Made by a program: the position numbers and the translations under genes | Shown: piece by piece, positions 1 to 64,000 of the stretch | How positions within the stretch are numbered: position 1 is the stretch's first letter | Layout of the letters: every line of letters starts with the position of its first letter | Origin: Patescibacteria group bacterium | GTDB taxonomy: Bacteria > Patescibacteriota > Patescibacteriia > UBA1558 > GWA2-36-10 | Direction of reading: 5' to 3' | NCBI GenBank assembly: GCA_018819405.1 | Contig: JAHJQF010000001.1 | Coordinates: forward strand, 290,097-354,096 | Length of the DNA stretch: 64,000 bases | Notes under the pieces: model-generated | Databases searched by the model: none | What the model was told of the DNA's origin: nothing | The model's input: only the letters and a program-made list of their open reading frames with translations

Positions 1-17
1 TTTGAAGGATTTTTAGA

Positions 18-46
18 TTGACAGGATAGAGTATTTATGCTATACT
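18..46 (+). promoter_or_regulatory. sigma70-like promoter (TTGACA-17nt-TATACT) for the high-GC membrane-protein gene
   Basis: TTGACA at 18-23, 17-nt spacer, TATACT at 41-46. RBS GGAAGGAG lies 8 nt before ATG 118. A near-identical copy sits at 15016-15044. Confidence 0.6.
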
Positions 47-117
47 ATATTATTCACCAAAAATAGGCCAATTTCAGGCTATTGGTTGTGTTCCTCAAAC
101 TTGGAAGGAGTAACTTT

Positions 118-531
118 ATGAGTACCGCCGTTGTTTCTCAGGCCAGATTGTTCTGGCGTAAGCTTGGTTGGTGGCAAGCGTTGACCATCGTCGTGGTGCT
201 GGCCGCCTTCTTCATCGCCTTGCACTTGACGGGTCAGAAGGAATTGGCCGGACTGATCGCCGCTCTTGTTGTGGCCTTCATCATGTTTGTCAGTGGAGCT
301 TATGCCGCCTTCACAAATTCTCCGGCTCCGCTCATTCCCACCGCTGTCCTCGCTATTGGTGTTTTTACTGTCATGATCACTCAAGTCGCCATCCTCTTAG
401 TTGGTGTTGTAGGATTAGTTTTTATCATGCTTAACCTTGAAGTGAGACAGTATGGTATCAAGAAGAGAGTTGTCTGGCTCTCATCTACAGTGGAGTTCGT
501 CGCCATTCTCCTTCCCATTTTACTGGCCTAG
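118..531 (+). CDS. small polytopic membrane protein, high-GC, paralog A
   Basis: ATG at 118 follows a strong RBS. Hydrophobic 137-aa product, GC much higher than surroundings. N- and C-termini are conserved with the 15114-15548 paralog. Intrinsic terminator downstream. Confidence 0.6.
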   Translation: MSTAVVSQARLFWRKLGWWQALTIVVVLAAFFIALHLTGQKELAGLIAALVVAFIMFVSGAYAAFTNSPAPLIPTAVLAIGVFTVMITQVAILLVGVVGLVFIMLNLEVRQYGIKKRVVWLSSTVEFVAILLPILLA

Positions 532-546
532 GCCAGCCCCTGCCAC

Positions 547-583
547 GAGACCCGGGTTAGAATAGGGTCTCTTCTTTTTTTCT
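547..583 (+). terminator. rho-independent terminator (GAGACCC-loop-GGGTCTC + T-run)
   Basis: Perfect 7-bp inverted repeat followed by T8. Duplicated at 15564-15597. Confidence 0.7.
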
Positions 584-650
584 CAAAAAATTCCCAAACA
601 AAAAACAATCTCTAAAAGATTGTTTTATAATATGAATAGAAAATTCGATT

Positions 651-746
651 TCATACAACAGACAAGCGTATGCGAAGTCGTGATTGAGCCTATGTGGTAA
701 AATTCGCGTAGCGACCACATAGGCGAAAGAACGATTTGGGTGAGCG
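651..746. repeat. Site-A copy 1 (~95 bp: 5' arm CAACAGACAAGCGTATGCGAAGTC, variable covarying stem-loop, 3' box GATTTGGGTGAGCGG)
   Basis: Stem 688-697 (CCTATGTGGT) pairs with 713-722 (ACCACATAGG). The 3' box abuts the stop of minus ORF 749-1102. Confidence 0.8.
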
Positions 747-748
747 GA

Positions 749-1102
749 CTAAATATCTTCCATAATCATTTCTTCTACCGCACGTTGTAATTTAAATAAA
801 TCTATATTGTTTGTTTTAAAAGCAGGTGCAGGTTGATATACGGGATTTTTGAAATTAATTTTTTCTATATTTCCTTGCTCATCAAATTTAATATACCCTT
901 CTGTTAATGTGCTATCGGGGTCAACTCCATAATTATCTGATAAACCTTTGTGAAACTTAGAGGTTATAAATATAGTAAAATTTTCAGTAACAGAAAATAC
1001 CCAAGTCCGCTGTTCTCTATCAATATCTACTTTACGTAATTTTAATAGAGCCTTATAGTCTATTTTTTCTGGTGATGATGGATTTTCAAAATGTTCATTC
1101 AT
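749..1102 (-). CDS. hypothetical protein (array cargo)
   Basis: 117-aa ORF flanked by Site-A (3') and Site-B (5'). Confidence 0.5.
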   Translation of the reverse strand: MNEHFENPSSPEKIDYKALLKLRKVDIDREQRTWVFSVTENFTIFITSKFHKGLSDNYGVDPDSTLTEGYIKFDEQGNIEKINFKNPVYQPAPAFKTNNIDLFKLQRAVEEMIMEDI

Positions 1103-1125
1103 AGTATTTTATTTAGTCCGCGAAC

Positions 1126-1154
1126 CGCATACGCGGTGTTGGGTGATGTACGAC
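1126..1154. repeat. Site-B copy 1 (CGCGAACCGCATACGCGGTGTTGGGTGATGT)
   Basis: Reverse-complement of the Site-A 5' arm. Internal CCGC-ATAC-GCGG hairpin. Confidence 0.8.
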
Positions 1155-1168
1155 GAATTCCCAGAATT

Positions 1169-1570
1169 TTATTTATTAAAAGTTTGTTTTATTCTTTTTG
1201 CTATTTCTTCAGGATATAATAGAATATTATCTAAATTATCTAATTTTATCCATTCCAAATTATATTGGTTATTTGGATTATTTCTTCCAGTTTCAGGCCA
1301 ACCTAATTTAATTTTTCCTTCAAATGTTTTAGCTAAGAAATAATATCCGTAATGGTGCTCATCTTTATATTCCCAAAGTAATTTATCCAAAACTATGTCT
1401 AAATTAGTTTCTTCTTTTATTTCTCTAATAGCGGTTTCTTCAGATTTTTCGTTTTTTTCTATTGTTCCTCCAGGAAATGCATAATACTCGTTATCATTTT
1501 TAATTCTATGTATTAAAAGAATTTTTTCATCTTTGATTATAATTACTGCTGATCTTTTATGATATTGCAT
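1169..1570 (-). CDS. Nudix hydrolase
   Basis: Nudix box GGTIEKNEKSEETAIREIKEETNL (GX5EX7REUXEEXGU). Confidence 0.75.
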   Translation of the reverse strand: MQYHKRSAVIIIKDEKILLIHRIKNDNEYYAFPGGTIEKNEKSEETAIREIKEETNLDIVLDKLLWEYKDEHHYGYYFLAKTFEGKIKLGWPETGRNNPNNQYNLEWIKLDNLDNILLYPEEIAKRIKQTFNK

Positions 1571-1602
1571 AGTTTTAAAAAATTCTGGGAATGAGGAGTA
1601 TT

Positions 1603-1700
1603 TCGCCTAACAGACAAGCGTATGAGAAGTCACGAGTGACTGGAGGTGATAGAATCGCACGGAGTGCTATCACCGAAAGGAACGAGTGATTTGCGCGAAG
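1603..1700. repeat. Site-A copy 2
   Basis: CCTAACAGACAAGCGTATGAGAAGTC arm. Stem GGTGATAG (1645-1652) pairs with CTATCACC (1667-1674), loop AATCGCACGGAGTG. Box GATTTGCGCGAAG. Confidence 0.8.
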
Positions 1701-1713
1701 AGAAATAAAGTTT

Positions 1714-1753
1714 TTGCTTAATTATTGACTAATTACTATATAAATGATAGGGT
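1714..1753 (+). promoter_or_regulatory. putative promoter for ORF 1820-2146, with CTGGCTAGGCCAG palindrome at 1767-1781
   Basis: TTGCTT/TTGACT -35 candidates and a TATATA -10. Palindrome lies between promoter and RBS AAAGGAGGTG. Confidence 0.4.
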
Positions 1754-1819
1754 ATTTTATTAGTTCTGGCTAGGCCAGAGTAGTTCATTACTCTAAACCT
1801 CTGAAAGGAGGTGAAAAAT

Positions 1820-2146
1820 ATGTCTTCCAATTTGGTTGGTTTGAAACTCGATGGCTACACTGTCCAGAAGGTGTTCGAAGTCTTCAGGGTCGACGAAGAC
1901 GGCATGAAGGTCAAGTCAGTCGACTTCTTCATGGACGGTGGTGTAGCCACAGCTTGGACTCAAGGTCTGGCTGACCGCCACTTCCACAAGACCGTCGAAG
2001 TGCTCGTCATCAGCAACGGTGAAAGCCATTTCCTTTTCGGAGGAGAGGAAGTCAACATCCACGATGACACGAGTGCCCTTCTTCAGGTTCGACAGAAGGC
2101 TCTGTCCAAGCTGACTTCGGAAGAACGGGCTGTACTCGGCCTGTGA
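1820..2146 (+). CDS. hypothetical protein, high-GC, opposite strand to array
   Basis: ATG 1820 is 8 nt after AAAGGAGG. ~58% GC in a ~30% GC context. Own terminator at 2153-2191. Confidence 0.55.
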   Translation: MSSNLVGLKLDGYTVQKVFEVFRVDEDGMKVKSVDFFMDGGVATAWTQGLADRHFHKTVEVLVISNGESHFLFGGEEVNIHDDTSALLQVRQKALSKLTSEERAVLGL

Positions 2147-2152
2147 TCATTT

Positions 2153-2191
2153 GCCGCCTGGCCTGAAAACTGGGCGGCTCTTTTATTTTTT
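2153..2191 (+). terminator. rho-independent terminator
   Basis: GCCGCC-TGGCCTGAAAACTG-GGCGGC followed by a T-run. Confidence 0.65.
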
Positions 2192-2207
2192 AAAAAACTT
2201 TATTTCT

Positions 2208-2239
2208 CTTCGCCTCATACGCGGTGATAGATGATGACC
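2208..2239. repeat. Site-B copy 2 (variant CTTCGCCTCATACGCGGTGATAGATGATGACC)
   Basis: Shares the CATACGCGGTG core and the GATGAT/GATGT tail. Confidence 0.65.
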
Positions 2240-2251
2240 AATTCCATGGCG

Positions 2252-3004
2252 TTATAAATTATTAATTTTTTTATAGGTAGCTATACCCGTACAATGAAGT
2301 TGTTGTCCATCTAAGACATGGTCATACTTTATATTATTATTAGATATATATTCTATTAGCCAATTTTTGATGTCAGTATTTATAAATTTTAATAAATATT
2401 TAGTTTGGTTGTTTATGAAATTTATTATCTGTAGTGTCTCAACTTTTTTGCGACCTCTTTCATCAATATATGTTTTTTCTGGTCCATTACTATTTATCAT
2501 AGCAAATGACAATGGTTTCGTTCCAAATATGACTATTTGAGATTTGTAATGAATTATTTTTTCTCTTTGTTCTTTTAATTTGAAAATCCATTTTTTATTT
2601 TTGTCTAATATTTTTTTTAATGCAATGTCTATAGTAGGTTTTTTTTCTAACGATTTATATAAATCATGTATACTCATTTCTTGGTCTTGCGGATGAGCAG
2701 GGCCTGTGGGGGTTTTTAGATTTCTGGTATTTTTTGGCAATGTCTGCCATATTATATAAGCTATATCGTTTAGTAATATTCTTTGTCTTATTATAAAACT
2801 TTCTAGATCAGCTGCTATATTATAGTGGTTTGGTTCGTTTTTGTTAGTTTCAGAAATTATTCGATCGTAGTATAAAAAAAGTCTAGATAGTGACCAAAAA
2901 ATAGCATTTGTATTGAAATAATAATGTTTTTTGAAGTGTTGAAAGCCAAAATTGGTAAGCACATCAAAAATTGGCAATTCTAAATATTCATTTTTTCTTA
3001 TCAT
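2252..3004 (-). CDS. hypothetical protein (array cargo)
   Basis: 250-aa ORF with no recognisable motif. Confidence 0.5.
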   Translation of the reverse strand: MIRKNEYLELPIFDVLTNFGFQHFKKHYYFNTNAIFWSLSRLFLYYDRIISETNKNEPNHYNIAADLESFIIRQRILLNDIAYIIWQTLPKNTRNLKTPTGPAHPQDQEMSIHDLYKSLEKKPTIDIALKKILDKNKKWIFKLKEQREKIIHYKSQIVIFGTKPLSFAMINSNGPEKTYIDERGRKKVETLQIINFINNQTKYLLKFINTDIKNWLIEYISNNNIKYDHVLDGQQLHCTGIATYKKINNL

Positions 3005-3024
3005 ATATAATGGAATTGGTTTTC

Positions 3025-3120
3025 ATCTATCAGGCTAGTGTATGCGAAGTTCTGCTTGAATTTTATGCTAAAATAGCACGGAGTGCAAGCATAAAATGAA
3101 AAGTAGAATTTGGGTGGAGC
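3025..3120. repeat. Site-A copy 3
   Basis: Stem ATTTTATGCT pairs with AGCATAAAAT, loop AAAATAGCACGGAGTGCA. Box GAATTTGGGTGGAGC. Forms a ~195-bp composite with Site-B copy 3 that is duplicated at 14767-14962. Confidence 0.8.
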
Positions 3121-3186
3121 AGTGTTAGTTTAGTTTAAACTATATAAAAACAGATAAATATTACTTTACCTGTTCTTTGATATTGC

Positions 3187-3220
3187 TTCGCGAAACCGCA
3201 TACGCGGTGTTGGCTGATGT
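3187..3220. repeat. Site-B copy 3
   Basis: CGCGAAACCGCATACGCGGTGTTGGCTGATGT. Ends 2 nt before the stop of ORF 3222-4025. Confidence 0.8.
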
Positions 3221-3221
3221 T

Positions 3222-4025
3222 TTAATTAAATTTTGTCTTTAATTCTTCCAAAGTTTTTCGCATTAATTCATCTGCTTTTTTGCTTTTTTCTTGTATTTCT
3301 TCAATGGAGTTTGTTTTGTATAAATCTTCGATTTCCTGAACAACTTCTGGTGGCAAATCAACTGACGCATGTTTAAGACCTATGTTTGGCCACTGCGGAG
3401 AATAAAGAAGCCTCAATGCTTCAATAAGTTTGTCTAAAATTAGATCGTGATATATTTTGAGCGCATCAAGATAGTTTTCTCGTTTTAATTCTCGTTCTAG
3501 ACACATGTTACGAAGAGAAACTCGGGCTTCAATATTTTCGATTTGAGCTATAATATTTTTGCGTTCATTTTCTTCGCTTCCTGATTCAGTTTCTAAAATA
3601 CCTTTTTTGTCGAACAATGTGGTTTTACCCTGTGCTTTTAATTTCGTAGAGTCAGAGTATGTTTGCAGAGTAATATCGATAATTAAAAATTTTGATGTGC
3701 CCTGCACATGATAAAGCATTTTGGGCCAATCATATCCAGGTCGTGTATGTTCAAGTTTAAAATCAATATTCGACAATGCGGCTTCTATCGTTTGAATAAC
3801 GCTTTCTATATTTTCGTCTTCTATGACAAGACGTACATCGATATCAGAATATTCGTCCACGGTACCATGTACATCTGCTCCTTCAAGAAAAAAAGCAAAA
3901 ACAGATGAATTGCCTTCAAGAGCGCTATGAAGCTGATCAATAATTTCTTTTCTCTTCTCTATTGTATTTTCTGGTTTTTGTTCGTTTTCTTGCCCTATGT
4001 TTATAGGTAACTCGTTCTTATTCAT
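3222..4025 (-). CDS. nucleotidyltransferase-domain protein
   Basis: G-x(n)-DID motif (LEGADVHGTVDEYSDIDVRLV) typical of the Pol-beta-like NTase fold. Substrate unknown. Confidence 0.5.
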   Translation of the reverse strand: MNKNELPINIGQENEQKPENTIEKRKEIIDQLHSALEGNSSVFAFFLEGADVHGTVDEYSDIDVRLVIEDENIESVIQTIEAALSNIDFKLEHTRPGYDWPKMLYHVQGTSKFLIIDITLQTYSDSTKLKAQGKTTLFDKKGILETESGSEENERKNIIAQIENIEARVSLRNMCLERELKRENYLDALKIYHDLILDKLIEALRLLYSPQWPNIGLKHASVDLPPEVVQEIEDLYKTNSIEEIQEKSKKADELMRKTLEELKTKFN

Positions 4026-4045
4026 ATTTAAAATTTAATTAATAT

Positions 4046-4142
4046 TTCAGCTAACAGACGTGCGTATGCGAAGTCGTGACTGAGCGAATATGATAAAATT
4101 ATTTGAAATCATATTTGCGAAAGAATGATTTGGGTGAGCGAG
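4046..4142. repeat. Site-A copy 4
   Basis: AGCTAACAGACGTGCGTATGCGAAGTC arm. Stem AATATGAT pairs with ATCATATT. Box GATTTGGGTGAGCGAGCCC. Confidence 0.8.
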
Positions 4143-4151
4143 CCCTTTTTA

Positions 4152-4334
4152 TTATTTGTCTTTTTCTTCAGTAGGTGGCACATAAATAACATCTTTTTTA
4201 TTATTAGGATTTATGCCTTCGCTAATTAGGTAATCCTCGTGCTCTTTGTTAAGTTCAGAAACCTCTCTTGTAAAAATACGAAATCCGATATATGCCAGAG
4301 CAGGTACTATAGGTATAAGTAATTTCCAATCCAT
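4152..4334 (-). CDS. small membrane protein (60 aa)
   Basis: N-terminal TM helix. Flanked by Site-A and Site-B. Confidence 0.4.
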   Translation of the reverse strand: MDWKLLIPIVPALAYIGFRIFTREVSELNKEHEDYLISEGINPNNKKDVIYVPPTEEKDK

Positions 4335-4354
4335 ATTTTTTTGTTAATTATTTA

Positions 4355-4391
4355 GCTCGCGAACCGCATACGCGGTGATAGGTGATGTGAT
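4355..4391. repeat. Site-B copy 4
   Basis: AGCTCGCGAACCGCATACGCGGTGATAGGTGATGTGAT. Confidence 0.8.
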
Positions 4392-4409
4392 AAAAATTTT
4401 AATATTTTA

Positions 4410-5219
4410 TTACCAATAACCGTTTTGATTATTTTGCCTAGCATTCCTTTTTTTGAATTCTCTTTCTTCAATAGAATTATACAGCGCAGTTTTTAGGATT
4501 TTAATATCATTATTGTCTAGATAATTTAGAAAATCATCAATGGTCTTTTTTGATACAACATCAATTAGAAAATATTCTGGCTTGTCTTTATATGTGTATT
4601 CAACTTCAATTTCAAAATTATTTTTAATATCTTCATATTTATTACCATCACTAGCCGCTCGTTTAAATTTAGTGAAGTCAGGGACTAATATTAGTGGATA
4701 ATTTACAGTGTTGTAGTTTCCACCTCTTTTATTGGAGTAAAAGAGACTTGCATGCATGACTTCGTTTTTTGCTTTATCCAAGATCTTGTTATCATTTTCT
4801 GTACTAAATTCCTTTACGGCTTCATTATCTTTTAAATAATGGTGCATCTTATTTTCGTAATTTAGGTAAAAATCTTCTTGATTTTGAAGGATGGGATTAT
4901 TTTTTGCTAATTGTTTAGACTTTATTGGATCTTTATCTAAAAACCAAAATACTATATGTGGTTTAATATACTTACACTCTATTATTAATCTTATCGTTAA
5001 TGTCTCTGTAGAATTACTGAACATACCACCGCCAACTTGAATATTTTTTTCAGCAATTATATCAATTTCTCTAGGTTTATTTTCAACAGGATCATTATAG
5101 TGTGGGCTATTTGTCACTGTCCATTCTTTTTCTTCTAATAATTTTGAAATTGTTAAGTGAAAGTCATGTCCACTGTCTCCCATTATTTTTTCTATGATTT
5201 TACCAGTATCTTTTTCCAT
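4410..5219 (-). CDS. hypothetical protein, possible PD-(D/E)xK nuclease fold
   Basis: REIDIIAEK ... IIECKY resembles a D...ExK nuclease motif. Weak. Confidence 0.4.
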   Translation of the reverse strand: MEKDTGKIIEKIMGDSGHDFHLTISKLLEEKEWTVTNSPHYNDPVENKPREIDIIAEKNIQVGGGMFSNSTETLTIRLIIECKYIKPHIVFWFLDKDPIKSKQLAKNNPILQNQEDFYLNYENKMHHYLKDNEAVKEFSTENDNKILDKAKNEVMHASLFYSNKRGGNYNTVNYPLILVPDFTKFKRAASDGNKYEDIKNNFEIEVEYTYKDKPEYFLIDVVSKKTIDDFLNYLDNNDIKILKTALYNSIEEREFKKRNARQNNQNGYW

Positions 5220-5234
5220 AAAATTTTTATTATT

Positions 5235-5333
5235 TCATCTATCAGGACAGGGTATCCGAAGTTCCGAAGCGAATAGCGTGCTAAACTTTCTGCGAAGCAG
5301 AGCACGCAAATGAGCGAGGAATTTGGATGAGCG
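5235..5333. repeat. Site-A copy 5
   Basis: CATCTATCAGGACAGGGTATCCGAAGTTCC arm. Stem GCGTGCT pairs with AGCACGC. Box GAATTTGGATGAGCGGG. Confidence 0.75.
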
Positions 5334-5353
5334 GGTAAGAAAAATTATCCTTA

Positions 5354-5641
5354 TTAATTCCTAACAAATGAGCCTATTAAAGTAAGGATAGCCGTTATTG
5401 CATATAGAATAGAAAAGATTGTTCCGTGGGCATTTTTGATTTTCTTTTTTAAAATCAAATAAGGTATTATTTCAAGTATGAGTGTCATAAAAAGTATGCC
5501 AATAATGCCACCAAGTAATTGGAAGATATCCGAACCATTTATTGCCAGCGAAGCAATAACGGATATAATTAAGCCACTATATGCAAGGATTTTTACATAC
5601 ATAGGTGACTCTTTGAGGTTTAAATTTAGTCCCACTTTCAT
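5354..5641 (-). CDS. small membrane protein (95 aa)
   Basis: Three predicted TM helices. Confidence 0.45.
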   Translation of the reverse strand: MKVGLNLNLKESPMYVKILAYSGLIISVIASLAINGSDIFQLLGGIIGILFMTLILEIIPYLILKKKIKNAHGTIFSILYAITAILTLIGSFVRN

Positions 5642-5680
5642 AATTTTATATTAATTATTTTATTTGTAAAATTTTTCTTA

Positions 5681-5716
5681 CCTGCGAATCGGATACCCGA
5701 TGTTGGGCGATGTACA
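5681..5716. repeat. Site-B copy 5 (covarying variant TCGG-ATAC-CCGA)
   Basis: CCTGCGAATCGGATACCCGATGTTGGGCGATGTACAG. The 4-bp hairpin stem has switched from CCGC/GCGG to TCGG/CCGA while staying complementary. Confidence 0.75.
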
Positions 5717-5725
5717 GATTTTCCT

Positions 5726-6076
5726 TTAAATACCCCATTCTGATATTAGTTTTAAAATGGATGGCCATTGAGAAGTGAAGACCATAGCAATGATCACAAT
5801 TATCACACCTATAATGATTAAGCCGACGGGTCGTTCAAACCACGTTTTCATAGCATTCAAGTCCGACATAACCTTAGATGTTTTTATGTAGAGCGCAGGA
5901 TTGCTTCCAGAATTATTGATATATCCATTTGCTTTTAGAAACTCGTAGTAGATTTTTTGCGCATCACTACTACTTACATTTAAGCCATTTTGAAGGTCTT
6001 GAAAATTAAATCCAGCATCAGGTGTTTTTGAAACCCATTTAAGAATCTTTTTTATTGGAATATTTGCTATTTTCAT
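5726..6076 (-). CDS. hypothetical protein with C-terminal TM helix
   Basis: 116-aa ORF. Confidence 0.45.
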   Translation of the reverse strand: MKIANIPIKKILKWVSKTPDAGFNFQDLQNGLNVSSSDAQKIYYEFLKANGYINNSGSNPALYIKTSKVMSDLNAMKTWFERPVGLIIIGVIIVIIAMVFTSQWPSILKLISEWGI

Positions 6077-6102
6077 AAATTACACAATAAGGAAAATCTG
6101 TA

Positions 6103-6203
6103 TTTCGCCTAACAGACGTGGATTGCCGAAGTTGTGAGAGAGTGAAGTGGCTAAACTTTCGGCGGAGCCGAGCCACGAAACGAACGAGCAATTTGGATGA
6201 GCA
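6103..6203. repeat. Site-A copy 6
   Basis: CGCCTAACAGACGTGGATTGCCGAAGTTG arm. Stem GTGGCT pairs with AGCCAC, loop AAACTTTCGGCGGAGCCG. Box CAATTTGGATGAGC. Confidence 0.75.
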
Positions 6204-6205
6204 AA

Positions 6206-6694
6206 TTAATAAAAATATTTATTTAATACAAATAAACATTCAGGATGAAATTTTCCACCGTTGCTAATCATTTTTTTTATTTCCTCTTTTGTGAAAAATT
6301 GTACTTTTGTAACTTCATTAGGGTCAATATTAAATTCCCCATTATATTTTCCTTTAAAGAAAGTGCTAAAATGTTTGCGCCCATCATCAAGTTCAATGTA
6401 ATGTTTGCCCAATAATTCTAATTCAGTTTTGACACCAATTTCTTCAAAAAGCTCTCTTTTAGCACATCCAAAATAGTCTTCCCCAGAATCTACATGACCA
6501 CCGCCACTACAGTCCCAATAGGAAGGGTAGTTATAACTATTTTCCGAACGTAATTGGAGAAGAATTTCATCTTCATCATTTATAATCATAATATTAGACA
6601 CTCTCAAAATATCTGATTTTTTAGCAGACTTTCTATCGATTATTTTTAGTACTTTATCATTTTTGTCTACTACTTCTACTAGTTCTAATTTCAT
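6206..6694 (-). CDS. Nudix hydrolase
   Basis: Nudix box GGGHVDSGEDYFGCAKRELFEEIGV. Confidence 0.7.
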   Translation of the reverse strand: MKLELVEVVDKNDKVLKIIDRKSAKKSDILRVSNIMIINDEDEILLQLRSENSYNYPSYWDCSGGGHVDSGEDYFGCAKRELFEEIGVKTELELLGKHYIELDDGRKHFSTFFKGKYNGEFNIDPNEVTKVQFFTKEEIKKMISNGGKFHPECLFVLNKYFY

Positions 6695-6735
6695 ATTAAA
6701 TAATTAAGAGTTTTTTAATAAATATTTTTATAAAT

Positions 6736-6795
6736 TTGCGAATCGGCAATCCTGTGTTGGGCGACCCGATAGGGCGGAGCGAAGCGGAGAGTAAG
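6736..6795. repeat. Site-B copy 6 with appended G-rich tail
   Basis: TTGCGAATCGGCAATCCTGTGTTGGGCGAC followed by CCGATAGGGCGGAGCGAAGCGGAGAG. Confidence 0.65.
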
Positions 6796-6802
6796 TATTA
6801 AT

Positions 6803-7333
6803 TTATAATTTTATATTTTCTTTTATATCGCCAAGCGCTTTTTTGTGTTCTTCATATTTATTCTCCCAAAAATCAATATTGCTTAAAGCAAGTTGTTTAA
6901 TTGGCTCTTGTTTTATCCCGTCTTTCATAATGTTTTCTTTATTCCATTTAACTTGATTATTAAGATAATTTTCTGCAGTTAGGGAAAAATCGGAAAAAAA
7001 GTTTTTGAGTTTTGTAATATTTTCATGTTTGAGGAATTTATATACACTTCCGTCTTGTAACATGGAGTCTATTGAATAATTAAGAATTTTAGATAATTGA
7101 TAATATCCAAAATATCTAAATAGTATATCACCATTGACATGATTTCTATATACTTTAAATTCCTCAAGTATTTTTTCGACGTGTGTAATATTGTAGTCTA
7201 TTTCAAACCGGAAATTTTTTTTTCGATTTTTTTCACTAACTTTGTTTTTTATTACATCCAATAAGATATTTATTATACTGCCTGCAATTACACCGGCTAA
7301 TACCCCAAGGAACATATTCCAAAAAGTTTCCAT
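6803..7333 (-). CDS. hypothetical protein with N-terminal TM helix
   Basis: 176-aa ORF. Confidence 0.45.
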   Translation of the reverse strand: METFWNMFLGVLAGVIAGSIINILLDVIKNKVSEKNRKKNFRFEIDYNITHVEKILEEFKVYRNHVNGDILFRYFGYYQLSKILNYSIDSMLQDGSVYKFLKHENITKLKNFFSDFSLTAENYLNNQVKWNKENIMKDGIKQEPIKQLALSNIDFWENKYEEHKKALGDIKENIKL

Positions 7334-7367
7334 ATTTTTTTATTAATAAAATTTAAATTAATACTTA

Positions 7368-7405
7368 TTTCGCCTAACAGACAAGCGTATCTGATGTTTG
7401 TCCGC
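7368..7405. repeat. Site-A copy 7 (truncated; 5' arm only)
   Basis: CGCCTAACAGACAAGCGTATCTGATG present. No stem-loop or 3' box before the stop of ORF 7414-8331. Confidence 0.6.
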
Positions 7406-7413
7406 CACTGAAT

Positions 7414-8331
7414 CTAAGCTGTGTGCTTTTTATATGATTGCTCTATAAGGGTCAATATATAAGAAGTTTCATCTTTAGGAGTTATTACAATTTCATAATC
7501 ACCATTTCCCCAATGGCCAATATTTGATACATCTTTAGCAATGCCCTTTGGATCATTTAGTTGTCCCTTTTTTAGATTTATCCAAATTTTAATCTTTGAT
7601 TTTTTTAGTTCAAAATCTACAAAATTTGTATCAGCAATAAATCCTATATAATATTTTCTTGGTCTTACAGTTATATTGTCAGATATGTTTAAAATTTTTT
7701 CCTTTATTTCTTCATATTTATTTTTTACCTCTTCCGGCAGACTTTCTAAATGTTTTTCTTCCGAGTAAATTTTTATTTCTCTGCTAACTTTTTCTACGAC
7801 ATCACTTTTAGAGCTTATTTTGTTTATTGATTCGCTAGATTCAGGGGATTGTAGTTGATTATATAATATTGTATTATTTTCAAATTTTGATATCTCCCAT
7901 AATTCAATTGGTAGATCCTTAAAATTTATTGCTTGTTTTTGGTATTTTGTAAATTCAGGGGAAATAAAAATTACACGAGATTGAGACCAGTCTACATCTT
8001 CTCGTTTTAAGCTCTGATTTTTACTTTCGTTATATTCAAGTATAAAATCAGCCTTGTTATTGAGTAATAAAGAAAGATAAGCATAACCTTGATCTATTAC
8101 GCTAAAATTTCTATCCTTTTTGTATTCTATTATAACAAAAGCCTTTAGTTCATTATCAAAGGCCAGCGAATCTATTCTCAATCCATTTAGAGCAACTTCT
8201 GACTTGATAAAATCTAAGGAAAAAATTTCATTAAGATTTTTTTCAGTTGTTGACTGTATTTCCCGCTCGTTTTTAAAAGCGGATTCTTTTATTTTTTTGA
8301 GATTTGTATGAGATGTATCAAATATTGGCAT
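7414..8331 (-). CDS. hypothetical protein, possible PD-(D/E)xK-like
   Basis: LRIDSLAFD...VIIEYKKD resembles a D...ExK core. Weak. Confidence 0.4.
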
Positions 8332-8366
8332 AGAAATATATTATTATATTATTAGCGGACAAATAT

Positions 8367-8408
8367 GGGCGAAGCGTAGCGTAGCCAGATACGCGGTGTT
8401 AGACGCTG
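8367..8408. repeat. Site-B copy 7 preceded by G-rich segment GGGCGAAGCGTAGCGTAGCC
   Basis: AGATACGCGGTGTTAGACGCTG. Overlaps the stop codon of ORF 8399-8824. Confidence 0.6.
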
Positions 8409-8824
8409 TTGTCCTCGTTTTCTTTATATGGTTTTTCCAACTTATTCATTTCGTCTATTAATTGTTCTTTACTAAAATTTGATACCTCTTTGTGTTTTCT
8501 TTGAATTAACAAACTAAATATTCCCATAATTAAGAACAACAAAAAAAGCCAATAACATAAAGTTTTATTTGGGTGGTCTTTTTCCAAAATTGTTAGCCCT
8601 CCTATTAGAGCGGATAAGGCTATACCAAAAAAAGCCGGCCCTAGAACTTGCCAAAGGCTTGTTGGTGATTTTATTTTATCTGCCATGTTTTTTAATCTAT
8701 TCCAATCAGGCCAAAACATAGGAAAGCCGCGCCTTGGTTCAGGTGATTTTATCTGACAAGATTCAGAAAATTCTAAATCGCTATCATTATTATTTTTTAT
8801 CTGGCTCTTCGGCATTCTTTTCAA
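8399..8824 (-). CDS. membrane protein
   Basis: 141 aa with two TM helices. Confidence 0.45.
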   Translation of the reverse strand: MKRMPKSQIKNNNDSDLEFSESCQIKSPEPRRGFPMFWPDWNRLKNMADKIKSPTSLWQVLGPAFFGIALSALIGGLTILEKDHPNKTLCYWLFLLFLIMGIFSLLIQRKHKEVSNFSKEQLIDEMNKLEKPYKENEDNSV

Positions 8825-9071
8825 TTAAATCAAGTTTTAAGGCATTAAAAAATAGGGTATTACCACAATTTCGGCACGTTGCATAGACTACAGGAGTTAT
8901 GTTTGATTTTCCTCCTATAACCATGTTGCCTCCATGGAATTCTCTTAACTCAAATATTATATCTGATATATCCCATTCATTGTGTTTGCAAACAGAACAG
9001 GCCTTTGGCGCTGGCCAAGATTCTTGCAGTTTTTCCAACAATTTTTTTTGTTGTTCTTTGTTTAATTTCAT
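8790..9071 (-). CDS. zinc-ribbon small protein
   Basis: CSVC...CRNC four-cysteine motif. Overlaps the downstream ORF by 35 nt (co-module). Confidence 0.45.
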   Translation of the reverse strand: MKLNKEQQKKLLEKLQESWPAPKACSVCKHNEWDISDIIFELREFHGGNMVIGGKSNITPVVYATCRNCGNTLFFNALKLDLIEKNAEEPDKK

Positions 9072-9100
9072 ATTTATATTTTATCATTAGAGGACAATTG

Positions 9101-9219
9101 CGTCTAACAGACAAGCGTATCTGAAGTTTTCTGCGAAACGAAGCTGTTATAATTATTGCGCGAAGTGGAGCGTAGCGCAAGAGCAGCGGAGTTGAGTAGA
9201 AAATTTGGGTGAAGTAGGA
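9101..9219. repeat. Site-A copy 8
   Basis: CGTCTAACAGACAAGCGTATCTGAAGTT arm. Stem TTGCGC pairs with GCGCAA. Box AAAATTTGGGTGAAGTAGG. Confidence 0.7.
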
Positions 9220-9243
9220 GAGAAAAAGCCTATTTTAAAGATA

Positions 9244-9272
9244 TTGACATATTATAGATATTCTGGTATTTT
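9244..9272 (+). promoter_or_regulatory. sigma70-like promoter (TTGACA-17-TATTTT) for ORF 9326-9517
   Basis: TTGACA at 9244-9249. RBS GAGGAGG lies before ATG 9326. Confidence 0.5.
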
Positions 9273-9325
9273 ATATTGTTCGTTCCCTGCATTATTCACC
9301 ACCAACCTAGTGAGGAGGACAGCTC

Positions 9326-9517
9326 ATGTCAGTATCAGAGGAGAGGAAATTGCTCGAGAAGATCATCCGAGCGAAGGTTCGCTTGGAAGACATGAAGGTC
9401 GAGCACAAGGAGGCTTGCCCTGCCGAAGATCCATTGATGGCAGGACAGTGCACCTGTGGTGCCGATACCCTGAACGGCCAGATCAACGCCGTTCTCCGCG
9501 AACTCTCTCTCGACTAG
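9326..9517 (+). CDS. small high-GC protein (63 aa), opposite strand
   Basis: Strong RBS, ~58% GC, CxC...C motif. Terminator at 9541-9571. Confidence 0.5.
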   Translation: MSVSEERKLLEKIIRAKVRLEDMKVEHKEACPAEDPLMAGQCTCGADTLNGQINAVLRELSLD

Positions 9518-9540
9518 TGGGACAGACTCAGTCCTGTCTC

Positions 9541-9571
9541 GGCGCTCTGCAACTGCGGGGCGCTTTTTTTT
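9541..9571 (+). terminator. rho-independent terminator
   Basis: GGCGCTCTGCAACTGCGGGGCGC followed by T9. Confidence 0.6.
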
Positions 9572-9585
9572 ATTTTTCTCTCCTA

Positions 9586-9616
9586 CTTCACCAGATACGC
9601 GGTGTTAGCTGATGTA
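9586..9616. repeat. Site-B copy 8
   Basis: CTTCACCAGATACGCGGTGTTAGCTGATGTA. Confidence 0.7.
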
Positions 9617-9663
9617 TTCCTTTTCTAGAATTTACTTTTTAAATATTTAAATTTCTTTTTTCA

Positions 9664-9710
9664 ATTTGGGCGAAGGGCAGAGGGGATTAAGGGGTGAATG
9701 CCCGAGCCCA
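9664..9710 (+). repeat. G-rich element copy 1 (GGGCGAAGGGCAGAGGGGATTAAGGGGTGAATGCCCGAGCCC)
   Basis: Four G-tracts with loops of 7 nt or fewer, a canonical G-quadruplex motif, on the plus strand. Starts with the AATTTGGGCGA box like the Site-A 3' end. Confidence 0.6.
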
Positions 9711-9716
9711 AAAAAG

Positions 9717-12290
9717 TTATCTATTTTCAGAAAAACGTATATCTCTTGCATGCAACATTGTTTTTAGGCTTTCAGTAAATTTTAAGGATTCTTTTAGTGC
9801 TTCCTTCTTTGTATCTCCTTTTGGAATTGGAATTAAGAAGTATTCATTCCAAGCGTCTGTTTTTAATTCAGGTTGACTGGCTGTCTGAGCTAAATAATAT
9901 CCTTGTTTTTTGCATAAATCGCTTCTTAACGAATACCATAACAGCATACTTTCTTCTAAATTTTTTGTTTTAAATACCCAAAAGCCAGATGTACAAATAA
10001 AATTTTCCATTTCTTTTGGTACCAGCATAACAGTTCCTCGTGAACTAATGTTTATCGCCATTAGAACATCATTTTCTTGAATTTTGTATTGTCCACGCGA
10101 TGGTAGGTTTTCAAAATTGTCAGTTAAGTAGTTTATTGGCAAGCCATAGTCAGTTACGTCACTAATTTCAATATAATGAAATTGTTTGTTTTTAAATTCA
10201 TTTTTTTGCAGGCCATTAATTTTAGCTCTTTTTTTTACGTCTATACCTTTTTTAATTTCAATTTTATCTTTGTCGGCGAGCTCTAAAATTTTATTCCAGG
10301 TATTTTTTAACTCAGGCGCATAGAAAAAAGCATCTAATCTATCAATTATTAATTCTTCTGGTGGAGTAATCCAAATTTGTTCCGGACATTCTAAGTTTTC
10401 ATTTTTGTTTTGATTTTCTTTAATTGTTGGTTTCAGTATCCCTGTTCGTTTCCATTCTAAATAAGATACTAAAATATCAGTTAAATTATTACGCTCTAAG
10501 GTGTCTCTGAGGGAGTTGTCGTGTCCAATATTATTACTTATAGACATAAAAATGTGACTTTGTCGTTCATCATCATTTTGTTTTTTCCGTAGATGTAAAA
10601 TTGACGTTTTTATATTTGCCTTTGCCTTGAAGAATGCGTTAAATGGTAAAGAATGAACTCCTAAAATTATAAATTTATCTACTATCCAGTTTCGAACATT
10701 TTGTTGATTTTTCCCGTTTAATACTGTGTCGTCAAGAACCAGTAATATTTCGCCACCTGATTTCAGTAATTTCCAATATCGATCCAAAAATAAAATATTT
10801 GATTTTGCACTTTTCATCCCGTCTGCAATATGGCGCTGGTCTAATATATCTGTTTCATCTTCATTATTTCTGTCATACACCATGCTAAACGGAGGGTTTG
10901 TTAGTACCAAGTCAAAGCTATTTTCCATGATTTTTGTTTGCATTGCTTCAATTTCAGATTTTCTTTCATCTTTCATGTCTTCTGCAATTTTTGGAAAATC
11001 GTCCAATCCATCGCCGTGAAATATGTGACTACCACCATCGCCGTGTAAATACATATTAATTCTAGCAATTCTTGCAACACGTTCATTTGCTTCAATGCCA
11101 AATAATTGTTCATTACAGATCTTGTTTTTAATTATTTCTTTTTCTGTATTACTAAAGCGTGTATCATCTCTCAATCCAGATAATAAATAAGCCATAACTT
11201 CAATGAGAAAACCAGCTGTTCCTGCACATGCATCCATAACTTTTGGCGGATTTTTAATATCCACATTACATAAGGCAATTCGGGTCATAAAGTCAACAAC
11301 TGGTCGGGGTGTAAAATATTGCCCCAATGCTCGTCCTCTTACGGCAGCGTTTAAGAACACTTCAAACATTCGTCCGTTAAGGTCTTCATCAATTGAGCTA
11401 AGATTAATTTTTTCAAATATTTTTATTAGATCTTGGCAGGTGGAGGCACTCAATTTAAAAGTTTCATTTTCTTCAAAAATTCTACGTTTTTTGTCTCTAT
11501 GTATTGCAGCTTCTAAATCGTCTCGTAATTTATTAAAAAGAATGTCTCGCACAGGATGTTTTGATGTTGATTTTTGAGCATCTAACCACTCGCTGGTAAG
11601 TGGAATTTTATATGTTGGGATGTCTTCATTATTTTGTCCTCTTTTTTTATCCTCATTAATCTTAATGAATATAAATTTACAAAATTCAAAAAAAGCATCA
11701 GTAGGGCTAAGTTTTTCCCTCTTCCAAATTAAATCATGCGTTTGCTGAAAGATTTTATTCAATTCGTCAGGCGAAACGATTTCAAATTTTAATCCATCAC
11801 CGTGCACTACTTCATCAGCAGTTTTATACTTGATATAACTTCTTAGATTGGTATAGGCTGGTGAACCACTGGCAAAATCTGATAACTGTAATGTTACGAT
11901 TGGTGTACTGCTGTCCCATTTGAATAACGAAGTTATAAAACCATTACTGATTAATAACCACTTGACCTTTTCTTTGTCTAATTTATCTCGGTTATAACTA
12001 AGAGCATAGCTTGCAGCTTGTCCCCATGCTTCGTTTATGGATTTATTTGGATCCTTAGCCTCTACTACTACTTTTGCATTTCCATTGCTACCAAGTAATA
12101 AAAAATCTATTTCAATTTTTATTTTTTTGGATCCATCATTAGCCATCAAATTAAGGAGTCTTTTTTTGGGGATAACAGATTGATCTGTATAGCCGAGATC
12201 ATTAAATAATTTTGCCAAGAGCCTAGTTTCTACCTCGGCTTCGGTTTTTAAGTCTTTTAAATTAAGTTGAAATAGAGTACTTTGGCTCAT
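9717..12290 (-). CDS. Type IIG-like restriction-modification enzyme / N6-adenine DNA methyltransferase with HsdR-N-type N-terminal domain
   Basis: Motif I DACAGTAGFL, motif IV LTNPPF, an HsdM-like helical domain, an N-terminal Type-I-R N-terminal-like domain and a long C-terminal extension. 857 aa. Confidence 0.7.
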   Translation of the reverse strand: MSQSTLFQLNLKDLKTEAEVETRLLAKLFNDLGYTDQSVIPKKRLLNLMANDGSKKIKIEIDFLLLGSNGNAKVVVEAKDPNKSINEAWGQAASYALSYNRDKLDKEKVKWLLISNGFITSLFKWDSSTPIVTLQLSDFASGSPAYTNLRSYIKYKTADEVVHGDGLKFEIVSPDELNKIFQQTHDLIWKREKLSPTDAFFEFCKFIFIKINEDKKRGQNNEDIPTYKIPLTSEWLDAQKSTSKHPVRDILFNKLRDDLEAAIHRDKKRRIFEENETFKLSASTCQDLIKIFEKINLSSIDEDLNGRMFEVFLNAAVRGRALGQYFTPRPVVDFMTRIALCNVDIKNPPKVMDACAGTAGFLIEVMAYLLSGLRDDTRFSNTEKEIIKNKICNEQLFGIEANERVARIARINMYLHGDGGSHIFHGDGLDDFPKIAEDMKDERKSEIEAMQTKIMENSFDLVLTNPPFSMVYDRNNEDETDILDQRHIADGMKSAKSNILFLDRYWKLLKSGGEILLVLDDTVLNGKNQQNVRNWIVDKFIILGVHSLPFNAFFKAKANIKTSILHLRKKQNDDERQSHIFMSISNNIGHDNSLRDTLERNNLTDILVSYLEWKRTGILKPTIKENQNKNENLECPEQIWITPPEELIIDRLDAFFYAPELKNTWNKILELADKDKIEIKKGIDVKKRAKINGLQKNEFKNKQFHYIEISDVTDYGLPINYLTDNFENLPSRGQYKIQENDVLMAINISSRGTVMLVPKEMENFICTSGFWVFKTKNLEESMLLWYSLRSDLCKKQGYYLAQTASQPELKTDAWNEYFLIPIPKGDTKKEALKESLKFTESLKTMLHARDIRFSENR

Positions 12291-12379
12291 ATTGGTTTAA
12301 TTTAGTTTTTATACTATTTATAATACAAGTATAATTCATTTAAAATAAAAACACAATTCTGAGATATAAATAAATCGTT

Positions 12380-12435
12380 TCCGAAGCGTAGCGGAGGAAA
12401 CATCTGCTCCTGCCGACAGGCAGGTTCCCCTCCTA
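12380..12435. repeat. GC-rich nested hairpin (GGAGG...CCTGCCGACAGGCAGG...CCTCC)
   Basis: Perfect inner hairpin CCTGCC-GACA-GGCAGG nested in a GGAGG/CCTCC outer stem. Begins with the CGAAGCGTAGCGG segment shared with 8367-8386. Confidence 0.5.
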
Positions 12436-12514
12436 AAAAAAGAAAAAGAAATTTGTAATTTTTAAAAATAATTGTTTGTTAAATGCCGAAAAAGAAAAGG
12501 AATATTTCAGCTAA

Positions 12515-12603
12515 CAGACGTGCGTATCTGAAGTTCCGAAGCGAGTGGCGTGGTAAAATTGCGCGGAGCGCACCACGCAAACGAGCGAGGAATTTGGGTG
12601 AGT
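12515..12603. repeat. Site-A copy 9
   Basis: AGCTAACAGACGTGCGTATCTGAAGTTCC arm. Stem GCGTGGT pairs with ACCACGC, loop AAAATTGCGCGGAGCGC. Box GAATTTGGGTGAGTAAG. Confidence 0.8.
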
Positions 12604-12606
12604 AAG

Positions 12607-13065
12607 TTAAATAAAATCTTTATACTGCTCTTCAATAGGAGGATTGGAAAAATAAGCCAATACACTATTACCAGATTCCATTAATTCTATCATTTCAAAA
12701 CCGTCTCTAGGTATTAATTTAAAATTATTTTTGCCCAAATTTTCTTTTTTAAAATTTTCGTAATTTTTCACTGTAAAATCTGCATCGCCCCTTTCTTTTT
12801 TATTAGGATCAAATTCTCTAATTTTTAATACTCTAATAGTTCTTCCTATAGGCTCATTTAATATGAATATAGGGCCACTGTATGTGTCTTTCAATTTTTC
12901 ACCAAATTTTTTTACTTCTTCAATCAATTCCTTATATTCTTCTTCAGTTTGGGCAAAAATACAAGCCCAAGTCGCTATAGCACCATGTTCTTTGGTATAT
13001 TTATCTTTAAGAGCAATAGCTCTCATTAGTATTTCTTGAACGATAATTTTTTTTAAATCTACCAT
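12607..13065 (-). CDS. hypothetical protein
   Basis: 152-aa ORF. Confidence 0.45.
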   Translation of the reverse strand: MVDLKKIIVQEILMRAIALKDKYTKEHGAIATWACIFAQTEEEYKELIEEVKKFGEKLKDTYSGPIFILNEPIGRTIRVLKIREFDPNKKERGDADFTVKNYENFKKENLGKNNFKLIPRDGFEMIELMESGNSVLAYFSNPPIEEQYKDFI

Positions 13066-13087
13066 AGTTTTATAAAGATTTTATTTA

Positions 13088-13124
13088 ACTTACGAACCAG
13101 ATACGCGGTGATAGGTGATGTACA
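13088..13124. repeat. Site-B copy 9
   Basis: ACTTACGAACCAGATACGCGGTGATAGGTGATGTAC. Confidence 0.75.
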
Positions 13125-13182
13125 TTTTTTCTTAAACTTTAAAGAGTTTTATTTCTTAAAAGTAGAATTTGATTTTTATCAA

Positions 13183-13240
13183 TTTTGGCGAGGGCGCAGA
13201 GGGGGTTAGGGGGTGAATGCGCCCGAGCCAAAGGCGCTTT
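13183..13240 (+). repeat. G-rich element copy 2 (GGCGAGGGCGCAGAGGGGGTTAGGGGGTGAATGCGCCCGAGCC)
   Basis: Homologous to 9664-9710. Preceded by an AAGTAGAATTTGA box remnant. Confidence 0.6.
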
Positions 13241-13255
13241 GTCTAATTTATAATT

Positions 13256-14077
13256 TTATTTTGCTTCTACACTTTTTATTATTTGTTTAGTTAACTCATT
13301 AAAGATTACAAAAAACATTTGAGAGTCCTGTGGTTCTAAAAAGATTTTTAATCTTAATTGTTTTTCGGGGTGTATTAGATTTCTATATTCCATTATAGTA
13401 GTGCCTATGTCTTTTGCTGGTTTTCTCACCCAGCCCATAGAGAATGATACATCAATAAAATTACTTAGTGTCCACTCCGATAAATTACGAGGTTTTTTAG
13501 TTTTTGGGTCTATTGGGGTTGTTTTTTGTTTAAAAATAGTACTTTTATCTGTTAATTTATTTATGCGCGCAAGAAAAAATGCTTCCAGTAATCCACCCAT
13601 CATTACTGTGGCAGCAAGAGGTGCTACATTGATGCAGTTTTGGATTTCATCGAAACGACTATATATGATTTGTTGCATGTAGTCATCTTGTACAAGATTT
13701 TCTAATGAAGTAATATTTTTATTTTCTACTTTTGGTTTTTGGTTTGTTATTGTTTCGGATTGCAATTTTATTAGTTTACCTCTTAATCCCTTAATAAGGG
13801 ATAGGTATTTATTTTTACTAGTAGCTGAATGCGACCATTCATTTATTAGTAGATAGTCATCATTAATTTTAGTATATAGTTCAGAATCTACGCATAAAGG
13901 AGAAAAAATATTTTTATATTTTTCGAACCACGCTAAAGAAATTGTTCTTATAAACTCACGTGTAGATTTTGAACGTATTTGATCTCCGCTTTCTTTTCGC
14001 AATATTTTTTTAAGACGTTCAGCTTCATCTAGTAAGGTAATTAAAATATTTGAAATATTGCTGTCGTTAATTGCCAT
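13256..14077 (-). CDS. hypothetical protein
   Basis: 273-aa ORF. Confidence 0.45.
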   Translation of the reverse strand: MAINDSNISNILITLLDEAERLKKILRKESGDQIRSKSTREFIRTISLAWFEKYKNIFSPLCVDSELYTKINDDYLLINEWSHSATSKNKYLSLIKGLRGKLIKLQSETITNQKPKVENKNITSLENLVQDDYMQQIIYSRFDEIQNCINVAPLAATVMMGGLLEAFFLARINKLTDKSTIFKQKTTPIDPKTKKPRNLSEWTLSNFIDVSFSMGWVRKPAKDIGTTIMEYRNLIHPEKQLRLKIFLEPQDSQMFFVIFNELTKQIIKSVEAK

Positions 14078-14088
14078 AGCTAGAGTGA

Positions 14089-14643
14089 TTATTTTTTCTT
14101 TTTAGTATTTCTTACAATTTTTTTTCTTTTCTTTGATGTAGTTGCAGTACTTTCTGTATTTGGAAGAACCATTGCAACAAGATTTTCTCCAACACTGTTT
14201 AATCTGTATGCACCTCTTGAAATATTGTCTAAATACCCAGCTTTAGTTGCATTTACTAAAGTTTGATCTGGACGTTTTATCCTAGTTCTCCCCACAAGTC
14301 TTGTGGCCTCTATTAAATCATTCATTGATATGGTGTCCTTTTTTTCACTTGCTTCAAATTGATAATAGTAGGCAACAGCGGCAGCAAAATGATTATCGGA
14401 AGATGGTTTTTTTCCATCAATAAAAGTTTTTATATCTCTAGATGTTGTATGTTGAGTCGATGCATTTTGAGTTATGTTATTAAGGATATCAGGCTTTATC
14501 TCTTGTGTAATTCCGGGTATATTAATATTTAATTTTTCGCATGCCCATCGCATGGTTTGTAGTTGTTCGTCTTCTGGAAGTGTTTGTATTAAGTTGACGA
14601 TTTCACGCAATACGTCATAGGAATCTTTTTTTTGATCACTCAT
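14089..14643 (-). CDS. hypothetical protein with lysine-rich C-terminal tail
   Basis: 184 aa ending KKRKKIVRNTKKKK. Co-modular with 13256-14077 (11-nt gap). Confidence 0.45.
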   Translation of the reverse strand: MSDQKKDSYDVLREIVNLIQTLPEDEQLQTMRWACEKLNINIPGITQEIKPDILNNITQNASTQHTTSRDIKTFIDGKKPSSDNHFAAAVAYYYQFEASEKKDTISMNDLIEATRLVGRTRIKRPDQTLVNATKAGYLDNISRGAYRLNSVGENLVAMVLPNTESTATTSKKRKKIVRNTKKKK

Positions 14644-14766
14644 ATTGTTTAGTTGTTAGTTAATATTATATTTATTTATTTCAACCCCCTAACTAAAATA
14701 GATAAAAATCAAATTTGTATAATTTAAATTTTAGCTTATCTTAGCCAAAAAGGAAAAATGTATGTC

Positions 14767-14868
14767 ATCTATCAGACGTGCGTATGCGAAGTTCTACTTG
14801 AATTTTATGCTAAAATAGCACGGAGTGCAAGCATAAAATGAAAAGTAGAATTTGGGTGGAGCTGTTTT
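14767..14868. repeat. Site-A copy 10 (duplicate of copy 3)
   Basis: Identical stem-loop ATTTTATGCT-AAAATAGCACGGAGTGCA-AGCATAAAAT. Confidence 0.8.
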
Positions 14869-14929
14869 AGTTTAGTCTAAACTATATAAAAACAGATAAA
14901 TTTTACTTTACCTGTTCTTAAATAATGCT

Positions 14930-14962
14930 TCGCGAAACCGTATACGTAGTGTTGTCTGATGT
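14930..14962. repeat. Site-B copy 10 (degenerate: CGCGAAACCGTATACGTAGTGTTGTCTGATGTCG)
   Basis: Position-equivalent to Site-B copy 3 inside the duplicated composite. Confidence 0.65.
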
Positions 14963-15015
14963 CGAATTTTCTTAGACATTTACTATTATTTAGGGGAATT
15001 TTTGGGTTTTTAAGG

Positions 15016-15044
15016 TTGACAAGATATAGTGTTTATGATATATT
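15016..15044 (+). promoter_or_regulatory. sigma70-like promoter (TTGACA-17-TATATT)
   Basis: Paralogous copy of the promoter at 18-46. Confidence 0.6.
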
Positions 15045-15113
15045 ATTTTGTTAACTAAAATCGGTCAATTCAGGCCATTGGTTGTGTTCCTCAAACTTGG
15101 AAGGAGTAATTTC

Positions 15114-15548
15114 ATGACTACCACCGTTGTTTCCCAGGGTAGCTTGTTCTGGAACAAGCTCGGCAAGTGGCAGATGCTGGCAGTTCTGTTAACTTTGGTG
15201 GTTTTCTTCGTTGCCCTAGGAATGGGTAATAAGGAGACTGCCGGCACCATCTCTGCTCTCACGCTTGCTGCCGTCACTCTGACTGTTCTCACTGTCGCCG
15301 CCCTCGTTCTCGCTGTCCCTTCCGCCGTTCCCTTCGTATTCCTTTTCGCTGCTGCTACTGCCAGCATCGCCTTCGCTTTCGTTAAAGGTGTTGCCATTAT
15401 TCCCGGCATCGCCTTCGCCGTCGCTGAAGGAATTGCTGTCACCCTTGCCGTCGCTGAGGTGAAGAAGTACGGCATCAGGAAGAGGATTGTTTGGTTTTCC
15501 TTCGCGGCGGAGTTTGCGTGTATCGTCCTTCCCATGTCACTGGCTTAG
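15114..15548 (+). CDS. small polytopic membrane protein, high-GC, paralog B
   Basis: N-terminus MTTTVVSQGSLFWNKLGKWQ matches paralog A's MSTAVVSQARLFWRKLGWWQ. C-terminus KKYGIRKRIVWFSFAAEF matches RQYGIKKRVVWLSSTVEF. Alanine- and valine-rich core. Confidence 0.6.
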   Translation: MTTTVVSQGSLFWNKLGKWQMLAVLLTLVVFFVALGMGNKETAGTISALTLAAVTLTVLTVAALVLAVPSAVPFVFLFAAATASIAFAFVKGVAIIPGIAFAVAEGIAVTLAVAEVKKYGIRKRIVWFSFAAEFACIVLPMSLA

Positions 15549-15563
15549 GCCAGCACCCTCCAC

Positions 15564-15597
15564 GAGACCCGGGTTAGAATAGGGTCTCTTTTTTTCC
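15564..15597 (+). terminator. rho-independent terminator
   Basis: GAGACCC-GGGTTAGAATAG-GGTCTC followed by T9. Confidence 0.7.
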
Positions 15598-15664
15598 AAA
15601 AAATTCCCAAACAAAAAACAATCTCTAAAAGATTGTTTTATTATATGAATAGAAAATTCGATTT

Positions 15665-15703
15665 CATACAACAGACCGCCATATGCGAAGTTGCGCAGGC
15701 CGC
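15665..15703. repeat. Site-A copy 11 (truncated variant CATACAACAGACCGCCATATGCGAAGTTGCGCAGGCCGCC)
   Basis: Arm present, no 3' box. Confidence 0.55.
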
Positions 15704-15722
15704 CTACCTTTAACTTAGGCAC

Positions 15723-15968
15723 TTAGTTAATTATAATAGCAATGAATTGTAAACAAAATCCTATACTATATAGAGTGAAGGCTAATAATCCAACCATTTT
15801 ATCTTTTAGATGTTTAATTTGTGTATAATTTCCTTTATCGTCCATTTTTATAATATAATCATCATTAACATTTCTAGTAATGTTAAGATAGGAAATTAAC
15901 AATATTAAAGAAGCTCCAGTATTTATTATTAAGCCAATTAGGTTTAGTATATTTGAAGAATTAGTCAT
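15723..15968 (-). CDS. small membrane protein (81 aa)
   Basis: Two TM helices. Confidence 0.45.
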   Translation of the reverse strand: MTNSSNILNLIGLIINTGASLILLISYLNITRNVNDDYIIKMDDKGNYTQIKHLKDKMVGLLAFTLYSIGFCLQFIAIIIN

Positions 15969-16026
15969 ATTTTATTAGTTAGTTAAAGAATTAGGCCAAG
16001 CAATTTTGGTGAAGCGCCTGACAAGG

Positions 16027-16063
16027 CGCTGAACCGCATATGGGGTGTTAGCTGATGTAAATA
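16027..16063. repeat. Site-B copy 11
   Basis: GCGCTGAACCGCATATGGGGTGTTAGCTGATGTAAAT. Confidence 0.7.
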
Positions 16064-16098
16064 AATTCAACGAGCATAGCGAGTTGTTTAAATGAATT

Positions 16099-16710
16099 TT
16101 ATTTTTTTGGTTTTATTGACCCTAAAACAATATAATAAAAAATTCTTTGTATAAATACGAATATTAGGATTATTATAATATTAGTCAGTAAAAAAGATTT
16201 TAAGAAATTTTCAGAAGAATATACTGGAGTTATATCGAATAGATGGTTGGTGTAACTTATTGGTGAGTTAATAGATTTTTCCTGGTCAATTCTATTTTGC
16301 CACTTTTGATCATCATTACTTGCATCAAATAATGGCTCATCATTTTTTATGTCAAAGTATCTTTGTAAATCGTAGATACTAATGTTTGCTGTAAATTTAG
16401 AATTACATTTTTTTAATATATTTTCTATGGCATATTCATTACTTGGTTCCGAATAAAAAGTTTTATAATTGTAGTTTTTTAAACTATTTTCTAGGCCATA
16501 ATATATTGACAGTTCATTTAATTTATAAGTTACTTTACCAGTGCTTCTATTGCATGTCAGAGTAGATTTTTCTAAGTCTAATTTATTATATTTATTCTGA
16601 AAGACTTCATAATTACCGATGCTAATTGTTATGACAAAAACAATAATAAATATTACTTTTATAAGTCTATACCAAGCCTTATTATTTAGGTTTAAAATGG
16701 TTTTTTCCAT
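16099..16710 (-). CDS. membrane protein (N- and C-terminal TM helices)
   Basis: 203-aa ORF. First module next to the recombinase. Confidence 0.5.
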   Translation of the reverse strand: MEKTILNLNNKAWYRLIKVIFIIVFVITISIGNYEVFQNKYNKLDLEKSTLTCNRSTGKVTYKLNELSIYYGLENSLKNYNYKTFYSEPSNEYAIENILKKCNSKFTANISIYDLQRYFDIKNDEPLFDASNDDQKWQNRIDQEKSINSPISYTNHLFDITPVYSSENFLKSFLLTNIIIILIFVFIQRIFYYIVLGSIKPKK

Positions 16711-16774
16711 ATTTATTAAGGTTAAAAAATAAAATTCATTTAAATATTCGGCGTTAGCCGAATAAAGTTATTTA

Positions 16775-16795
16775 TTTCAGCTAACAGTGTGTTTG
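16775..16795. repeat. Site-A half-site next to the recombinase gene (ATTTCAGCTAACAGTGTG)
   Basis: Only the conserved TTTCAGCTAACAG core is present. Lies 70 nt upstream of the recombinase ATG. IR ATTCGGC-GTTA-GCCGAAT at 16747-16764 and a TTGACA at 16831 are in the same intergenic region. Confidence 0.5.
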
Positions 16796-16862
16796 TGCAC
16801 CTATTGACATCGTAGCTCAAATTAGCCAATATGTAAATATTAAGCATTAATCACAAAGTATT

Positions 16863-17729
16863 ATGAAAAGCGATGAAAAGGGGCTACAAAAGTCCCAGTT
16901 TTTAGCCAATAGTCATCCTCTGGCTAGCCTGGCTCAGGAGCTCATTATCAGGGGGTTTTCTGGGCGCACCATCAAGAGCTATTTGTCTCACAACCAGCGA
17001 TTTTTGGACTGGACTGGCAAGTCGGCTAGAGATATTAGTAGTCAGGACGTCAAAGATTATCTCCTGTATCTCAAAAGCCAAAATTATTCCAATACCTCCT
17101 TAAATAGTGTTATCTCATCTCTCAAGTTTTATTATGGACAGATTCTGCATCGGAAGCTGTTTTTTAGTATTCGTCGGCCGAAAAAAGAAAAATTTTTGCC
17201 GATTGTTTTGACGCGTCAGGAAATCATCAAAATTATCAACTGCGCGCACAATCTAAAACACAAATTATTATTGTCACTTCTCTATGGTTCTGGTCTGAGA
17301 GTGTCAGAAGTAGTCAAAATAAAAATAAGTCATTTAGATTTGCAGAGCAGGAGTCTCTTGGTCAAAGATAGCAAAGGTGCCAAAGACAGATATACATTGC
17401 TAAGTGGCATAAGCATAAAATTTTTAAATATTTATTTACCAAAATTACCAGCCAACCAAAAATATCTATTTAGTGGACAGTCTGGTCAAAGTCATTTGAG
17501 TCAAAGAAGCGCTCAAAAAGTATTTGATCAGGCCCTTGAAAAATCAGGTCTAAAAAAAGACGCCAGTTGCCACAGCCTGCGTCATTCCTTTGCTACTCAT
17601 CTTTTGGAAGCGGGGACAGATATCAGGTATATCCAAAAATTACTTGGTCATCAAAATATCAAAACAACTGAAATCTATACTCAGGTGGCTCGTGATTTTT
17701 TTCGGGGCATCAAAAGTCCACTTGATTAA
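16863..17729 (+). CDS. tyrosine site-specific recombinase (XerC/XerD-like, phage-integrase family)
   Basis: Box I GLRVSE, HSLRHSFATHLL (HxxR), catalytic Tyr in TTEIYTQV. 288 aa. Transcribed divergently from the cassette-like array. Confidence 0.85.
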   Translation: MKSDEKGLQKSQFLANSHPLASLAQELIIRGFSGRTIKSYLSHNQRFLDWTGKSARDISSQDVKDYLLYLKSQNYSNTSLNSVISSLKFYYGQILHRKLFFSIRRPKKEKFLPIVLTRQEIIKIINCAHNLKHKLLLSLLYGSGLRVSEVVKIKISHLDLQSRSLLVKDSKGAKDRYTLLSGISIKFLNIYLPKLPANQKYLFSGQSGQSHLSQRSAQKVFDQALEKSGLKKDASCHSLRHSFATHLLEAGTDIRYIQKLLGHQNIKTTEIYTQVARDFFRGIKSPLD

Positions 17730-17785
17730 ACAAAAACCCGACAGCTATGTCGGGTTTTATTATTTACTTTAATACAGTCAAAAAC

Positions 17786-20740
17786 TTATTTCATATCACA
17801 GCTGCCTTTGAAGCCACATTGTTTGGAGCATTCAGTGCAGCCACCAAATTTGACCATCACCCCTTGGTGGCACTGCGGGCAAATCTTGCCTACTTCTGGA
17901 CCGTATTTACTTGGATCCAACTCGGCTTCACCTGGCTCTGGGATTTCCAAATCAGCGTGTTTGCGAGCATTTTGCATTTCTGGGATTTCCGCTTTGACGG
18001 CTTCTTTAAATGTTGGGATTTGTTCTTGGATTTTTGGTTTTCTTTCACCATTGTAGGCTAGATTTTTTTCTTCAGTATTAGCATCAGTAGTCAGTACTTG
18101 CTCATCACGACTAGAGTCACGATAAATAGTCACTCCTTTACAGCCTAGCTCATAGGCTTTTTCATAGAGCTGAGCAGTTTGCTCTACTGTGAAGTCAGCT
18201 GGAGCATTGGCCGTTTTACTGATAGAGGAGTCAGTCCATTTCTGTACTGCAGCTTGGACTTTGATATGCTCGAGTGGTGTCAGCTCCATAGCCGAGGTAA
18301 AAAATTCCGGCAAAGAGCCATTGTGGCGGTATTCTTCAGCTATTGGAATATATACTTCATGAAAGCCTAATCTAGATTGGCGATAAAATTTGAAGGCATA
18401 GTATGGCTCTATTCCAGTTGAAGTTGAGAGCATTGAGCCGACAGTGCCAGTTGGAGCTTGGGTAGTCAAAGTGACATTTCGGATGCCATTTTCTCTTATC
18501 ATCTGGCGGACATCTTCAGGCATTGTTTTCATAAAGCCTGAGTCTAGGAATTTGTCAGCGTCAAATTTTGGAAAAGCACCTTTTTCTTTGGCAATGCGCG
18601 ATGATTCTTTATACATTTCTACGGCGATGGTCTTGTAGAGCTGCTCAATAAAGTCCAGCGACTGGTCAGAGCCGTAGCGCATACGCAATTTGATAAGCAG
18701 TTCGCCTAGTCCTAGAGTACCACCACCGACTCGGCGTTCATTTTTTTGATTATCTTCATTTTCTTGAAAGTGATATGGAGTCAAATCTATGACATTGTCC
18801 AAAAATCTGGTCAGAGTACGGGCCGCTTTTTTCAGTTCGTCCCAATTGACTTCATACAAAGGTCCCAAGTCATCTTGGCCAATCTGACTGGTAAAGCTGG
18901 CTAGATAAAGATGGCCTAGATTGCAGACTCCCCAGCCTGGTAGGCCCTGTTCACCGCAAGGATTGGTACAGATTACTTGGTTGAAATAATATGAATTGGA
19001 TAGTTTATTGTATCTTTCCATAAAGACCACGCCCGGCTCAGCACTACTATGGGCGCTAGCTACTAGCTTGTTCCACAAATCACGAGCCTTGAGTGTTTTG
19101 TAGACTTTGGTTGGGTAGCCAGCGGCTTTCCAAGCATGGAGATCGCCTTTCCAAGTCTTGTCGTAGATATCGGCATAGGCTGGATTTTCATAATCAGGGA
19201 ATTCTAGATTCCAGTTTTCGTCATTTTTGACGGCTTTCATAAAAGAGTCAGAGACCATGACCGAGATATTAGCATTTTCTATTTGGCCGGCTACTGTTTT
19301 GGAAGATATAAATTCTATCACATCTGGATGCCAGTCCCATTGCATTAGCATTAGAGCACCGCGGCGGCTGCCACCTTGCTCAATCAGTCCAGTGGCATAG
19401 CTAAACAATCCAGCCCAAGATACAGAGCCTGAGGATTTGCCATGTACACCTTTGACATAAGCATAGCGGGGTCGTAGAGCCGAGAGGCTCATACCTACTC
19501 CGCCGCCACGACTCATTACTTCTACCATTTGATGCAAGCTGTCTTTGACTATGGCTTTACGGCTGTCCAAGGGGCTTGGTAGGACATAGCAGTTAAACAA
19601 AGTCAAGTTGGAAGTATAGTTGCCGTGTTGGTCTACATTGGCACCAGTCATGATACGACCGCCTGGCTGAATATATTTATTTTGTAGAGCTTCAAAAAAT
19701 TCTTCAAAGTATTTTGTCCTATTTTCTTCTTCAGTTTCTACTGAGGCTACTGCCTTGGCAATTCTTCTATGAGCATCGTTGATTGATTCGCGTGGTTTGT
19801 CACATTTGAAAATATCTTGGACAAATTCAAAATTATTTTCGCGGTCAGCGTATACTCCAGTTAGCATATAGAGTCTGGCTTTTTCATCAGCTAGCATTTC
19901 TTGGATAATACCCAAATCTTTTTTTGGATATTTGCGATCCTCTTTGGTAATGACAATGACCAAATCGCCGGTGGTAATATCGGCTCTTTTATCTTTGATA
20001 GAATAGCGATCCAAAAAAATAATTCTGCCTAATTCATCAAAGTTGGTAGAATTATTCAAAATATGTTTGGCTTGCTTGCTCAGTAGTATGCCTTTTTCCT
20101 GAAGAGATTTTACTTCTTTACTGGTAATGTCTTTGCCTTGTTCTAGACGGATTTTTTTTCTTTGTTCGCGGTAGAGGATAAAGTGCTTGGCAGTTTTGGC
20201 CCAGTTGGATTGGATAAGGATGATTTCAATGATATCCTGAATCTGCTCTACAGTTGGTATTAAGCGTTGGTTGAATTTGTGTTCCAAAATAGCGGTCACT
20301 ACATCAGCTAGACGGCGGGCTTCTTCACGACCAAATTCATTACTGGCTTCACCAGCTTTAAAAACGGCGTTGAGGACTTTATTTTTATCAAAATCTACAA
20401 TGGAGCCGTCTCTTTTTTTGATTTGTTTGAGTCCGGGACTGATATTGGTCTGGGTATTTAGCTTTTTGCCCCTCATTTTAAAGTAAACCTTGGCCACTTC
20501 CGGATAGTCGTTTTCCAAAAGCACTATATTGACTGCACTTCTGATATCGTCAGTCGTAATCTGATCAAAATTATGATAAGTTTCTTCCAAATAATCAGTA
20601 ACTTGCTTGGTAATTTTGTTGGAAATAGGATTGTCTTTCAATCCAACAGAGATAATGGATTGAGAAACGGATTTTCTTATTTTATCTTGGTCAAATTTTT
20701 CTAGGCGACCATCTCTTTTTTTGATTTTGTTGGCTGGCAT
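17786..20740 (-). CDS. nrdJ: class II (adenosylcobalamin-dependent) ribonucleotide reductase with two N-terminal ATP-cone domains and C-terminal zinc ribbon
   Basis: Tandem ATP-cone motifs (KRDGRLEKFDQDKI and KRDGSIVDFDKNKV). Single-chain class II core, not class I or III. C-terminal CPQC...CTEC...C. Confidence 0.8.
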   Translation of the reverse strand: MPANKIKKRDGRLEKFDQDKIRKSVSQSIISVGLKDNPISNKITKQVTDYLEETYHNFDQITTDDIRSAVNIVLLENDYPEVAKVYFKMRGKKLNTQTNISPGLKQIKKRDGSIVDFDKNKVLNAVFKAGEASNEFGREEARRLADVVTAILEHKFNQRLIPTVEQIQDIIEIILIQSNWAKTAKHFILYREQRKKIRLEQGKDITSKEVKSLQEKGILLSKQAKHILNNSTNFDELGRIIFLDRYSIKDKRADITTGDLVIVITKEDRKYPKKDLGIIQEMLADEKARLYMLTGVYADRENNFEFVQDIFKCDKPRESINDAHRRIAKAVASVETEEENRTKYFEEFFEALQNKYIQPGGRIMTGANVDQHGNYTSNLTLFNCYVLPSPLDSRKAIVKDSLHQMVEVMSRGGGVGMSLSALRPRYAYVKGVHGKSSGSVSWAGLFSYATGLIEQGGSRRGALMLMQWDWHPDVIEFISSKTVAGQIENANISVMVSDSFMKAVKNDENWNLEFPDYENPAYADIYDKTWKGDLHAWKAAGYPTKVYKTLKARDLWNKLVASAHSSAEPGVVFMERYNKLSNSYYFNQVICTNPCGEQGLPGWGVCNLGHLYLASFTSQIGQDDLGPLYEVNWDELKKAARTLTRFLDNVIDLTPYHFQENEDNQKNERRVGGGTLGLGELLIKLRMRYGSDQSLDFIEQLYKTIAVEMYKESSRIAKEKGAFPKFDADKFLDSGFMKTMPEDVRQMIRENGIRNVTLTTQAPTGTVGSMLSTSTGIEPYYAFKFYRQSRLGFHEVYIPIAEEYRHNGSLPEFFTSAMELTPLEHIKVQAAVQKWTDSSISKTANAPADFTVEQTAQLYEKAYELGCKGVTIYRDSSRDEQVLTTDANTEEKNLAYNGERKPKIQEQIPTFKEAVKAEIPEMQNARKHADLEIPEPGEAELDPSKYGPEVGKICPQCHQGVMVKFGGCTECSKQCGFKGSCDMK

Positions 20741-20851
20741 GGGGTTTTATATTAACTAAAATTTTGTTAGTTAGATAAAAAAAGGACAAAAATTGTATGT
20801 TTTGGCACAACATCTTGTGTCCCAAATCATTATAGCACACAAGATTGCGCT

Positions 20852-21196
20852 TTGCCAAATTTTTGTCTTTTTATGTTTGTTTTAAGCTTATCTATTATAA
20901 GACCTATTCAAAAAATTGTCCAATTTATGTATTTTATCCAAAAATATTGGCCTATTGTCAGCCAAAAAACTATCTGCTATGATACTTTCATGGGAAAATT
21001 CTTCAAAAGAAACAAAAAATCAGCTCTACGTAGCGACAAAGTGCATCCGCCCAAGCCACGCAAAGTGGATGAGCGTGATTTGGTAGACCCGATTTATTAT
21101 ATTGGTGATTTGGACGGTCAAAAATATCCGTCTTTGCCTTTGGAAAATGAAAAAAAGCCCGAAGAGGATGTAGAAAATCCATTGAACAAAAGATAG
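20852..21196 (+). CDS. hypothetical protein (start uncertain)
   Basis: ORF only. N-terminus may start at MGKFFKRNKK. Confidence 0.3.
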   Translation: MPNFCLFMFVLSLSIIRPIQKIVQFMYFIQKYWPIVSQKTICYDTFMGKFFKRNKKSALRSDKVHPPKPRKVDERDLVDPIYYIGDLDGQKYPSLPLENEKKPEEDVENPLNKR

Positions 21197-21231
21197 AATT
21201 AAAAAATCAACCCCTAGGGTTGATTTTTGTT

Positions 21232-22608
21232 TTAGAGCAGTTCTATAGGGCTGTTATTTTTTATTATTTCAGTTTTTAGCTGGAGTTTGTCTTGTATTTC
21301 TTTGGCAAAATGCTCCATCACTGTTTTGTCACCATGACTGAGGATAATTTTTTTTGTTTTTCCTGCCTTGCCGGTAGGCAGGTTGAAATTACTTAGCCAT
21401 TTGATCAGGGATTTTTGGTCAGCATGAGCAGAAAAGCCGTCTATTTGATCAGTCTGGCATTTGATGGGTATTTTTTGGCCGTAGTAGTCAAAGTCAAAAG
21501 TGCCCTGGAGTATTTTGTGCCCTAGCGTACCAGGCACCTGAAAGCCCATAAAGAGCATGGTGTTTTTTGTTTCCGGTGCGTAGCGAGCCAGGTGGTGAAT
21601 CATACGGCCGCCTTCCATCATACCCGAGCCGGCTAGAATTATTTTGGGCGGACTGGCTAGATTGATTTGTTTGGACTGGCGGATATTGTTGGTTATTTTT
21701 AGATGGGGAAAGTTAAAAATATTATTATCATGACTAAGATCATCTTGAGCAGCTTTGTTGAGATACTCTAGATGCTTTTGGTATATCTGGGTAGCTTGAG
21801 CGGCCATGGGGCTGTCCAGATAAACCGGTACGGTAAAGTCCAGATGCTTTTCATAGTAGTCATTGAGGACCTTCAAGATGTCCTGAGTACGCTCTAGGGC
21901 AAAGATAGCTATCAAGAGGGTAGAATGATTGATGGTGACTCTTTTGACTGCCTCTAGTAGTTTTTTGTCGCGGGTTTTGGTGTCTTCGTGTACGCGATCA
22001 CCATAAGTACTTTCACAAATTACATAATCTGCCCCTTGGATTGTATCTATATCTTTGACCAAAGGCATGTTTTGCCCGCCGATATCACCGGAAAAGACAA
22101 TAGTCTGGTGGCCAGCTTGTATTTCTACAAAAGCCGAGCCCAATATATGAGCGGCATTGTGTAGTTTGAAAGATATATTTTCGCTGAGTTTGGTTTTTTG
22201 GTCGTATTTTATAGGGACAAAGTTTTTGTAAGTTTTGTTGAGATCTTCCAGGCTATTGAGTTTGGGTAGTTTTTTCTTAAAGGCTTTTTCATTCATGATA
22301 TAGAAACTGTCGTCCAAGACAATTTTGGTCAAATCAATAGTGGCGTCAGTGGCATATATTTTGCCTTTGTAGCCGGCTTTGACGAGCTTGGGTAGGCGTC
22401 CGCAGTGATCAAGGTGAGCGTGAGTGAGAATCACCGCATCAAGGTCTTTGGCGTCAAACAAAAAATCATCCCAATTTTTGAGATAATTTTCCCAACTACC
22501 CTGAAACATACCGCAGTCAATCAAAATACGATAGCCATTAATATTGAGAAGATGACAGGAGCCGGTCACTTGTTCGGCCGCTCCATAGGATGTAAGTTTG
22601 ATATTCAC
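21232..22608 (-). CDS. MBL-fold beta-CASP ribonuclease (RNase J / CPSF-like)
   Basis: HAHLDHCG motif and beta-CASP-like C-terminal region. 458 aa. Confidence 0.7.
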   Translation of the reverse strand: MNIKLTSYGAAEQVTGSCHLLNINGYRILIDCGMFQGSWENYLKNWDDFLFDAKDLDAVILTHAHLDHCGRLPKLVKAGYKGKIYATDATIDLTKIVLDDSFYIMNEKAFKKKLPKLNSLEDLNKTYKNFVPIKYDQKTKLSENISFKLHNAAHILGSAFVEIQAGHQTIVFSGDIGGQNMPLVKDIDTIQGADYVICESTYGDRVHEDTKTRDKKLLEAVKRVTINHSTLLIAIFALERTQDILKVLNDYYEKHLDFTVPVYLDSPMAAQATQIYQKHLEYLNKAAQDDLSHDNNIFNFPHLKITNNIRQSKQINLASPPKIILAGSGMMEGGRMIHHLARYAPETKNTMLFMGFQVPGTLGHKILQGTFDFDYYGQKIPIKCQTDQIDGFSAHADQKSLIKWLSNFNLPTGKAGKTKKIILSHGDKTVMEHFAKEIQDKLQLKTEIIKNNSPIELL

Positions 22609-22884
22609 CCAGTTAGAAATTAATTATTAAATAATTTCTCCAATTAGAAAAATCATATAATGATTCATTATGCTTTATTACTTTAGTTTTGTTGAGGGAA
22701 TTTCTAATTGGGCACATTTTTGTTTTACTATTTTTGTTTGATATAAAAAGTATAACATTTTTTTGCCAATAAAAAAACCGCTATTATTTTTAAGTCATTG
22801 CGAGGAGCCGAAGGCAACGAAGCAATCCACAAGCTAGGAGATTGCTAGGCAATGACAATGACCTGCGAGGTTGGTTTAAGCAAA

Positions 22885-22908
22885 AACCGCTGATTTCAGC
22901 GGTTTTTT
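22885..22908. terminator. bidirectional intrinsic terminator (AAAAACCGCTGATTTCAGCGGTTTTTT)
   Basis: Hairpin with an A-run on one side and a T-run on the other. Flanked by an 18-bp direct repeat. Confidence 0.6.
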
Positions 22909-22930
22909 GACTTTAACCTGCGAGGTTGGT

Positions 22931-23587
22931 TTATATTTTCCCGACCAAATCCATACCAGGTTTTAGAGTATCTTTACCAGGTTCCCAGTTGGCTGGGCAG
23001 ACCTGATCACCATATTTGGCGACAAATTGAGCGGCTTGCAATTTGCGAAGTAGCTCATTACCACTTCGTCCTACACCGTCGCCGTGGATTTCAATGGTCT
23101 TTATTTCACCGTCTGGTGAGATGATATAAGTGCCTCGCAAAGCTATGCCCTCTTCTTCTATCAAGACGCCATACTTGCGGCAAATCTCATGAGTAGGATC
23201 AGCTACCATGGGAAATTTTATTTTTTGGATAGTTTCTGAAGCATCAAACCAAGCTTTGTGTACGGGGATAGTATCGGTTGAGACAGAAAGTACTTCGGTA
23301 TTTAGTTTTTTTAGCTCTTCGTATCTATCAGCCAAATCTCCCAATTCAGTTGGGCAAACAAAGGTAAAATCTTTGGGATAGAAAAATAAGATTAGCCACT
23401 TACCTTTATAGTCTGATAAGCTAATTTTTTTTTCTTCATTTTGATAGTAGGCTTGAGCTGTAAACTCGGGGGCTTTATGATCTATTTTTGGGGCACAGTT
23501 GCCGCAACAGCAAGACTCTTCTTGACAACAGCCGTCACCGTCGCCACAACATTCATTAACGGGGTTAGAAATATTTGATTTTGGCAT
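22931..23587 (-). CDS. 2-Cys peroxiredoxin (AhpC/TSA family) with cysteine-rich N-terminal extension
   Basis: FTFVCPTE peroxidatic Cys motif. N-terminal CCGDGDGCCQEESCCCGNC segment. Confidence 0.8.
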   Translation of the reverse strand: MPKSNISNPVNECCGDGDGCCQEESCCCGNCAPKIDHKAPEFTAQAYYQNEEKKISLSDYKGKWLILFFYPKDFTFVCPTELGDLADRYEELKKLNTEVLSVSTDTIPVHKAWFDASETIQKIKFPMVADPTHEICRKYGVLIEEEGIALRGTYIISPDGEIKTIEIHGDGVGRSGNELLRKLQAAQFVAKYGDQVCPANWEPGKDTLKPGMDLVGKI

Positions 23588-23605
23588 GTTCGTAAAATTT
23601 AATTA

Positions 23606-24496
23606 TTAATATTTGATATGGTTTAATTTTTTCAAAACATTTTCACCTTGTCGGATGCCGTGTTCATATGATTTGATAATTCTTTCTCGGCTTCTTTCAC
23701 GCTTACTGGTATTGACTGTGTCATAGAGTACATGGACGTGTTTGTATTTTTTCAAAGTTACTACATAAGGGTAGTTGAAGATACTAAATAAGTGTTTGAT
23801 GCCATATCTAATGCCCAAATACCTAGTCTTAAATAAAACATCCAAAAGATCCCAAGGTAGATACTGCAAAACTCTTTTGACAGTTTTTTTGTCGTTGAAA
23901 ATATAGATGATTGTCTTGTCTGGAAATTTTTTGACGACATTTTTGATAAAATCTCTGGTCGGCATTATGCCACCATCAAGATATTTGTCATTTTTTATTT
24001 TGGTAAAGGCATAAGGGGGGACTTTGGCCGATTGTATCAATCGGCTGATAGTGTCCACTTTGCCGTCCAGATATTCCAGTTTTAGTGTTTTAGGATTAAA
24101 GACCCGGACATAAAAATTAATAGGGGAATTTTTTATTTTTTCAACATCTAAGGGGATTTCTTTACGTTCTATATTTTCTACATAATCTAGATCAACGATA
24201 TCAAAGCTTTTATTATGGATAAAAAGATCCCAAAATTTTCTACAGATTATTTTAAAAGATAAGTCTTTTAAAAAACTGTGTTTTTTGTAGAGTCGATCAT
24301 AATAGACACTGGCAGCCTCATGTGATTTTTTACTTAGAAAATAGGCGGCATTATGAGCGCCGGAAGACACAGCATAGATAGAGTGGATGCGCGGATAGAG
24401 ATTGTGTCTTTGAAAAGCGACCATAACTCCGGAGCCAAAAACTCCTTGTATAGTCCCACCTTTTATTATTAATACTATGTCTCTATCTGGTTGCAT
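23606..24496 (-). CDS. patatin-like phospholipase
   Basis: Gly-rich oxyanion loop IKGGTIQGVFGSGV. Nucleophile pentapeptide VSSGA. Confidence 0.6.
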   Translation of the reverse strand: MQPDRDIVLIIKGGTIQGVFGSGVMVAFQRHNLYPRIHSIYAVSSGAHNAAYFLSKKSHEAASVYYDRLYKKHSFLKDLSFKIICRKFWDLFIHNKSFDIVDLDYVENIERKEIPLDVEKIKNSPINFYVRVFNPKTLKLEYLDGKVDTISRLIQSAKVPPYAFTKIKNDKYLDGGIMPTRDFIKNVVKKFPDKTIIYIFNDKKTVKRVLQYLPWDLLDVLFKTRYLGIRYGIKHLFSIFNYPYVVTLKKYKHVHVLYDTVNTSKRERSRERIIKSYEHGIRQGENVLKKLNHIKY

Positions 24497-24502
24497 CTGT
24501 AT

Positions 24503-25147
24503 TTATTTATTTTCGCTGTATTTTTTTGAAACTGCCTTCCAGTTTATGACTTGCCAAAAGTTTTGGACAAATTCTAGACGTCTGTTTTGATATTTTAGAT
24601 AATATGAATGTTCCCAGACATCAATACCCATGATAGGTGTGTGTCCCAGAGAAAGAGGACTATCTTGGTTGGATGTTTTTTCAATAATTAGTTTTTTGTT
24701 TTCATCAAGGGACAACCAGGCCCAGCCGGCTCCAAACACAGTCATAGCGGCCTGTTCAAATTGGGTTTTGAATTCATCAAAAGAACCAAAGGTTTCATCT
24801 ATTATTTCCAAGAGTTCGCCTTCTAGCTGGCCATTTTGTTCAACTGGTCCCATTATTTCCCAAAATAGACTGTGGTGGACATGTCCGCCACCGTGGTTTT
24901 TGACTGCCATCTTAATATCATCTGGTACTGAGGCTAAGTCTCTGAGTATTTCTTCGGCTGATTTGGCAAAAAGCTCAGGATGAGATTCTAGGGCTTTGTT
25001 AAAATTGGTAGTATAAGCAACTTGGTGCTTATCATGATGAATTTTCATTGTTTCCTCGTCAATGTATGGTTCAAGTGCATTGTAAGGATATTGTAAGTCG
25101 GGGGTTTTAAATTCGGTCACCCCGTTAGAAATATTTGGATTTTGCAT
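24503..25147 (-). CDS. sodA: Fe/Mn superoxide dismutase
   Basis: HHDKHH...DVWEHSYY metal-ligand motifs. Confidence 0.85.
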   Translation of the reverse strand: MQNPNISNGVTEFKTPDLQYPYNALEPYIDEETMKIHHDKHQVAYTTNFNKALESHPELFAKSAEEILRDLASVPDDIKMAVKNHGGGHVHHSLFWEIMGPVEQNGQLEGELLEIIDETFGSFDEFKTQFEQAAMTVFGAGWAWLSLDENKKLIIEKTSNQDSPLSLGHTPIMGIDVWEHSYYLKYQNRRLEFVQNFWQVINWKAVSKKYSENK

Positions 25148-25256
25148 ATAGTGTAAATTTAATGTTTAAATAGTATATATTTTACCTCGTTAGATTATTG
25201 TAATATTTCTAACGGGGTGAATATAATTAATATATTAATTGTTAGCGTATGTTAGG

Positions 25257-25964
25257 CTACCCAAAATATTTTTCGGTGTAAAATCTAATCAGTTGTTCTA
25301 CTTCGGGAATGACAGCTGGATTGCCGACGCCGACTTTGGTTTTTTTCTGGACATCTTCCAAAGTATGGGCGCCTTCAAGCACTGCTTCTTCTATATCATG
25401 GTCAGTTACCTTGGCAATTTTATCTATGATACGGATCTGCTCTTTGATAATCCTATCTTTTTGATTTGATTTTATAAAGTAATTGTTGACAGCACTCAAC
25501 AAGGCCTTGTCACCTAGGACTGAGCAGTGAATTTTTCTAGTTGGTAGGTCACCTAATCTTTGGGTAATATGTTGAGGTTTTATTTCCAAGGCGTCGTCTA
25601 TTTTCATACCACCATTTTCGGTGACCATGACCGAAAGCATAGAGGTAGCAGCAATTGCTGATCCGCAACCAAAGGTCTGCCATTTCATTTTTTTTATTTT
25701 ATCATTTTTTTTGTCGACCCAAATCCATATTTTCATCATGTCGCCGCAGGCTGGACTTCCGACCATGCCCAGACCATCATAATCTTTTACTTTGGAAGCA
25801 TCCATTATTAGGTTTTTGGGATGGAAGAAGTGCTCTTTGACAATATCTGTATATACCCAGACGTCATTGGTGCCTTTGGGTACGACATCTACGCCAGCTG
25901 CGGCGCTGGGCTTGCTATGGGTTTTTGCTTCTCTCGACTTCGCTCGAGATCTTTGATTTGGCAT
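25257..25964 (-). CDS. NifU/IscU-like Fe-S cluster scaffold with extra C-terminal domain
   Basis: GSPACGDMMKIWI motif. Confidence 0.7.
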   Translation of the reverse strand: MPNQRSRAKSREAKTHSKPSAAAGVDVVPKGTNDVWVYTDIVKEHFFHPKNLIMDASKVKDYDGLGMVGSPACGDMMKIWIWVDKKNDKIKKMKWQTFGCGSAIAATSMLSVMVTENGGMKIDDALEIKPQHITQRLGDLPTRKIHCSVLGDKALLSAVNNYFIKSNQKDRIIKEQIRIIDKIAKVTDHDIEEAVLEGAHTLEDVQKKTKVGVGNPAVIPEVEQLIRFYTEKYFG

Positions 25965-26013
25965 ATATATAATTTAGTTAAATTTATTATTTTTTCTCCC
26001 AATGACGGGCTTT

Positions 26014-27258
26014 TTATAATTCCTTGATTTCTCGGACAGCATTTTTTACAGAGTTGGCTACTTCTTTCATATCAATTATTACCGGAGAGGCGTGGCGTAA
26101 ATGGTCTACTATTTTTGGCAACTGACTCATCAAATATTTGAGGTCTTCTAGCTTGGTATATTTACCTAGAGTAAAACGCATAGAACCGTGGGCGGCTTCA
26201 TAGGGACAGCCTAGCGCGGTAATGACATGGCTGGGATCCAAGGTAGTAGAAGTACAAGCTGAGCCAGTTGAAGCTTGTATACCGACTTCATCAAGATAGA
26301 GGAGCATAGCTTCGCCTTCTATATCCATAATAGAAATATTGATGTTGTTTGGCAGTCTTTTGCTGGGATGTCCATTCAATCTAGTTTTTGGTATTTTGGT
26401 CAGTATTTCTTTGATCAACCAATCTCGTAGTTTTGTCAGACGGGCATTTTCTTTTTTCTTTTCCTGATGAGCTAGCACGACGGCTTTAGCAAAACCAACA
26501 ATACCGGGGACATTTTCAGTGCCACTTCTTAGGTTTTTTTCTTGTCCACCACCATCAACCAGGGCTTTTAGTTTGGTACCATTTCTGATATACAATGCCC
26601 CGACTCCTTTGGGACCGTATATTTTGCTGGCGTTTATAGTCAGAAGATCCAAATGCATTTTTTGGACATCGATATCTATTGCTCCTGTTGCCTGACAGGC
26701 ATCAGAGTGAAAATATATTTGCGGTAGGTCTTTAGCTACTCTTTCTTTGTTAATTTTGCTAATTAACGCCCCGATTTCTTGAATGGGCTCAATAGTGCCG
26801 ACTTCGTTGTTGGCCATCATGATAGATATTATGACTGTATTGTCTTTGATGGCTTTTTTGACGTCGTCTAGTCTGACTAGACCAAATTCATCAACTGGCA
26901 AAATAGACACTTCATGCCCAAATGAGCGATTGAGCTTTTCAGCAGAGTGGAGTACGGCGTGGTGCTCAATAGCGGAAGTGATAATATGACCTTTTTCAAT
27001 ATTGGTCAGCACACCTTTGAGTGCCAAATTGATACTTTCTGTACCGCCGCCAGTAAAAATTATTTCATCAGCCTGACAATTTATGATTTTGCTGATATTG
27101 TAGCGGGCTTCATTGATGGCCAATTTATTTTTGAGGCCCAATTTGTAGAGACTAGAGGGGTTACCAAAATTTTTGGTAAAATACGGTTCCATAGCCGAAA
27201 AAACTCGCGGGTCAACCGGAGTGGTTGAGGCGTAGTCTAAATATACATTTCTTTTCAT
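26014..27258 (-). CDS. cysteine desulfurase (NifS/IscS family)
   Basis: PLP lysine region SASKIYGPKG. Active-site loop SGSACTS. Confidence 0.85.
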   Translation of the reverse strand: MKRNVYLDYASTTPVDPRVFSAMEPYFTKNFGNPSSLYKLGLKNKLAINEARYNISKIINCQADEIIFTGGGTESINLALKGVLTNIEKGHIITSAIEHHAVLHSAEKLNRSFGHEVSILPVDEFGLVRLDDVKKAIKDNTVIISIMMANNEVGTIEPIQEIGALISKINKERVAKDLPQIYFHSDACQATGAIDIDVQKMHLDLLTINASKIYGPKGVGALYIRNGTKLKALVDGGGQEKNLRSGTENVPGIVGFAKAVVLAHQEKKKENARLTKLRDWLIKEILTKIPKTRLNGHPSKRLPNNINISIMDIEGEAMLLYLDEVGIQASTGSACTSTTLDPSHVITALGCPYEAAHGSMRFTLGKYTKLEDLKYLMSQLPKIVDHLRHASPVIIDMKEVANSVKNAVREIKEL

Positions 27259-27261
27259 AGA

Positions 27262-27480
27262 CTATTTCTTAGGAGGATAAAGCTGATTACCATCATCATC
27301 ATAGATAATAATGGCATTTACCGGGCAGCTTTGGGCAGCCTGCATAATAGTCTTTTCGTCATCTCCTTTTGGGTTTTTGACAATGGCAATGCCCTCGTCA
27401 TCAAGCTCAAAGGTACCAGGAGCCACATCAATGCAAGTGGCCACGCTAGTACAAGCTTCTCTGTCTACTTCTATTTTCAT
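27262..27480 (-). CDS. ferredoxin, single [4Fe-4S] cluster
   Basis: CTSVATCIDVAP...CPVNAI motifs. 72 aa. Stop is adjacent to the NifS start. Confidence 0.6.
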   Translation of the reverse strand: MKIEVDREACTSVATCIDVAPGTFELDDEGIAIVKNPKGDDEKTIMQAAQSCPVNAIIIYDDDGNQLYPPKK

Positions 27481-27770
27481 ATATATAAGTGATTAATTTA
27501 TTATATTTTAGATACTTATTATAACATACAAGATATAGATAAAAAAGTAAATAAATTGGTATTGAAAGTTGACAAAAGCGTTTTTTTGTGCTATCCTTAA
27601 GACATGTAAGTTGAAATTGGCGTTGATCCGCAAAGGCGGTCAGCCAATTTTTTTGTTTTATAGCTAAAGATAAAGGTTATAAAGCTCCAATAAGTCCCCA
27701 AACTTACATTTTTAAAAAAGCTTCCACAAAATTTAATTTTTAATTAGTAAAGTGGTGGGAAAGGATGGTT

Positions 27771-27914
27771 ATGCTTAACAATAATGTCGAATCATTCAAA
27801 CTGGTTATAAAACCAGGCGACAAAGAATTGCGTTCAAGTGACTATTGGGCAGTATTTGTTCTTTGCGCAGTAGGCGCATTTGTTCTACTTGTGGTCGTAG
27901 GCAAAGCTGTTTAA
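27771..27914 (+). CDS. small membrane protein (47 aa), not in ORF track
   Basis: RBS GGGAAAGGATGG before the ATG. C-terminal TM helix. Structured leader upstream. Confidence 0.3.
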   Translation: MLNNNVESFKLVIKPGDKELRSSDYWAVFVLCAVGAFVLLVVVGKAV

Positions 27915-28290
27915 TTATTAATAATCATTTTTATGAAAAAGATAAAATCTTTTAGGCTCTCGCCGTGGCGATGCAATCCTACAGTCGAGAGTCATGAGAA
28001 CTGGGCAACTCTTTGTCTATTTCTCTTAGGGCTTGTCTATTTGACCTATTCATTTAGTGTTTGATCTCTATCAAACAAAAGTTAGCTCAAAAAATATCTC
28101 TCGACTCTTGGAGTTTACTCAGGGCTCGAGATAAAACAAAAATAAAAACAAAAAAATGCATCAAACCTATTATGTATTGCTCGTGTTTTCATGGGCACCG
28201 CTTACCTTGTACTGCTAGCCAAGTAGTATAAGAATCTCTGGCTTTTGTTCAGAGATAGAAAAACAAAAATAAAAAGTAAAAATTGAGTTA

Positions 28291-28467
28291 TGTCATTTTG
28301 GAAAAACTTATTTGGTTCTTCGGGCAATAATAAGAATTTGCCAATGCAAGAACCTGAGCATGAGATAATGCAGGCGCCACCTGATGATCTAATGGTGACT
28401 GATGATAAACAATCAGATCAAAATATAACAAAAGAAGACTCATTAAATAATAAAGATTCTCCCTGAG
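28291..28467 (+). CDS. small acidic protein (58 aa), not in ORF track
   Basis: ORF followed by an intrinsic terminator at 28509-28537. Confidence 0.3.
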
Positions 28468-28636
28468 AGAAATAAAAAATATACTTTTTTGTAGTGAGTG
28501 TATTTTACCCAGCCGGACTCTTTCGGCTGGTTTTTTATTTTAAGCTAAAAAATGTTATAATAAAAGTAAAGTTTTTTAATACTAAAAAATGGGGTGTATC
28601 AAAATAAAAAGTAAAATTATTCTATAAGGTTATATT

Positions 28637-30409
28637 ATGTTAAAAAAACAAAAGAAAATTATTACTAGGGTGAAAACAAAAAATAAGCTTAGTTGGAAAA
28701 TTTGTGGTGAGGCTGGATTTGGCATCAAGTCAGCCGGTATGATGCTGGGCAAAGTTATGATGAGGGCAGGTTATGAATTATTTGATTATACAGAGTATCC
28801 TTCACTTATTCGTGGTGGACACAATGTTTTTCAGTTAATGGCTGATACTAGACCAGTCAACAGTGTGACCAAACAGGCAGATATTTTGGTAGCCCTAAAC
28901 CAAAATACAATCAGCAAGAATTTTGCTGATTTATATCACGGCGGGATTTTGATATATGATCAGGAAAAAGTAAAAATATCTCCTGCTAAGTTGCAAAAAA
29001 ATAATATTCACGGCTTGCCCATGCCACTGACCAGTATGGCCAAGTCAGCGGGCAGTGATTTGATGAGGAATGTGGTTTCTATCGGAGCAAGTCTTTATTT
29101 GATAGGACAAAATCTTACTATTGCCAATGCTGTAGTCAGACAAAATTTTGCCAACAAGGGCAAAAAAATAATTGATGGTAATCTCAAGGCTTTAAAAGAC
29201 GGCTATGATTTTGCGGCCAAAAATTTTAAAGGAGATTTGATCTGTCATTTACCAAAACTGGAAAGTAAAAACAATATTTTAATCTCAGCCAATGAGTCTT
29301 TAGCTTTGGGAGCACTAGCTGGGGGGCTCAATTTTTATGTGGCCTATCCTATGACTCCGTCTTCTTCAATTCTTCATTATCTAGCCGAAGTAGCGGAAAA
29401 AACTGGTATTGTAGTCAAGCACGCTGAAGATGAAATAGCCGTAGCCAATATGGCACTGGGAGCATCACATGTCGGAGCTAGAGCAATGGTCGGCACTTCA
29501 GGCGGGGGATTTTCTTTAATGACCGAGACACTGGGCTTGGTTTCTTTGACCGAAACGCCGCTAGTGATGATAGATGTCCAGAGATCAGGGCCAGCTACTG
29601 GGCTGCCTACTTGGACAGAGCAAGGTGATTTGCAATTTATGCTCCACGCTGCTCAAGGGGATTTTCCTAGGATTATTTTGGCACCAGGTGATGCTCAGGA
29701 GGCTTATGATTTGGCTCATCAGGCTCTCAATCTAGCTGATATTTATCAGTTGCCAGTAATTATTTTGTCAGACAAATTTATTGCCGAAGGAAATACCACT
29801 GTGCCTGCCTTTGATACAAAAAATGTCAAAGTAGACAGAGGAAAATTGTTGACTCAAGCTCAACTAAATAAAATAAAAAAATATTTGCGCTATATGGTGA
29901 CCAAAGACGGTATTTCGCCACGTGCTTTGCCGGGTATGAAAGGTGGTCTTTATATTGCCAACAGCGATGAGCACAATCCGTATGGTTTTTCTTGGGAAGA
30001 GGCTGATAATCGTATTGAGCAAGTCAATAAGCGCCAGAGAAAACTAGATACCTTTCAAAGTATTATGCCACAGCCTTTGGTCTACGGCAATCCTAAGGCC
30101 AAAAAGACAGTGGTTATTTGGGGTTCTACCAAGGGTGTGGTGCTTGATTCTTATGTATCATTGCCGGACAAGATAAAATCCAAAATAAAAATAATGCAGT
30201 ATCAATATCTATGGCCTTTGGCTGATAAATTCAGCAAGCATATTTTGGGCAGGTCAAAAGATATTTTACTTATTGAAAATAATAGTAATGGTCAATTAGG
30301 AAATTTGATTGCTCAAGAGACTGGTATAAAAATAAAAAATAGACTACTCAAATATGACGGCCGACCTTTTTTCAGAGAGGAAATAATTAGTGCTTTAAAG
30401 AAATTTTAA
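28637..30409 (+). CDS. 2-oxoacid:ferredoxin oxidoreductase, fused gamma/alpha subunit
   Basis: N-terminal gamma-like domain and alpha core domains. Followed by the TPP-binding beta subunit. Confidence 0.75.
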   Translation: MLKKQKKIITRVKTKNKLSWKICGEAGFGIKSAGMMLGKVMMRAGYELFDYTEYPSLIRGGHNVFQLMADTRPVNSVTKQADILVALNQNTISKNFADLYHGGILIYDQEKVKISPAKLQKNNIHGLPMPLTSMAKSAGSDLMRNVVSIGASLYLIGQNLTIANAVVRQNFANKGKKIIDGNLKALKDGYDFAAKNFKGDLICHLPKLESKNNILISANESLALGALAGGLNFYVAYPMTPSSSILHYLAEVAEKTGIVVKHAEDEIAVANMALGASHVGARAMVGTSGGGFSLMTETLGLVSLTETPLVMIDVQRSGPATGLPTWTEQGDLQFMLHAAQGDFPRIILAPGDAQEAYDLAHQALNLADIYQLPVIILSDKFIAEGNTTVPAFDTKNVKVDRGKLLTQAQLNKIKKYLRYMVTKDGISPRALPGMKGGLYIANSDEHNPYGFSWEEADNRIEQVNKRQRKLDTFQSIMPQPLVYGNPKAKKTVVIWGSTKGVVLDSYVSLPDKIKSKIKIMQYQYLWPLADKFSKHILGRSKDILLIENNSNGQLGNLIAQETGIKIKNRLLKYDGRPFFREEIISALKKF

Positions 30410-30505
30410 TATTTTTATTTACCATTTTTGCGTACGCGGTAATTATATAGTTTAATTTGAAAAAGTAATTTAGATTCCGGATCGAGTCCGGAATGACAAA
30501 AACAT

Positions 30506-31363
30506 ATGAAACAAAAAGATTGGGATACAAGCTACAAAAATACTTGGTGCCCTGGTTGTGGAAATTTTGGCATTATTATTGCTCTTAAAAATGCTTTAAT
30601 AGAATTGGGTCTAAAGCCGGAAAATGTGCTTTTGGTGGCTGGTATAGGCTGTAGTGGTAATGGGGTAAATTTTTTGAAAGCTTATGGCTGGCATTCTTTA
30701 CACGGCCGGGCGCTGCCTACGGCAGTTGGTGCTAAATTGGCCAACAAAGATTTGACAGTAATTGTCATGGCCGGAGACGGTGATGGTTATGGCGAGGGTA
30801 TGGGTCATTTTATTCATGCTGTCAGGGGTAATGCCAATATTACTTATATTACTCATGACAACAAGCTCTATAGTCTGACAACAGGCCAAGCTGCTCCAAC
30901 AACTGACAAAGGCACTAAGACAAAATCCACTCCGGAAGGATTGATAGAGGTCTCAGCCAATCCAATAAGCTTGGCTTTGTCAGCTGGCGGTACATTTGTG
31001 TCTCGTGGTTTTGCCGGCAATGCTGATCATCTTAAAGAACTTTTGAAGCAAGCTATCAATCATCCAGGATTTTCTTTGGTGGATGTTTATCAGCCTTGTG
31101 TGACTTTCAATAAAATCAACACATTTAAATTTTATTTTGATAGGCTTTACAATCTGGATGAAAACAAAGAATATAATCCAGCTAATATTGAAATGGCTTT
31201 CAAAGAATCATTGATCTGGGGAGACAAAATTCCTTATGGTTTGTTTTACAAATCAAGTCGTCCCAGCTATGACAATTTTTTGCCTCAGTTAAATGGCAAA
31301 GCTTTGGTCAAGCGCCCAATGGGAGTTAGAAATATTAGTAGTTTGGTAAAATCTTTTGCTTAG
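30506..31363 (+). CDS. 2-oxoacid:ferredoxin oxidoreductase beta subunit (TPP-binding)
   Basis: TPP-binding motif AGDGDGYGEG and conserved N-terminal CxxC. Confidence 0.8.
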   Translation: MKQKDWDTSYKNTWCPGCGNFGIIIALKNALIELGLKPENVLLVAGIGCSGNGVNFLKAYGWHSLHGRALPTAVGAKLANKDLTVIVMAGDGDGYGEGMGHFIHAVRGNANITYITHDNKLYSLTTGQAAPTTDKGTKTKSTPEGLIEVSANPISLALSAGGTFVSRGFAGNADHLKELLKQAINHPGFSLVDVYQPCVTFNKINTFKFYFDRLYNLDENKEYNPANIEMAFKESLIWGDKIPYGLFYKSSRPSYDNFLPQLNGKALVKRPMGVRNISSLVKSFA

Positions 31364-31368
31364 TTGTA

Positions 31369-32168
31369 TGAAAAAAATCTCTTCCCAAGGAATTAGTATG
31401 ATACAACTGATAATTACAGTAGCAGTTATTTTGATAATAGGTGCATCAGTTTTTGTCTGGATTGATCCAACTGCTAGGATAAATGTCGCCAAAGATAAAA
31501 AAAGGCAAGAGGCGGTTATGGTTTTGTCAGCCGCTATATCAGACTACACAAAAAATAATGGCGGGGCTTTGCCAGTTTTGGGGGTAATCACTACCGGCAA
31601 AAAAGTATTGTGTACTGTCCAAGGCGGGGGCAATTTGAGCTGTGACGGCAGCAGCTTACCGTGTTTGCGTATTGCGGATCAGGATTTTTATAATGATTAT
31701 TTGCCACAGTTACCAATAGATCCTGACAAGACCGCAAATACCGATACTGGCTATTATGTAAAAAAAACCAGTGATAATAAATTGGTAGTGGGAGCTTGCA
31801 CCAATGGTGGCTCAACCGCTATTGCCAATACTTCCACTATTGATATAAATTGTAGCGCCTATGCCGGCGGACACTGTTGGATCTTGGACGATGCCTTAAA
31901 TCAAAATTGTAATACAGCTTGTGCTGATGTGGGCCTAAGGTGTGTGTCAGGCGTAAGTTATGGACCAGATGTTGACTCGGGAGGTAGCGCTTATTGTGCT
32001 TTGGCCAAGAATTTGTCAAGTGGTTGTAGTTCTAGTTGCTCCGAGGCAACTAGCGGCTATCCACCTTATACTAGTGACGACTGGGCTGATTGTTGGACTC
32101 AAGACACAGTAGTTTTGTGTAATCAAGCGCCCGGAGCCAGTCGTTTTGCAATTTGCCCTTGTCAGTAA
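31369..32168 (+). CDS. pilin-like protein (class III signal-peptide-like N-terminus, Cys-rich C-terminal domain)
   Basis: SQG|ISMIQLIITVAVILII hydrophobic N-terminus with AISDYTKNNGG pilin-like region. Gln rather than Glu at +5. Confidence 0.4.
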
Positions 32169-32254
32169 TAGATGTTTTTTAACCCGCCGCGGCCTTTGGC
32201 CGCGGCGGGTTATTTATGTTATAATAATAAAAGTTAAATTACTTATAAAAACAA

Positions 32255-35200
32255 ATGACACTTGAGAAAATACAAAATCATTTAGCTCTACTTTTTTTTA
32301 GTATTTTGGTAGTTTTGCAAGCTTTGGTTTTTGTGGCCGTCAGAGCCAATGATAACAGTCAAGATTTGCAGGCAGTATTTGTCAATCCATCTATTGGTCA
32401 GTCTCTGGAAGCTGGCGAGGCTTTTTATATCCAAGCTCAATTGAGTTCTGATAAATACCAGGACTTGGTTGGCGCTTATTTTGTTTGGTACGACTTAGCT
32501 ACTAATCAGAGATTAAATTTTGAAGCAGACAAACAAAGCGACGGCACCTGGAAAGCTCAGGCTATACTTGATGTCAGTCAGTTTGTACCGGGCACTTATT
32601 ATCTGCAAGCTGTAGTGCCTATTTTTGACAAGGGAATTTTTGTAGAAAACGAAGTATCAATACCACAGGTAGTAAATATTGTTGGTGAGCTTGCGGCTTC
32701 GCTTGAGGGTGTAAATTCAACAGATATTTTTCAGGTTGCTTTTATCTCTCCAATGGAGGGTAAATATTATCCAAATAATATCAATCTAGATATAGATGTT
32801 CAGTTGACGGGTAATGAGATGGTTTATGAAGATTTTGATATGGATGTTGCCAGGTTTACAGTTAGAAGCTTTGAGGAAGCTAATAAGGTCATTGCTACAG
32901 CCAGTGCCAATTATACGGCGGCTTCCTATACAGGTACAGGTGTATTGGATTTGTCTCCTTTGCTTGCTGGCACTTATTATTTAGCGTTGGAAGTCCAAGC
33001 AATTAGTACTAGGCAATATATAACTGTAGCCAGTATAATTTTTAATATAATTGAACCATCATTGGTAGATCAAGAAGATATATTAAATTTGCAAATTAAT
33101 GTTTTGTCTCCTCGAAATAATTCCACTGTGTCAGGCGACTTACAAATTGATGTAGTGCCAAGCTATCAACTCCAGCTACCATCGGAGCGTGTGGCTGTGA
33201 TTATAAACAACAATGCTAGAATACTATTAGAATTGGCTGCAGATGGGCACTTGAAAAAAACAATAGATACTACAGCCCAGCTTAATGGTGAGCCGGTTTA
33301 TCCAAATGGTGATTATACCCTGAGCTTTATGTATTATTTAGAAGATCAAACTGTGATTGATCCTATTGAATTGGCTACTACAACAATAATCATAAACAAT
33401 ATTAATGAGCCTGAGGAAAAAGATCCAGTATTTTTGTTTAATGCACCTCAAGACGGGCAGGTCATTAGCCAAAATTCTTTTACATTAAATGTTCAGACAA
33501 ATTTTGAGACAGAAGCGGTAAAATATGAAATCTATGATAGCCAAAATCCTTCCATTACTATCGGAGAAACAACTGTACCAAAAACAGATGGTCTTAATTG
33601 GGTAAGAGAAGTTATTTTGGATGATTATTTACCAGACGGAGAAAATTATGTTTTACATGTGGAAGCTCTTTATCAAGGCGAGACAATCGCTAGTGATCTT
33701 TCTATTGTTTTAGATAGGATAGAAGAACAGGCACCAATCCCAGCGGAAACAAATTTATATTTACACGGCATATCTACCAATTTGGAACCACAGAGTGTAT
33801 TGATAGGTAGTGGTAATATTTTAGGAGACTTATCATTTGTTTTTCATAATACAGCTACCGAAGAAGAAATCATTTCTCCGGCTCAGCTAATTAACTGTGA
33901 TCAAAGTGTAATAAATAATACTATTAGGCAGGAAATTCAAAATTTGGGTAGTACATACTGTTTTTACAAAGTTGTAGCCGGTGATTTGCAGGATGATTTG
34001 GAAAATGGCAATTATGAAATAAGTCTTAGTTATAATGGTGATACTATTATAAATAGTCAGACCAAACTAATTTCATATTTTAATTCGGAAAATCAATCGA
34101 CAGAAGAAGTAGAAGAAGAGGAAGTAATAGTAAAAATTTTTGGACCCATACCTATAGTTGAAGCTCAAAATCAACGTCTATTATTTTATGTGGCTACTAG
34201 TATTAATCCTATTGATTATGATCAAATTTTAAGTTTTTGGATAAAAGATAGTCAGGATAGAGAAGTACTTAGTGGGGCACTATCCAGATCAAACTGGGAT
34301 AATGCCGCTGTCAGGGGAATATTTTTGGGAGACAATCCAGAGACACCTTATCTTTTTGATACTTTCAGAGATACATCTGGCAATTCAATTTTGTCTCAAG
34401 ATGGTACTTATAAAGCTTATGTAGAGTTGGCTTTAAATGATAGTACTATTATCAAGAGTAATGAGCTTACTTTTGAAATAATAAATAGTTATTTAGCTGG
34501 TTATGCTCCAACAGATCAAGAAGAATTAGAAGATCAAGTAGAAGAAAATAAACAACCACAACAGATTAGATCCGGTGGTGGATCAGATGTGGCCATTGGT
34601 CTGTATACTAGTTGTTTAGAAGCGGGTATTATTGATGAAAATACTTGTCTGCGCTTTAGAGCAGTGATGGATTCTTTGGATAACAGATGTATTAATCAGG
34701 ATATTTATGAAGAAGTGGCTTGTGAGGATTATCTAAATAGGATAGAAGTGGACAAGGAATGTCAGGATCAAAGTATAATAGACAAAGAACAATGCAAAGA
34801 TTATCTTTTGGAAAAATACGGCAGTCAGGTTGATTGTCAGTTGGTAGATACTGGCCTTTGTACTGATATTTTGAGAAATAGCTATCTCAATCGTTTGGTA
34901 GTAGCTCAAAAAAGAAGTATTATGATAAATGAAGCTATTGCACCTTTGATTGGTAAAAATTTAGAAATTTTGGAAGTCAGTAATGAGCTAGAAAATAAAG
35001 GAATTAGCTTGGAAGATTTGTTGCCAATTAAAAAAGAAGATAGTTATAAAGTTTTGGTTGCACCATCAACTAAGGAAACCGTGCTAGAAGACACCAATAA
35101 ACTGACCGTTATCAATCAAGCAGTTATGATAGCAGATAGTGATGGAGATGGGTTGGTTGATGATTTAGAAGGATATTATGGAACTGATCCAAACAATAGT

Positions 35201-35788
35201 GATAGTGATGGTGACGGCTATTCGGATGGTATGGAGATAAATAATGGTTACGATCCTTTGGGTCCGGGAGCTTTAGTCAGAGAAAGGACTAATTTGGACA
35301 AGATTATTTTGTCAAAAATCAATCTGGAACAACCCAAAGAAAAATCAAAAAAGATAGACAAAAGTTTCAAAGTAGCTTCTGTTAATTCTCAAGAGAAAGA
35401 AGTGGAATTAAATGGTCAGGCTGACCCCAATACTTGGGTAAACATTTATTTGTATAGTTCTTTGCCACTAGTTATGACTACCAAAACAGACGCCAGTGGT
35501 AACTGGTCATATGATATAAAACATTCATTGGCTGAAGGACACCATAGGGTATATGTGACAGTCAATGATGACACTGGTAAAATAGTCAAACAATCTCAGC
35601 CTATTTCCTTTTTAATCAAAGAAGCTCAGGCTGTGACAGCAGATAGCTATTTTGATGAAAGTGAAGTGCCTGATAGTGTCAACAATTTACTCGTTTATTA
35701 TATTTTGGGAGCAGCATTCTTAATATTTTTTGCGCTGGGTATTATACTATTTCTTCATAGAGGCAAGAGGCCTGATCTAGAGGCATAA
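32255..35788 (+). CDS. large surface-anchored extracellular protein (1177 aa) with thrombospondin-type-3 Ca-binding repeats and C-terminal TM anchor
   Basis: Signal peptide. DSDGDGLVDD / DSDGDGYSDG repeats. C-terminal hydrophobic anchor followed by HRGKRPD. Confidence 0.6.
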   Translation: MTLEKIQNHLALLFFSILVVLQALVFVAVRANDNSQDLQAVFVNPSIGQSLEAGEAFYIQAQLSSDKYQDLVGAYFVWYDLATNQRLNFEADKQSDGTWKAQAILDVSQFVPGTYYLQAVVPIFDKGIFVENEVSIPQVVNIVGELAASLEGVNSTDIFQVAFISPMEGKYYPNNINLDIDVQLTGNEMVYEDFDMDVARFTVRSFEEANKVIATASANYTAASYTGTGVLDLSPLLAGTYYLALEVQAISTRQYITVASIIFNIIEPSLVDQEDILNLQINVLSPRNNSTVSGDLQIDVVPSYQLQLPSERVAVIINNNARILLELAADGHLKKTIDTTAQLNGEPVYPNGDYTLSFMYYLEDQTVIDPIELATTTIIINNINEPEEKDPVFLFNAPQDGQVISQNSFTLNVQTNFETEAVKYEIYDSQNPSITIGETTVPKTDGLNWVREVILDDYLPDGENYVLHVEALYQGETIASDLSIVLDRIEEQAPIPAETNLYLHGISTNLEPQSVLIGSGNILGDLSFVFHNTATEEEIISPAQLINCDQSVINNTIRQEIQNLGSTYCFYKVVAGDLQDDLENGNYEISLSYNGDTIINSQTKLISYFNSENQSTEEVEEEEVIVKIFGPIPIVEAQNQRLLFYVATSINPIDYDQILSFWIKDSQDREVLSGALSRSNWDNAAVRGIFLGDNPETPYLFDTFRDTSGNSILSQDGTYKAYVELALNDSTIIKSNELTFEIINSYLAGYAPTDQEELEDQVEENKQPQQIRSGGGSDVAIGLYTSCLEAGIIDENTCLRFRAVMDSLDNRCINQDIYEEVACEDYLNRIEVDKECQDQSIIDKEQCKDYLLEKYGSQVDCQLVDTGLCTDILRNSYLNRLVVAQKRSIMINEAIAPLIGKNLEILEVSNELENKGISLEDLLPIKKEDSYKVLVAPSTKETVLEDTNKLTVINQAVMIADSDGDGLVDDLEGYYGTDPNNSDSDGDGYSDGMEINNGYDPLGPGALVRERTNLDKIILSKINLEQPKEKSKKIDKSFKVASVNSQEKEVELNGQADPNTWVNIYLYSSLPLVMTTKTDASGNWSYDIKHSLAEGHHRVYVTVNDDTGKIVKQSQPISFLIKEAQAVTADSYFDESEVPDSVNNLLVYYILGAAFLIFFALGIILFLHRGKRPDLEA

Positions 35789-35790
35789 AA

Positions 35791-37173
35791 ATGGCAAAAA
35801 TAAAAACCACTTTTTTTCTAAAACAATATCAGCAGGTGATATATGCTATTATCCTGATTATTTTAATTCCTTTGGCTATTATTTTAAATACAATTTGGTC
35901 GGTCAAATCTTTTCAGAGAAATATTGATATTAGTTTGCAGAGACAGGCGCTGCTTATTGGACAGGTGTTTGATGCTACTGTATATCAAGACATAGCTGAT
36001 ACCAATGAATTGCAAGCCAAAGTAGAATCACTAGCTCAATCCAATATAGGGCTGACTACTTTTGATGTGTTGGCCAAAGAGGGAGAAAATTTTAAGACAA
36101 TAGCCAGTTTGCAAGCGGAAAAAGTCGGGAATTCAGCTAATGATCTAAATTATATAATAGCTTGGCATCAGGATGAGGCAATTGCTACATTAGTATCTGG
36201 TTTGGCTGAGACCGGTAGAGCTGACGAACGTTTTTGGGAATTGGCTATGCCTCTTCATTCCAAAACAGGTGATAAGGAAGCGATACTCAGCTTACGTCTG
36301 TCGCTCAAATTGATTGATGACTTGGTCAAAGGAACGCTGACCAATTCTTATATTATCCTAGCTATTACCATAATGATTGTAATTTTGCTCTTGGCTTTGA
36401 ATACTCGTCTGTTTGAGCACGCGATACTTTTTAAAAAACTCAAAGAGGTAGATCAGATGAAAGATGAATTTATTTCTATTGCTTCTCATGAGCTTAGAAC
36501 TCCTATCACAACACTCAAAGGTTTTGTGTCTATGGCTTTGGAAGGTGACTATGGCAATTTGAATGAACAGGGTACCAAAGGTTTTAAAATCATGGAAGCG
36601 TCTATCAATCGTCTAGGTAGCCTGGTGGAGGATCTTTTAAATGTCAGTCGGATTGAACAAAACAGGTTGATTATCAAAAGGCTACCATTAGACACTAAAG
36701 CAATCCTAAATAGCTTGGCTGATGAATTTGAATTTAGAATAAAAGAAAAAGGACTGATTTTTAAAAAAGATCTAGCTGATGATTTGCCTCGTATTTGGGC
36801 TGATGAAGACAGGTTTAGGCAGGTGGTCATAAACTTAATGGGTAATGCGGTCAAATATACCAAGCAGGGTGAGATAGAGCTTACTGCTAAGGCCAGTGAT
36901 AAAAAATTTGTCACTATTACTGTCAAAGATAGCGGTATTGGTATGACAGCTCAAGAAAGACAAAGTCTTTTTGAAAAATTTTATAGAATACAAAGTGATG
37001 ATACCAAAGGTATTGTGGGCACTGGTCTGGGTTTATGGATTACCAAGCAAATTGTAGAAATACTAGGTGGTCAGATATTTGTAGATAGTATCAAACATGT
37101 GGGCAGTCAATTTTATTTTACAATACCAATATATAATCCATTGACTCATAAACAAGAGGAAAATAAAAAATAA
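35791..37173 (+). CDS. sensor histidine kinase
   Basis: H-box SHELRTPIT, N-box, G-boxes GIGM / GTGLGLWI and two TM segments. Confidence 0.8.
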   Translation: MAKIKTTFFLKQYQQVIYAIILIILIPLAIILNTIWSVKSFQRNIDISLQRQALLIGQVFDATVYQDIADTNELQAKVESLAQSNIGLTTFDVLAKEGENFKTIASLQAEKVGNSANDLNYIIAWHQDEAIATLVSGLAETGRADERFWELAMPLHSKTGDKEAILSLRLSLKLIDDLVKGTLTNSYIILAITIMIVILLLALNTRLFEHAILFKKLKEVDQMKDEFISIASHELRTPITTLKGFVSMALEGDYGNLNEQGTKGFKIMEASINRLGSLVEDLLNVSRIEQNRLIIKRLPLDTKAILNSLADEFEFRIKEKGLIFKKDLADDLPRIWADEDRFRQVVINLMGNAVKYTKQGEIELTAKASDKKFVTITVKDSGIGMTAQERQSLFEKFYRIQSDDTKGIVGTGLGLWITKQIVEILGGQIFVDSIKHVGSQFYFTIPIYNPLTHKQEENKK

Positions 37174-37178
37174 ATTTT

Positions 37179-37793
37179 ATGTATTTTAGAAGTATAGTCA
37201 GATCAATTGGTCATTACAAAATAAATATTATAATCAAAATACTTATAGCTTCTGATTTTATATTTTGGTCTTCTTATCAACTTTTTGCTCCTTTTTTTGC
37301 TATTTTTGTGACTGATAAAATTGCCGGTGGTGGTATAGAAACAATCGGTATTGCCGCCGCCCTTTATTTGATTTGTAAATCTTTATTTGAGATACCAGTC
37401 GGCATGTATATTGATCGGTCAAAATCTGAGAAGGATGATTTATTTAGTGCTTTTTTGGGCACTTTTTTAATAGGAATTTTATATTTAGGCTATTTGTTTA
37501 TTACTAGTGTTTGGGAGCTTTATTTACTTCAGGTGTTGATGGGAATAGCGGCGGCCATTTCTTATCCGGGCTGGTGTGCTATTTTTACTCGTCATATAGA
37601 CAAGGGTAAAGAAGGTTTTGAGTGGAGTTTATACGACATCTTGTCAGGGATTGGTATGGCTGGAGCGGCGGCTTTGGGCGGGTTTATTATAGAAAGTTTT
37701 GGTTTTAATTCGTTGTTTGTTTTGATTTCTATTATTTCTATTTTCAGTAGCTTTTTGTTGTTACTTATCAAAAATCAGTTATATAAAAAATAG
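37179..37793 (+). CDS. membrane protein (MFS-like half-transporter or fragment)
   Basis: Six predicted TM helices, 204 aa. Confidence 0.35.
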   Translation: MYFRSIVRSIGHYKINIIIKILIASDFIFWSSYQLFAPFFAIFVTDKIAGGGIETIGIAAALYLICKSLFEIPVGMYIDRSKSEKDDLFSAFLGTFLIGILYLGYLFITSVWELYLLQVLMGIAAAISYPGWCAIFTRHIDKGKEGFEWSLYDILSGIGMAGAAALGGFIIESFGFNSLFVLISIISIFSSFLLLLIKNQLYKK

Positions 37794-37796
37794 CCT

Positions 37797-38441
37797 TTAG
37801 GCTATTTTTTTGAGGGATTCTTTTATATTTTTAGACTTTTGAAAGTATGATCCGGGGCAAACTATATTGGCACCGGCATATTTAATTGCCGGGAAAGTTT
37901 GCTCATTTACGGCGCCATCTACTTCTATATTTAATTTGGGATATTTACTGCGCAGGGCTTTGATTTTTTTTAATGATTTGGGCTGGAATCTTTGACCTTG
38001 CTTGCCAGGGGTGACACCCATGACTTGGATAGTATCAAAATATTTTATTAGGTCTTTTATTTTATAGAGCGGTGTATTGGGGTTGATAGCTAGCCCTGTT
38101 TTTATTTTTTTTGCCTTTAGGAATTTATTGATAGCCAGGATTCGGTCATGGTCAGTATTGGCCTCATAGTGCCAAATTATTTTTTTGACATTTTTGAGTT
38201 TGACCCAACGAGTGACATATTTACTAACGCCATCTACCATTAGATGAATTTCTAAATTATGTTTTTTAGTTAGATATTGGACTACATCAGGAGTGATAGA
38301 GTTTTTTTCTTTTACAAATTGACCATCCATAATATCAATTTGAACATAGTTAAAATAGGGGCTGATTTTTTTGAAGTGTTTGGTGAATTCAGCTTTATTT
38401 TTTGATAATATAGAGGGGATTATTTTGATTTTTTTAGACAT
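37797..38441 (-). CDS. rpe: ribulose-phosphate 3-epimerase
   Basis: N-terminal IIPSILS...QIDIMDG and C-terminal VDGA motifs. Confidence 0.75.
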   Translation of the reverse strand: MSKKIKIIPSILSKNKAEFTKHFKKISPYFNYVQIDIMDGQFVKEKNSITPDVVQYLTKKHNLEIHLMVDGVSKYVTRWVKLKNVKKIIWHYEANTDHDRILAINKFLKAKKIKTGLAINPNTPLYKIKDLIKYFDTIQVMGVTPGKQGQRFQPKSLKKIKALRSKYPKLNIEVDGAVNEQTFPAIKYAGANIVCPGSYFQKSKNIKESLKKIA

Positions 38442-38874
38442 TTATTTTTTTAATTCGTCTTTTGTAGCGCGTTAAATTACCAAAGTCTGTAGCGAGCCAG
38501 GCTCTGACTACTTGTAGAGATTTTTCATTGTTTAGTCTCCAAGCGGGCAGACAAATAATGTTGGCATCATCATCGTGGCGAGCTCGACGAGCCGCAGCAG
38601 ATGACCAGCCTAGAGCGGCTCGGATGTTTTTGAATTTGTTGGCAGTCATACACATGCCTTGTCCAGAGCCACAGAGCAAAATGCCAGTAGCATTTTTATC
38701 TTTTTGGATTTTTTTGGCCACAGCTTTGGCAAAGCCTGGATAATCATCGGAGGCTTGAAATTTTTTGTTTCCCAGATCGGTATAGGTAATATTTTTTTTA
38801 TCAAAATATTCTTTTAAATATTCTTTACTTTTAAAGCCATTGTGGTCGGCCGCGATGTAGATGATTTTAGTCAT
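38434..38874 (-). CDS. rpiB: ribose-5-phosphate isomerase B
   Basis: LCGSGQGMCMTANK motif. Translationally coupled to rpe. Confidence 0.8.
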   Translation of the reverse strand: MTKIIYIAADHNGFKSKEYLKEYFDKKNITYTDLGNKKFQASDDYPGFAKAVAKKIQKDKNATGILLCGSGQGMCMTANKFKNIRAALGWSSAAARRARHDDDANIICLPAWRLNNEKSLQVVRAWLATDFGNLTRYKRRIKKINV

Positions 38875-38893
38875 AATTTTGTAACCCTAGGGG

Positions 38894-39286
38894 TTATTTA
38901 TTTTTTAAACTTTTTGACTTAAGTGATATAGCAAATACGCCTAGGATAGAAAGATAAGTAGCGGTAAATTGGGAGTATAGCTGATATCTTTTATCAATAG
39001 CACTAATGACAATAAATATAAGCATCAGTATTGTCCAGGTCACTATAAATATCTCACCGTTGTAGCGGGAAAAGAAATCTTTGTTTTTCCAACGGCTGTA
39101 TTCTTTGACGCCGGTAAAAATAGAGAGGATAGATAGGTAGATGATAGTGATGTCAGTCAGCAGATAGCTCATATCCCAAATTTTGAAAAAAGTGAGCAAA
39201 AAGATAAGGGAAGTAATAATACCCCAAAAGTTGGTTAGTCCCTTCCAGAACACTAGTTCGGCTTTTGTTTTTTTATGGTTTTTCAC
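38894..39286 (-). CDS. membrane protein
   Basis: Four TM helices, 130 aa. Confidence 0.4.
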   Translation of the reverse strand: MKNHKKTKAELVFWKGLTNFWGIITSLIFLLTFFKIWDMSYLLTDITIIYLSILSIFTGVKEYSRWKNKDFFSRYNGEIFIVTWTILMLIFIVISAIDKRYQLYSQFTATYLSILGVFAISLKSKSLKNK

Positions 39287-39450
39287 TTAGTTAGAAGTTA
39301 ATATTATAATATTTTGCTCAGTTAGACCCGTTAAAAACTCACTATTAATTTTTAATGGGCTTAGCTGGACTGGTAGCTTTATTTTACCATATTTTGTAAT
39401 TGATATAAAATTATATTGATGTTAAGATTAGTTTCTAAAATATATTTTAT

Positions 39451-41199
39451 ATGAAATTATTATTTAGATATATAAAAGATTACAAAAAAATGCTCACCGG
39501 AGTCTTGATTTTGGCCGCTATAAATCAGATTTTTTCTCTGTTGGATCCGCAGATTTTTCGACTATTGATAGATAATTATGCCTCCAAGGTAGACCAGCTG
39601 ACCAAGCAGGAATTTTTTCGTGGCTCTGGTCTTTTACTTTTGGCCTTTGTCGGCGTGGCTTTGGTGTCTAGGATAGCCAAAAATTTTCAGGACTATTATG
39701 TCAATGTGATTACCCATCGTCTGGGCACCAAGCTTTATGCTAGGAGCGTGGAACATTCTTTTTATTTGCCTTATTCTGTCTTTGCCGATCAAAGTTCGGG
39801 TGAGATACTACAAAAAATGCAAAAAGCCAGAGATGATTTACAAAGATTGATTACGGGCTTGGTCAATTTACTCTTTGTTTATTTACTAGGTATTATTTTT
39901 GTACTTATTTATGCTTTTTTTGTTCATTGGATAATAGGAGCTAGCATTGCTCTTATTGTACCGACATTGGCTATTACTATATTTTTTATATCTCGCCGTA
40001 TCAAGCTGGTCCAAAATCAAGTAGTCAAAGAGCAGTCTGCTTTGGCCGGAGCTACTACCGAGACTTTGAGAAATGTAGAGCTGGTCAAAAGCTTGGGTCT
40101 AGAAGACCAAGAGATAAAAAGACTCAATGATGTCAATGAACATATTCTTTCTTTGGAACTAAAAAGAGTCAAACTAGTCAGGACGCTGAGTTTTATCCAA
40201 GGTACTTTGCTCAATGGTCTACGAGCCTTGATCATGTTTATTATGTTATATTTGATGTTTGATCACCTTATCAGTTTGGGACAATTTTTTACATTGTTGT
40301 TTTATTCATTCTTTTTATTTAGTCCTTTGGCTGAGCTGGGCAACTTGGCTGAGCAATATCAGCAAGCCAAAAGCAGCAGCGAGGCTTTAGAAAAAGTCTT
40401 GGCTATGGAACCGGAAAAGCAGATAGACAATCCCATAGTAGTAGACAATGTGGAGTCTATCTCTTTTGAGGATGTGGTCTTTACCTATCAGGGTAGTCCC
40501 AAACACGCTCTCAATAGCATCAGTTTGGACATCAAGGCTGGGCAAAGCGTAGCTTTGGTCGGACCGTCTGGAAGCGGCAAAAGTACAATCGTCAAGCTGC
40601 TACTCAAATTGTATCAGCCACAATTTGGTAAAATAAAAATAAATAAAAAAATAGATATAGCGGATACAGAAAATAAAAGTTTTAGACAAAAAATTGGTCT
40701 GGTTTCTCAGGATACTCAGCTTTTTTCTGGTACCATTCGTGAAAACCTTTTATTTGTCAGTCCTGGTGCCACAGAAGATGATTGCTATAGGGTGATGCAG
40801 ATGGCCGCAGCCAGCAGTGTTTTGCAAAGAGCAGAGAGCGGATTGGACACCAAGATAGGCGAGGGAGGTATCAAGCTTTCGGGTGGAGAAAAACAAAGGC
40901 TAGCTATTGCCAGAGCACTATTACGTAATCCAAGTATTTTGATATTTGACGAGGCGACCTCCAGTCTTGATTCATTGACAGAGTTGGAAATTACTAAGAC
41001 TATAAAAAATATTGCCAAAGAGCGTCCTAGTCTTATCACAGTTTTAGTCGCTCATAGGTTGTCTACTATATCGCACGTCAAAAATATTTATGTTTTGGAA
41101 AAAGGCAAAGTAGTAGAAGAGGGTAGTCATGAAGAGCTAGTCAAACAAGGTGGACTTTATAGTGCTTTATGGAAACAGCAGTCAGCTAGCATAGATTAG
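39451..41199 (+). CDS. ABC transporter, fused permease/ATP-binding (MsbA-like exporter)
   Basis: Six-TM domain plus Walker A GPSGSGKST, signature LSGGEKQRLAIARAL and Walker B ILIFDEATS. Confidence 0.85.
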   Translation: MKLLFRYIKDYKKMLTGVLILAAINQIFSLLDPQIFRLLIDNYASKVDQLTKQEFFRGSGLLLLAFVGVALVSRIAKNFQDYYVNVITHRLGTKLYARSVEHSFYLPYSVFADQSSGEILQKMQKARDDLQRLITGLVNLLFVYLLGIIFVLIYAFFVHWIIGASIALIVPTLAITIFFISRRIKLVQNQVVKEQSALAGATTETLRNVELVKSLGLEDQEIKRLNDVNEHILSLELKRVKLVRTLSFIQGTLLNGLRALIMFIMLYLMFDHLISLGQFFTLLFYSFFLFSPLAELGNLAEQYQQAKSSSEALEKVLAMEPEKQIDNPIVVDNVESISFEDVVFTYQGSPKHALNSISLDIKAGQSVALVGPSGSGKSTIVKLLLKLYQPQFGKIKINKKIDIADTENKSFRQKIGLVSQDTQLFSGTIRENLLFVSPGATEDDCYRVMQMAAASSVLQRAESGLDTKIGEGGIKLSGGEKQRLAIARALLRNPSILIFDEATSSLDSLTELEITKTIKNIAKERPSLITVLVAHRLSTISHVKNIYVLEKGKVVEEGSHEELVKQGGLYSALWKQQSASID

Positions 41200-41312
41200 T
41201 GTTGACTAATTGAGTAATTATTGTTATACTTTGGCGTGCCTAATTAATCGTATAATAGTTTAATTGCATATTAGATTAATAGGGTAAATTATTTGAAGAA
41301 GAAGAGCGATTT

Positions 41313-41594
41313 ATGAAGTATAGCGAACATCAAAGTTACAAAATTGGCTTTGAATTATCCAATATTGTTTGGAAAATAGTAAAAGGTTGGTATAGGTATT
41401 ATAAGAAAGATAAAATAGTATTTTTCAATTATGCCAAAGCTTCTTTTTATGAATCAGTTGATTGGATAAATAAAGCCATACAAAGGGGTCTTATAAAAAA
41501 GACAGAGGCGGATAGATTAAGGACTTTGATAATAAAATTTCCTAAAGAGATAAACGGCTTAATAAAAGGCACAAGGATAAATTTGAAAAAATAA
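41313..41594 (+). CDS. hypothetical protein
   Basis: 93-aa basic protein. Confidence 0.35.
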   Translation: MKYSEHQSYKIGFELSNIVWKIVKGWYRYYKKDKIVFFNYAKASFYESVDWINKAIQRGLIKKTEADRLRTLIIKFPKEINGLIKGTRINLKK

Positions 41595-41639
41595 TCAATT
41601 AACCTATTGACCAATTAGTCTATTAAGCTATTATTTTAT

Positions 41640-41714
41640 GCCCCGGTAGTTCAACGGATAGAATAGAAGCCTTCTAAGCTTTAGATTCAGGTTCGATTCC
41701 TGGCCGGGGTACCA
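41640..41714 (+). tRNA. tRNA-Arg (anticodon TCT)
   Basis: Acceptor GCCCCGG pairs with CCGGGGT. Anticodon loop CTTCTAA. T-loop TTCGATT. CCA encoded. Confidence 0.75.
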
Positions 41715-41807
41715 GATTAATTGTATAATTGTTCAATTGAATAATAGTTTAATTGAATCAAACAATTAGACAAATAGGCAATTAGTCTATTAAGCAATTA
41801 TTTCCGT

Positions 41808-41883
41808 GGTGCCCATAGTGTAATGGTTAACACAGAAGCTTGTGGAGCTTTTAATGAGGGTTCAATTCCCTCTGGGCACCCCA
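41808..41883 (+). tRNA. tRNA-His (anticodon GTG) with encoded G-1 and CCA
   Basis: G-1 pairs with C73. Acceptor GTGCCCA pairs with TGGGCAC. Anticodon loop TTGTGGA. T-loop TTCAATT. Confidence 0.75.
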
Positions 41884-41983
41884 TGAAAATATCGCTAATT
41901 TTAGCGGTGTTTTTGTTTAACCAAAGAAGGGAATAGAACTAAAATGAAAGAGCCTCCAAGTCCGTAGACTTGAAGGCTCACTT

Positions 41984-43492
41984 TTACAACCCCCAGTTTT
42001 TGGTTTCTTTGGCGACCATCATACAGTCGCCGTTGACTTCTTGCATCCATTGGAATCGAAGCTTGGTTAGCTCCTCAGGAGTCAAACCACCTACAGGGAA
42101 TGCCGCTCGTTCGTGGCTCGTTCGGAGATCAAGATCAGGGAACAAAGACTGAAATTTGTTGTAGGCCATGGTACCAGGAATGGCTGTAACGATGAAAATC
42201 ATCGCATAAGCCAACCCAACTTGCTTCAATTTTATGGCGTATTCTACCGTCCTTTCCATGTCTTGCAGAGACTCGTTTTGAAAGCCAACCATGAAGCCAC
42301 CGACTACTTCAATACCAGAATTGGTAGCGTAGCGGACAATTTCTTCAGCTGGTTCTACTCTGGTGTTGATGTGGGGCTTATGACTTTCTATCAAGGATTG
42401 AGGATTTGCCGACTCAATAGCTAAGTAGAAGCGGTAGCAACCAGACTCGGCAAGCTTGTTTAAGACTTGCTTATAAGTCAGGTTATGTCCCGGCTTCATA
42501 AACTTGAACATTGAGAGGCCACCCTCTTCAAACCAGCTCATGCTGTGTTTTTTCAGGATGTCACAGATAGCCATTGCTCTCTGCATGTCAGCAAAGAACA
42601 TGTCGTCTTCGACAACTAGCTCAGTGACACCAGCTGCTTTTAGAAGCACGACTTCTTGTTCAAATCTAGCTAGGCTGTAGTAGCGAATGTTTCCCGCCAT
42701 AATATGAATATGGCAGAAGTCACATTTCAGCGGACAACCTTGGCTAGACATGATGTAAGCAAGTCTTCCTTCTTTCTGGTGGCGACTCCCACCTGTATGC
42801 TCGGGCGTGTCATACATTGGGTGAAGTGGGATTTCCAAACGGCGCGGTGCCAGAAGGTCCAGATCGGGTAGTAATCCACGACCAGGATTGTCTACTGGCT
42901 TACCAATCGAATCTTTATAACTTACTCCGAGAACGGGAGTGAAGTTACGTGATGATTGGTTGGATTCCAGGGAGTAGCAGAGCTCAGGAAAGCTCACAAC
43001 TCCTTCTTTTCGAATTACCATGTCAACGTTTGGATCCTCTAATACCCTTTCTATATCACCAGTGGCATTGGAGCCACCTTCGGTGATAATTGCTTTGGGG
43101 TAGGCCTCTTTGGTTAGGGCAGCGACTCGGGCGACATTGTTTGCTTGGTTGCTAAACAAGCTAGTAATGCCGACAATGTCAGGATTGAATTGACTTAGCA
43201 GTTTTCTTAGCTGCTGGTCAGTTAATCCATAGCGGATACTGCCGTCATCTTGTGGGGTGAATTGGTTATAGGCAGCCATGCAGGCATCAATGAAAATTAC
43301 ATTGAAACCTTTGGCAACCAATTCAACAGCAATGAGCTCTAATCCTAGGGGGCAACCAGCTCTACGAGTTTCATATTTTTCAAAGAAACTATAGAATGGC
43401 ACTAGAAGAAGTACAGTCAAACGACTTTCTTCTTCGTTGTTGTAAATAACACCCTCGGGGATTATTTTTACCGACATTTTCGGATTCATCAT
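41984..43492 (-). CDS. B12-binding radical SAM enzyme
   Basis: N-terminal cobalamin-binding Rossmann segment. CPLKCDFCHIH (CxxxCxxC). GC ~50%, above genome background. Confidence 0.7.
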   Translation of the reverse strand: MMNPKMSVKIIPEGVIYNNEEESRLTVLLLVPFYSFFEKYETRRAGCPLGLELIAVELVAKGFNVIFIDACMAAYNQFTPQDDGSIRYGLTDQQLRKLLSQFNPDIVGITSLFSNQANNVARVAALTKEAYPKAIITEGGSNATGDIERVLEDPNVDMVIRKEGVVSFPELCYSLESNQSSRNFTPVLGVSYKDSIGKPVDNPGRGLLPDLDLLAPRRLEIPLHPMYDTPEHTGGSRHQKEGRLAYIMSSQGCPLKCDFCHIHIMAGNIRYYSLARFEQEVVLLKAAGVTELVVEDDMFFADMQRAMAICDILKKHSMSWFEEGGLSMFKFMKPGHNLTYKQVLNKLAESGCYRFYLAIESANPQSLIESHKPHINTRVEPAEEIVRYATNSGIEVVGGFMVGFQNESLQDMERTVEYAIKLKQVGLAYAMIFIVTAIPGTMAYNKFQSLFPDLDLRTSHERAAFPVGGLTPEELTKLRFQWMQEVNGDCMMVAKETKNWGL

Positions 43493-43689
43493 GGGCTCCC
43501 TTCGGGGGGGATTGTTGATTGTTAAAGGACTGGTGATCTAAAACATAAAATTATAACAATTTTTGCCTATTATGTCAACGATACTCGACAGTTTTGTCGA
43601 GTAAATTCAGCCTATTATTAAAAGGGCTATTGACTAAAGGGGAATTATGTATTATAATGATGACGAAAGATTCGACATAATTTAAAAAT

Positions 43690-44424
43690 ATGGAAAGTAT
43701 ATTAAAACAACTAGGTTTTTCTGATAATGAAGCTAAGGTCTATTTAGCTGCTTTAGGCTTAGGAAAAGCTTCAGCACAGGACATTGCTAAACAAGCTAGT
43801 CTAAAGAGAACTACAGTTTATTCAGTTTTAGACTATTTAATAGAGCGAGGTGTGATTGGTAAAAGCACTGAACGTGGTAAAACTCGTTTTGTAGCTGAGG
43901 CACCAGACAAACTATTAGCAATGACTGATCAATTACGGGAAAAAATAAAAAAAGCCCTACCAGAATTGGAGGCTGTATATAATAAAAGCGAGTCAAAACC
44001 AAAAATTGTGTTTTATGAAGGCAAAGAGGCTATTCAAAACATTTATGATGACACTTTGCGAGAAAAACCAGATGCTATTTTAGAATGGAATACCAATGCT
44101 TACTTTGAACGTTTTCCTAAAGACCACGCTTATATTGATAAAAGAGTAAAACTCAACATTCAAGCAAGGCGTATTGCTGGTGAAGGATCAGTTTGGCACA
44201 CTAAACATAAAGGATATGATAAATCAGAGCTCTCTGAGACTATTGTTGTACCAAAAGATAAGTTTTGGCCAATGATTGAAGTTAATATTTATAATAATAA
44301 AGTTGCTTTTATGAATTACGCCGATGAGATGTCAGTTGTTATTGAAAACAAGGCTATTGCCGAAGCAATGAAACAGATTTATGAACTTTCTTGGCAAGGT
44401 GCTAAGAAGATTGAAGTAAATTAG
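43690..44424 (+). CDS. TrmB-family transcriptional regulator
   Basis: N-terminal wHTH ILKQLGFSDNEAKVYLAALGLGKASAQDIAKQASLKRTTVYSVLDYL. Confidence 0.65.
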   Translation: MESILKQLGFSDNEAKVYLAALGLGKASAQDIAKQASLKRTTVYSVLDYLIERGVIGKSTERGKTRFVAEAPDKLLAMTDQLREKIKKALPELEAVYNKSESKPKIVFYEGKEAIQNIYDDTLREKPDAILEWNTNAYFERFPKDHAYIDKRVKLNIQARRIAGEGSVWHTKHKGYDKSELSETIVVPKDKFWPMIEVNIYNNKVAFMNYADEMSVVIENKAIAEAMKQIYELSWQGAKKIEVN

Positions 44425-44530
44425 GAATATAAACATCATTTTTTGCAATTATTTATAGCTAGTATATTCTCTCTAACATTAGCCATGTATTCTTTATCTG
44501 AGAGAATAGTTATAATATCGTTCTGAGACT

Positions 44531-44598
44531 GACCCCATAGAAGAAATCGCTCTAAAAGCGGTTTTTTGATATAATGATAATGTTATTAAAATAAAAAT
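44531..44598 (+). promoter_or_regulatory. conserved promoter/leader module (GACCCCATAG...hairpin...TTTTTTGATATAATG...GTTATTAAAATAAAAAT-ATG)
   Basis: Near-identical to 54047-54100. Extended -10 TGATATAAT. AT-rich conserved leader with no SD. Confidence 0.6.
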
Positions 44599-44787
44599 AT
44601 GGAAGAGAAAAAAATAAAACAAGAAAATATAACTATTCCTAAAAAGGCAATGTACGGTATTGCGCCAGTTATTGCTATATCTGCAGTATTAATTTCTAAA
44701 GATCAACCTGGGCCATTGCTTTTATTTTTTATTGGCATTAGCGCAGGAGTATTTATTGGTAAAGGATTTTTTGAAAATAAGAAATAA
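44599..44787 (+). CDS. small membrane protein (62 aa)
   Basis: Sits immediately behind the conserved leader. Confidence 0.4.
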   Translation: MEEKKIKQENITIPKKAMYGIAPVIAISAVLISKDQPGPLLLFFIGISAGVFIGKGFFENKK

Positions 44788-45116
44788 ATAATATGAAAAT
44801 ACAAGACACATTAGGAGCTGGCTTGGTTGTAGTAGGGATTATCTTTTTAAATAGTAATCCAACCATTGGAATGCTGTTTGTTGGATTTGGGTTAGGTTAT
44901 AATGTGCGTCCTCATCTACAAAAAATGTTTAAAAAGAAATAATTAGAATACAGGAATGTAAATATTTTCTTTTTGTTGTTGTATTTGAGTTCTAACTTTC
45001 TGTATTGTGCCACAATCATTTTTAGGGGTAGTAGCGAGAAGATATTAGAAATAAAATAATAAAAAAAGCAGGCCCAGATCACTGAATGTGATCTGGGCCT
45101 TTTCCGTCTATGCAGA

Positions 45117-46031
45117 TTATCTTGCCTGGTAGTTGGGGAGACCAACTACGCAAGGCAAAGCGGTGTCTGCGACGTGAAGCATTTCCGAAGTGATGTCTTG
45201 ACCTCCGCCGATGGTGGCATTGAACACCTTCACTTCCTGCTGGACGTCTACCTGGAGTGTCAGTCGTTGGTAGTGTTCAGCAAGGTGAAGAAGCGTGTGC
45301 AATATGTTGCCTGCCATCTTGCCGAGTGAAGGGACATCCTGCAGTGGATGAACTCGCTCGTCGAGAAATACTTGGGTGATTCGCTCTGATCCATATTCGA
45401 GTACTGCTTGGAGCAGTATAGCGACCTCTACGCTGTAACCAGAATAGAAGGTTGCTTTCTCGAGGAACTTGCGAGTCCCAGCATATTCTCCAGCCAGGGG
45501 CTGTATGAAATCGGCGGTTTCGGGAAATAGCATATTGAGGAAAGGTCGAGCTAGAAGCTCGGTTACCCTAGCGTCACCTTTGGGTCGCTTGTAGTATCCC
45601 TTGGTAAAGACTACCTCAGGATCCATCAGGAAGGGAGCGATAATTCCCAAGATGAAACGGGGGTGGATGTTCTCTATGTCGGTGTCAATCCAGGCGACGA
45701 CATCGCCAGTGGTATAGTACACACTACTCCATAGATTCCAGCCTTTTCCTCTTGCTAAGGGGATAGATATGGCCTTGGCAGTATGCTCATCTTGAATTGC
45801 TTTGAAGCCAAGCTGAGAACACATATCCAAGGTGTTGTCGGTTGATCCGCTGTCGAGCACGATGATCTCATCGACCAATGGCTGACATGACATAGCACAC
45901 TCGATGACACGAACAACTGTTGTCTCCTCATTTTTGACGGGGAGAGCCAAGCTGATCGTTATTTGGCGCTCTTGTTTGAGAGCCAAGAGGTGCGCCATGT
46001 CAGCGGCGTCTAAGTACGACATATATTTCAT
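45117..46031 (-). CDS. family-2 glycosyltransferase
   Basis: GT-A fold motifs VKNEE...LDSGSTD. GC-rich. Confidence 0.65.
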   Translation of the reverse strand: MKYMSYLDAADMAHLLALKQERQITISLALPVKNEETTVVRVIECAMSCQPLVDEIIVLDSGSTDNTLDMCSQLGFKAIQDEHTAKAISIPLARGKGWNLWSSVYYTTGDVVAWIDTDIENIHPRFILGIIAPFLMDPEVVFTKGYYKRPKGDARVTELLARPFLNMLFPETADFIQPLAGEYAGTRKFLEKATFYSGYSVEVAILLQAVLEYGSERITQVFLDERVHPLQDVPSLGKMAGNILHTLLHLAEHYQRLTLQVDVQQEVKVFNATIGGGQDITSEMLHVADTALPCVVGLPNYQAR

Positions 46032-47203
46032 GATTCACCTCCTATCATAGCACTACAGACCTTGCGGACAGCAGTGCAGCAGACGTCAACGAAATGACTG
46101 GTCACGTCGGGGTTGGTGTATAGGTTAAACAGCGATGTTGTCACCCGGTGTGAAACTACAGGCTGGTTGGAACCAGCAAATACCGCAGTTCTAGAAAGTG
46201 CTACTGGGTAAAGACAATTGACCATGGCTCCTTCAGCCCTTACAGCCTTAAGAAACCATTCTCGATGTGCTGATAGTTTGGTCATAAGGACTGCAGTCAG
46301 GCAGTGATTGACGTGACCATCTGCATCATCTTGGAACTGTAGGTGAAGTTCGTTCAGACCGTCACGATAGAGCGCAGCGTTATAACAGCGCGAGCGATTG
46401 AGGTCCGGCAGCTTACGCAGTTGGACAAGCCCAATAGCCGCCTGTAACTCTGTCATTGCGTAGTTGTAGCCGAGTTTATCGTAGTCGTATACGGCCAGGT
46501 TATCACTGGTCAATCCGTGTCGGGTCAGCGATCTACACCGCCGAGCCAACTCTTCATTTCTAGTGACAACCATTCCACCCTCTCCGCAGCTCATGTTCTT
46601 CGTTTGGTAGAAACTATAGCAGGCAATGTCTCCGAAGGTACCTACTATTTGCCCACTAATAGTAGCTCCATGAGCTTGGGCGCAGTCTTCTATCAGACGG
46701 ATTCCACGTTCTTTCACCAGGGACACGATTTGATCCATATCGGCAGGCATGCCGTATAGATGGACCACGATCACCGCCTTGGTGCGATTGGTTATTTTGG
46801 AACGCAGATCACGGACTGACAGGTTGAAGGTGTGGGGGTCAATGTCGCAAAACACGACTTTCGCCCCGGTTTGTAGAACTACCGAAGCGGTGGAAACGAA
46901 GGTCAAGTCAGGGACAATTACTTCGTCTCCATGGCCTATCTGCAAAGCATCGACAGCCGTATGAAGGGCAGTGGTGCCAGACGTAGTTGCAATCGCATAG
47001 GGCAAGTCGTGGTACGCAGCGAACGCTTGTTCAAACTGTTGTACCATTTCGCCCATGCCTGCTCTTGAAACTACACCTCTTCCCATTACCTCCCAGACAG
47101 CTTGCCGCTCTTCTTCGCCGAAGACCCGACCTCGTTTGAGACCTGCTGGATAAACGGCTTGACCACCGTTTATTGCCAGTGAAGGTTCTTCGAACATAAT
47201 CAC
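46028..47203 (-). CDS. DegT/DnrJ/EryC1/StrS-family PLP-dependent sugar aminotransferase
   Basis: Family-typical fold and conserved active-site Lys region. 4-nt overlaps with both neighbours. Confidence 0.8.
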   Translation of the reverse strand: MIMFEEPSLAINGGQAVYPAGLKRGRVFGEEERQAVWEVMGRGVVSRAGMGEMVQQFEQAFAAYHDLPYAIATTSGTTALHTAVDALQIGHGDEVIVPDLTFVSTASVVLQTGAKVVFCDIDPHTFNLSVRDLRSKITNRTKAVIVVHLYGMPADMDQIVSLVKERGIRLIEDCAQAHGATISGQIVGTFGDIACYSFYQTKNMSCGEGGMVVTRNEELARRCRSLTRHGLTSDNLAVYDYDKLGYNYAMTELQAAIGLVQLRKLPDLNRSRCYNAALYRDGLNELHLQFQDDADGHVNHCLTAVLMTKLSAHREWFLKAVRAEGAMVNCLYPVALSRTAVFAGSNQPVVSHRVTTSLFNLYTNPDVTSHFVDVCCTAVRKVCSAMIGGES

Positions 47204-48375
47204 TCCTTGATGTTGTCGGCGAAACTTTCGCCAAGAGGAATAGGATTGGCTCCTATTAGGTGACAGACGGTCTGTCCTAGATCGGCGAAGCTCGCTCGGG
47301 TTCCCAAGTTTGAGCCTGGTCGATCGCCACCGTTCAGTGCCAGAAGAGGTACGTACTCTCGCGTATGTCCCCGGATCGCTATGACTGGATCGCAGCCATG
47401 GTCGGCTACAATCAGCAGAAGATCGTCACGACCGATCATCGGCAGAACTTCGCCAAGTCTTTGGTCGAAGTACATAAGATCACGGGCATATTGACGTGGC
47501 TTACGCGCGTGGCCGGACATATCGAAGTCCGGCACAACGAACATGGCCGCGCCATCACCACCGGTTCCTAAGTGTCTAAGGACAGCGTCCATGACACCAG
47601 CCGAGTCCATGACACCGGGAATTGTCTCGGTGACGAACTCATCGCCTATCACTGAAGCGAGGTGTTCGGTAACCGTGAAAGGCATTCCGACTTCTCGTAT
47701 TCGGCGGAAGAGGTGTTCACGGTTCTTATCAAGTGGCACGACAATATCAGCTCGGTTCTCGGTGCGGACAAAGTCGCCTTTTTCACCGATGAAGGCTCGA
47801 GCGATGATTCTCGTGACATTTTTCCCGATGAAGAAACGAGACATCTTCCAGGCAACGTCATGTAGCCTGGCGGGCGGAACAACACTTTCGTGAGCCGCCA
47901 CCAAGACTACACCGTCATCGCAGGTGTAGACGATTGGCTGGCCTGTTGCGAAATGTTGGTCAGCGCATTCGTCAAACACCTTGAAACCGGAAACGTAGGC
48001 ATTACACAGTGTTAGGGTGCCTATGGCCTGTTGCATTTGCCGCACCAGGTCAGCTGACATCCTAGGGTAGAACGACGCGAATCGTTCTGCGAAGGTAACG
48101 CCTGCCATTTCCCAGACACCAGCAAAGGTGTCGTTTCCTGAGGTTATCTCGGTCATGCGTCCGTAGTGAGCCAGGGGATAATCAACCGTCGGTACATTAT
48201 TGACGCCGACGATATTACCAAAGCCTAGCCTCTCCAAGTTGGGAACTCGGAAGTCCGGGAGCGATTCAGCTGCGTGATGGAATGTGTTAGCGCCAACGCT
48301 CTTGTAGTCTGCTGCGTCAGGCTGAGCGCCGATGCCGACGCTATCCATCACTAGGATAATTATGCGTCGAAACAT
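47200..48375 (-). CDS. deoB: phosphopentomutase (DeoB family, alkaline-phosphatase superfamily)
   Basis: LVMDSVGIGA, SGNDTFAGVWEMAGV, RIIARAFIGEKGDFVRTENR and VADHGCDP blocks match E. coli DeoB. Confidence 0.75.
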   Translation of the reverse strand: MFRRIIILVMDSVGIGAQPDAADYKSVGANTFHHAAESLPDFRVPNLERLGFGNIVGVNNVPTVDYPLAHYGRMTEITSGNDTFAGVWEMAGVTFAERFASFYPRMSADLVRQMQQAIGTLTLCNAYVSGFKVFDECADQHFATGQPIVYTCDDGVVLVAAHESVVPPARLHDVAWKMSRFFIGKNVTRIIARAFIGEKGDFVRTENRADIVVPLDKNREHLFRRIREVGMPFTVTEHLASVIGDEFVTETIPGVMDSAGVMDAVLRHLGTGGDGAAMFVVPDFDMSGHARKPRQYARDLMYFDQRLGEVLPMIGRDDLLLIVADHGCDPVIAIRGHTREYVPLLALNGGDRPGSNLGTRASFADLGQTVCHLIGANPIPLGESFADNIKE

Positions 48376-48396
48376 CGTTCTTTCCTTTCCGACTTT

Positions 48397-49479
48397 TCAG
48401 TCGAGCGCCACTGGTTGCCCAGTTTTCGCCGAAAGATAGATGGCATCAACGATGCTCATCAGTCTGCAGGCCTCCAGAGGGCTAGTCAGTGGTTCATCCT
48501 CTCCTTGTAGTGATCTAACGAAGTTGATTGCAGCAGCTACGCGTCCCATCGTATTATCGAAGGGGACAGAGATGTTCTGGTTATTCGGCTGACCATCTTC
48601 CTGTGAGTATACCTCACAGGTGCCGGTAATTGTATCACCGGCGTTATCTTGGAACAGTCTAGAAACCATAGCCCCAGCTTTCTGCCCTTGCAGGGTCACA
48701 AAGCATTTTTCTTCTCGAACCATTTCGGCCCAAGAAATGTGGAGCGTGAGCACTTGCCCAGTTTCGAAGGTGATGGTGGCGTGAGCACTTGATTCAACAT
48801 CCGTGACACCGTCTCCGTTTGGTACTCCGTAGGGACCTCTGCGCGAGGGGTCATCCATGAAGTCGTTGAAGGTTTGACCCAGCACATGTTTCGGTTTGGG
48901 GTAGCCCATAAAGTATAGGGCTAAGTCTAGCATGTGCATCAGATCCATTAGCGCTCCGCCACCGGCTATTTTCTGGTTGGTGAACCAGTTTCCGTATCCC
49001 GGAATACCTGATCTACGAACCCAAACAGCTTGGGCAGAATTGATCCGGCCAAAGAATCCACTGTTGATACGTTGGATGATCTCCAGTGATTCTGGCCGTG
49101 CTCGATTGTTGAAGTCAAACAGGAGTTGCCTGCCGGATGCGCGAGAAGCCGAGAACATCTCTTGAGCTTCATACGCGTTCATTGCCGGGGGCTTTTCACA
49201 GAACACGTGCTTCCCAGCTCTCAGAGCCTGAATAGTAAGTGTTTTGTGGTGTGCTGGAGGTGTGAGAATGCTGACAGCGTCAACATCCGAAGATGCTAGA
49301 GTCAGCATTTCCTCAAGTGAAGTGAAAACTCGTGGTATCTTCCACTCAGTTGCGGCTTTTTGGGCCGCGACTGGATTCGTGTCGGCAACGCAGGTTATCT
49401 CAGCACCAGCTGAACGGAATCCGTTAGCTTGGTACTTGAGCATTACGCCTGCACCGACGATGCCGATTTTTAGAGACAT
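48397..49479 (-). CDS. Gfo/Idh/MocA-family NAD(P)-dependent oxidoreductase
   Basis: N-terminal Rossmann motif IGIVGAGVM. EKP motif. Confidence 0.75.
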   Translation of the reverse strand: MSLKIGIVGAGVMLKYQANGFRSAGAEITCVADTNPVAAQKAATEWKIPRVFTSLEEMLTLASSDVDAVSILTPPAHHKTLTIQALRAGKHVFCEKPPAMNAYEAQEMFSASRASGRQLLFDFNNRARPESLEIIQRINSGFFGRINSAQAVWVRRSGIPGYGNWFTNQKIAGGGALMDLMHMLDLALYFMGYPKPKHVLGQTFNDFMDDPSRRGPYGVPNGDGVTDVESSAHATITFETGQVLTLHISWAEMVREEKCFVTLQGQKAGAMVSRLFQDNAGDTITGTCEVYSQEDGQPNNQNISVPFDNTMGRVAAAINFVRSLQGEDEPLTSPLEACRLMSIVDAIYLSAKTGQPVALD

Positions 49480-49491
49480 CGTTTTCTCCTT

Positions 49492-50298
49492 CTAGGTTTT
49501 GGTGCAGACGAAAGTTCCGCGTGATCTGTCCAATACGATTGGCAGCTCCCTGCTGGACAACAGATTTCTCATTTCTGCTGCCAGGGCAGATTTTGTAGCT
49601 GCATCGCTGGTCGCTTCTTGGAAACTTGGCAGGGTAGTGTAGTACAGCATGAAGCTGTCTACGTCAGGAAACACCATTTGGAAACCATAGAAGTGGTACC
49701 TTACATCTCCGAAGAGATTATCGAGGTACTCTCTGGCATTTCCGCAGTGGAAAGGTGAACGAGAAAGGCGTACGTTGGTTTCGATGCCAACGCGAGATAT
49801 TGCTTCTTGATGGCATACTCTCAGTAGGTCATCGTCAGGAGTTTTTACTCCAGTTGTAATAATCACCTTTCCCTTTTTTCTGACTACTCGTAGTGATTCT
49901 CTTAACCCATGTTCAAGATCATCCACGTGATTCAGAACGTGTTTGGCAACTACCACATCAAATTGATCATCGCCGAAAGGCAGATTTTCAATTGACGCAA
50001 TAGCGCACAGGGGTGTGCTGATCGTGTTACAAGCTCTCTGGCAAGTGATACTCAACAGTGCTTGTGAAATATCTACGGCAAAGACTTTCCCGCCTTTGTT
50101 CAGTCGTTGGGTGATTATGGCAACATCTCTTCCGGTTCCCGAGCCAGCATCTAATACCAGCTCATCGCCCTCGAAGTGGATGAAGTCTATGCCATATTTA
50201 CCAGCGCCGACGCCGTATCTATCCCAAGCAAGCTCTCTGTTGAGTAGATTGCGCGCAGTCCCGTACTGGGCCTGCGGATCACTGTATTTGATCCTCAT
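49492..50298 (-). CDS. class I SAM-dependent methyltransferase
   Basis: Motif I VLDAGSGTGRD. Acidic-loop motifs. Confidence 0.7.
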   Translation of the reverse strand: MRIKYSDPQAQYGTARNLLNRELAWDRYGVGAGKYGIDFIHFEGDELVLDAGSGTGRDVAIITQRLNKGGKVFAVDISQALLSITCQRACNTISTPLCAIASIENLPFGDDQFDVVVAKHVLNHVDDLEHGLRESLRVVRKKGKVIITTGVKTPDDDLLRVCHQEAISRVGIETNVRLSRSPFHCGNAREYLDNLFGDVRYHFYGFQMVFPDVDSFMLYYTTLPSFQEATSDAATKSALAAEMRNLLSSRELPIVLDRSRGTFVCTKT

Positions 50299-50385
50299 GT
50301 CTATCTACTCCTTGTCAAGGTACAGCGTCAAACAATTTTGACTTTACAAAGTACCAGAAAACGGTTATTATGTCAACATAAGAAT

Positions 50386-50781
50386 ATGACTAAAAAGACG
50401 CAAAAAACAACTGTAAAAGCACTATTTGAGAAGGATAAAAGAATCCTTCTTGTTAAAGACCCTAAAGGTGTTTGGGAGATGCCCGGTGGTCGTATAGAGC
50501 ATGGTGAAACTCCAGAAAAAGCCCTAAAAAGAGAACTTAAAGAAGAGCTTGGCTGGAATAATGTAGATATTAAAAATATAGTTGACTCATGGACATTTTC
50601 TTCAGAAGTTGATGATACTAATTACCATTTTATTATTTTGACTTATGTTTGTGATTTTGGTGAAGAAGAAATAAAAGAAAATGACGAATATACAGAGTAT
50701 AGATGGGTGCCAGTTGATGAGATTGATGGGCTGAATATGAGGGATGGTTATAAGAAAACAATTAAGAAATTTATAGGTTAG
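50386..50781 (+). CDS. Nudix hydrolase
   Basis: GGRIEHGETPEKALKRELKEELG Nudix box. Low-GC. Start set at MTKKTQ. Confidence 0.7.
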   Translation: MTKKTQKTTVKALFEKDKRILLVKDPKGVWEMPGGRIEHGETPEKALKRELKEELGWNNVDIKNIVDSWTFSSEVDDTNYHFIILTYVCDFGEEEIKENDEYTEYRWVPVDEIDGLNMRDGYKKTIKKFIG

Positions 50782-51039
50782 TTCTAACCTAAAATAATCA
50801 AATACTACTCAGTGGCATTTCCATAGCAGGGGATGTCATTTTTGGTATGTCACCCAGCCCCTCGCGAGGAGCTGGGTCAAAATCGTTTAAATTAGAATAT
50901 AAAAAACCGAGAGATTATTAGGTATAATAAATCATTTTTATGGTATTTTTGCTATTTGACAAATATATATATAGTTTATAGTCTTAAGATGATCATCGTT
51001 ATTTCCGTGGGTTGCTAAAGCAAAGGAAGGAAGCGGATT

Positions 51040-51435
51040 ATGACACTCCAAAAGTTTAGCGAGTTGGTGCTCAAGGTTTTTGGTCACGCAACAGACTTTG
51101 AAGATGTTACCGACAGAAGTCCCGTGTATTATCCTGACGATTTTACCTGTTGGGAGACACATCTGAGGGCAAGCGTTGAGGTGGCTGGTGGGCCCGTTGA
51201 AGTGCACGCCTACTATCTTGGCGGATGTATCACTTGGACTGGGAAGGATGACTGGTATGGATTTAGAAAACATAATGCCATCCAGCGTGATGATACTGAA
51301 ACTGCCTTACGTACTTTGCATTGTATGTTGCATTTTGGTTATAGCCAGTCAAAAATTCTCCATTTACCAGATGGAAGCACCTTGGGACCCATTTGGGGGA
51401 CCAGCCATGAAGATTTGCGAGCTGAGATTACATAG
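51040..51435 (+). CDS. hypothetical protein
   Basis: RBS GGAAGGAAG. 131 aa. Terminator-like hairpin follows. The opposite-strand ORF 50938-51273 is judged spurious. Confidence 0.45.
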   Translation: MTLQKFSELVLKVFGHATDFEDVTDRSPVYYPDDFTCWETHLRASVEVAGGPVEVHAYYLGGCITWTGKDDWYGFRKHNAIQRDDTETALRTLHCMLHFGYSQSKILHLPDGSTLGPIWGTSHEDLRAEIT

Positions 51436-51689
51436 CCAGCTGGCAACTCAGACCGTGGTGGCCTCGTCAATTCGGACGGGGCCTTTCATTTTATAAAGCT
51501 ATGTTTAATTCTAACGCTCCAAAAATAAAAAATAATTTAAAATATCTTTGCATTACAAAATTGTCAGTTCAGCTATATAAACATCAGTTCAGTTCCGATA
51601 CGCTCCCTGCCCGCCATCGCTACGCCCAGGCGTAGCAGGCGGGTACTGTGGCACCCCAGTCAAAAGCTCCCAATTTCATTGGGGATTTT

Positions 51690-51754
51690 TGATACCCAGA
51701 AATAGAGTTAGAATTGGCAATGTGGTATAATGAATGTGTTATTAAAATAAAAAT
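51690..51754 (+). promoter_or_regulatory. conserved promoter/leader module (AAATAGAGTTAGAA...TGGTATAATGAATGTGTTATTAAAATAAAAAT-ATG)
   Basis: Same leader as at 44.5 kb, 57.0 kb and 59.0 kb. Preceded by the GC-rich nested hairpin at 51607-51648 and the CACCCCA box at 51647-51662. Confidence 0.6.
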
Positions 51755-52813
51755 ATGAAACTAAATCAAAAAGGATTCAATGATGTTATAATGGTAACTA
51801 TCATTGGAGGAATAATAGGGTCTTTGTTTATCACAGGAGTTTTTGTCTGGAAAGAGATAGATAAACAAAATACTTTAAATAATTTGTATAATCAATTATC
51901 TAGAGTTGTTAAGGTTAATAATGAGAAAGACAAGGAGGTTGCTACAAAAGATAAACAAGAGATAAATATAGATGATTGGATAAAATATAATGATTCTATA
52001 AATAAAATAAGTTTTGAGTATCCCCCAACTTATGAGATTCGCAATAAAGAAGAATCAGGAATTATTATGGTGGGCTTAATTGGTAGTTTTGACAGAGAAA
52101 CAGAGATTTTTCCATTAGCTAGTATATACACAGTTGAAGAATACAATCCAGAAATAAAAGGAGAAAAGTTTAATTCTTTAGAGGGCATTAAAAAGGCATT
52201 TAATTCTTTAAAAGAAAGGTGTAATAGTCCCGAGATATGTGATGTTACATATATTGAAGATATACAAGTAGATAATAGGCCTGGCTTAAAAGTTGGTCGT
52301 GAAGGAGTTATGGAAGATATAATTATAATTATTTCAACTCCAAGTGATAATTTTATAGTGATATATAGTTATTCAGATTTACCTGATATTTTTAACTCTT
52401 TTATTAAAACTTTCAAATTTTTAGATGGAGAGGAGCGGCCAGTTTATAATTTAAAAAATTTTAATATCAGTTTATCTGTGCCTAGAGATTATGTATCATC
52501 AGATGATTTTAATAAAACAGACATAAAGTTTTACGGCTTTTGTAAACAGGGGTGCATTACAATTAAACAAATAGATGAAAATTTAGAGGATTATATTAGT
52601 AATGTGACAGAAGGTCCATTTTCAGAGCTAATAAGTAGAGAAGTCGTAACGGTTGATGGAATTGAGGCAACAAAATTTGTTGCTAGCTCTGATATAGGTA
52701 TTGATTATAATTACGTTTATTTTATAAAGGGCGATAACAAATATGTAATATCAAGTCAGGATTTTATAAATGAATTTGACGACGTTATTGATTCAGTTAA
52801 ATTTTTAAAATAA
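51755..52813 (+). CDS. secreted/anchored protein, N-terminal paralog of 59072-59989
   Basis: MKLNQKGFNDVIMVTIIGGIIGSLFITGVFVWKEIDKQNTLNNLYNQLS is nearly identical to the N-terminus of ORF 59072. Confidence 0.55.
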   Translation: MKLNQKGFNDVIMVTIIGGIIGSLFITGVFVWKEIDKQNTLNNLYNQLSRVVKVNNEKDKEVATKDKQEINIDDWIKYNDSINKISFEYPPTYEIRNKEESGIIMVGLIGSFDRETEIFPLASIYTVEEYNPEIKGEKFNSLEGIKKAFNSLKERCNSPEICDVTYIEDIQVDNRPGLKVGREGVMEDIIIIISTPSDNFIVIYSYSDLPDIFNSFIKTFKFLDGEERPVYNLKNFNISLSVPRDYVSSDDFNKTDIKFYGFCKQGCITIKQIDENLEDYISNVTEGPFSELISREVVTVDGIEATKFVASSDIGIDYNYVYFIKGDNKYVISSQDFINEFDDVIDSVKFLK

Positions 52814-52994
52814 ATTATTTAAATCTCCAACAAATAATCTAATCTTCGCAAATCATCATCGTCATACTTATCATAAAAAGTTCTGAAAGTGTCCCATATG
52901 CGATCCTATCAAAGAATCATTCCAAAATGAATGGTTTTTTGATATCCCTAAAATAGAGTTAGAACTAAAAGTATAAATTTGTTATAATTATGTT

Positions 52995-53987
52995 ATGAAA
53001 ATAATTTTTCCAAAAAAACTTAGCCAAGGCGATGAAGTAAGGGTCATAGCCCCTTCACGTTCTATGGCTATTATATCCGATCAATTAAAAAGTATAGCCA
53101 ATAAACGTTTTGCTGGTCTTGGTTTAAAATTAAGTTTTGGAAGAAACATAAATAAAAAAGACACATTCCTCTCATCTAATATAAAAGATAGAGTCAGTGA
53201 CTTGCACCAGGCATTTTCTGACAAAAATGTTAAAGCTATTATTACAGTAATAGGGGGATTTAGTAGTAATCAGTTATTGGATTATATAGACTGGCAATTG
53301 ATAAAAAGTAACCCTAAAATTTTATGTGGTTATTCTGATATTACTATTTTGAACAATGCTATTTTTCAAAAGGCAGGGTTAGTAAGTTATTATGGGCCAC
53401 ATTATTCTACATTTGGTCAAGAGTTATATTTTGATTATACATTAGATTATTTCAAGAAATGTTTGATGCAAAAAGACACTTTTAAAATTATACCCAGCAA
53501 AAACTGGAGTGATGATGAATGGTATAAAAATCAAAAAGGGAGAAAGCTAGTAAAAAACACTGGTTGGAAGATAATAAACAGTGGTAAGGCGAAGGGCACT
53601 TCTTTAGGTGGTAATTTATGCACCTTTAATCTACTACAGGGCACATCTTATTTTCCCAACATTAAAAATAGCATTTTATTTTTTGAAGATGATGAATTCG
53701 GTGGAAGTTATTCGGCTGTAGAGTTTGATCGAAATTTACAATCAGTAATTCAGCAACCAGGATTTAGCGGAGTAAAAGGAATCATTATTGGTAGGTTTCA
53801 AAAAGCCAGCGAAATGGATTTGATAAAAATTAGGCATATAATAAAATCAAAAAAAGAATTATCAAAGATACCAGTTATTTGTAATGTAGATTTTGGGCAC
53901 ACTGATCCCAAGATAACCTTTCCTATAGGTGGTACAGTAGAAATTGTTGCTAGTAAAGCACCAAGAATTGAATTTATAAAACATTAA
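52995..53987 (+). CDS. LD-carboxypeptidase (peptidase S66; LdcA/MccF-like)
   Basis: GDEVRVIAPS and GYSDIT serine-nucleophile motifs. Confidence 0.7.
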   Translation: MKIIFPKKLSQGDEVRVIAPSRSMAIISDQLKSIANKRFAGLGLKLSFGRNINKKDTFLSSNIKDRVSDLHQAFSDKNVKAIITVIGGFSSNQLLDYIDWQLIKSNPKILCGYSDITILNNAIFQKAGLVSYYGPHYSTFGQELYFDYTLDYFKKCLMQKDTFKIIPSKNWSDDEWYKNQKGRKLVKNTGWKIINSGKAKGTSLGGNLCTFNLLQGTSYFPNIKNSILFFEDDEFGGSYSAVEFDRNLQSVIQQPGFSGVKGIIIGRFQKASEMDLIKIRHIIKSKKELSKIPVICNVDFGHTDPKITFPIGGTVEIVASKAPRIEFIKH

Positions 53988-54046
53988 GCATAGGGATTTT
54001 TATATTATCCATTACAAAGAACGAAGTCCTAATACGCTCCACAGTG

Positions 54047-54121
54047 CGACCCCATAGAAGAAATCGCTCTAAAAGCGGTTTTTTGATATAATGAAAATAT
54101 TAATTTATTTAAAATATAATT
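54047..54121 (+). promoter_or_regulatory. conserved promoter/leader module (copy of 44531-44598)
   Basis: GCGACCCCATAGAAGAAATCGCTCTAAAAGCGGTTTTTTGATATAATGA is ~95% identical to 44528-44584. Confidence 0.6.
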
Positions 54122-54454
54122 ATGAATATTTTAATAACAGGGGCAGCTACAGGAATAGGGAAATCTTTGGCAGATAAATTTTCTAAAGAAGGGTATACAG
54201 TTATAAGCACTTATCATACCACCAAAGGACCTGGCTATCATTTGGATTTATCAAATGAGTCAGATATTAAAACATTGGTCAATAATATAGGTGTGTCTAC
54301 TGATAAGGTGGTCGAGGTAGTGTATAACACGGCGATGAATAAATATAAGTTAAAAAATGGAGCAGATATCAAAGTAAGAGATTATAGATTTGGTACATAC
54401 TTACGTATTCCTTTTATTGTAGCTAGAAAAGTTAAAAAATTAGCATTTAGTTAA
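54122..54454 (+). pseudogene. short-chain dehydrogenase/reductase N-terminal fragment
   Basis: TGAATGIGKS Rossmann motif. Only 110 aa, lacks the catalytic YxxxK region. Confidence 0.5.
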
Positions 54455-54588
54455 GAAAAAAGTTCTAATATCCCTGACTATGTCAACCCATCAAATAATT
54501 ATTCCATCAGTCAGTGGGTAGAGGAATGGTTTTTTGATTGTAAAATAAAAATTATGAGCGCGAGACATAACATCTCGCGCTCGTTTTT

Positions 54589-54969
54589 TCAGTTTATGCT
54601 CAGAGCCCATCGCACAAAGGGGTGAGTTTCTTCTTCGATAAGGTGTCGGATTTCGGGAATTTGGAGAAAATTGGGATCAATTTTCTCCAGCGAAAGCACA
54701 GCGTGACCGCGAGCCAGGTAGTGGTTGTCAGACAGTGCCTTGATGAGGCATTCCTTGGATCGGACCAGACCCAGATCACCTAGGCAGCGTATAGCATCGC
54801 AGCGGATGTAGTCGGTGTCGTCGGTGAGCACCAGATGTTCAACCAACACCACCACCCCCGGATCAGCGATTTTATCGTGCCAGACAATGTTGACAGCCGT
54901 ACCTTTCTGGTAAGGATCTGGGCAAACTAGCCAAGCTTTGAGTTTCACGGGGTCAAAATTCCTCTTCAT
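54589..54969 (-). CDS. HEAT/PBS-lyase-like repeat protein
   Basis: DxxxxIRxxAxxxLGxLG repeat pattern. Confidence 0.45.
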   Translation of the reverse strand: MKRNFDPVKLKAWLVCPDPYQKGTAVNIVWHDKIADPGVVVLVEHLVLTDDTDYIRCDAIRCLGDLGLVRSKECLIKALSDNHYLARGHAVLSLEKIDPNFLQIPEIRHLIEEETHPFVRWALSIN

Positions 54970-54973
54970 GGCT

Positions 54974-55480
54974 TTACCTTTCTAGCAGCTCTCTTAACTG
55001 CTTTAGCGTGTCTTCCATTTGGTAGAGTCGGATGCCAATCATAGGCACCCTTAGGCTTTGTTTATGCATCAAAGACTGCAATTCCTCAACGAAAATACCA
55101 CTACCTCTTAGGTGTTGTCTTTTTTCTCCGTAAATCAGATCTACGGCACAGGAAGGAGAAAAATCGATGCCTAAGACAGCCATCAGCTCGTTGCCGTTGT
55201 CTTTAAACAAGATCATCTGGCCTACTACTGTCTGAGCTAGTTGGCGACATACTGCCCGGTTACTTACCTTGTCATAGTGGGTCTTATGACAAGGCCTACG
55301 ACAAAAGCCGTCAAATATCAGCTCCGGACAGGGCATTTGTACCATGTTTATTTTATGCCTCGTAAGCATTTCTGTGACAGGGGTTATTATAGCCGGGTAT
55401 TTTCGGACAATACCTTGAGCCCTTACCCCTTGAGCTGTAGCACAAAAGGACAAAAAGACAAACCTTTTGCTTCTGTTCAT
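54974..55480 (-). CDS. DUF523-family protein (TudS-like [4Fe-4S] desulfurase family)
   Basis: Conserved Cys ligands including an MPCPE motif. Confidence 0.5.
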   Translation of the reverse strand: MNRSKRFVFLSFCATAQGVRAQGIVRKYPAIITPVTEMLTRHKINMVQMPCPELIFDGFCRRPCHKTHYDKVSNRAVCRQLAQTVVGQMILFKDNGNELMAVLGIDFSPSCAVDLIYGEKRQHLRGSGIFVEELQSLMHKQSLRVPMIGIRLYQMEDTLKQLRELLER

Positions 55481-55500
55481 AGCCGGCCTCCTGTTAAGGT

Positions 55501-55968
55501 TTAGTCCAATTCCTCTATTTCAATTCCATGGGCTTGTAAAAGAGCCGCGAAGACTCCTAGACCTTTCTTTTTTTGTCCTGAGAAGTCCCCGGTATATATG
55601 TGAAGTGCCCCACAAGTGGGGCTACCGGATTTAAGTAACACTTTTTTTATTTCGTTTTTTTGAATAATATCCAAAGCAAGTTTTGCTCCCTTGATAAATA
55701 CTTCAGTGTAATCAATACCATATTTATCTACTATTTTGGCTTTACCAGCCAATACATCTTTGCCATCGCCGCTTGATATTTCGCAAGCAGGCCTGGGAGT
55801 TGGCAATCCAGCTAGCACTTCCGGGCATATTATCAGAGATTTGCCTTTTAAAAATTCTTTTATAGCTTTAGGATTATTTTTACCTTTTTCATTCCAGCGG
55901 CAGGGTATACCTAAGAGGCAAGCGCTTATTGCTTGATTTAAATTATCTTTGTTTTTATTGTCCTCCAT
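55501..55968 (-). CDS. DUF523-family protein (TudS-like), second paralog
   Basis: SACLLGIPCRWNEKG and ICPEVLAGLPTPRP motifs typical of DUF523. Start placed at MEDNKNK. Confidence 0.55.
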   Translation of the reverse strand: MEDNKNKDNLNQAISACLLGIPCRWNEKGKNNPKAIKEFLKGKSLIICPEVLAGLPTPRPACEISSGDGKDVLAGKAKIVDKYGIDYTEVFIKGAKLALDIIQKNEIKKVLLKSGSPTCGALHIYTGDFSGQKKKGLGVFAALLQAHGIEIEELD

Positions 55969-56036
55969 ATATTTTAGCAAACTATTATTTTTGCTGGAGA
56001 GGGGAGATTTTTCATCACCCCTCTCTGGGGGATTGA

Positions 56037-56804
56037 CTAAGGCTGCAGAGTGCTCTCGCAGGCCATGATGCGTTTCAGGACTTCGGCCGTATAGCGGGTG
56101 ATCTCCTCGGGTTTGGCCGTGGAAAATGAGTCGGACCACATGCAGACCGGTTCCTGCTTGGGAATGTAGACACCAAGTTCGGCGAGCATTTGGTTGACCA
56201 CCGGCTTGTCGGCCAGGATATCATAGAGAGGCGAGAGGTAGGTCAAGCCGAAGTCGGCATAAATTTTCTTGAGGGGGACCATAAATTCATCGGTCTGTTC
56301 GGGGTAGTCCTTCTGGCGTTCGGCATAGCCGTCGAGGATCAGATGGATGCCGAGCTCCTGGGCGTATCGGGCGGCGGAGTAGTTCATGATCAGCTTGCAG
56401 GCCAGGCAGATCAGCAGTGTGCTGAAGCTGCGTTCTCTGAAATCGGCTTCAATTTGCTGCATACCGACTTGGCGCATCATCATGCTAACGCGTTTCATCT
56501 CGAAGATGATGTCGTTTCCAGGGTTGAGGTCTTGGATTATGCGCAGCTGCCGCTTGGTGGAATCCAGTCGACTGAGCAGGCCGTTGTCGATCAGGAGAAG
56601 ATGGAGTTGGCTGGCCGGAAAGGCCTTACAGAAAGCAGCGGCCACAGCACTGCTGTCACGTCCGCCGGAAAAAAGCAGGACAGCGCGTCCGTCAAAGTCG
56701 GGGACAGAGTTTATGATCCTTTCATGCACCAGCTGGATAGCTTGAGTCGCTAGTTCCTTCATTTCGTGCTCCAATCGTTGGTGTTGTTGATTGTGGGTGA
56801 ACAA
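56037..56804 (-). CDS. PP-loop superfamily ATPase (adenine nucleotide alpha-hydrolase)
   Basis: SGGRDS PP-motif. 255 aa. GC-rich. Confidence 0.6.
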   Translation of the reverse strand: MFTHNQQHQRLEHEMKELATQAIQLVHERIINSVPDFDGRAVLLFSGGRDSSAVAAAFCKAFPASQLHLLLIDNGLLSRLDSTKRQLRIIQDLNPGNDIIFEMKRVSMMMRQVGMQQIEADFRERSFSTLLICLACKLIMNYSAARYAQELGIHLILDGYAERQKDYPEQTDEFMVPLKKIYADFGLTYLSPLYDILADKPVVNQMLAELGVYIPKQEPVCMWSDSFSTAKPEEITRYTAEVLKRIMACESTLQP

Positions 56805-56999
56805 AGTGCTGTTGTCTGAACTTTACTTGAAATTAGCAAAAAAATCAAGTTAAATTTTTGGTAAAAAAATATCGTTCAAAACAAACTACAACGCATTTAC
56901 TATTTGTTCTACTGTGCCACCCCATCCCGTATAGCTACTTCGTAGCCACGGGACGCGGTCAAAAAGTGAGCTTCCGCCAGCTGGCGGATAGCTCGTTTT

Positions 57000-57040
57000 T
57001 TGATTTTTTGATATAATGAATTTGTTATTAAAATAAAAAC
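57000..57040 (+). promoter_or_regulatory. conserved promoter/leader module in front of a degraded gene
   Basis: TTTTTTGATATAATGAATTTGTTATTAAAATAAAAAC-ATG. Confidence 0.55.
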
Positions 57041-57420
57041 ATGAAGCTAGATAAAAAAACTTATTTATTGTGTTAGTATCTTTTCTTGCATTTCTTATAG
57101 TTAGGAATACTTATGACCCTAGTGTTAAATTACAAGTTATAAAAGTCGCATTACTTTTAACAACTTTAACATTTATTATAAAAGAAGCCTTTTTTAATCT
57201 AAAAGAATTAAAAAATCCTTTCAATACCCCTACTCTATATTTTTAATTATATTAGGATCTTTAGGATTCTTTTTATTTGTGTTTAATAAATCTAAAAAAT
57301 TTCAGAAGTTTATTATTAAAAGGTATCAGTCTTTTTCAAAAATTATTTTTTATACTTTTATGCTGGCTTTTATTTTTTTAATTACATCTATGATTACTCC
57401 ATTTATTTGGGGCTAGGATA
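57041..57420 (+). pseudogene. degraded membrane-protein gene (multiple stops and frameshifts)
   Basis: Conserved leader and ATG followed by a stop after 11 codons. Hydrophobic coding potential scattered across frames. No ORF of 60 aa or more. Confidence 0.4.
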
Positions 57421-57651
57421 TTTTTTTTCTTTATTAAAAATGTTAAAAATTAAGAATACTATATTGTAATTTTCCCCAATCCATGGTTCCCGCCTACGCT
57501 TTCGGGAGGCGTTTTTATTTAGCTTAAAATAGAGCTAGGTTTGAAAATACGATATAATTACAGCTAGTATAAAACCATTTAAATAGCCATAATAGTAGCT
57601 TTGTGGTATATTATGTCTATAGACATAGCATAACTATTAAATAAAAATATT

Positions 57652-57987
57652 ATGAAACTTTTAATAAATTGGTTAATTTTGACCTTAGCGGTGTTAGGGA
57701 CTTCGTATATTTTACCAGGCGTTTCTATTGGTGGTTTTTGGGCGGCTTTGATAACAGCTTTGGTGTTGGGTGTTGTAAATGCATTTATCAAGCCGATATT
57801 ATTGTTTTTGACTCTACCGATAAATATTTTGACACTAGGGCTTTTCACTTTTGTTATAAATGCATTATTAATACTTTTGGTATCAGCCATTGTTTCTGGT
57901 TTTAGTGTAGCAAATTTTTGGTGGGCACTTCTATTTAGTATAGTGATAACAGTTTTAGTTTATATTTTGAACAAAATAGTTAAATAA
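57652..57987 (+). CDS. phage-holin-4_2-family (YvlD-like) small membrane protein
   Basis: Three or four TM helices, 111 aa. Characteristic GGFWAALITALVLGVVNAFIKP segment. Confidence 0.55.
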   Translation: MKLLINWLILTLAVLGTSYILPGVSIGGFWAALITALVLGVVNAFIKPILLFLTLPINILTLGLFTFVINALLILLVSAIVSGFSVANFWWALLFSIVITVLVYILNKIVK

Positions 57988-58296
57988 TCTTTTAGCTTAT
58001 AATCAAGATCCGTAATGGACACCAATCAAAGATTCCCAGTTTTATTGGGGATTTTTGTTTGATTAAAATATGGTATAATCCAGAGTGTTATTAAAATAAA
58101 ATTATAAAATTATTAATTGTAATATTTGTTTTGATTGTAATATTTTTATTGTTGCTATCAATGGGTTTGCTTTCTAGGTATGATCTTGGTCCAGAAGAAA
58201 TACTTTTAAAATTATTTGGCAATTAAATTTATATAAACCTATTTTTGTTTTGAGTTTTTTGATATAATAAGCTTAATATTATTTAAACTAAAAAAC

Positions 58297-58920
58297 ATGG
58301 ATGTAAAAAATAGTCCGGCGAAACATTTTATTGTTAGTTTTTTTTCACTGTGCTTTGTTCTTATTATGCATTTTTTGTTTAATATAGAATGGACAACATC
58401 TTTTGCTCGTACGGCCTTTATTCTCTTATTTATTATTCTCATTATTGGACCTTTATTTAGAATAAAAGTTCCCAGCAAAAAAATGTCCCCGATGATGAAT
58501 CCATGGAGCTGGCGTGGTGAATTAGGTATTTGGTTTACTATTATGGCCTTAGCTCATTTTATATTACTACTTATTGAGCAACCACTTACCCAACTAATAA
58601 AAATAGGTGGATCTGGATATAGCCTGACAAATTTTATTGGCTTAATTGCTTTGATTATATCAATAATATTATCCTTTGCTTCTTTGGGAAAAGTAATTAA
58701 ATTTTTGGGTGTTATATCATGGAAAGTATTGCATAGTCTGACTTATGTAGTTTTTTATCTAGTTGCTTCTCATTTGATTTATTTTCAATTTTTCTCAAGC
58801 TATGGAAAAGTAGGTCCTGATTGGTTTGGGTGGATATCGGTGGTTGCTATGACTTTAGTCGTTATATTACAAATAATAGCTTTTGTTAAAATAGTTACTA
58901 AACAAAACAAAATTCGATGA
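58297..58920 (+). CDS. polytopic membrane protein
   Basis: Six TM helices. Conserved promoter at 58250-58296. Confidence 0.45.
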   Translation: MDVKNSPAKHFIVSFFSLCFVLIMHFLFNIEWTTSFARTAFILLFIILIIGPLFRIKVPSKKMSPMMNPWSWRGELGIWFTIMALAHFILLLIEQPLTQLIKIGGSGYSLTNFIGLIALIISIILSFASLGKVIKFLGVISWKVLHSLTYVVFYLVASHLIYFQFFSSYGKVGPDWFGWISVVAMTLVVILQIIAFVKIVTKQNKIR

Positions 58921-59024
58921 TATAATTTAATCCTAAGGTTTTAAACTTATTCCACCTCCTCATTTCACTGCTACGTTGGGAGGTGGGTTGCGGTAATATT
59001 ATTTTAATCAAAGCATTCCTTTTC

Positions 59025-59071
59025 TAGGGGATGGTTTTTTGATATACTGAATATGTTATTAAAATAAAAAT
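59025..59071 (+). promoter_or_regulatory. conserved promoter/leader module
   Basis: GGTTTTTTGATATACTGAATATGTTATTAAAATAAAAAT-ATG. Confidence 0.6.
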
Positions 59072-59989
59072 ATGAAACTATTTAAAAATCAAAAAGGATT
59101 CAATGATGTAGTTACTATCACTATATTAGGAGGAATAATAGGAGCTTTATTCATTCTAGGAGTATTTGTCTGGAAAGAGATAGATAAACAAAATACTCTC
59201 AATGATTTGTATAATAAGTTGTCTGGCGTTGTTAAGGTTGAGGAAGAAAAAGTTGAAGTAGAGGAAGAATGGTTAACTTATACTAGTGAAGAATTGGGTT
59301 TTAGTTTTGATTATCCAAGTAAACTCGGTGTATTTAATTTAAACATTTATAAAGATTTAGAATTAAATGAAGGGTCTGGTGCTACGGGTAGCTCTTTTAT
59401 TGCTTTTGATGAAAATAAAAATATTTACTTTGGAGGTGCTAGCGATAATTTTTCTGCGGGTAGAGGGGCATCTTTATTAGACTCCAGAGGTTATATATTA
59501 AAAGACGATAATTATTTTTTAAAATTATATACATTAGATAGAGACCCAATTTCTATAGAGCCAGTGAAAATTATAAATACAAACGATGGCACAGAAATAT
59601 TATTGTTAAAAAAAGATTCATTTGATTCTCCACAACTTTTAATAGATGATAACGAAGTGGTAGCTGTTATTAACCTTAATAATAATACATTTAAGGGCAT
59701 AATTTTCAGAGATTCAGATTGGGGTTTATTTTCACAAGAAGAATTTGAAGAAATGTTAATTAGTTTTAAATTTTTAGATAATAATATGGCTATTGATTAC
59801 TGTGAGTCAGACGACGATTGTGTGCCGGCCACATGTTGCCACCCTACAAGGGTCGTAAATAAAAATTATGCACCTGACTGTGCAGCTGTAGCTTGTACAT
59901 TCTCTTGTGAGGGACCGTTAGATTGTGGTGCTGGGCATCCTGCATGTGAAAATAATAAATGTGTAATTGCTGAAGGTCGCTTAGAATAG
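59072..59989 (+). CDS. secreted protein with Cys-rich C-terminal domain, N-terminal paralog of 51755
   Basis: N-terminal 50 aa nearly identical to ORF 51755. Eight-Cys C-terminal module. Confidence 0.55.
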   Translation: MKLFKNQKGFNDVVTITILGGIIGALFILGVFVWKEIDKQNTLNDLYNKLSGVVKVEEEKVEVEEEWLTYTSEELGFSFDYPSKLGVFNLNIYKDLELNEGSGATGSSFIAFDENKNIYFGGASDNFSAGRGASLLDSRGYILKDDNYFLKLYTLDRDPISIEPVKIINTNDGTEILLLKKDSFDSPQLLIDDNEVVAVINLNNNTFKGIIFRDSDWGLFSQEEFEEMLISFKFLDNNMAIDYCESDDDCVPATCCHPTRVVNKNYAPDCAAVACTFSCEGPLDCGAGHPACENNKCVIAEGRLE

Positions 59990-60017
59990 AGGTTTATATA
60001 TTATTGTAAATAAAGTT

Positions 60018-60764
60018 ATGAAAGCAGAAGAAATAAAAAAAGTAGTTCAAGATAATTACGGCCAATTAGCCAAACAATCTACCGGTTGTGGTTGCAAATG
60101 TAGTTGCAGTTCAGATACTAGTCAAACAATTTCCAAAAGCATTGGTTATTCGGATGAAGATATAGAGTCTGTGCCCGAGGCTAATATGGGTTTGGGTTGT
60201 GGCAATCCAATTGCTATTGGCAACATCAAAGAAGGAGATGTTGTTTTGGATCTTGGCTCGGGAGCAGGTTTTGATGCTTTTTTGGCCGCCAAAAAAGTTG
60301 GCAAAACTGGCAAGGTTATTGGCGTGGATATGACCCAAGAAATGATTGCCAAAGCTACTATATTGGCCAACAAGTATAAATATCAGAATGTAGAATTCAA
60401 ATTGGGGGAAATTGAAAACCTACCAATAGAGGACAATTCTATTGATATTATCATTAGTAATTGTGTGATAAATTTGGCGCCAGATAAATTAAAAGTATTT
60501 CAGGAAGCTTATCGAGTTTTAAAGCTAGGTGGAAAAATGTATATTTCCGATATTGTTTTACTTGAAGAACTATCAGAAGAGCAAAAAAACAATAAAGACT
60601 TGATAGCCGGCTGTGTGGGGGGCGCTCTTTTAAAAGATATTTATATTGCCAAAGTAAAACAAGCTGGTTTGCAGGTAAAAATTTTAGGAGAAAACAAAGA
60701 AATTAGTAAAGAGCAATATCATGGCATTCCACTGGAAAGTCTATCTTTAGAGATTAGTAAATAG
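60018..60764 (+). CDS. ArsM-like SAM-dependent methyltransferase
   Basis: Motif I VLDLGSGAGFD. N-terminal Cys cluster GCGCKCSC. Confidence 0.55.
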   Translation: MKAEEIKKVVQDNYGQLAKQSTGCGCKCSCSSDTSQTISKSIGYSDEDIESVPEANMGLGCGNPIAIGNIKEGDVVLDLGSGAGFDAFLAAKKVGKTGKVIGVDMTQEMIAKATILANKYKYQNVEFKLGEIENLPIEDNSIDIIISNCVINLAPDKLKVFQEAYRVLKLGGKMYISDIVLLEELSEEQKNNKDLIAGCVGGALLKDIYIAKVKQAGLQVKILGENKEISKEQYHGIPLESLSLEISK

Positions 60765-60816
60765 CTTAAATTAAAAAACTATTCTAAACAGAATGGTTTT
60801 TTGATATACTTAATTT

Positions 60817-61905
60817 ATGAAAAAATTATTTTTGTTATTATTACTAATTTTACCAATTTTTTCCTTTGCTCAGGAACAAGTAAGAGAAGAAATGTTTAAG
60901 GCTCGTGTTATTGAGGTTGTTGATCAAAAAGAAATCACTGATGAAGCCGGTAGTATTATACAGCAAAATTTAAAATTAAAAGGTTTGGATGGCAGCTTTG
61001 AAGGCAAAGAAATATTTTTTGAGGGAATTAGTGAATTTCAAATTCTATCATCTCATACTTATAAATTAGGCGACAAGGTTATAGTTAGTTATAGTCAAGA
61101 TGTTGGAGGAAATGACGTATTTTTTATTTTGGATTATGATAGAAGTGGTCCTATTATATGGTTGGCTATAATTTTTATTTTTAGTGTTTTAGCTATTGGT
61201 AGATGGAAAGGGTTCCGTTCGTTGATTGCTTTGGCACTTAGTTTTTTGGTGATTTTAAAATTTATAATTCCCCAGATACTCAATGGAGCCAATCCAGTCA
61301 TGATTAGTGTCGTAGGGGCAATCATGATTTTGATTTTTGCTATTTATTTTACCCAAGGTATAAATAAAAAAGCTCATATAGCCAACTTATCACTGGTTAT
61401 TTCTTTGCTTTTTATAGCCTTACTGTCATTCTGGTTTACAAAGTTGGCTCAATTGACTGGCTATTCAGAGGAAGCTTCTTATTTGGTAGGTATAAATCAA
61501 GGTAGTTTAAACTTACAGGGTTTATTGTTGGCGGGCATACTAATTGGTACTTTGGGAGTTTTGGATGATGTAATAATAAGTCAAGTATCTACCGTAGAGC
61601 AACTGAAGCAGGCTAATCCTCAGTTGACTAATAAGCAGATATATACCAGAAGTTTGAAAGTGGGCATTGATCATATTAGCTCTATGATAAATACTTTATT
61701 TTTTGCTTACGCTGGGGCTTCTTTACCTTTGCTTATGTTGTTTACCCAAAGTGATATTAGTGGTCTTAGTTTTTCTCAAATAGTGAATAATGAGTTTATT
61801 GCTACCGAGATAATTAGAACATTATTGGGTAGTATAGGTATTATATTATCTGTTCCTATTGCCAATTATTTGGCCAGTTATTTTTTGAAATCAGAAAAAC
61901 TTTAG
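60817..61905 (+). CDS. YibE/F-family membrane protein
   Basis: Signal peptide plus periplasmic domain, then 7-8 TM helices. Confidence 0.6.
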   Translation: MKKLFLLLLLILPIFSFAQEQVREEMFKARVIEVVDQKEITDEAGSIIQQNLKLKGLDGSFEGKEIFFEGISEFQILSSHTYKLGDKVIVSYSQDVGGNDVFFILDYDRSGPIIWLAIIFIFSVLAIGRWKGFRSLIALALSFLVILKFIIPQILNGANPVMISVVGAIMILIFAIYFTQGINKKAHIANLSLVISLLFIALLSFWFTKLAQLTGYSEEASYLVGINQGSLNLQGLLLAGILIGTLGVLDDVIISQVSTVEQLKQANPQLTNKQIYTRSLKVGIDHISSMINTLFFAYAGASLPLLMLFTQSDISGLSFSQIVNNEFIATEIIRTLLGSIGIILSVPIANYLASYFLKSEKL

Positions 61906-62002
61906 GTATATAAAATATAGATGATTGATATTTTAGATTGGTGGTTTATAGCTATAGACTATTTATGAAGTGTGATATACTATATATATTAATAAAAATA
62001 TT

Positions 62003-62545
62003 ATGGTAATGAAAAAAAATCAGGCGTCCCAGGACATATTTACTGAGACAGGTAGACATATTATAAATCAATCTGTAGCCATACTCTGTGATGGAAATAA
62101 TATTGAAAGAAGTATTCATGATATTTCCAAAAATCAAAATGCCATGATTGATTTTGATAAGGTCATACCCAAACTATTAAATGGTAGGGGTCTAAATAGG
62201 TTGTTATATTTTCGTGAGGGCAAATCTATCTCTTCCAAATTTGCCGAAAGACTGCACGAAAATTATTATGGCTCAGTTATACCATGTCATAAATCAGCTG
62301 ATATTCCTCTGACAATCAAAGCTACTCAGCTATCCTCAAAGGTGGATACTATCATCATAATGTCAGGTGATTCTGATTATGTAGATTTGGTGGATCACCT
62401 AAAGGGCGAAGGTGTAAGAGTAGAGATAGCAGCTGTCAAAAAAACCGCTGCAAAGATACTTATTGATGAAGCAGATTATTTTTATGAGATTACCAAGGAA
62501 GACTGGTTTGTTTATAAGGCTCCAAACAAATATAGCAATAGGTGA
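62003..62545 (+). CDS. NYN-domain (LabA-like) protein
   Basis: ILCDGNNIER and IIMSGDSDYVDLV motifs. Confidence 0.6.
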   Translation: MVMKKNQASQDIFTETGRHIINQSVAILCDGNNIERSIHDISKNQNAMIDFDKVIPKLLNGRGLNRLLYFREGKSISSKFAERLHENYYGSVIPCHKSADIPLTIKATQLSSKVDTIIIMSGDSDYVDLVDHLKGEGVRVEIAAVKKTAAKILIDEADYFYEITKEDWFVYKAPNKYSNR

Positions 62546-62619
62546 TAGTATAAATGAGATATTATAGAGAGTATATAAAAATCATTCCAAAGTGGATGAT
62601 TTCTTGGTATAATATATTT

Positions 62620-63999
62620 ATGATAATGAGAAAAATTTTTCTTATCTTAGGATTATTAATATCAACTTATCTTTTTACTGCATCTGTCATCGGCTATGCA
62701 GCTGATGACAATTTGAGTAATAGACTCAAAGGCTATGTTCTTCTTCAAGTAGAAGAACATGGCGAAGCTTGGTATGTAGAGCCTAATGATGCCAAAAGAA
62801 TATACATGAAAAATGGAAACGTTGCCTATGATGTTATGGGTGATTTTGGTCTAGGAATTACTAATGCTGACTTAGCTAAAATACCAGTAGGCTTTGAAGA
62901 TAGATTTTTTTGTATTGATAATGACAACGATGGATTATGCAATAAATTAGAAGAAGGTTTAGAAACAGATATTAATAATCCAGATTCTGACGGCGATGGG
63001 TATACTGACAGGATAGAAATAGAAAGCTTATATAATCCTTTGGGAGAAAGTAAGATAAAATATGATTATCAACTGGCTAACAGACTAAGAGGTTATATAG
63101 TTTTGCAGGTAGAAAAAAATGGTCAAGCTTGGTATATCAATCCCCAAGATGCCAAAAGATATTATATGACGGATGGCGAAGCCGCTTATCAAATTATGCG
63201 CTATTTATCATTGGGAATCACTAATGCAGATTTGGCTAAAATAGATATATCAGACTACAAAATAGTAGAAGATATTCCGGCTCCAACTCAATATTGTGGA
63301 GATAATATTTGCAACAACAACGAAACATGTAATACCTGCGCGCCTGATTGTGGAGTGTGTCAAGCTGCAGTTTGTGGTAACAACAAAAAAGAAGCAGGTG
63401 AAGAGTGTGATGGCAGTCAAGGTGTAGCAGAAGGTTATATTTGTAATAGTAGTTGCCAACTTGAACAGATAACAGATACTCCTGAATGTGGCAACAATAT
63501 ATTAGAAACTGGAGAAGAGTGCGATGGTACAGCAGGCATAAGTCAGGGCTATGTTTGTAATAATTTTTGTAATTTGGAAGCCGTCTCATATTGCGGTGAT
63601 GGAGCTTGTGATTTTCCTAGTGAAGACCAAAGTAGTTGCTCGGCTGATTGCAGTTTGGAGGGGCCAGAGGATCTTTTTAATATGGATGACATGCTAGATG
63701 TTTCAACATTAAATACTCAGATAAAAGATGTTTATACTGTGTTTACTGATTTAGGAGAATTGAGAGCAGCAGATGTACAATATTATGTAGGTAATTGGTA
63801 CGGAGTTGATATATATAATACTGGCACAGTTTATTTTCCGAGAAACATCCCAACTCAAAATCTTGGCAAAGCAGCTATAATGCAAGGTTATTCTAAAGAT
63901 GTCCAGACCGGCCCCAATTTTCTAGAAGATTTTGCTCAAAATACTGCTTTGATTTTTGGAATTCCTGTTTATTCATGTTCTTGTGGTTATCCGGCCGAA
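62620..63999 (+). CDS. secreted repeat protein, partial (runs off window end), with internal ~58-aa duplication, thrombospondin-type-3 motif and Myxococcus-type Cys-rich repeats
   Basis: Open frame from ATG 62620 to the window end; not in the ORF track because no stop is present. LANRLxGYxxLQVE...GITNADLAKI repeated twice. NPDSDGDGYTD. CGNNxxExGEECDG repeated three times. Confidence 0.55.
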   Translation, partial: MIMRKIFLILGLLISTYLFTASVIGYAADDNLSNRLKGYVLLQVEEHGEAWYVEPNDAKRIYMKNGNVAYDVMGDFGLGITNADLAKIPVGFEDRFFCIDNDNDGLCNKLEEGLETDINNPDSDGDGYTDRIEIESLYNPLGESKIKYDYQLANRLRGYIVLQVEKNGQAWYINPQDAKRYYMTDGEAAYQIMRYLSLGITNADLAKIDISDYKIVEDIPAPTQYCGDNICNNNETCNTCAPDCGVCQAAVCGNNKKEAGEECDGSQGVAEGYICNSSCQLEQITDTPECGNNILETGEECDGTAGISQGYVCNNFCNLEAVSYCGDGACDFPSEDQSSCSADCSLEGPEDLFNMDDMLDVSTLNTQIKDVYTVFTDLGELRAADVQYYVGNWYGVDIYNTGTVYFPRNIPTQNLGKAAIMQGYSKDVQTGPNFLEDFAQNTALIFGIPVYSCSCGYPAE

Positions 64000-64000
64000 A

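Follow-up and report, generated by a model that had tools for sequence, protein, structure and literature searches.

A gene-cassette array beside a tyrosine recombinase gene

Bases 1-16800 of the window (the whole stretch of 64,000 nucleotides that was analysed) form a gene-cassette array in which two kinds of site, Site A and Site B, stand in strict alternation, with 11 copies of each. Its right end is a lone A-type half-site beside a tyrosine recombinase gene, and a motif search recovered no copies of Site A or Site B from the 17-64 kb part of the window. The main features are:

648..16058, plus strand: alternating-site array, all sites on the plus strand
648, 1600, 3020, 4044, 5232, 6102, 7367, 9097, 12504, 14762 and 15661, plus strand: starts of Site A
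1139, 2227, 3210, 4378, 5703, 6757, 8399, 9605, 13111, 14952 and 16048, plus strand: G|TT junctions of Site B
16773..16809, plus strand: attI-like terminal half-site, TATTTCAGCTAA|CAGTGTGTTTGTGCACCTATTGACA
16863..17729, plus strand: tyrosine recombinase, 288 aa, transcribed away from the array

The intervals that run from B to A hold the cargo, mostly AT-rich minus-strand genes, and those from A to B are site units, which are either empty or carry an ORF in a loop. Cargo modules are bounded by inverted 'R arms' together with a module-specific flank stem, and site units by paired 'L boxes' and a stem; thus two kinds of module alternate, with like arms inside inversely oriented sites. The empty site unit is a Y-shaped element of 130-220 nt, and the ORF-bearing form is the same element with the ORF looped out. 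Units of 132-135, 192 and 208-221 nt occur, as do ORF-bearing ones of 336 nt to >1 kb, the ORFs of which reach 305 aa. The cargo is of an accessory type and includes a PDC-S18 defence candidate, an R-M-type methylase and two NUDIX genes. Several of its genes are rich in GC, run in the reverse direction and form self-contained units, each with a promoter and terminators of its own. In the searchable literature we found no description of such an array system beside an Xer/integron-like recombinase.

Two repeated modules within the array

A preliminary description of this DNA had noted two blocks duplicated about 15 kb apart. Self-BLASTN of the window, a repeat search and MAFFT alignments concur that both duplications are real; the distance holds for the first block, (i), with its offset of 15.0 kb, but comes to 11.74 kb for the second, (ii). 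Block (i) has the following parts:

1..658, plus strand: cargo module, first copy, its left end cut by the window edge
18-46: sigma-70-like promoter
103-120: SD and ATG
118-531: CDS for a 137-aa four-TM membrane protein, GC-rich (50%)
547-571: intrinsic terminator, followed by a T-run
604-624: second hairpin, a terminator for the minus strand
638-647 and 648-658: flank stem and R arm
14952..15671, plus strand: cargo module, second copy, complete
14952-14962 and 14963-14972: left end, with the R arm of Site B and a flank stem
15016-15044: promoter
15114-15548: CDS, 144 aa, 54% GC
15564-15588 and 15617-15637: terminator and hairpin
15651-15660 and 15661-15671: right end, with a flank stem and the R arm of Site A

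Self-BLASTN pairs 438-678 with 15455-15691 at 83% identity (E 9e-65) and 7-176 with 15005-15172 at 81% (E 3e-38), within an overall pairing of 1-663 with 14999-15676. The earlier picture of near-identical flanks around a diverged ORF core is borne out by segment: identity is 79% in the 5' flank (1-117 vs 14999-15113), 53% in the CDS (118-531 vs 15114-15548; 44% in its core, with 27 gap columns) and 92% in the 3' flank (532-658 vs 15549-15671), with a longest identical run of 45 nt. The edges given earlier have to be moved. The left edge of the second copy is the Site-B core at 14952-14962 rather than 15016; the block starts at or before window base 1; and it ends at 15676-15691 rather than 15703, the alignable likeness ceasing past a conserved CAGAC at 663/15676. 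The first copy encodes KKH39_01505, a protein annotated as 'hypothetical' from a Patescibacteria genome. The two genes are separated by a dS of 1.84 and a dN of 0.56 (dN/dS about 0.3), with 44% amino-acid identity, and to judge from this divergence they are ancient paralogues. Block (i) is a single cargo-module family, in which a conserved AT-rich chassis made up of promoter, 5'UTR, two convergent terminators and R arms carries a GC-rich ORF. The chassis also carries a TATAAT just 5' of Site A.

Block (ii) represents a single family among the empty site units, the 192-type:

3020..3220, plus strand: ORF-less Site A-linker-Site B unit, first copy
14762..14962, plus strand: second copy, directly left of the second cargo copy

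Its elements run in the order R arm, CAGGCTA core, L box, H hairpin, branched linker, L box, GGTG and R arm, the H hairpin having a TAAAAT bulge and a C(GGA)G triloop. An identity of about 90% had been claimed for this pair, and self-BLASTN gives 91.9% over 198 nt (3023-3220 vs 14765-14962, E 3e-77), with a longest identical run of 66 nt. Folded as single-stranded DNA, the plus strand of the first copy closes the R and L boxes (-29.9 kcal/mol, z -4.4), and the minus strand leaves them unclosed. All three L-box differences between the copies stay paired on the plus strand as G·T.

Every edge of these repeats falls on a Site-A or Site-B core, and the blocks are accordingly modules of the array. 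For this reason the earlier suggestion of a site-specific duplication of modules comes nearer the truth than a generic duplication, although the word 'recent' attached to it does not survive the divergence of the gene pair. A recent segmental duplication would have copied one block, consisting of the composite site and the membrane-protein gene, to a place about 12-15 kb away through homologous or illegitimate recombination, where it would now be mainly a substrate for RecA-dependent deletion. The repeats are indeed direct, span 200-690 nt and share stretches of 45-66 identical nt, and at the right-hand locus block (ii) ends where block (i) begins (14762-14962 and 14963-15671). At the left-hand locus, however, they lie 2.3 kb apart in the reverse order, so that the two loci do not reflect one colinear duplication; (i) is cargo and (ii) a site unit, adjacent once and apart once, and both occur with other partners in other metagenomes. 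Taken with the dS of about 1.8, the positions of the edges and an identity that ranges by segment from 44% to 92%, this makes a segmental duplication very unlikely. The inversion between copies that had been envisaged falls away, since both pairs are direct and recombination between them can delete or duplicate but cannot invert; homologous recombination is possible but weakly favoured, with identical runs of only 66 nt in (ii) and 45 nt in (i).

Mis-joined or collapsed repeats in the assembly are a scarcely credible source of the pattern. Such repeats do break short-read assemblies, and beyond this we found nothing in favour of an artefact. The copies differ at 8-47% of positions, and three independent Logan short-read contigs of SRR6514730 match the window at 100% over 1112-3084, 3091-4116 and 13200-14826; they have the copy-specific variants, and their breaks fall inside repeat (ii). 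The same architecture also recurs in unrelated samples.

The same modules in other genomes

Recombinase, half-site and array recur, arranged alike, in five more lineages of Patescibacteria (L009, L018, L020, L026 and L028); the recombinases of L026 and L028 are found again on two further contigs, L027 and L029. When genomes are compared, conservation sets in exactly at 16773, and the first cassette differs. In one relative, whose recombinase is 91% identical and whose downstream genes are syntenic, the right part of the attI-like site is identical, and the R arm and cassette are different.

The chassis of block (i) surrounds genes that are 39-76% identical in L021, L022, L023 and L025, and unrelated ORFs in L009 and L011, and in the contigs of other samples its flanks show about 97-100% conservation. 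Such retention around diverged or unrelated genes is better explained by constraint on an expression and recombination chassis. The unit in front of the membrane-protein cargo can be of the 192-, 210- or 133-type, the units after the cargo vary too, and the combinations of cargo and unit are out of step with the cargo phylogeny. Conversely, an 83% homologue of the unit at 648-1150 lies among unrelated neighbours in L019. Chassis cargo with Site B on its left has the same orientation in all six copies, the first copy of the window being the one cut at its left end.

Pairing of the sites and the strand that folds

The sites have the consensus nnnTAAC...GTTnnnn, with attC-type R''/R' and L''/L' pairs. 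The R arm of each Site B matches that of the following Site A at 7.3 of 9 positions (permutation p about 1e-5), as against just 5.4 of 9 for the preceding Site A (p 0.85). The L boxes match their cognate partners at 96 of 99 positions, a value equalled in none of 200,000 permutations. By these counts, R arms covary across the cargo and L boxes across the unit. The flank stems are likewise cognate-specific (6-14 nt around cargo and 7-22 nt within units) and mostly far longer than the non-partner background of roughly 6-7 nt. Over 93 site pairs with 794 paired cells, the mismatches on the plus strand number 45 for G·T and 2 for A·C, an excess which points to selection on folding of the plus strand, that is, the strand opposite most cargo genes. 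The H hairpin has compensatory changes in 13 of its 18 pairs, with one G·T invariant, and single-stranded DNA folds reach z -4.4 and z -9.8. Site A has 3 nt more than Site B between R and L boxes in 11 of 11 pairs (7 nt vs 4 nt), and R-arm positions 9-10 are AA in A (65 sites) and TG in B (60 sites) across >15 contigs.

These regularities could be imagined to belong to RNA- or transcription-level elements without mobility, the units of A, H and B being small-RNA genes, terminators, insulators or processing stems, and the repeats being alike only through conserved regulatory sequence. In keeping with this, the H element covaries in an RNA-like manner with its invariant G·U-type wobble, the TAAAAT motif is conserved and -10-like, the compact units have bidirectional terminator-like hairpins, and terminator-promoter units are reused elsewhere in the genome. 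Against it, the covariation of R arms across cargo is a classic crossover-point signature, the elements are confined to the block adjoining the recombinase, and conservation between genomes starts precisely at the half-site junction next to a differing first cassette. Moreover, C(GNA)G triloops are typical of DNA hairpins, and Rfam families give no match: with Rfam 15 only two tRNAs reach the gathering score in the window, and within 1-17000 nothing relevant matches at E <= 1. We hold an RNA-level account without mobility to be quite unlikely. The plus-strand features (the G·T bias, the -10-like TAAAAT bulge, the terminator-like hairpins and the TATAAT) can in themselves be read equally as RNA, and an RNA function and recombination can coexist.

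The recombinase and its half-site

The recombinase belongs to the XerA or 'Cand' Xer type, has a C-terminus like that of IntI (GIKSPLD), and is as similar to XerA as to IntI. Its score of 228.6 clears the cut-off of 220 set for the NCBIfam XerA/integron-integrase model NF040815; with the integron integrase model TIGR02249 it scores 203.8, short of the cut-off of 265, and its match is split in two. In an alignment to VchIntIA (2a3v), IntI residues 170-238 lie opposite only 28 residues of the recombinase, so that about 41 aa are absent and the IntI-specific insert is lacking. That domain is reported as the one used by integron integrases in the single-strand pathway (PMC4792948). The 'Cand' Xer subgroup has been treated as housekeeping Xer (PMC8138268), and the enzyme beside the array may simply be the housekeeping Xer of its lineage. 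The attI-type site beside its gene is conserved to the right of AA|CAG and constant there between genomes, and its left R arm changes along with the first cassette.

An Xer-like recombinase without the IntI insert would suit a duplex system akin to dif modules. In such a system every A and every B would be a whole double-stranded Xer site, the orientation inverting from one to the next; the recombinase would exchange both strands, A with A and B with B, and R-inside and L-inside modules would shuffle in the manner of the C and D dif modules on Acinetobacter plasmids. The two duplicated blocks would then be modules shuffled in this way. The strict alternation of two module kinds with like arms inside fits such a system, as does the independent assortment of cargo and units on both sides, which the dif-module model predicts (PMC13141974). 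However, the 3-nt difference in R-to-L spacing in every pair means that A and B are not equivalent as duplexes, and the arms do not make up 11-6-11 dif-like sites. Inversions would swap the R-arm types, yet positions 9-10 keep AA apart from TG at all the sites counted above, and neither the bias for G·T over A·C nor the module-specific flank stems have a role in a duplex reaction. Exchange of this duplex kind is thus unlikely.

Probable independent assortment of cargo and site units

We consider it probable that the repeats are paralogous, separately shuffled modules of a chromosomal integron-like cassette array, in which cargo and site units assort independently. The neighbouring recombinase would pair folded plus-strand A:B hairpins, comparable to attC, with the attI-like half-site at ...AA|CAG, and cassettes would be inserted, excised and re-sorted, placing related modules at several positions. 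The occurrence of the same cargo with different units on both sides implies this independence, and implies that junctions would form at B besides A, or else that conserved units would undergo homologous exchange. The ORF would diverge or be replaced while the chassis flanks stay, being functional as expression signals, transcriptional insulation and recombination arms, whence their near-identity. We infer the cassette-shuffling activity of the array recombinase from comparative structure alone. Several points stand against this integron-like reading: looped ORFs of up to 305 aa are awkward for a hairpin substrate, the recombinase is without the single-strand-pathway domain of IntI and may be a housekeeping Xer, cargo and site units are not linked in the way that canonical cargo and attC are, and the plus-strand features might be those of RNA.

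More broadly, and at slightly short of even chances, Patescibacteria might own an integron analogue of their own that combines a 'Cand'-type Xer, branched plus-strand sites, independently re-assorting modules and a reusable chassis of promoter and terminators that has received different GC-rich ORFs. It may be a hybrid of integron and dif-module logic, with site halves flanking the modules. If so, hairpin-site cassette capture would be workable without the IntI-specific domain, and the array could represent a stage close to the transition from Xer to integron, or an independent invention.

Comparison with known systems

There are several parallels with sedentary chromosomal integrons. In both, the recombinase gene points away from the adjoining array with a half-site next to it, most cassette genes are co-oriented, and accessory and defence-type genes make up the cargo. 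Each site is an imperfect palindrome that has RYYYAAC-type and GTTRRRY-type sequences at its ends and paired boxes further in. The first arm of a cassette is complementary to the far arm of the site belonging to that cassette, a crossover signature at G|TT, and the strand opposite the genes (the 'bottom strand') appears to be the one selected to fold. Paralogous cassettes, too, are common in integrons. The differences are equally clear. The array recombinase is without the IntI-specific insert and scores as XerA. The attC of an integron folds into a simple hairpin and measures about 57-141 nt, whereas the array sites are 132-221 nt long, Y-shaped and branched by the extra conserved H hairpin (with its TAAAAT bulge and invariant G·T), may enclose ORFs of up to 305 aa, and have module-specific stems reaching past the R box. 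Canonical cargo and attC stay joined, in contrast to the unlinked cargo and site units here, several cargo genes of which are GC-rich, reversed and equipped with their own promoter and terminators.

The dif modules of Acinetobacter plasmids (pdif, XerC/XerD; PMC13141974, PMC7399989) share with the array the obligatory alternation of two module kinds, inversely oriented bounding sites with the same kind of arm inside, many module combinations and the implication of an Xer-type recombinase. Unlike them, the array sites are not of the 28-bp XerC-6-XerD form (11-bp arm, 6-bp spacer, 11-bp arm) and have no dif-like dyad, and the A half is unlike the B half both in its spacing and at conserved positions of the arms. 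The dif modules invert, whereas the array modules show no sign of inversion over 65 A and 60 B sites in >15 contigs. Further, the array has a single recombinase gene beside it and a dedicated terminal half-site, and it is chromosomal, in Patescibacteria, with a strong signature of single-strand folding.

Finally, in CTX phage-type elements an Xer without the IntI domain swaps one strand pair between a folded single-stranded DNA hairpin and a duplex site, and replication finishes the job (PMC3442271). Those are phages that integrate at the chromosomal dif site, and here there is a multi-cassette array instead; they nevertheless furnish a precedent for hairpin exchange by an Xer that is without the IntI domain (PMC3442271).

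Organization of the array and its recombinase

The repeats lie within an array of recombination sites on a ~1.03-Mb contig of a Patescibacteria bacterium, comprising the following features:

1-16800, + strand: site array, 11 Site A and 11 Site B in strict alternation
16773-16809: lone A-type half-site, TATTTCAGCTAA|CAGTGTGTTTGTGCACCTATTGACA, at the array end
16863-17729: tyrosine recombinase gene (288 aa), transcribed away from the array, the half-site lying 54 nt upstream

No copy of Site A or Site B was found in 17-64 kb of the window. We refer to the intervals from B to A as cargo modules and to those from A to B as site units, which are either empty or carry an ORF in a loop. Most of the array genes are on the - strand and AT-rich, with 24-34% GC. 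The + strand has four GC-rich genes (50-55%), each equipped with a near-consensus promoter, a GGAGG Shine-Dalgarno sequence and an intrinsic terminator. A promoter scan was not enriched overall (87 found against 73 ± 6.5 expected), and only the matches 5' of GC-rich genes are taken seriously (11/12 at 18-46 and 15016-15044; 10/12 at 9244-9272).

Besides the two membrane-protein genes of block (i), described below, there are two small GC-rich ORFs (53-55%) on the + strand, at 1820-2146 (108 aa) and 9326-9517 (63 aa). Each is supplied with a TTGACA-type promoter, a GGAGG Shine-Dalgarno sequence and an intrinsic terminator, and they are placed in site units rather than in cargo slots; a contig from elsewhere (L014) encodes an 81% homologue of the 63-aa protein. 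Every self-expressed, reversed gene of this AT-rich array is ~20 points higher in GC. Among the other contents, the 305-aa ORF at 7414-8331 (- strand), inside a site unit, matches PDC-S18, a candidate defence protein in PADLOC, over its full length (E 8e-131) and also carries DUF5655; the 857-aa cargo at 9717-12290 (- strand) is an N6-adenine methylase of the type I/IIG restriction-modification kind; and two NUDIX genes occur as cassettes (1169-1570 and 6206-6694). An exact-protein look-up returned no record for 749-1102 and 118-531, and a single 1.97-kb contig for 1169-1570. A ~48-nt G-rich repeat (GGCGARGG..AGAGGGGRTTARGGGGTGAATGC..CCGAGCC) at 9668-9716 and 13187-13235 follows two Site B copies on their right at a distance of 55-65 nt, each time just beyond the stop codon of a - strand cargo gene, and recurs in three other contigs (L004 and L017, ~92% identical; L012, ~83%).

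The recombinase scores above the cut-off of the NCBIfam 'XerA / integron integrase' model (228.6 vs 220) and below that of the integron-integrase model TIGR02249 (203.8 vs 265), and is about equally similar to Pyrococcus abyssi XerA (E 2e-41) and Vibrio cholerae IntI4 (E 6e-40). It is ~41 residues short opposite IntI 170-238, the region of the IntI-specific insert, and its C-terminus is IntI-like, with GxxSPLD kept. Its relatives form a large clade in Patescibacteria, which probably corresponds to the 'Cand' Xer subgroup, taken as housekeeping (PMC8138268).

The repeats are old paralogous modules

Self-BLASTN recovers both repeats far above chance level: block (ii), an ORF-less unit of Site A, linker and Site B, aligns at 91.9% over 198 nt (3023-3220 vs 14765-14962; E 3e-77), and block (i), a module with a membrane-protein gene, aligns in a 5' part (7-176 vs 15005-15172, 81%) and a 3' part (438-678 vs 15455-15691, 83%). 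In block (i) the flanks are alike around a diverged core, as had been described: identity is 79% in the 5' flank and 92% in the 3' flank (532-658 vs 15549-15671), against 53% in the coding sequence (44% in its core, with a 24-nt indel), and the likeness ends just 3' of the conserved Site A CAGAC. The separation of about 15 kb given in the preliminary description holds for block (i) (15.0 kb) and not for block (ii) (11.74 kb). The two blocks adjoin at the right-hand locus; at the left-hand locus 2.3 kb separates them and their order is reversed.

The preliminary description had raised three readings of these repeats, namely recent site-specific duplication, substrates for homologous inversion or deletion, and an artefact of assembly. 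The last is very unlikely, because three independent Logan contigs (SRR6514730) match the window at 100% (1112-3084, 3091-4116 and 13200-14826) and the repeat copies differ from one another by 8-47%; the contigs themselves break within repeat (ii). Every copy is direct, which dispenses with inversion between them. Rare RecA-mediated deletion of 11.7 or 15 kb is possible, the repeats being 80-92% identical, with perfect identity over stretches of at most 45-66 nt; rearrangement by site-specific recombination at the 22 A/B cores has better support. As for recency, the genes of block (i) encode four-TM proteins of 137 and 144 aa with 44% amino-acid identity, and the pair has a dN of 0.56, a dS of 1.84 and a dN/dS of ~0.3. 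By these values the genes are old paralogues held by purifying selection. The repeats are thus old paralogous modules rather than the product of a recent duplication, and could at most promote deletion.

Block (i) is one family of cargo modules, extending from TGATGT|CGAATTTTCT... to ...AGAAAATTCG-ATTTCATACAA|CAG. Only 62 representative clusters, none annotated or named, make up its membrane-protein family in a set of 1.84 billion proteins, and the family gave no match in Pfam, NCBIfam or PADLOC. The ~125-nt 3' flank, which holds a terminator, a second hairpin that is a - strand terminator, a TATAAT, the flank stem and the R arm, is ~97-100% identical in four other contigs (L021, L022, L023 and L025), where the proteins are 39-76% identical. 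In L009 and L011, the 5' and 3' flanks surround unrelated GC-rich ORFs for a 99-aa Cys-rich and a ~100-aa protein. Because the flanks are conserved around both diverged and unrelated ORFs, we interpret them as a conserved expression and recombination chassis, which would account for the pattern of identical flanks and diverged core. The chassis terminator motif was absent from viral contigs and had only three matches in metagenomes.

Some occurrences of chassis parts lie outside the regular arrangement. At 783-830 of L022 the cargo end ATTTCATACAA|CAAATAGTACG joins non-array DNA lacking a Site A L box and carrying a - strand gene of at least 216 aa; this may be a secondary-site insertion or an array end. 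In L024, a 405-kb metagenome contig, the chassis terminator CCTCCACGAGACCCGGGTTAGAATAGGGTCTC (~7680-8010 of the reverse-complemented locus) comes far from A/B sites, after an unrelated GC-rich hydrophobic ORF of ~52 aa with a TTGACA promoter. Elsewhere in the window, a reused unit of terminator hairpin, extended -10 promoter and leader (..AATCGCTCTAAAAGCGGTTTTTTGATATAATGA..GTTATTAAAATAAAAATATG) stands upstream of several genes (44531-44600, 51723-51772, 54048-54117, 57001-57059 and 59033-59088); its hairpin, with a TCTAAAA loop, is similar to the second one of the chassis. The genes at 51755-52813 and 59072-59989 are paralogues with an N-terminal TM segment in common. A GC-rich block at 45000-50300 (48-54% vs ~35% around it), with five co-oriented - strand ORFs, may be an operon gained by horizontal transfer.

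Block (ii) represents one family of site units that lack an ORF, the '192-type', of which L006 holds a diverged member. All three L-box differences between the copies in the window keep pairing, as G·T. Duplication as such is ordinary in arrays of this kind and is informative on how modules are constructed: the duplicated modules reveal exactly where a module starts and ends, and that cargo and units travel separately. A single chassis hosting different ORFs also bears on the origin of cassettes; to our knowledge, how cassettes are made is an unsolved problem.

Partner-site covariation and a + strand folding signature

Site A consists of an R arm (ATTTCnnnTAA) | CAGACnn | an L box (e.g. GCGTATGCG), followed by AAGT, a hairpin termed H and ATTTGGGTGAGC; Site B reads ...CGAACC, the complement of the L box, GGTG | and an R arm (TTnnnnGATGT). 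The two boxes pair with different partners. On the far side of the cargo, the arm of the next A reverse-complements the variable part of the R arm of each B at 7.3/9 positions (permutation p ~1e-5), whereas the A of the same unit does not match it (5.4/9, p 0.85); all three GAT-type R arms are paired across the cargo in this way. Complementarity of an arm to the next site was the argument that first placed the integron crossover at G|TT. The L boxes of A and B within a unit match at 96 of 99 positions, a value reached by none of 200,000 permutations, and the variants GGATTGCCG, GGGTATCCG and CCATATGCG are exactly matched in the partner site. Pairing extends past the arms: every cargo lies between the halves of an inverted repeat specific to it (6-14 nt), and every site unit has an inner stem of its own (7-22 nt). 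Against a background of non-partner stems of ~6-7 nt on average and at most 10, most are far longer and the shortest are indistinguishable.

Of 794 paired cells, drawn from 93 site pairs in the window and 20 contigs, 733 are Watson-Crick, 45 are G·T and 2 are A·C. This excess of G·T over A·C points to selection on folding of the + strand, i.e. the strand opposite most cargo genes. Compensatory changes affect 13 of the 18 pairs of hairpin H, in which a G·T is invariant, a 6-nt bulge (TAAAAT) is conserved and the triloops have the form C(GNA)G. Within the array, GCGNAGC motifs number 12 on the + and 3 on the - strand. As single-stranded DNA, a compact unit has a Y-shaped predicted fold (-37.1 kcal/mol, z -9.8) that is closed by an R+L stem and includes H as well as a terminator-like hairpin. 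The + strand of the 192-type unit is predicted to fold likewise (z -4.4); on its - strand the R and L boxes are left open. The distance from R to L box in A exceeds that in B by 3 nt in 11/11 pairs. Positions 9-10 of the R arm are AA in A (65 sites) and TG in B (60 sites), and the A and B halves are therefore not interchangeable.

The + strand elements may also have a role as RNA, as the TAAAAT bulge, the terminator-like hairpins and the TATAAT upstream of the chassis Site A would allow; a search of Rfam yielded no family matching the A/B sites. Besides selection on folded + strand DNA, other constructions were weighed and rejected: self-contained dif-like duplex sites, since the spacing is unequal and no internal dyad is consistent; a shufflon or other invertible system, since there are neither arm swaps nor gene fusions; and a dispersed MITE/REP family, since the copies are confined to the array.

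Mini-hairpin motifs of the d(GCGNAGC) type (GCGAAGC, GCGTAGC, GCGGAGC) also cluster outside the canonical H, at 6770-6795, 8365-8385, 9150-9175 and 12380-12405. Right of cargo copy 2, the unit at 15672-16048 carries an 81-aa ORF (15723-15968) in the apex of H and keeps the lower H stem (GAAGTTGC / GCAATTTT); other units house their ORF in the second hairpin.

Independent assortment of cargo modules and site units

The unit 5' of the membrane-protein cargo is of the 192-type in copy 2 of the window, of another type (210-type) in L021, L025 and L023, and of a third (133-type) in L022; the units 3' of it also vary. Copy 1 and L023 have the same type of right-hand unit, with proteins only 44% identical, and the L021 protein is 76% identical to that of copy 1, yet its right-hand unit differs in type. 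Likewise, the unit at 648-1150, with a 117-aa ORF, has an 83% homologue in L019 among unrelated neighbours, and the 133-type unit stands beside different arms in six contigs. Cargo and units thus have differing neighbours on both sides, and junctions lie at both A and B. Taken from these comparisons, cargo and site units appear to assort independently.

Distribution in other genomes

The exact Site-A pattern matched many Patescibacteria MAG contigs with alternating A/B sites, as well as contigs in bins labelled Gammaproteobacteria, of similarly low GC (33-38%) and again with alternating A/B; the GTDB representatives scanned exclude the window's own genome. The recombinase, together with upstream DNA, was recovered in five further loci (L009, L018, L020, L026 and L028; 56-83% identity), with L027 and L029 as extra contigs bearing the same recombinases as L026 and L028. 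All these loci have one layout: an A/B array on the left, then an attI-like half-site, then the recombinase gene in an unchanged orientation. The window shares conserved DNA with L009, L018 and L020 from exactly 16773 to the recombinase stop codon; to the left of AA|CAG, the arm and cassette differ. The closest relative, L030 (recombinase 91% identical, with syntenic RNR and beta-CASP genes downstream), has an attI right part identical to that of the window and a different R arm and leftward sequence, which is the footprint that would be expected of cassette turnover at a fixed crossover.

L026, a Nomurabacteria MAG contig (recombinase 65% identical), has a diversity-generating retroelement at 7346-9839, comprising a reverse transcriptase, bAvd and a 195-aa gene. 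It fills the interval that separates the attI-like site from the first A/B pair, a position like that of a first cassette.

Proposed mechanism and relationship to known systems

Building on the demonstrated module boundaries, partner-site covariation, + strand folding signature and conserved recombinase and half-site beside variable cassettes, we infer a hairpin by half-site reaction catalysed by the recombinase. The enzyme would bring the A:B hairpin of a folded + strand together with the half-site or a second hairpin, and exchange strands at AA|C. For independent assortment, either both strands would have to react, or exchange would have to take place between B sites as duplexes or, by homology, between conserved units. 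If correct, the array would offer a natural test of the minimal needs of a Xer-type enzyme for folded single-stranded sites, which are still debated in the integron field. Integration of the CTX phage is a precedent for a single-strand pathway by Xer without the IntI domain (PMC3442271), and integron integrases are reported to require the extra domain for that pathway (PMC4792948).

The platform, if such it is, would mean that the strategy of cassette capture reaches the candidate phyla radiation (CPR). CPR genomes are tiny, and the acquisition of accessory and defence genes in them is poorly understood. In the literature searchable without a subscription, we found resistome surveys only, and no account of cassette arrays of an integron-like or Xer-linked kind for Patescibacteria, CPR or Parcubacteria; a study of horizontal transfer in 125 Patescibacteria genomes mentions neither integrases nor cassettes.

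We rate the array as a site-specific cassette platform, kin to integrons and to dif modules. The proposed exchange at AA|C has the same geometry as that on the integron bottom strand (5'-RYYYAA|C). However, cargo and attC stay linked in the canonical integron, whereas here cargo and units separate. In this the array resembles the dif modules of Acinetobacter plasmids, with their alternating C and D modules (PMC13141974).

Follow-up and report, generated by a model that had tools for sequence, protein, structure and literature searches.

The low-GC gene-cassette array of a member of the Patescibacteria (CPR) carries four small GC-rich ORFs on its + strand against 19 ORFs on the - strand, which raises the question of what kind of genes these are and why they differ in composition from their surroundings. 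The window considered here is the whole 64,000-nucleotide stretch that contains the array. The original prediction, made from the letters alone, had singled out four ORFs opposing the array direction. All four are present on the + strand, and the other 19 array ORFs all lie on the - strand:

118-531, + strand: membrane protein copy A, 137 aa, about five predicted helices, conserved termini and a variable hydrophobic core
1820-2146, + strand: 108-aa soluble protein, beta-rich, with C-terminal helices and a weak cupin-like motif
9326-9517, + strand: 63-aa protein consisting of a helix, a Cys-containing loop and a helix
15114-15548, + strand: membrane protein copy B, 144 aa (NCBI MBU1202718.1, annotated as hypothetical)

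The coding sequences have, in this order, GC contents of 50.2, 52.6, 54.7 and 54.3%, with GC3 values of 0.58-0.69 and A at 6-12% of third codon positions. The corresponding values for the 19 array-direction ORFs are 23-34% (GC) and 0.13-0.31 (GC3), in line with the ∼30% initially ascribed to the surroundings; the 55-60% ascribed to the genes themselves was slightly too high, because that range is reached only by 150-nt peaks within them (56-61%). Comparison with the core genes of the window (GC3 of 0.26-0.46) places the four genes above these as well. The data thus support a base composition of the units that is foreign to the array.

The two membrane proteins share 37% amino-acid identity (E = 7e-24), and a profile search assigned them to a family of 55 clusters, 130-160 aa in length, with the same conserved ends and restricted to Patescibacteria; their description as polytopic paralogs with conserved ends and a divergent core therefore stands. 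Synonymous sites are saturated between copies A and B (dS > 1). For copy A and its relative in locus L007, dN/dS equals 0.33 in the N-terminus, 0.28 in the core and 0.11 in the C-terminus. Our best guess is a small five-helix membrane protein in which the conserved first and last helices are functional and the middle ones form a hydrophobic spacer that is free to evolve. Four homologues of the 63-aa gene were found, with dN/dS of 0.12-0.33 and changes falling mostly at third codon positions. Searches for homologues of the 108-aa protein returned nothing, leaving it an orphan whose coding status is deduced from codon periodicity and expression signals. None of the four proteins matched Pfam, NCBIfam, PHROGs or PADLOC. 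Since the reading frame is under purifying selection, the four ORFs are real protein-coding genes and not structured RNAs.

Predicted expression signals accompany each of the genes, and those of the membrane genes include elements on the - strand:

18-46, + strand: promoter of copy A, TTGACA-17-TATACT with TGn extension
1725-1753, + strand: promoter of the 108-aa gene, TTGACT-17-TAGGGT with TGn, weaker than the other three
9244-9272, + strand: promoter of the 63-aa gene, TTGACA-17-TATTTT with TGn extension
15016-15044, + strand: promoter of copy B, TTGACA-17-TATATT with TGn extension
103-110 and 15099-15106, + strand: SD sites of the two membrane genes, GGAAGGAG
1804-1813, + strand: SD site of the 108-aa gene, AAAGGAGGTG
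9310-9319, + strand: SD site of the 63-aa gene, GTGAGGAGGA
547-581, + strand: predicted intrinsic terminator of copy A, GAGACCC-11 nt-GGGUCUC followed by a U run
2153-2191, + strand: predicted intrinsic terminator of the 108-aa gene (scan and folding)
9541-9574, + strand: predicted intrinsic terminator of the 63-aa gene (scan and folding)
15564-15597, + strand: predicted intrinsic terminator of copy B, hairpin followed by a U run
602-626, - strand: hairpin and U run, predicted terminator for array-direction transcripts entering the copy A cassette
15615-15639, - strand: predicted terminator of the copy B unit

A near-consensus sigma70 promoter had been proposed for all four genes; three conform to TTGACA-17-TAnnnT, and that of the 108-aa gene does not. 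The copy A promoter is kept in loci L003, L007 and L010, and that of the 63-aa gene in L014, L016 and L017. The strong SD sites and the intrinsic terminators were recovered for all four genes, two of the terminators from the scan (at 2153-2178 and 9541-9564) and two from folding: those of the membrane genes (547-571 and 15564-15588; 7-bp stem, 11-nt loop, then U run) were overlooked by the scan, and folding supports both. The two - strand terminators are 93% conserved. Judging by these signals, each gene is a self-contained promoter-gene-terminator unit.

The transcripts are further characterized by predicted hairpins near their ends:

55-86, + strand: 5'-proximal stem-loop of the copy A mRNA, ACC..GGCC..GGCC..GGT, conserved
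523-536, + strand: stop-codon hairpin of copy A, CUGGCC-UA-GGCCAG, perfect, with the UAG stop at the tip
1765-1779, + strand: 5'-proximal hairpin of the 108-aa gene, UCUGGC-UAG-GCCAGA
9519-9540, + strand: post-stop hairpin of the 63-aa gene, with compensatory changes in homologues
15540-15553, + strand: stop-codon hairpin of copy B, one mismatch

The palindromes reported over the stop codons of both paralogs, as well as the related one in the 5' UTR of the 108-aa gene, were confirmed at positions shifted by 1-3 nt (523-536, 15540-15553 and, in the 5' UTR, 1766-1778). The motif CTGGC-N2-6-GCCAG has three matches against 0.08 expected, the two at stop codons representing one event because the copies are homologous. 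A hairpin is found at the stop codon in 11 of 11 members of the membrane family, with four different stem sequences (CUGGC/GCCAG, GGCUGG/CCAGCC, CUUGCG/CGCGAG and UGCG/CGCA), G.U pairs included; among the remaining stop codons of the window, 14% reach an equally good score. As predicted from base pairing, then, the palindrome at the stop codon forms a hairpin in the RNA that is conserved across the family. This small hairpin would hold the stop codon in its loop, shortly before the terminator, and would most likely serve in 3'-end stabilisation or affect termination. In the 63-aa gene the post-stop hairpin and terminator together (9519-9574) fold with z = -4.3, and in the 108-aa gene the 5' hairpin is followed by a predicted SD-sequestering hairpin (∼1797-1812). 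The 55-86 stem-loop has nine pairs and is invariant, without covariation. Read on the - strand, the same segment contains TTGGCC, a possible -35 element of a divergent promoter, which we record as a lead.

The array had been interpreted as an integron. This reading has to be qualified: its recombinase does not have the IntI-specific domain, and its attC-like units measure 205-1053 nt and hold genes. The array sites consist of RYYYAAC/GTTRRRY boxes and an L box that covaries and is asymmetric (5 versus 2 nt):

643-680, unstranded: D2 recombination site at the edge of the copy A unit
1600-2247, unstranded: attC-like unit holding the 108-aa module (D2 1600-1632, D3 2213-2243)
9097-9621, unstranded: attC-like unit holding the 63-aa module (D2 9097-9129, box 9200-9212, D3 9591-9621)
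14762-14966, unstranded: gene-free attC-like unit of 205 nt left of copy B, folding into an outer stem and two inner arms
15656-15693, unstranded: D2 site at the edge of the copy B unit
16863-17729, + strand: Xer-like tyrosine recombinase adjoining the array

Two of the four GC-rich genes thus lie inside attC-like units. The arms of a unique inverted repeat (1695-1710 / 2198-2213) enclose the 108-aa module, and those of another inverted repeat (9208-9224 / 9576-9592) the 63-aa module. In the window, L014 and L016, the conserved stretch of the 63-aa unit stops precisely at D2 and D3; L017 has the unit in recombined form. Conservation between copies A and B ends at ..CATACAAC|AGAC, and the edges of the membrane units are D3 G|TT and D2 AA|C. 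Because the array's own recombination sites bound each unit, we regard the units as mobile modules of the array.

Units of this kind are also present in related arrays that come from other samples. In nine array fragments, a biased sample because they were found via two of the families, all 13 combinations of strong promoter, SD site and ORF lie on the anti-array strand (in the other loci deduced from adjacent AT-rich ORFs on short contigs) and have a promoter spacer of 17 nt. GC3 ranges over 0.48-0.74 in these units and over 0.13-0.39 in the array-direction ORFs, and the units span at least six unrelated families.

The explanation that we consider probable is that these coding genes, in self-contained insulated units, constitute a second cassette class of Patescibacteria arrays, to be contrasted with the first class of AT-rich, promoterless, array-direction cassettes. 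Such a unit would comprise a strong promoter of the native sigma-70 type, TTGACA-17-(TGn)TAnnnT, a stem-loop near the 5' end, an SD site that is likewise strong, a GC-rich coding sequence and one or two 3' hairpins, the last being the intrinsic terminator. Given its own signals and its orientation against the array, constitutive expression would be expected at any array position, and the - strand terminator at the upstream edge of the membrane cassette would protect it against read-through from the array. Of the two origins initially envisaged for the composition, foreign ancestry or unusual constraint, the former is directly supported for the 63-aa family: a relative 55% identical to the 63-aa protein lies on a ∼50% GC phage contig (IMG/VR), near a GIY-YIG homing endonuclease and a helicase loader, and as the two match in GC, the family most likely came in from a pool of mobile genes with a higher GC. 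Relatives of the membrane family were not found in phages, on plasmids or at high GC, and its GC3 is 0.46-0.76 in eleven members with saturated synonymous sites, in host flanks of ∼0.33-0.41 GC, which suggests that its composition is maintained, by selection on mRNA or DNA or by continual re-import.

Four other readings have to be weighed against the second cassette class. That the regions are non-coding structured RNAs, with ORFs arising by accident of high GC, is scarcely credible. GC-rich islands in low-GC genomes are often RNA genes, the folds of the complete transcripts are somewhat stronger than those of shuffled sequences (z = -2.2) and several frames are open; against this stand a dN/dS of 0.11-0.33 with third-position changes in excess, correct spacing from SD to start, the lack of any Rfam match, and a family of 55 clusters that holds its frame, length and hydrophobic pattern while nucleotide identity in the core falls to ∼50-60%. 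This contradicts the RNA reading for two of the three families, the 108-aa orphan being the exception. It is also very improbable that these are ordinary highly expressed genes, with high GC and consensus promoters as the signature of strong expression. The promoter type does occur elsewhere in the genome, for example upstream of tRNA genes, and outside the array it precedes GC-richer genes (GC 0.45-0.48), but the window's genes for the typically abundant AhpC, SOD, RNR and PFOR have GC3 of 0.34-0.39, and in locus L006 of a related genome the EF-G, S12 and S7 genes have 0.27-0.39 against 0.75 for the membrane gene, showing that high GC is not an effect of expression level. Moreover, the units end at recombination sites of the array and are exchanged from one array to another.

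More weight can be given to an adaptive constraint, in which anti-array orientation or autonomous expression, not ancestry, would set the composition, for instance through low third-position A as a guard against spurious promoters, terminators or RNase sites, or through a stop-free antisense strand. The low third-position A, the GC3 of the membrane family and its missing reservoir would fit, as would the long antisense ORFs running through the genes and the trait being common to six unrelated families. Still, we find this unlikely: GC is identical on both strands, so that orientation alone cannot set it, core-genome members without an array are equally GC-rich, and locus L004 has, in the same orientation, a gene for a reverse transcriptase whose GC is 0.29. 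The antisense ORFs (44 to 156 aa) appear to be by-products of composition, the - strand terminator of the cassette speaks against a need for antisense read-through, and the 63-aa family has a natural home in ∼50% GC phage. An addiction or stabilisation function, with a type I-like membrane toxin restrained by an antisense RNA and with repeated copies of the module guarding the array from deletion, is improbable. It would account for a small hydrophobic protein with a strong promoter of its own, for hairpins closing both mRNA ends as in type I toxin mRNAs, for two copies 15 kb apart in one array, for the L004 copy directly adjoining the recombinase gene and for promoter-like - strand sites near both cassette ends; the classic self-promoted cassettes of chromosomal integrons are toxin-antitoxin cassettes (PMC13108822). 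Against it, the membrane unit has no second gene, its family has no PADLOC or Pfam match and, in other genomes, is represented by a lone gene with mraZ/rsmH or glyA/rpsL as neighbours. As a rule, type I toxins are shorter than 60 aa with one helix, and the proteins here have 130-160 aa and about five. No convincing antisense promoter was found, and an antisense RNA could not be placed, as the - strand promoter-like site at 15667-15640 leads directly into a - strand terminator. Nor is the shared architecture specific to toxins, because the remaining GC-rich units encode unrelated soluble proteins. The toxin-antitoxin or stabilisation role originally suggested is accordingly not borne out.

Among known systems, the units of the second cassette class can be compared with several. 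Type I toxins (Hok, Fst, TxpA) likewise are hydrophobic membrane proteins with their own promoter and hairpin-closed mRNA ends, but the membrane protein here is polytopic and has 2-3 times their length, an antisense RNA was not identified for it, and its family is also present in housekeeping neighbourhoods. Sedentary chromosomal integrons contain self-promoted, often inverted cassettes, mainly toxin-antitoxin (PMC13108822, PMC8876359, PMC4889954). These resemble the present units in having their own promoter, expression independent of the array promoter, often reversed direction and paralogous copies spread along one array. They differ in that here each unit has one gene, without a toxin-antitoxin pair or a match to known toxin-antitoxin or defence families, GC is 20-25 points off that of the array, two of the four units lie inside an attC-like structure and not between two, and the recombinase is not a canonical IntI. 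The pdif (Xer) modules of Acinetobacter plasmids (PMC13141974) are comparable to the array and not to the units: asymmetric recombination sites in alternating inverted orientation give rise to two module classes, each with the same half-site at both ends, modules are reshuffled one by one, some are ORF-free, and the recombinase is Xer-like. The sites here, though, resemble attC halves and not the 11-6-11 XerC/D arrangement, and the array is chromosomal, lies beside a dedicated recombinase and has promoterless genes in one orientation. Phage morons are autonomous promoter-gene-terminator units of deviant GC (PMC3594210). Like the present units, they contain just one gene, which brings its own sigma-70 promoter and a terminator that is factor-independent, differ clearly in GC from their neighbours, move horizontally and encode proteins that are often small and of unknown function; the phage-contig relative of the 63-aa family adds to the likeness. 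Unlike morons, the units reside in a chromosomal cassette array and not in a prophage, are bounded by the array's recombination sites and are always oriented against the array. The membrane family, with its core-genome contexts and no phage, plasmid or high-GC relative, is a poor fit to an imported moron.

The window originates from a metagenome-assembled genome of a Patescibacteria (CPR) member, in which the array-bearing contig is 1.04-Mb long. The cassette array spans positions 1 to ~16800 and comprises 19 − strand ORFs with D2 and D3 repeats, the two families of short recombination half-sites, between them. The remainder of the window contains core genes (RNR, SUF/NifU, AhpC, SOD, PFOR; 33–45% GC), as well as GC-richer accessory islands. 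Among the − strand cassettes at 9717-12290, 1169-1570, 6206-6694 and 7414-8331, one encodes an 857-aa N6-methylase/Eco57I-type protein, two encode NUDIX hydrolases and one a DUF5655 protein; the majority of the remaining cassettes have no family match. All four originally predicted ORFs that oppose the array direction were found to be present, and are listed here together with the recombinase gene:

118-531, + strand, membrane protein gene, copy A
1820-2146, + strand, gene for a 108-aa protein
9326-9517, + strand, gene for a 63-aa protein
15114-15548, + strand, membrane protein gene, copy B, identical to NCBI MBU1202718.1 ('hypothetical protein KKH39_01605 [Patescibacteria group bacterium]')
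16863-17729, + strand, tyrosine recombinase gene adjoining the array

The compositional contrast between these four genes and the array is real, although the 55–60% GC initially ascribed to them is reached only at local peaks: the coding sequences have 50.2, 52.6, 54.7 and 54.3% GC and GC3 of 0.58–0.69. Array-direction ORFs of the window have GC of 0.23–0.34 and GC3 of 0.13–0.31, and the core genes have GC3 of 0.26–0.46. Each of the four genes possesses the strong SD and the intrinsic terminator attributed to it; both membrane-gene terminators were missed in the terminator scan because of their 11-nt loop, and they fold as expected. Three of the promoters are indeed near-consensus (TTGACA-17-TATACT/TATTTT/TATATT, with TGn), whereas the fourth, that of 1820-2146, is weaker (TTGACT-17-TAGGGT).

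Nine array fragments, the window and eight related loci from other samples (L003, L004, L007, L009, L010, L014, L016 and L017), were searched on both strands for ORFs of at least 30 aa whose start codon is preceded by an SD and, ahead of this, by the pattern TTGAC[AT]-N16-18-TAnnnT. In this sample, which is not unbiased because the fragments were found via two of the families, all 13 promoter+SD+ORF matches are on the anti-array strand with a spacer of exactly 17 nt, and TGn is present in 10 of them. The matches have GC of 0.44–0.58 and GC3 of 0.48–0.74, the latter being 0.17–0.39 for array-direction ORFs of the same fragments. They stem from at least six unrelated families, to which L004 contributes a 144-aa gene and the target gene of a diversity-generating retroelement (DGR), and L010 a 90-aa gene; searches of Pfam with the other GC-rich units gave no match. 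The promoter type is native to the organism, being also found outside the array, for example upstream of tRNA genes. One 2.2-kb fragment, L010, carries three anti-array self-promoted GC-rich units, containing a membrane gene, the 90-aa gene and a truncated gene starting MKCKICGSQF. A complete DGR, with its variable repeat (VR), template repeat (TR) and reverse transcriptase (RT), lies within one array unit of L004 (JBAZKN010000004.1), with 21 of the 22 mismatches at TR adenines. The coordinates in the two loci are as follows:

L010, 1518-1900, GC-rich unit
L010, 2047-2165, GC-rich unit
L004, 2202-4800, array unit with the DGR
L004, 2299-2982, DGR target gene (GC 0.57)
L004, 2854-2971, VR
L004, 3264-3381, TR
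L004, 3415-3852, − strand, bAvd
L004, 3758-4747, RT

The two membrane genes are paralogous, as had been supposed (37% amino acid identity, E = 7e-24). A word-indexed protein search with the membrane protein returned only the query itself. A full HMMER profile search from the two paralogs resulted in 55 clusters of proteins of 130–160 aa, and all genome matches were to Patescibacteria MAGs. Conserved N-terminal (SLFWxKLGKWQ...FFITL..GDKE) and C-terminal (KKYGIRKRVVWLSxAAEFxxILLPMLLA) regions enclose a highly variable core (Ala/Val/Ile/Phe/Thr). AlphaFold modelling with 30 family members predicted five helices (pLDDT 72); comparison of this model to PDB folds gave no meaningful match (best E = 1.5), nor did Pfam searches with the 30 members yield one. 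For the closest pair, copy A and its L007 counterpart, dN/dS is 0.33 in the N-terminus, 0.28 in the core and 0.11 in the C-terminus, so that purifying selection acts along the entire protein.

The core evolves fast and contains internal tandem duplications, with no indication of positive selection. Duplications of 30–42 nt within the variable hydrophobic core were seen at 15356-15436 in the window and at 6136-6244 in L004, and such events are the likely source of its variation in length and sequence. Diversification of the core by a DGR, in which a variable repeat is paired with a template repeat, mismatches fall at adenines of the template and an RT gene lies close by, was considered and rejected: the core has no repeat partner in the window, the cores differ by indels and internal duplications, and the DGR of L004 targets another gene. 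The flanks of the membrane genes are more conserved than the coding sequence: identity from the stop codon to +57 is 75–92% across six loci, compared to 50–62% in the coding core except for the closest pair. Members of the family are found in arrays, beside a recombinase gene and in core-genome contexts, the last being represented by copies upstream of mraZ/rsmH (L002) and between glyA and a tRNA/rpsL cluster (L006). Outside the array of L004 (4984-6486), a recombinase homologue has a membrane-family gene immediately after it in the same orientation, complete with the conserved promoter and terminator. L005 carries two tandem, more distant paralogs (4333-4863 and 5944-6522; GC3 ~0.47) in a region of small membrane-protein genes; both paralogs end in a UGA that is placed in the loop of a hairpin.

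The 63-aa gene has four homologues (81–95% identity); their dN/dS is 0.12–0.33 and third codon positions hold most of the changes. Protein-coding status is established for two of the three families, membrane and 63-aa. The 108-aa gene is an orphan, and only its codon periodicity, the signals on either side and a weak cupin-like motif speak for coding; a word-indexed search with its product gave only the self-match, and the single-sequence AlphaFold model was unusable (pLDDT 42). PDB sequence searches with the 108-aa and 63-aa proteins gave no match, and no family was found for any of the four proteins in Pfam, NCBIfam, PHROGs or PADLOC. The alternative that these regions are structured RNAs would be in line with a whole-transcript folding z of ~ −2.2, yet the structure is not common to the paralogs. 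At the gathering score, Rfam matched only two tRNAs in the window, and at relaxed thresholds only sub-threshold chance matches were obtained in region 1-2300. A real gene on the antisense strand was likewise rejected, as its length ranges from 44 to 156 aa among homologues and the selection signal is in the + frame.

Conserved structure was found at the transcript ends. The palindromes noted originally were recovered at 523-536, 15540-15553 and 1766-1778 (three matches against 0.08 expected by chance). In the membrane family, the palindrome is a small hairpin holding the stop codon in its loop, present in 11 of the 11 members examined (in L003, where the scoring script missed it, the hairpin was read directly from the sequence); of the window's remaining stop codons, only 14% score equally high. 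The stems vary (CUGGC/GCCAG, GGCUGG/CCAGCC, CUUGCG/CGCGAG, UGCG/CGCA), several having G.U pairs, and the element would therefore act as RNA. The terminator hairpin follows ~10 nt beyond. The 63-aa gene also has a post-stop hairpin before its terminator, with compensatory changes (ACAG/CUGU, CAAA/UUUG, CAGA/UCUG). A 5′-proximal stem-loop, corresponding in the 108-aa gene to the third palindrome, opens both the membrane mRNA and the 1820-2146 mRNA, and the 5′ UTR of the latter contains one further hairpin:

1797-1812, hairpin CCUCUG-AAAG-GAGG in the 5′ UTR of the 108-aa gene, which would sequester the SD

Hairpins closing both ends of the mRNA would be as expected for stable transcripts, and the stop-codon hairpin, being conserved and simple, lends itself to testing as an RNA element.

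High GC3 does not mark strongly expressed genes here: in L006, the membrane gene has GC3 of 0.75, whereas that of the translation genes is 0.27–0.39 (EF-G, 0.33; S12, 0.39; S7, 0.27). The original interpretation holds in part, in that foreign origin or unusual constraint agrees with the data. A relative of the 63-aa protein (55% identical) is encoded on a 53-kb IMG/VR contig with ~50% GC, where small genes surround it and genes for a GIY-YIG homing endonuclease and a gp59-like helicase loader lie nearby. The composition of the relative is native to that contig, which makes it plausible that the family was imported from a phage or mobile-element pool of higher GC. For the membrane family no phage or high-GC relative was found, and no phage-borne relative of the 108-aa gene either; tblastn against GenBank phages gave no match for any of the three families, and an IMG/VR scan for the terminator motif retrieved none. 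Membrane-family copies in core-genome contexts (L002, L006) are equally GC-rich, and GC3 in the family stays at 0.46–0.76 despite saturation of synonymous sites between copies, which points to its composition being maintained.

The toxin-antitoxin (TA) or stabilisation role proposed for these genes received no support: each unit holds one ORF, with no second gene, antisense RNA or defence match. In type II TA systems, toxin and antitoxin genes are adjacent in one operon, and the single ORF per unit does not conform to this arrangement; no TA or defence family in Pfam, NCBIfam or PADLOC matched the four genes. Type I toxins are usually under about 60 aa, with one TM helix and an overlapping antisense RNA that has its own promoter. 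The membrane proteins are of 137–144 aa with ~five helices, and, judging antisense RNA from the sequence alone, the only − strand promoter-like sites near the membrane gene run into a terminator or face away from it. The units resemble phage morons, genes of GC unlike that of their neighbours flanked by their own promoter and terminator (PMC3594210). The layout and odd GC are the same, but morons reside in phage or prophage genomes, whereas the window units are in a chromosomal array and only the 63-aa family has a phage-borne relative. We conclude that the four units are putative moron-like, constitutively expressed and insulated cassettes, and would represent a second cassette class in Patescibacteria arrays. 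This may be a new variation on self-promoted cassettes, the array context being perhaps more novel than the finding itself. Signals on the opposite strand of the membrane cassettes are the following:

602-626, − strand, terminator at the array-upstream edge of the membrane cassette (copy A)
15615-15639, − strand, terminator at the array-upstream edge of the membrane cassette (copy B)
44-72, − strand, promoter-like site TTGGCC-16-TATAGT (copy A), −10 overlapping the + strand −10
15040-15068, − strand, promoter-like site TTGACC-17-TAATAT, −10 overlapping the + strand −10

As a lead, the − strand site may be part of a bidirectional promoter restarting array-direction transcription past the − strand terminator; if it is real, the membrane cassette would stop and then restart transcription of the array.

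D2 and D3 represent a single composite site in opposite orientations. This site is built from an R box (RYYYAAC / GTTRRRY) and a GCGTATGCG-like L box, and its 5-versus-2-nt asymmetry is constant. There are 11 D2/D3 pairs, in which D2 pairs with the D3 to its right, and several display pair-specific compensatory changes (e.g. GGGTATCC/GGATACCC, GGATTGCC/GGCAATCC, CCATATG/CATATGG). Folding as single-stranded DNA gave a branched structure with D3rc and D2rc as its outer stem (z = −4.6 and −6.5), and in this respect an interval from D2 to D3 corresponds to an attC. As in integrons, imperfect inverted repeats with R″/R′ and covarying L″/L′ boxes lie between cassettes. The attC sites of integrons, roughly 55–150 nt, are gene-free with one crossover point. 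The attC-like units of the window are of 205–1053 nt, and 9 of the 11 enclose an ORF or a promoter-gene-terminator module between the halves, the gene being flanked by a unique perfect inverted repeat of 11–17 bp:

648-16064, region of the attC-like units, which start at 648, 1600, 3020, 4044, 5232, 6102, 7367, 9097, 12504, 14762 and 15661
1600-2247, unit with the 108-aa module inside
9097-9621, unit with the 63-aa module inside

Reading of a short 'D2-arm-box' stretch as a normal ~95-nt attC was rejected, since its ends do not pair. The membrane cassettes occupy the other kind of interval, from D3 to D2. Comparison between loci placed junctions at both D2 and D3, and also at a 'ATTTGGGTGA' box inside the unit. 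In the window, L014 and L016, conservation of the 63-aa unit runs exactly from D2 to D3, and in L017 the unit is joined at the internal ATTTGGGTGA box to a half-site from another cassette. Conservation of the membrane unit extends from G|TT of D3 to AA|C of D2, with a different neighbouring unit in each locus. By this comparison, intervals of both kinds are mobile as whole units.

Integron integrases carry an IntI-specific domain of ~35 residues near patch III (PMC4889954). The array recombinase (288 aa) lacks it: residues 180–209 align to 169–239 of VchIntIA, a deficit of ~40 residues. Its score is below the cut-off of TIGR02249 (203.8 vs 265) and passes that of NF040815 (XerA/integron integrase; 228.6 vs 220), and it is equally similar to XerA (4a8e) and IntI4 (2a3v). 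Having a recombinase without the IntI domain and long gene-bearing units, the array therefore departs from integrons in two defining features. Acinetobacter pdif arrays, with alternating C/D modules (PMC13141974), are formally alike, the half-sites of the window array alternating in inverted orientation.

A broader reading, which we put forward tentatively and hold to be rather doubtful, is that the array represents an undescribed Patescibacteria gene-capture system. It would combine a Xer-like recombinase devoid of the IntI domain with alternately inverted attC-half-like sites, genes being carried in both intervals, including the attC interior. Two cassette populations would be present. The first would be AT-rich, lack promoters and follow the array direction; the second would be GC-rich and moron-like, transcribed from its own promoters against the array, with hairpins conserved at the mRNA ends, including that with the stop codon in its loop. 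The membrane family would be a lineage-specific component with its composition under selection.

In the usual picture, a cassette array is an operon-like string of genes that lack promoters of their own and are expressed according to their distance from one promoter. Here, a sizeable recurrent fraction of the array in a reduced CPR genome would consist of autonomous, insulated and compositionally foreign expression units. Some of the array content would be 'always on', transcription of the array would have to be partitioned by strong convergent promoters and terminators, and such arrays could trap phage-type genes. The gene-bearing attC-like units and the IntI-domain-less recombinase bear on the origin of integron-like systems from Xer systems and on how cassettes are made.

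GC-rich stretches (48–55%) are also found beyond the array in the window:

45117-50298, GC-rich stretch
54589-54969, GC-rich stretch
56037-56804, GC-rich stretch

One of these is a five-gene sugar-modification operon (GT2, DegT aminotransferase, metalloenzyme, GFO/IDH oxidoreductase and methyltransferase), and the others contain a HEAT-repeat gene and a QueC-like gene. All of them were probably acquired.

Follow-up and report, generated by a model that had tools for sequence, protein, structure and literature searches.

The array of small gene cassettes described here, together with the tyrosine recombinase gene at its edge, is probably an integron-like platform on the chromosome of Patescibacteria that captures genes by recombining folded single strands. 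The window, that is, the whole stretch of DNA analysed, comprises 64,000 nt of Patescibacteria group bacterium GCA_018819405.1 (contig JAHJQF010000001.1, positions 290,097-354,096, forward). The array (1-16785), with most of its cargo on the minus strand, is divided into 22 intervals by 23 alternating sites; it is cut by the left end of the window and extends beyond it. The features that carry this reading can be observed directly, namely, the anatomy of the sites, the covariation of their arms, their strand asymmetry, the position of the boundary between conserved and variable DNA, the turnover of the cargo and the association of the array with the recombinase.

The sites belong to two families, A (12 copies, with the half-site next to the recombinase gene counted) and B (11 copies), all of which are present at module boundaries as the earlier note had described. 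They span positions 648-16787 in a strictly alternating A-B-A-B order, for which combinatorics gives a chance of 1 in 1.35 million. A position-weight scan of the window retrieves 22 full sites, all of them within the array, and none in the remaining 47 kb or in shuffled sequence. On the plus strand, A sites followed by an A-extension hairpin are located at 648-746 (core 648-680), 1600-1700 (core 1600-1632), 4044-4140 (core 4044-4076), 5232-5333 (core 5232-5264), 6102-6203 (core 6102-6134), 9097-9222 (core 9097-9129, with TGTTATAAT in the loop) and 12504-12604 (core 12504-12536), and those at 7367-7399 and 15661-15693 lack the usual extension. The B sites, on the same strand, are located at 1119-1149, 2207-2237 (preceded by a plus-strand terminator, 2153-2178), 4358-4388, 5683-5713, 6737-6767 (with an insertion of ~25 nt between the outer arm and the module-specific repeat), 8379-8409, 9585-9615 (also preceded by a plus-strand terminator, 9541-9564), 13091-13121 and 16028-16058. 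Two gene-free, attC-like A-to-B units of 201 nt each (3020-3220 and 14762-14962, plus strand), with the A core starting at the first base and the B core ending at the last, are 92% identical to each other.

The relationship between the two families is closer than the mere relatedness initially proposed. An A site is laid out as outer arm ATTTCAGCTAAC, 6 nt and inner arm GCGTATGCG, with an 11-9-11 geometry in every copy, both in the window and in the relatives; B corresponds to the reverse complement of A with 3 nt deleted from the centre, which leaves only 3 central nt, and has the dif-like 11-6-11 geometry. Both elements are present as reported, but rather than being alternative boundary markers, A and B are the halves of one hairpin-forming site that folds into a bulged, attC-like stem, the ends of which resemble R boxes (RYYYAAC / GTTRRRY-like). 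The description of the sites as neither attC nor dif was accordingly too strong, given the dif geometry of B and the attC-like fold of A with B.

The pairing follows module boundaries. The inner arms covary across each A-to-B interval, with Watson-Crick pairs at 322 of 360 positions in module partners vs 205 of 310 in non-partners, and the outer arms, along with ~12 nt specific to the module, do so across each B-to-A interval, where the 12 nt beyond the outer arm show 82% pairing in partners vs 33% in non-partners. Because the arms covary in this manner and B is an inverted A, a circularised A-to-A unit contains a single self-complementary site of 40-45 bp with a small bulge, and it is to this circularised unit that the integron-like attC logic applies. 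In simulated circle junctions, pairing with B reaches -22 to -34 kcal/mol, compared with -13 to -22 kcal/mol for A sites in the array. For 21 short units, RNAalifold yields a 9-pair inner stem in which most pairs show compensatory changes and only one cell is broken, and the folding z-scores of short units range from -4.4 to -9.1. The plus strand, antisense to most of the cargo, is the more stable one in all 21 units, by a mean of 4.6 kcal/mol, and mismatches between outer-arm partners are strongly one-sided, being G.T 55 times on the plus strand vs 4 times on the minus strand. The stem, bulge, covariation and plus-strand bias resemble attC in form, and the length (97 to >1000 nt), the genes in the loop, which can be found in either loop of the A/B unit, and the position of the bulge are atypical.

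Double-stranded Xer-type shuffling, as in the pdif modules of Acinetobacter plasmids, in which independent modules would be moved by two-strand A x A and B x B exchange between inversely oriented 28-31-bp sites, with no hairpins involved, would account for part of this anatomy. Genes are present in every interval and successive sites face in opposite directions, which is exactly the C-module/D-module pattern that PMC13141974 reports for dif modules. Also compatible with such shuffling are the canonical 11-6-11 spacing of B and of the attI-like site, the Xer-like recombinase without the IntI domain, the appearance of both A and B as exchange points in some comparisons (B in two of them) and the occurrence of one gene family in both module types. 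Nevertheless, this explanation appears unlikely: the centre of A is 3 nt longer than that of B, which would be unusual in a double-stranded core site, the module-specific complementarity reaches 10-25 nt past any plausible protein-binding arm, the G.T mismatches are one-sided, and the G.T-rich strand is also the one that folds better in every unit, none of which is needed or expected for double-stranded recombination.

At its right end, the array meets conserved DNA within an attI-like site (16774-16805, plus strand) that has the canonical 11-6-11 spacing. The outer arm of this site (16774-16785) belongs to cassette 1 and matches the B site ending at 16058; to the right of this arm lies the conserved platform, with a box that resembles a degenerate inner arm and is placed at the short (B-type) spacing. 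The half-site between the recombinase and the array is thus present, at 16774-16787 rather than at 16775-16795 as first placed, and it coincides with the conserved/variable boundary: homology between genomes begins exactly at the half-site, at 16773-16775, or, in a comparison of 10 genomes, directly past the outer arm at 16785/16786, and the outer arm varies between genomes and matches the first cassette. The remainder of the platform up to the recombinase start (16806-16862) contains, as consensus matches only, TTGACA, the 16-bp palindrome TAGCTnAAATTAGCTA and divergent promoter-like hexamers. As in integrons, the variable array begins at the attI-like site, which adjoins the recombinase gene.

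The gene at the array edge (16863-17729, plus strand) encodes, as expected, a tyrosine recombinase of XerC/D size, a 288-aa XerA/IntI-like protein. Its best sequence match is NCBIfam NF040815 (XerA_Arch), which it passes with 228.6 bits vs a cut-off of 220; it falls below the IntI family cut-offs (TIGR02249, 203.8 vs 265; PRK15417, 140 vs 435) and well below those of XerC/XerD. The bit scores against individual proteins are 145 for XerA (PDB 4a8e), 141 for VchIntI4 and 80 for XerD, and the recombinase aligns with the C-terminal G-x-x-SPL tail of IntI. The IntI-specific domain around patch III is absent, in agreement with the original observation: the alignment with VchIntI4 (2a3v) splits, with query residues 180-209 facing IntI4 residues 169-239, and ~40 residues are missing, so that this is not a canonical integron.

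Alternatively, the recombinase could simply be the housekeeping Xer of the cell, with the half-site being the chromosomal dif and the array consisting of IMEX-like elements that hijack it. In the single-recombinase systems XerS and XerH, dif lies just upstream of the xer gene, and integration of the CTX phage at dif proceeds through a folded single strand. No second recombinase was found within the 64-kb window, and Xer-related recombinases of CPR bacteria have been proposed to replace Xer (PMC8138268). This possibility is nonetheless quite improbable. In L061 and L023, the two relatives with both flanks visible, GC skew does not change sign across the locus (+0.15/+0.08 and +0.16/+0.17, respectively, for flanks of only 5-10 kb), which indicates, weakly given the flank length, that the locus does not lie at a terminus or skew switch; the half-site has an outer arm that differs between genomes and matches the first cassette, unlike a conserved dif arm; and the units carry single accessory genes, with no phage or plasmid functions among the cargo examined.

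The cargo conforms in part to the earlier note. A Type IIG-like restriction-modification enzyme (9717-12290, minus strand) in a B-to-A module and two NUDIX hydrolases, one in a B-to-A module (1169-1570, minus strand) and the other in an A-to-B module (6206-6694, minus strand), are confirmed, and the reported nucleotidyltransferase corresponds to a candidate with only a sub-threshold match (3222-4025). Another A-to-B module carries the PADLOC candidate defence protein PDC-S18 (DUF5655; 7414-8331, minus strand; E = 8e-131). Minus-strand orientation holds for most of the cargo, but not for all of it: two A-to-B intervals contain plus-strand ORFs that end in plus-strand terminators, and the conserved ORF of the B-to-A module 14962-15661 (15048-15548) is also on the plus strand. 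A second copy of this module starts at base 7 of the window, with the cassette of the conserved ORF recurring at 82-531, and in L007 this cassette is found as well, downstream of the recombinase.

The same recombinase adjoins an array of the same kind in ~20 related Patescibacteria genomes. Across 22 loci, in each of which the array is accompanied by one physically linked recombinase gene, 115 sites, all in one orientation, are located upstream of the recombinase and none downstream, so that, within these loci, the sites are tied to the adjacent recombinase and do not behave as ordinary intergenic elements. The flank opposite to the array, downstream of the recombinase, is syntenic housekeeping DNA across genomes. 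By contrast, the cargo is hypervariable, being unrelated between genomes with recombinases that are ~80% identical, so that module content is not strictly conserved across relatives and cassette turnover is apparent from the sequence comparison. The minimal case is L061, with exactly one unit (A-gene-B-gene-attI), and one cassette gene is common to the arrays of L009 and L060 (84% amino-acid identity).

These comparisons make it highly improbable that the repeats are regulatory or structural intergenic elements (promoter or terminator modules, REP-like repeats or small RNAs) in an accessory-gene island. The sites are confined to one side of one recombinase gene, the conserved/variable boundary lies inside a site, homologous modules lose homology at breakpoints within sites, and the arms covary with the flanked module, not as one unit. 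What speaks for regulatory elements is the conserved -10-like TAWAAT motif in the A-extension loop, the terminator-like hairpins in short units and the fact that the same structures would form in plus-strand RNA.

In the favoured integron-like explanation, the recombinase and a double-stranded attI-like site would jointly form the conserved platform, and the cassettes to its left would be stacked by site-specific recombination. The plus strand would correspond to the integron 'bottom strand', on which A and B would pair; the resulting stem would imitate a Xer-type site of 11-6-11 layout, except that ~3 additional bases on the A side stay unpaired. We infer that single strands fold in vivo and that the adjacent recombinase is the catalyst, which would bind the folded stem and probably cut the A strand at ...TAA/C beside the outer arm. 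The cut single strand would be exchanged with attI or another folded site, and the junction would be resolved by replication, as in integrons and CTX-phage integration. The moving unit would extend from an A to the next A, and its circle would be a dumbbell with one long perfect stem and two loops, either or both of which could hold genes.

Several points count against the integron-like reading. The insertion that contacts extrahelical bases in integron integrases is absent, the stems must close loops of up to 2.9 kb, the exchange points at B are not predicted by strict bottom-strand, R'-only recombination, the conserved TAWAAT motif of the A-extension loop is left unexplained, and the G.T (G.U-compatible) pairing on the plus strand would also fit RNA transcribed from this strand.

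With integrons, the system shares a recombinase divergent from the array, an attI-type site placed precisely where conserved DNA gives way to variable DNA, cassettes stacked in one orientation, imperfect inverted repeats with R-box-like ends, a covarying L-box stem, unpaired extra bases and one better-folding strand, R boxes that match across the gene, as expected from crossover at R', and small accessory and defence cargo in a chromosomal location beside housekeeping genes. It differs from integrons in the recombinase, which has no IntI-specific additional domain and scores below the family cut-offs, in the spacing of the site halves (97 to >1000 nt), often with a real gene in the loop, in a stem that runs 10-25 nt past the R and L boxes, in an asymmetry that takes the form of a 3-nt bulge within the central spacer, in the conserved hairpin with a -10-like motif inside the site and in the host, Patescibacteria. 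Similarly to pdif modules, inversely oriented Xer-type sites alternate, so that two module classes alternate as well, and the modules carry single accessory genes and are reshuffled between replicons; however, pdif sites are uniform 28-bp XerC-6-XerD sites served by the host XerC/XerD, with no dedicated adjacent recombinase, attI-like platform, module-specific extended repeats or strand asymmetry, whereas here only B fits this format, A having a 9-nt centre. The CTX-phi IMEX at dif likewise combines a Xer-family enzyme with a folded single strand in which paired inverted half-sites mimic a core with an unpaired centre, and exchanges one strand, with the junction resolved by replication, as proposed here, but in that case a phage genome integrates once at dif using XerC/D, with no cassette array or dedicated recombinase, and the present locus does not appear to lie at a skew switch. 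Archaeal XerA and bacterial XerC and XerD have the size and domain layout of the recombinase; XerA, however, resolves chromosome dimers at a single dif, without a cassette array, and the varying outer arm differs from a single conserved dif at the terminus.

No description of such a system was found in the literature searched. Calling it distinct and undescribed, as the earlier note did, is fair with respect to membership because the IntI domain is absent, but its working logic is that of an integron and not categorically new. Integrons are defined by IntI with its extra domain, a presumed requirement for recognising extrahelical bases in the folded attC. The combination, in a widespread system, of integron architecture, folded bulged sites and a plain Xer-like enzyme therefore bears on the origin of integrons from Xer recombinases and tests whether the extra domain is truly required for single-strand recombination. 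A broader interpretation, plausible but held with somewhat less than even confidence, is that a Xer/XerA-like lineage that never had the IntI domain operates a complete integron-type system with folded single-stranded sites, in which two-loop dumbbell cassettes can carry a gene within the recombination site and the recombining strand may be exposed or primed by a built-in promoter-like hairpin; the integron principle would then either have been invented a second time, independently, or survive here in a living relative of the transition from Xer to IntI, and the minimal-genome Patescibacteria would own a gene-capture device stocked with defence genes. Current integron finders need the IntI domain and attC sites of less than ~200 nt, so that a large class of such platforms would go undetected. 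For Patescibacteria, the array explains the frequent assembly breaks at this locus and represents a concrete route for the rapid exchange of defence and accessory genes in cell-dependent bacteria with very small genomes.

The array that precedes the tyrosine recombinase gene at 16863-17729 (+ strand) contains 23 copies of conserved elements, from the left end of the window to base 16787, and these belong to two site types, A and B, in strict A-B-A-B order. On the + strand, A (11 full sites and one half-site, at 16774-16787) consists of the outer arm ATTTCAGCTAAC, 6 variable nucleotides (e.g. AGACGT), the inner arm GCGTATGCG and then AAGT, and B (11 copies) reads CCGCATACGC GGT GTTAGCTGATGT, so that B corresponds to A in reverse complement, its center being 3 rather than 6 nt long. 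A position-weight scan recovered 22 of the 22 full sites in the array and no further A or B sites either in the remaining 47 kb of the window or in shuffled sequence. The length of ∼95 bp attributed to A in the earlier note is that of A plus a conserved, hairpin-forming extension of ∼70 nt; the conserved stretch is indeed present but follows only 9 of the 11 A sites. With Rfam at gathering thresholds, the window gave two tRNAs only and no known RNA family at the sites.

The 288 aa recombinase scores just above the cut-off of the NCBIfam archaeal XerA equivalog (228.6 versus 220) and below those for the integron integrase (203.8 versus 265) and XerC/XerD (∼187-188 versus ∼330-335). Against solved structures, it reaches 145 bits with Pyrococcus XerA, 141 bits with Vibrio IntI4 and 80 bits with XerD. 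The alignment with IntI4 is split, with ∼40 residues of the IntI-specific insertion (IntI4 169-239) lacking a counterpart, and the C-terminal G-x-x-SPL tail aligns with IntI4. Between the attI-like site (16774-16805) and the recombinase start, at 16806-16862, there is a conserved 16-bp palindrome, TAGCTnAAATTAGCTA, that overlaps divergent promoter-like hexamers and thus occupies the position of an operator; integrons have a LexA box at the equivalent place.

The search for recombinase homologs in species-representative genomes, metagenomes and a protein collection produced more than 100 clusters (54-91% identity), and all clusters for which the source names an organism are from Patescibacteria. 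Wherever sequence upstream of the gene exists, it contains the same alternating array, with unchanged orientation (loci L001, L004, L005, L007, L009, L011, L034, L038 and L059-L062 and, at 46-51% recombinase identity, L013, L015 and L023). In total, 22 loci have 115 sites within 114 kb upstream of the gene and none within 209 kb downstream. Many contigs stop 50-250 nt from the recombinase gene, as expected if repeats break assemblies. In the nearest relative (P0002, 91% identical), as well as in another assembly of the same strain, the contig is interrupted at the array; the reads SRR6514730 are from the same strain. No arrays are present beside the non-CPR homologs in L014 (Brevinematales) and the metagenome contigs L041, L042 and L044 (45-48% identity), or beside that in L021 (Bacteroidales; 38% identity). 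With additional N-terminal sequence, these proteins represent a different subfamily and are therefore uninformative on an ancestral dif.

Nucleotide homology between genomes begins exactly at the half-site: its outer arm is variable and matches B of the first cassette, and conservation sets in at the next base and extends through the recombinase gene. The downstream flanks are syntenic housekeeping DNA, with ribonucleotide reductase in the window, and almost no cargo is shared between arrays. In a module duplicated within the window, the homology stops inside A, past the outer arm plus AGAC. The array intervals are of two types, type 1 running from B to A and type 2 from A to B. In L006, an empty type-1 module is adjacent to attI, and L007 has two internal copies of it; a type-2 gene module is common to L001 and L007, with unrelated neighbors on both sides. 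The L061 locus is a single unit, A-gene-B-gene-attI, in which the outer arm of the distal A has no partner; judging by sequence, this layout is what one A-to-A circle inserted at attI would leave. The duplicated, empty and shared modules and the cassette gene common to L009 and L060 are signs of movement. If the sites were purely regulatory repeats, neither the breakpoints inside them nor their exclusive tie to one side of one recombinase gene would be explained, which makes this possibility highly improbable. Shufflon-type inversion between A and B was rejected as well: one site orientation is kept in all genomes, and the centers of A and B are unequal in length.

Of the 13 right flanks (17730-64000 in the window and those of other loci), 11 show a positive GC skew on the recombinase-sense strand; therefore, the locus appears to have a preferred orientation relative to replication. 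This suggests that, in these 11 of 13 loci, all judged from short flanks, the + strand is the lagging-strand template, where folding would be favored. Two findings make a housekeeping Xer/dif system in which integrative elements have piled up quite unlikely: in L061 and L023, the skew has the same sign on both sides of the locus, and the outer arm is not conserved.

Partner sites are matched to each other. The rare inner-arm variants ATTGCCG, ATATGCG, GTATGAG and GTATCCG are common to an A and the next B rightward, and outer arms are common to a B and the next A, where the match runs on for 10-14 further module-specific nucleotides. Hence every interval is bracketed by its own inverted repeat. 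In the window and six related arrays, Watson-Crick positions account for 322 of 360 inner-arm positions between partners versus 205 of 310 between non-partners, and the 12 nt past the outer arm are 82% paired in partners versus 33% in non-partners.

In the folds of short type-2 units, the outer arms and the inner arms, separated by a small asymmetric bulge, form a single long stem that ends in a three-way junction; the z scores relative to shuffles are −4.4 to −9.1. RNAalifold, applied to 21 units from nine arrays, yields a nine-pair inner stem with compensatory changes at most pairs and 1 of 189 cells broken. In duplex form, the canonical 11-6-11 spacing is seen in B and attI but not in A; in the folded A/B stem, this spacing is regained, with 3 bases in excess. 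Mismatches between partner outer arms are G.T 55 times on the + strand versus 4 times on the minus strand, and the + strand is the better folder in 21 of 21 units, by a mean of 4.6 kcal/mol (DNA parameters). Most of the cargo has its sense on the minus strand, so that the + strand is antisense, the position that in integrons is occupied by the ‘bottom strand' that recombines at attC sites. To mimic A x A excision in silico, two arms were fused, the outer one of A(i+1) and the inner one of A(i). The resulting A site of the circle paired along 40-45 bp with B(i), a small bulge being the sole interruption, at −22 to −34 kcal/mol in all 11 units versus −13 to −22 kcal/mol for the A sites in the array.

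TAWAAT is invariably present, on the + strand, in the loop of the A-extension, and in the two type-2 modules that have + strand ORFs and strong + strand terminators it may be an ordinary promoter. A role of the extension as the minus-strand promoter of the next gene fits L004 and L009 (TTGCCC-17-TATAAT) but was rejected as a general explanation because the window copies fail and the conserved motif is on the + strand. The idea of a short + strand peptide that begins at the conserved TTTGG(G/A)TGAG was also dismissed, the frames being 3-10 codons long and unconserved and the motif a part of the stem. A standard sigma-70 promoter scan of the array was uninformative (87 matches versus 73 expected).

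By analogy, the layout agrees with that of an integron point for point: the recombinase is divergent, attI lies at the boundary and the cargo is on the top strand; site ends are RYYYAAC-like and GTTRRRY-like; L boxes pair inside the site and R boxes pair across the gene, the pattern that a crossover at R' gives; there are unpaired extra bases, and the bottom strand folds better. In the most likely mechanism, proposed from this layout, the substrate would be the folded + strand stem, in which A would pair with B; the A strand would be cut beside ...TAAC and exchanged with attI or another folded site, and replication would resolve the junction. Several observations fit this model poorly: the enzyme lacks the domain that in IntI reads extrahelical bases, loops are up to 2.9 kb long, B, too, resembles an exchange point in two comparisons, and TAWAAT recurs in the A-extension loop. 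The behavior of B may mean that the other strand is used occasionally, or that there is true double-strand exchange of the Xer type, as for the dif modules of Acinetobacter, which share the alternating inverted sites (PMC13141974). Double-strand shuffling of this pdif-like kind accounts for the site alternation but leaves unexplained the 3-nt difference, the long module-specific complementarity and the one-strand G.T bias, so that we consider it doubtful compared with exchange of folded + strand sites.

Real genes are present in both types of intervals, with NUDIX hydrolases at 1169-1570 (type 1) and 6206-6694 (type 2), a Type IIG-like restriction-modification enzyme in a type-1 interval and the PADLOC candidate defense protein PDC-S18 in a type-2 interval. 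Type-2 intervals in related genomes are often gene-free and only 97-220 nt long, and the window has two such short units (3020-3220 and 14762-14962). A + strand protein of 150-166 aa, with no function assigned, is encoded twice in the window array (82-531 and 15048-15548) and once in L007 (8540-9025), there directly downstream of the recombinase and outside the array; long opposite-strand ORFs overlap its gene. The two-gene type-1 cassette at 13256-14643 encodes a 184 aa product, with a weak, sub-threshold AbiEi-antitoxin match, followed by a 273 aa protein; PADLOC gave no match for this cassette. The cassette possibly holds a toxin-antitoxin or abortive-infection pair similar to those by which large integron arrays are stabilized. 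In L059 (8455-9839), from a Nomurabacteria relative, the attI-adjacent module encodes a bAvd accessory protein and a reverse transcriptase, which are parts of a diversity-generating retroelement. The 4.8-kb type-1 cassette of L060 (97-4882) comprises genes for an Eco47II-type restriction enzyme, a DNA methylase and an AAA/SMC-like ATPase and one further gene, and part of it recurs in the L009 array (5648-7889) at 84% protein identity, with clearly different recombinases; cassettes can therefore hold whole defense operons and cross lineages. Elsewhere in the window, a block of 50-52% G+C (46000-50300; ∼35% in the genome) encodes, on the minus strand, sugar-modification proteins (DegT-type aminotransferase, metalloenzyme, GFO/IDH/MocA oxidoreductase and methyltransferase), adjoined by a family-2 glycosyltransferase, and is probably a horizontally acquired glycan-synthesis island.

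Full-text literature searches on integrons, attC sites and cassette arrays in CPR/Patescibacteria and on integron-like systems with Xer-type enzymes returned no description of such a system. The Xer-related recombinases of CPR have been assumed to substitute for Xer (PMC8138268), and published definitions of integrons demand the additional domain of IntI (PMC9668308; PMC8138268). The system in these Patescibacteria would work like an integron and yet falls outside that definition, by the IntI domain on which membership turns.
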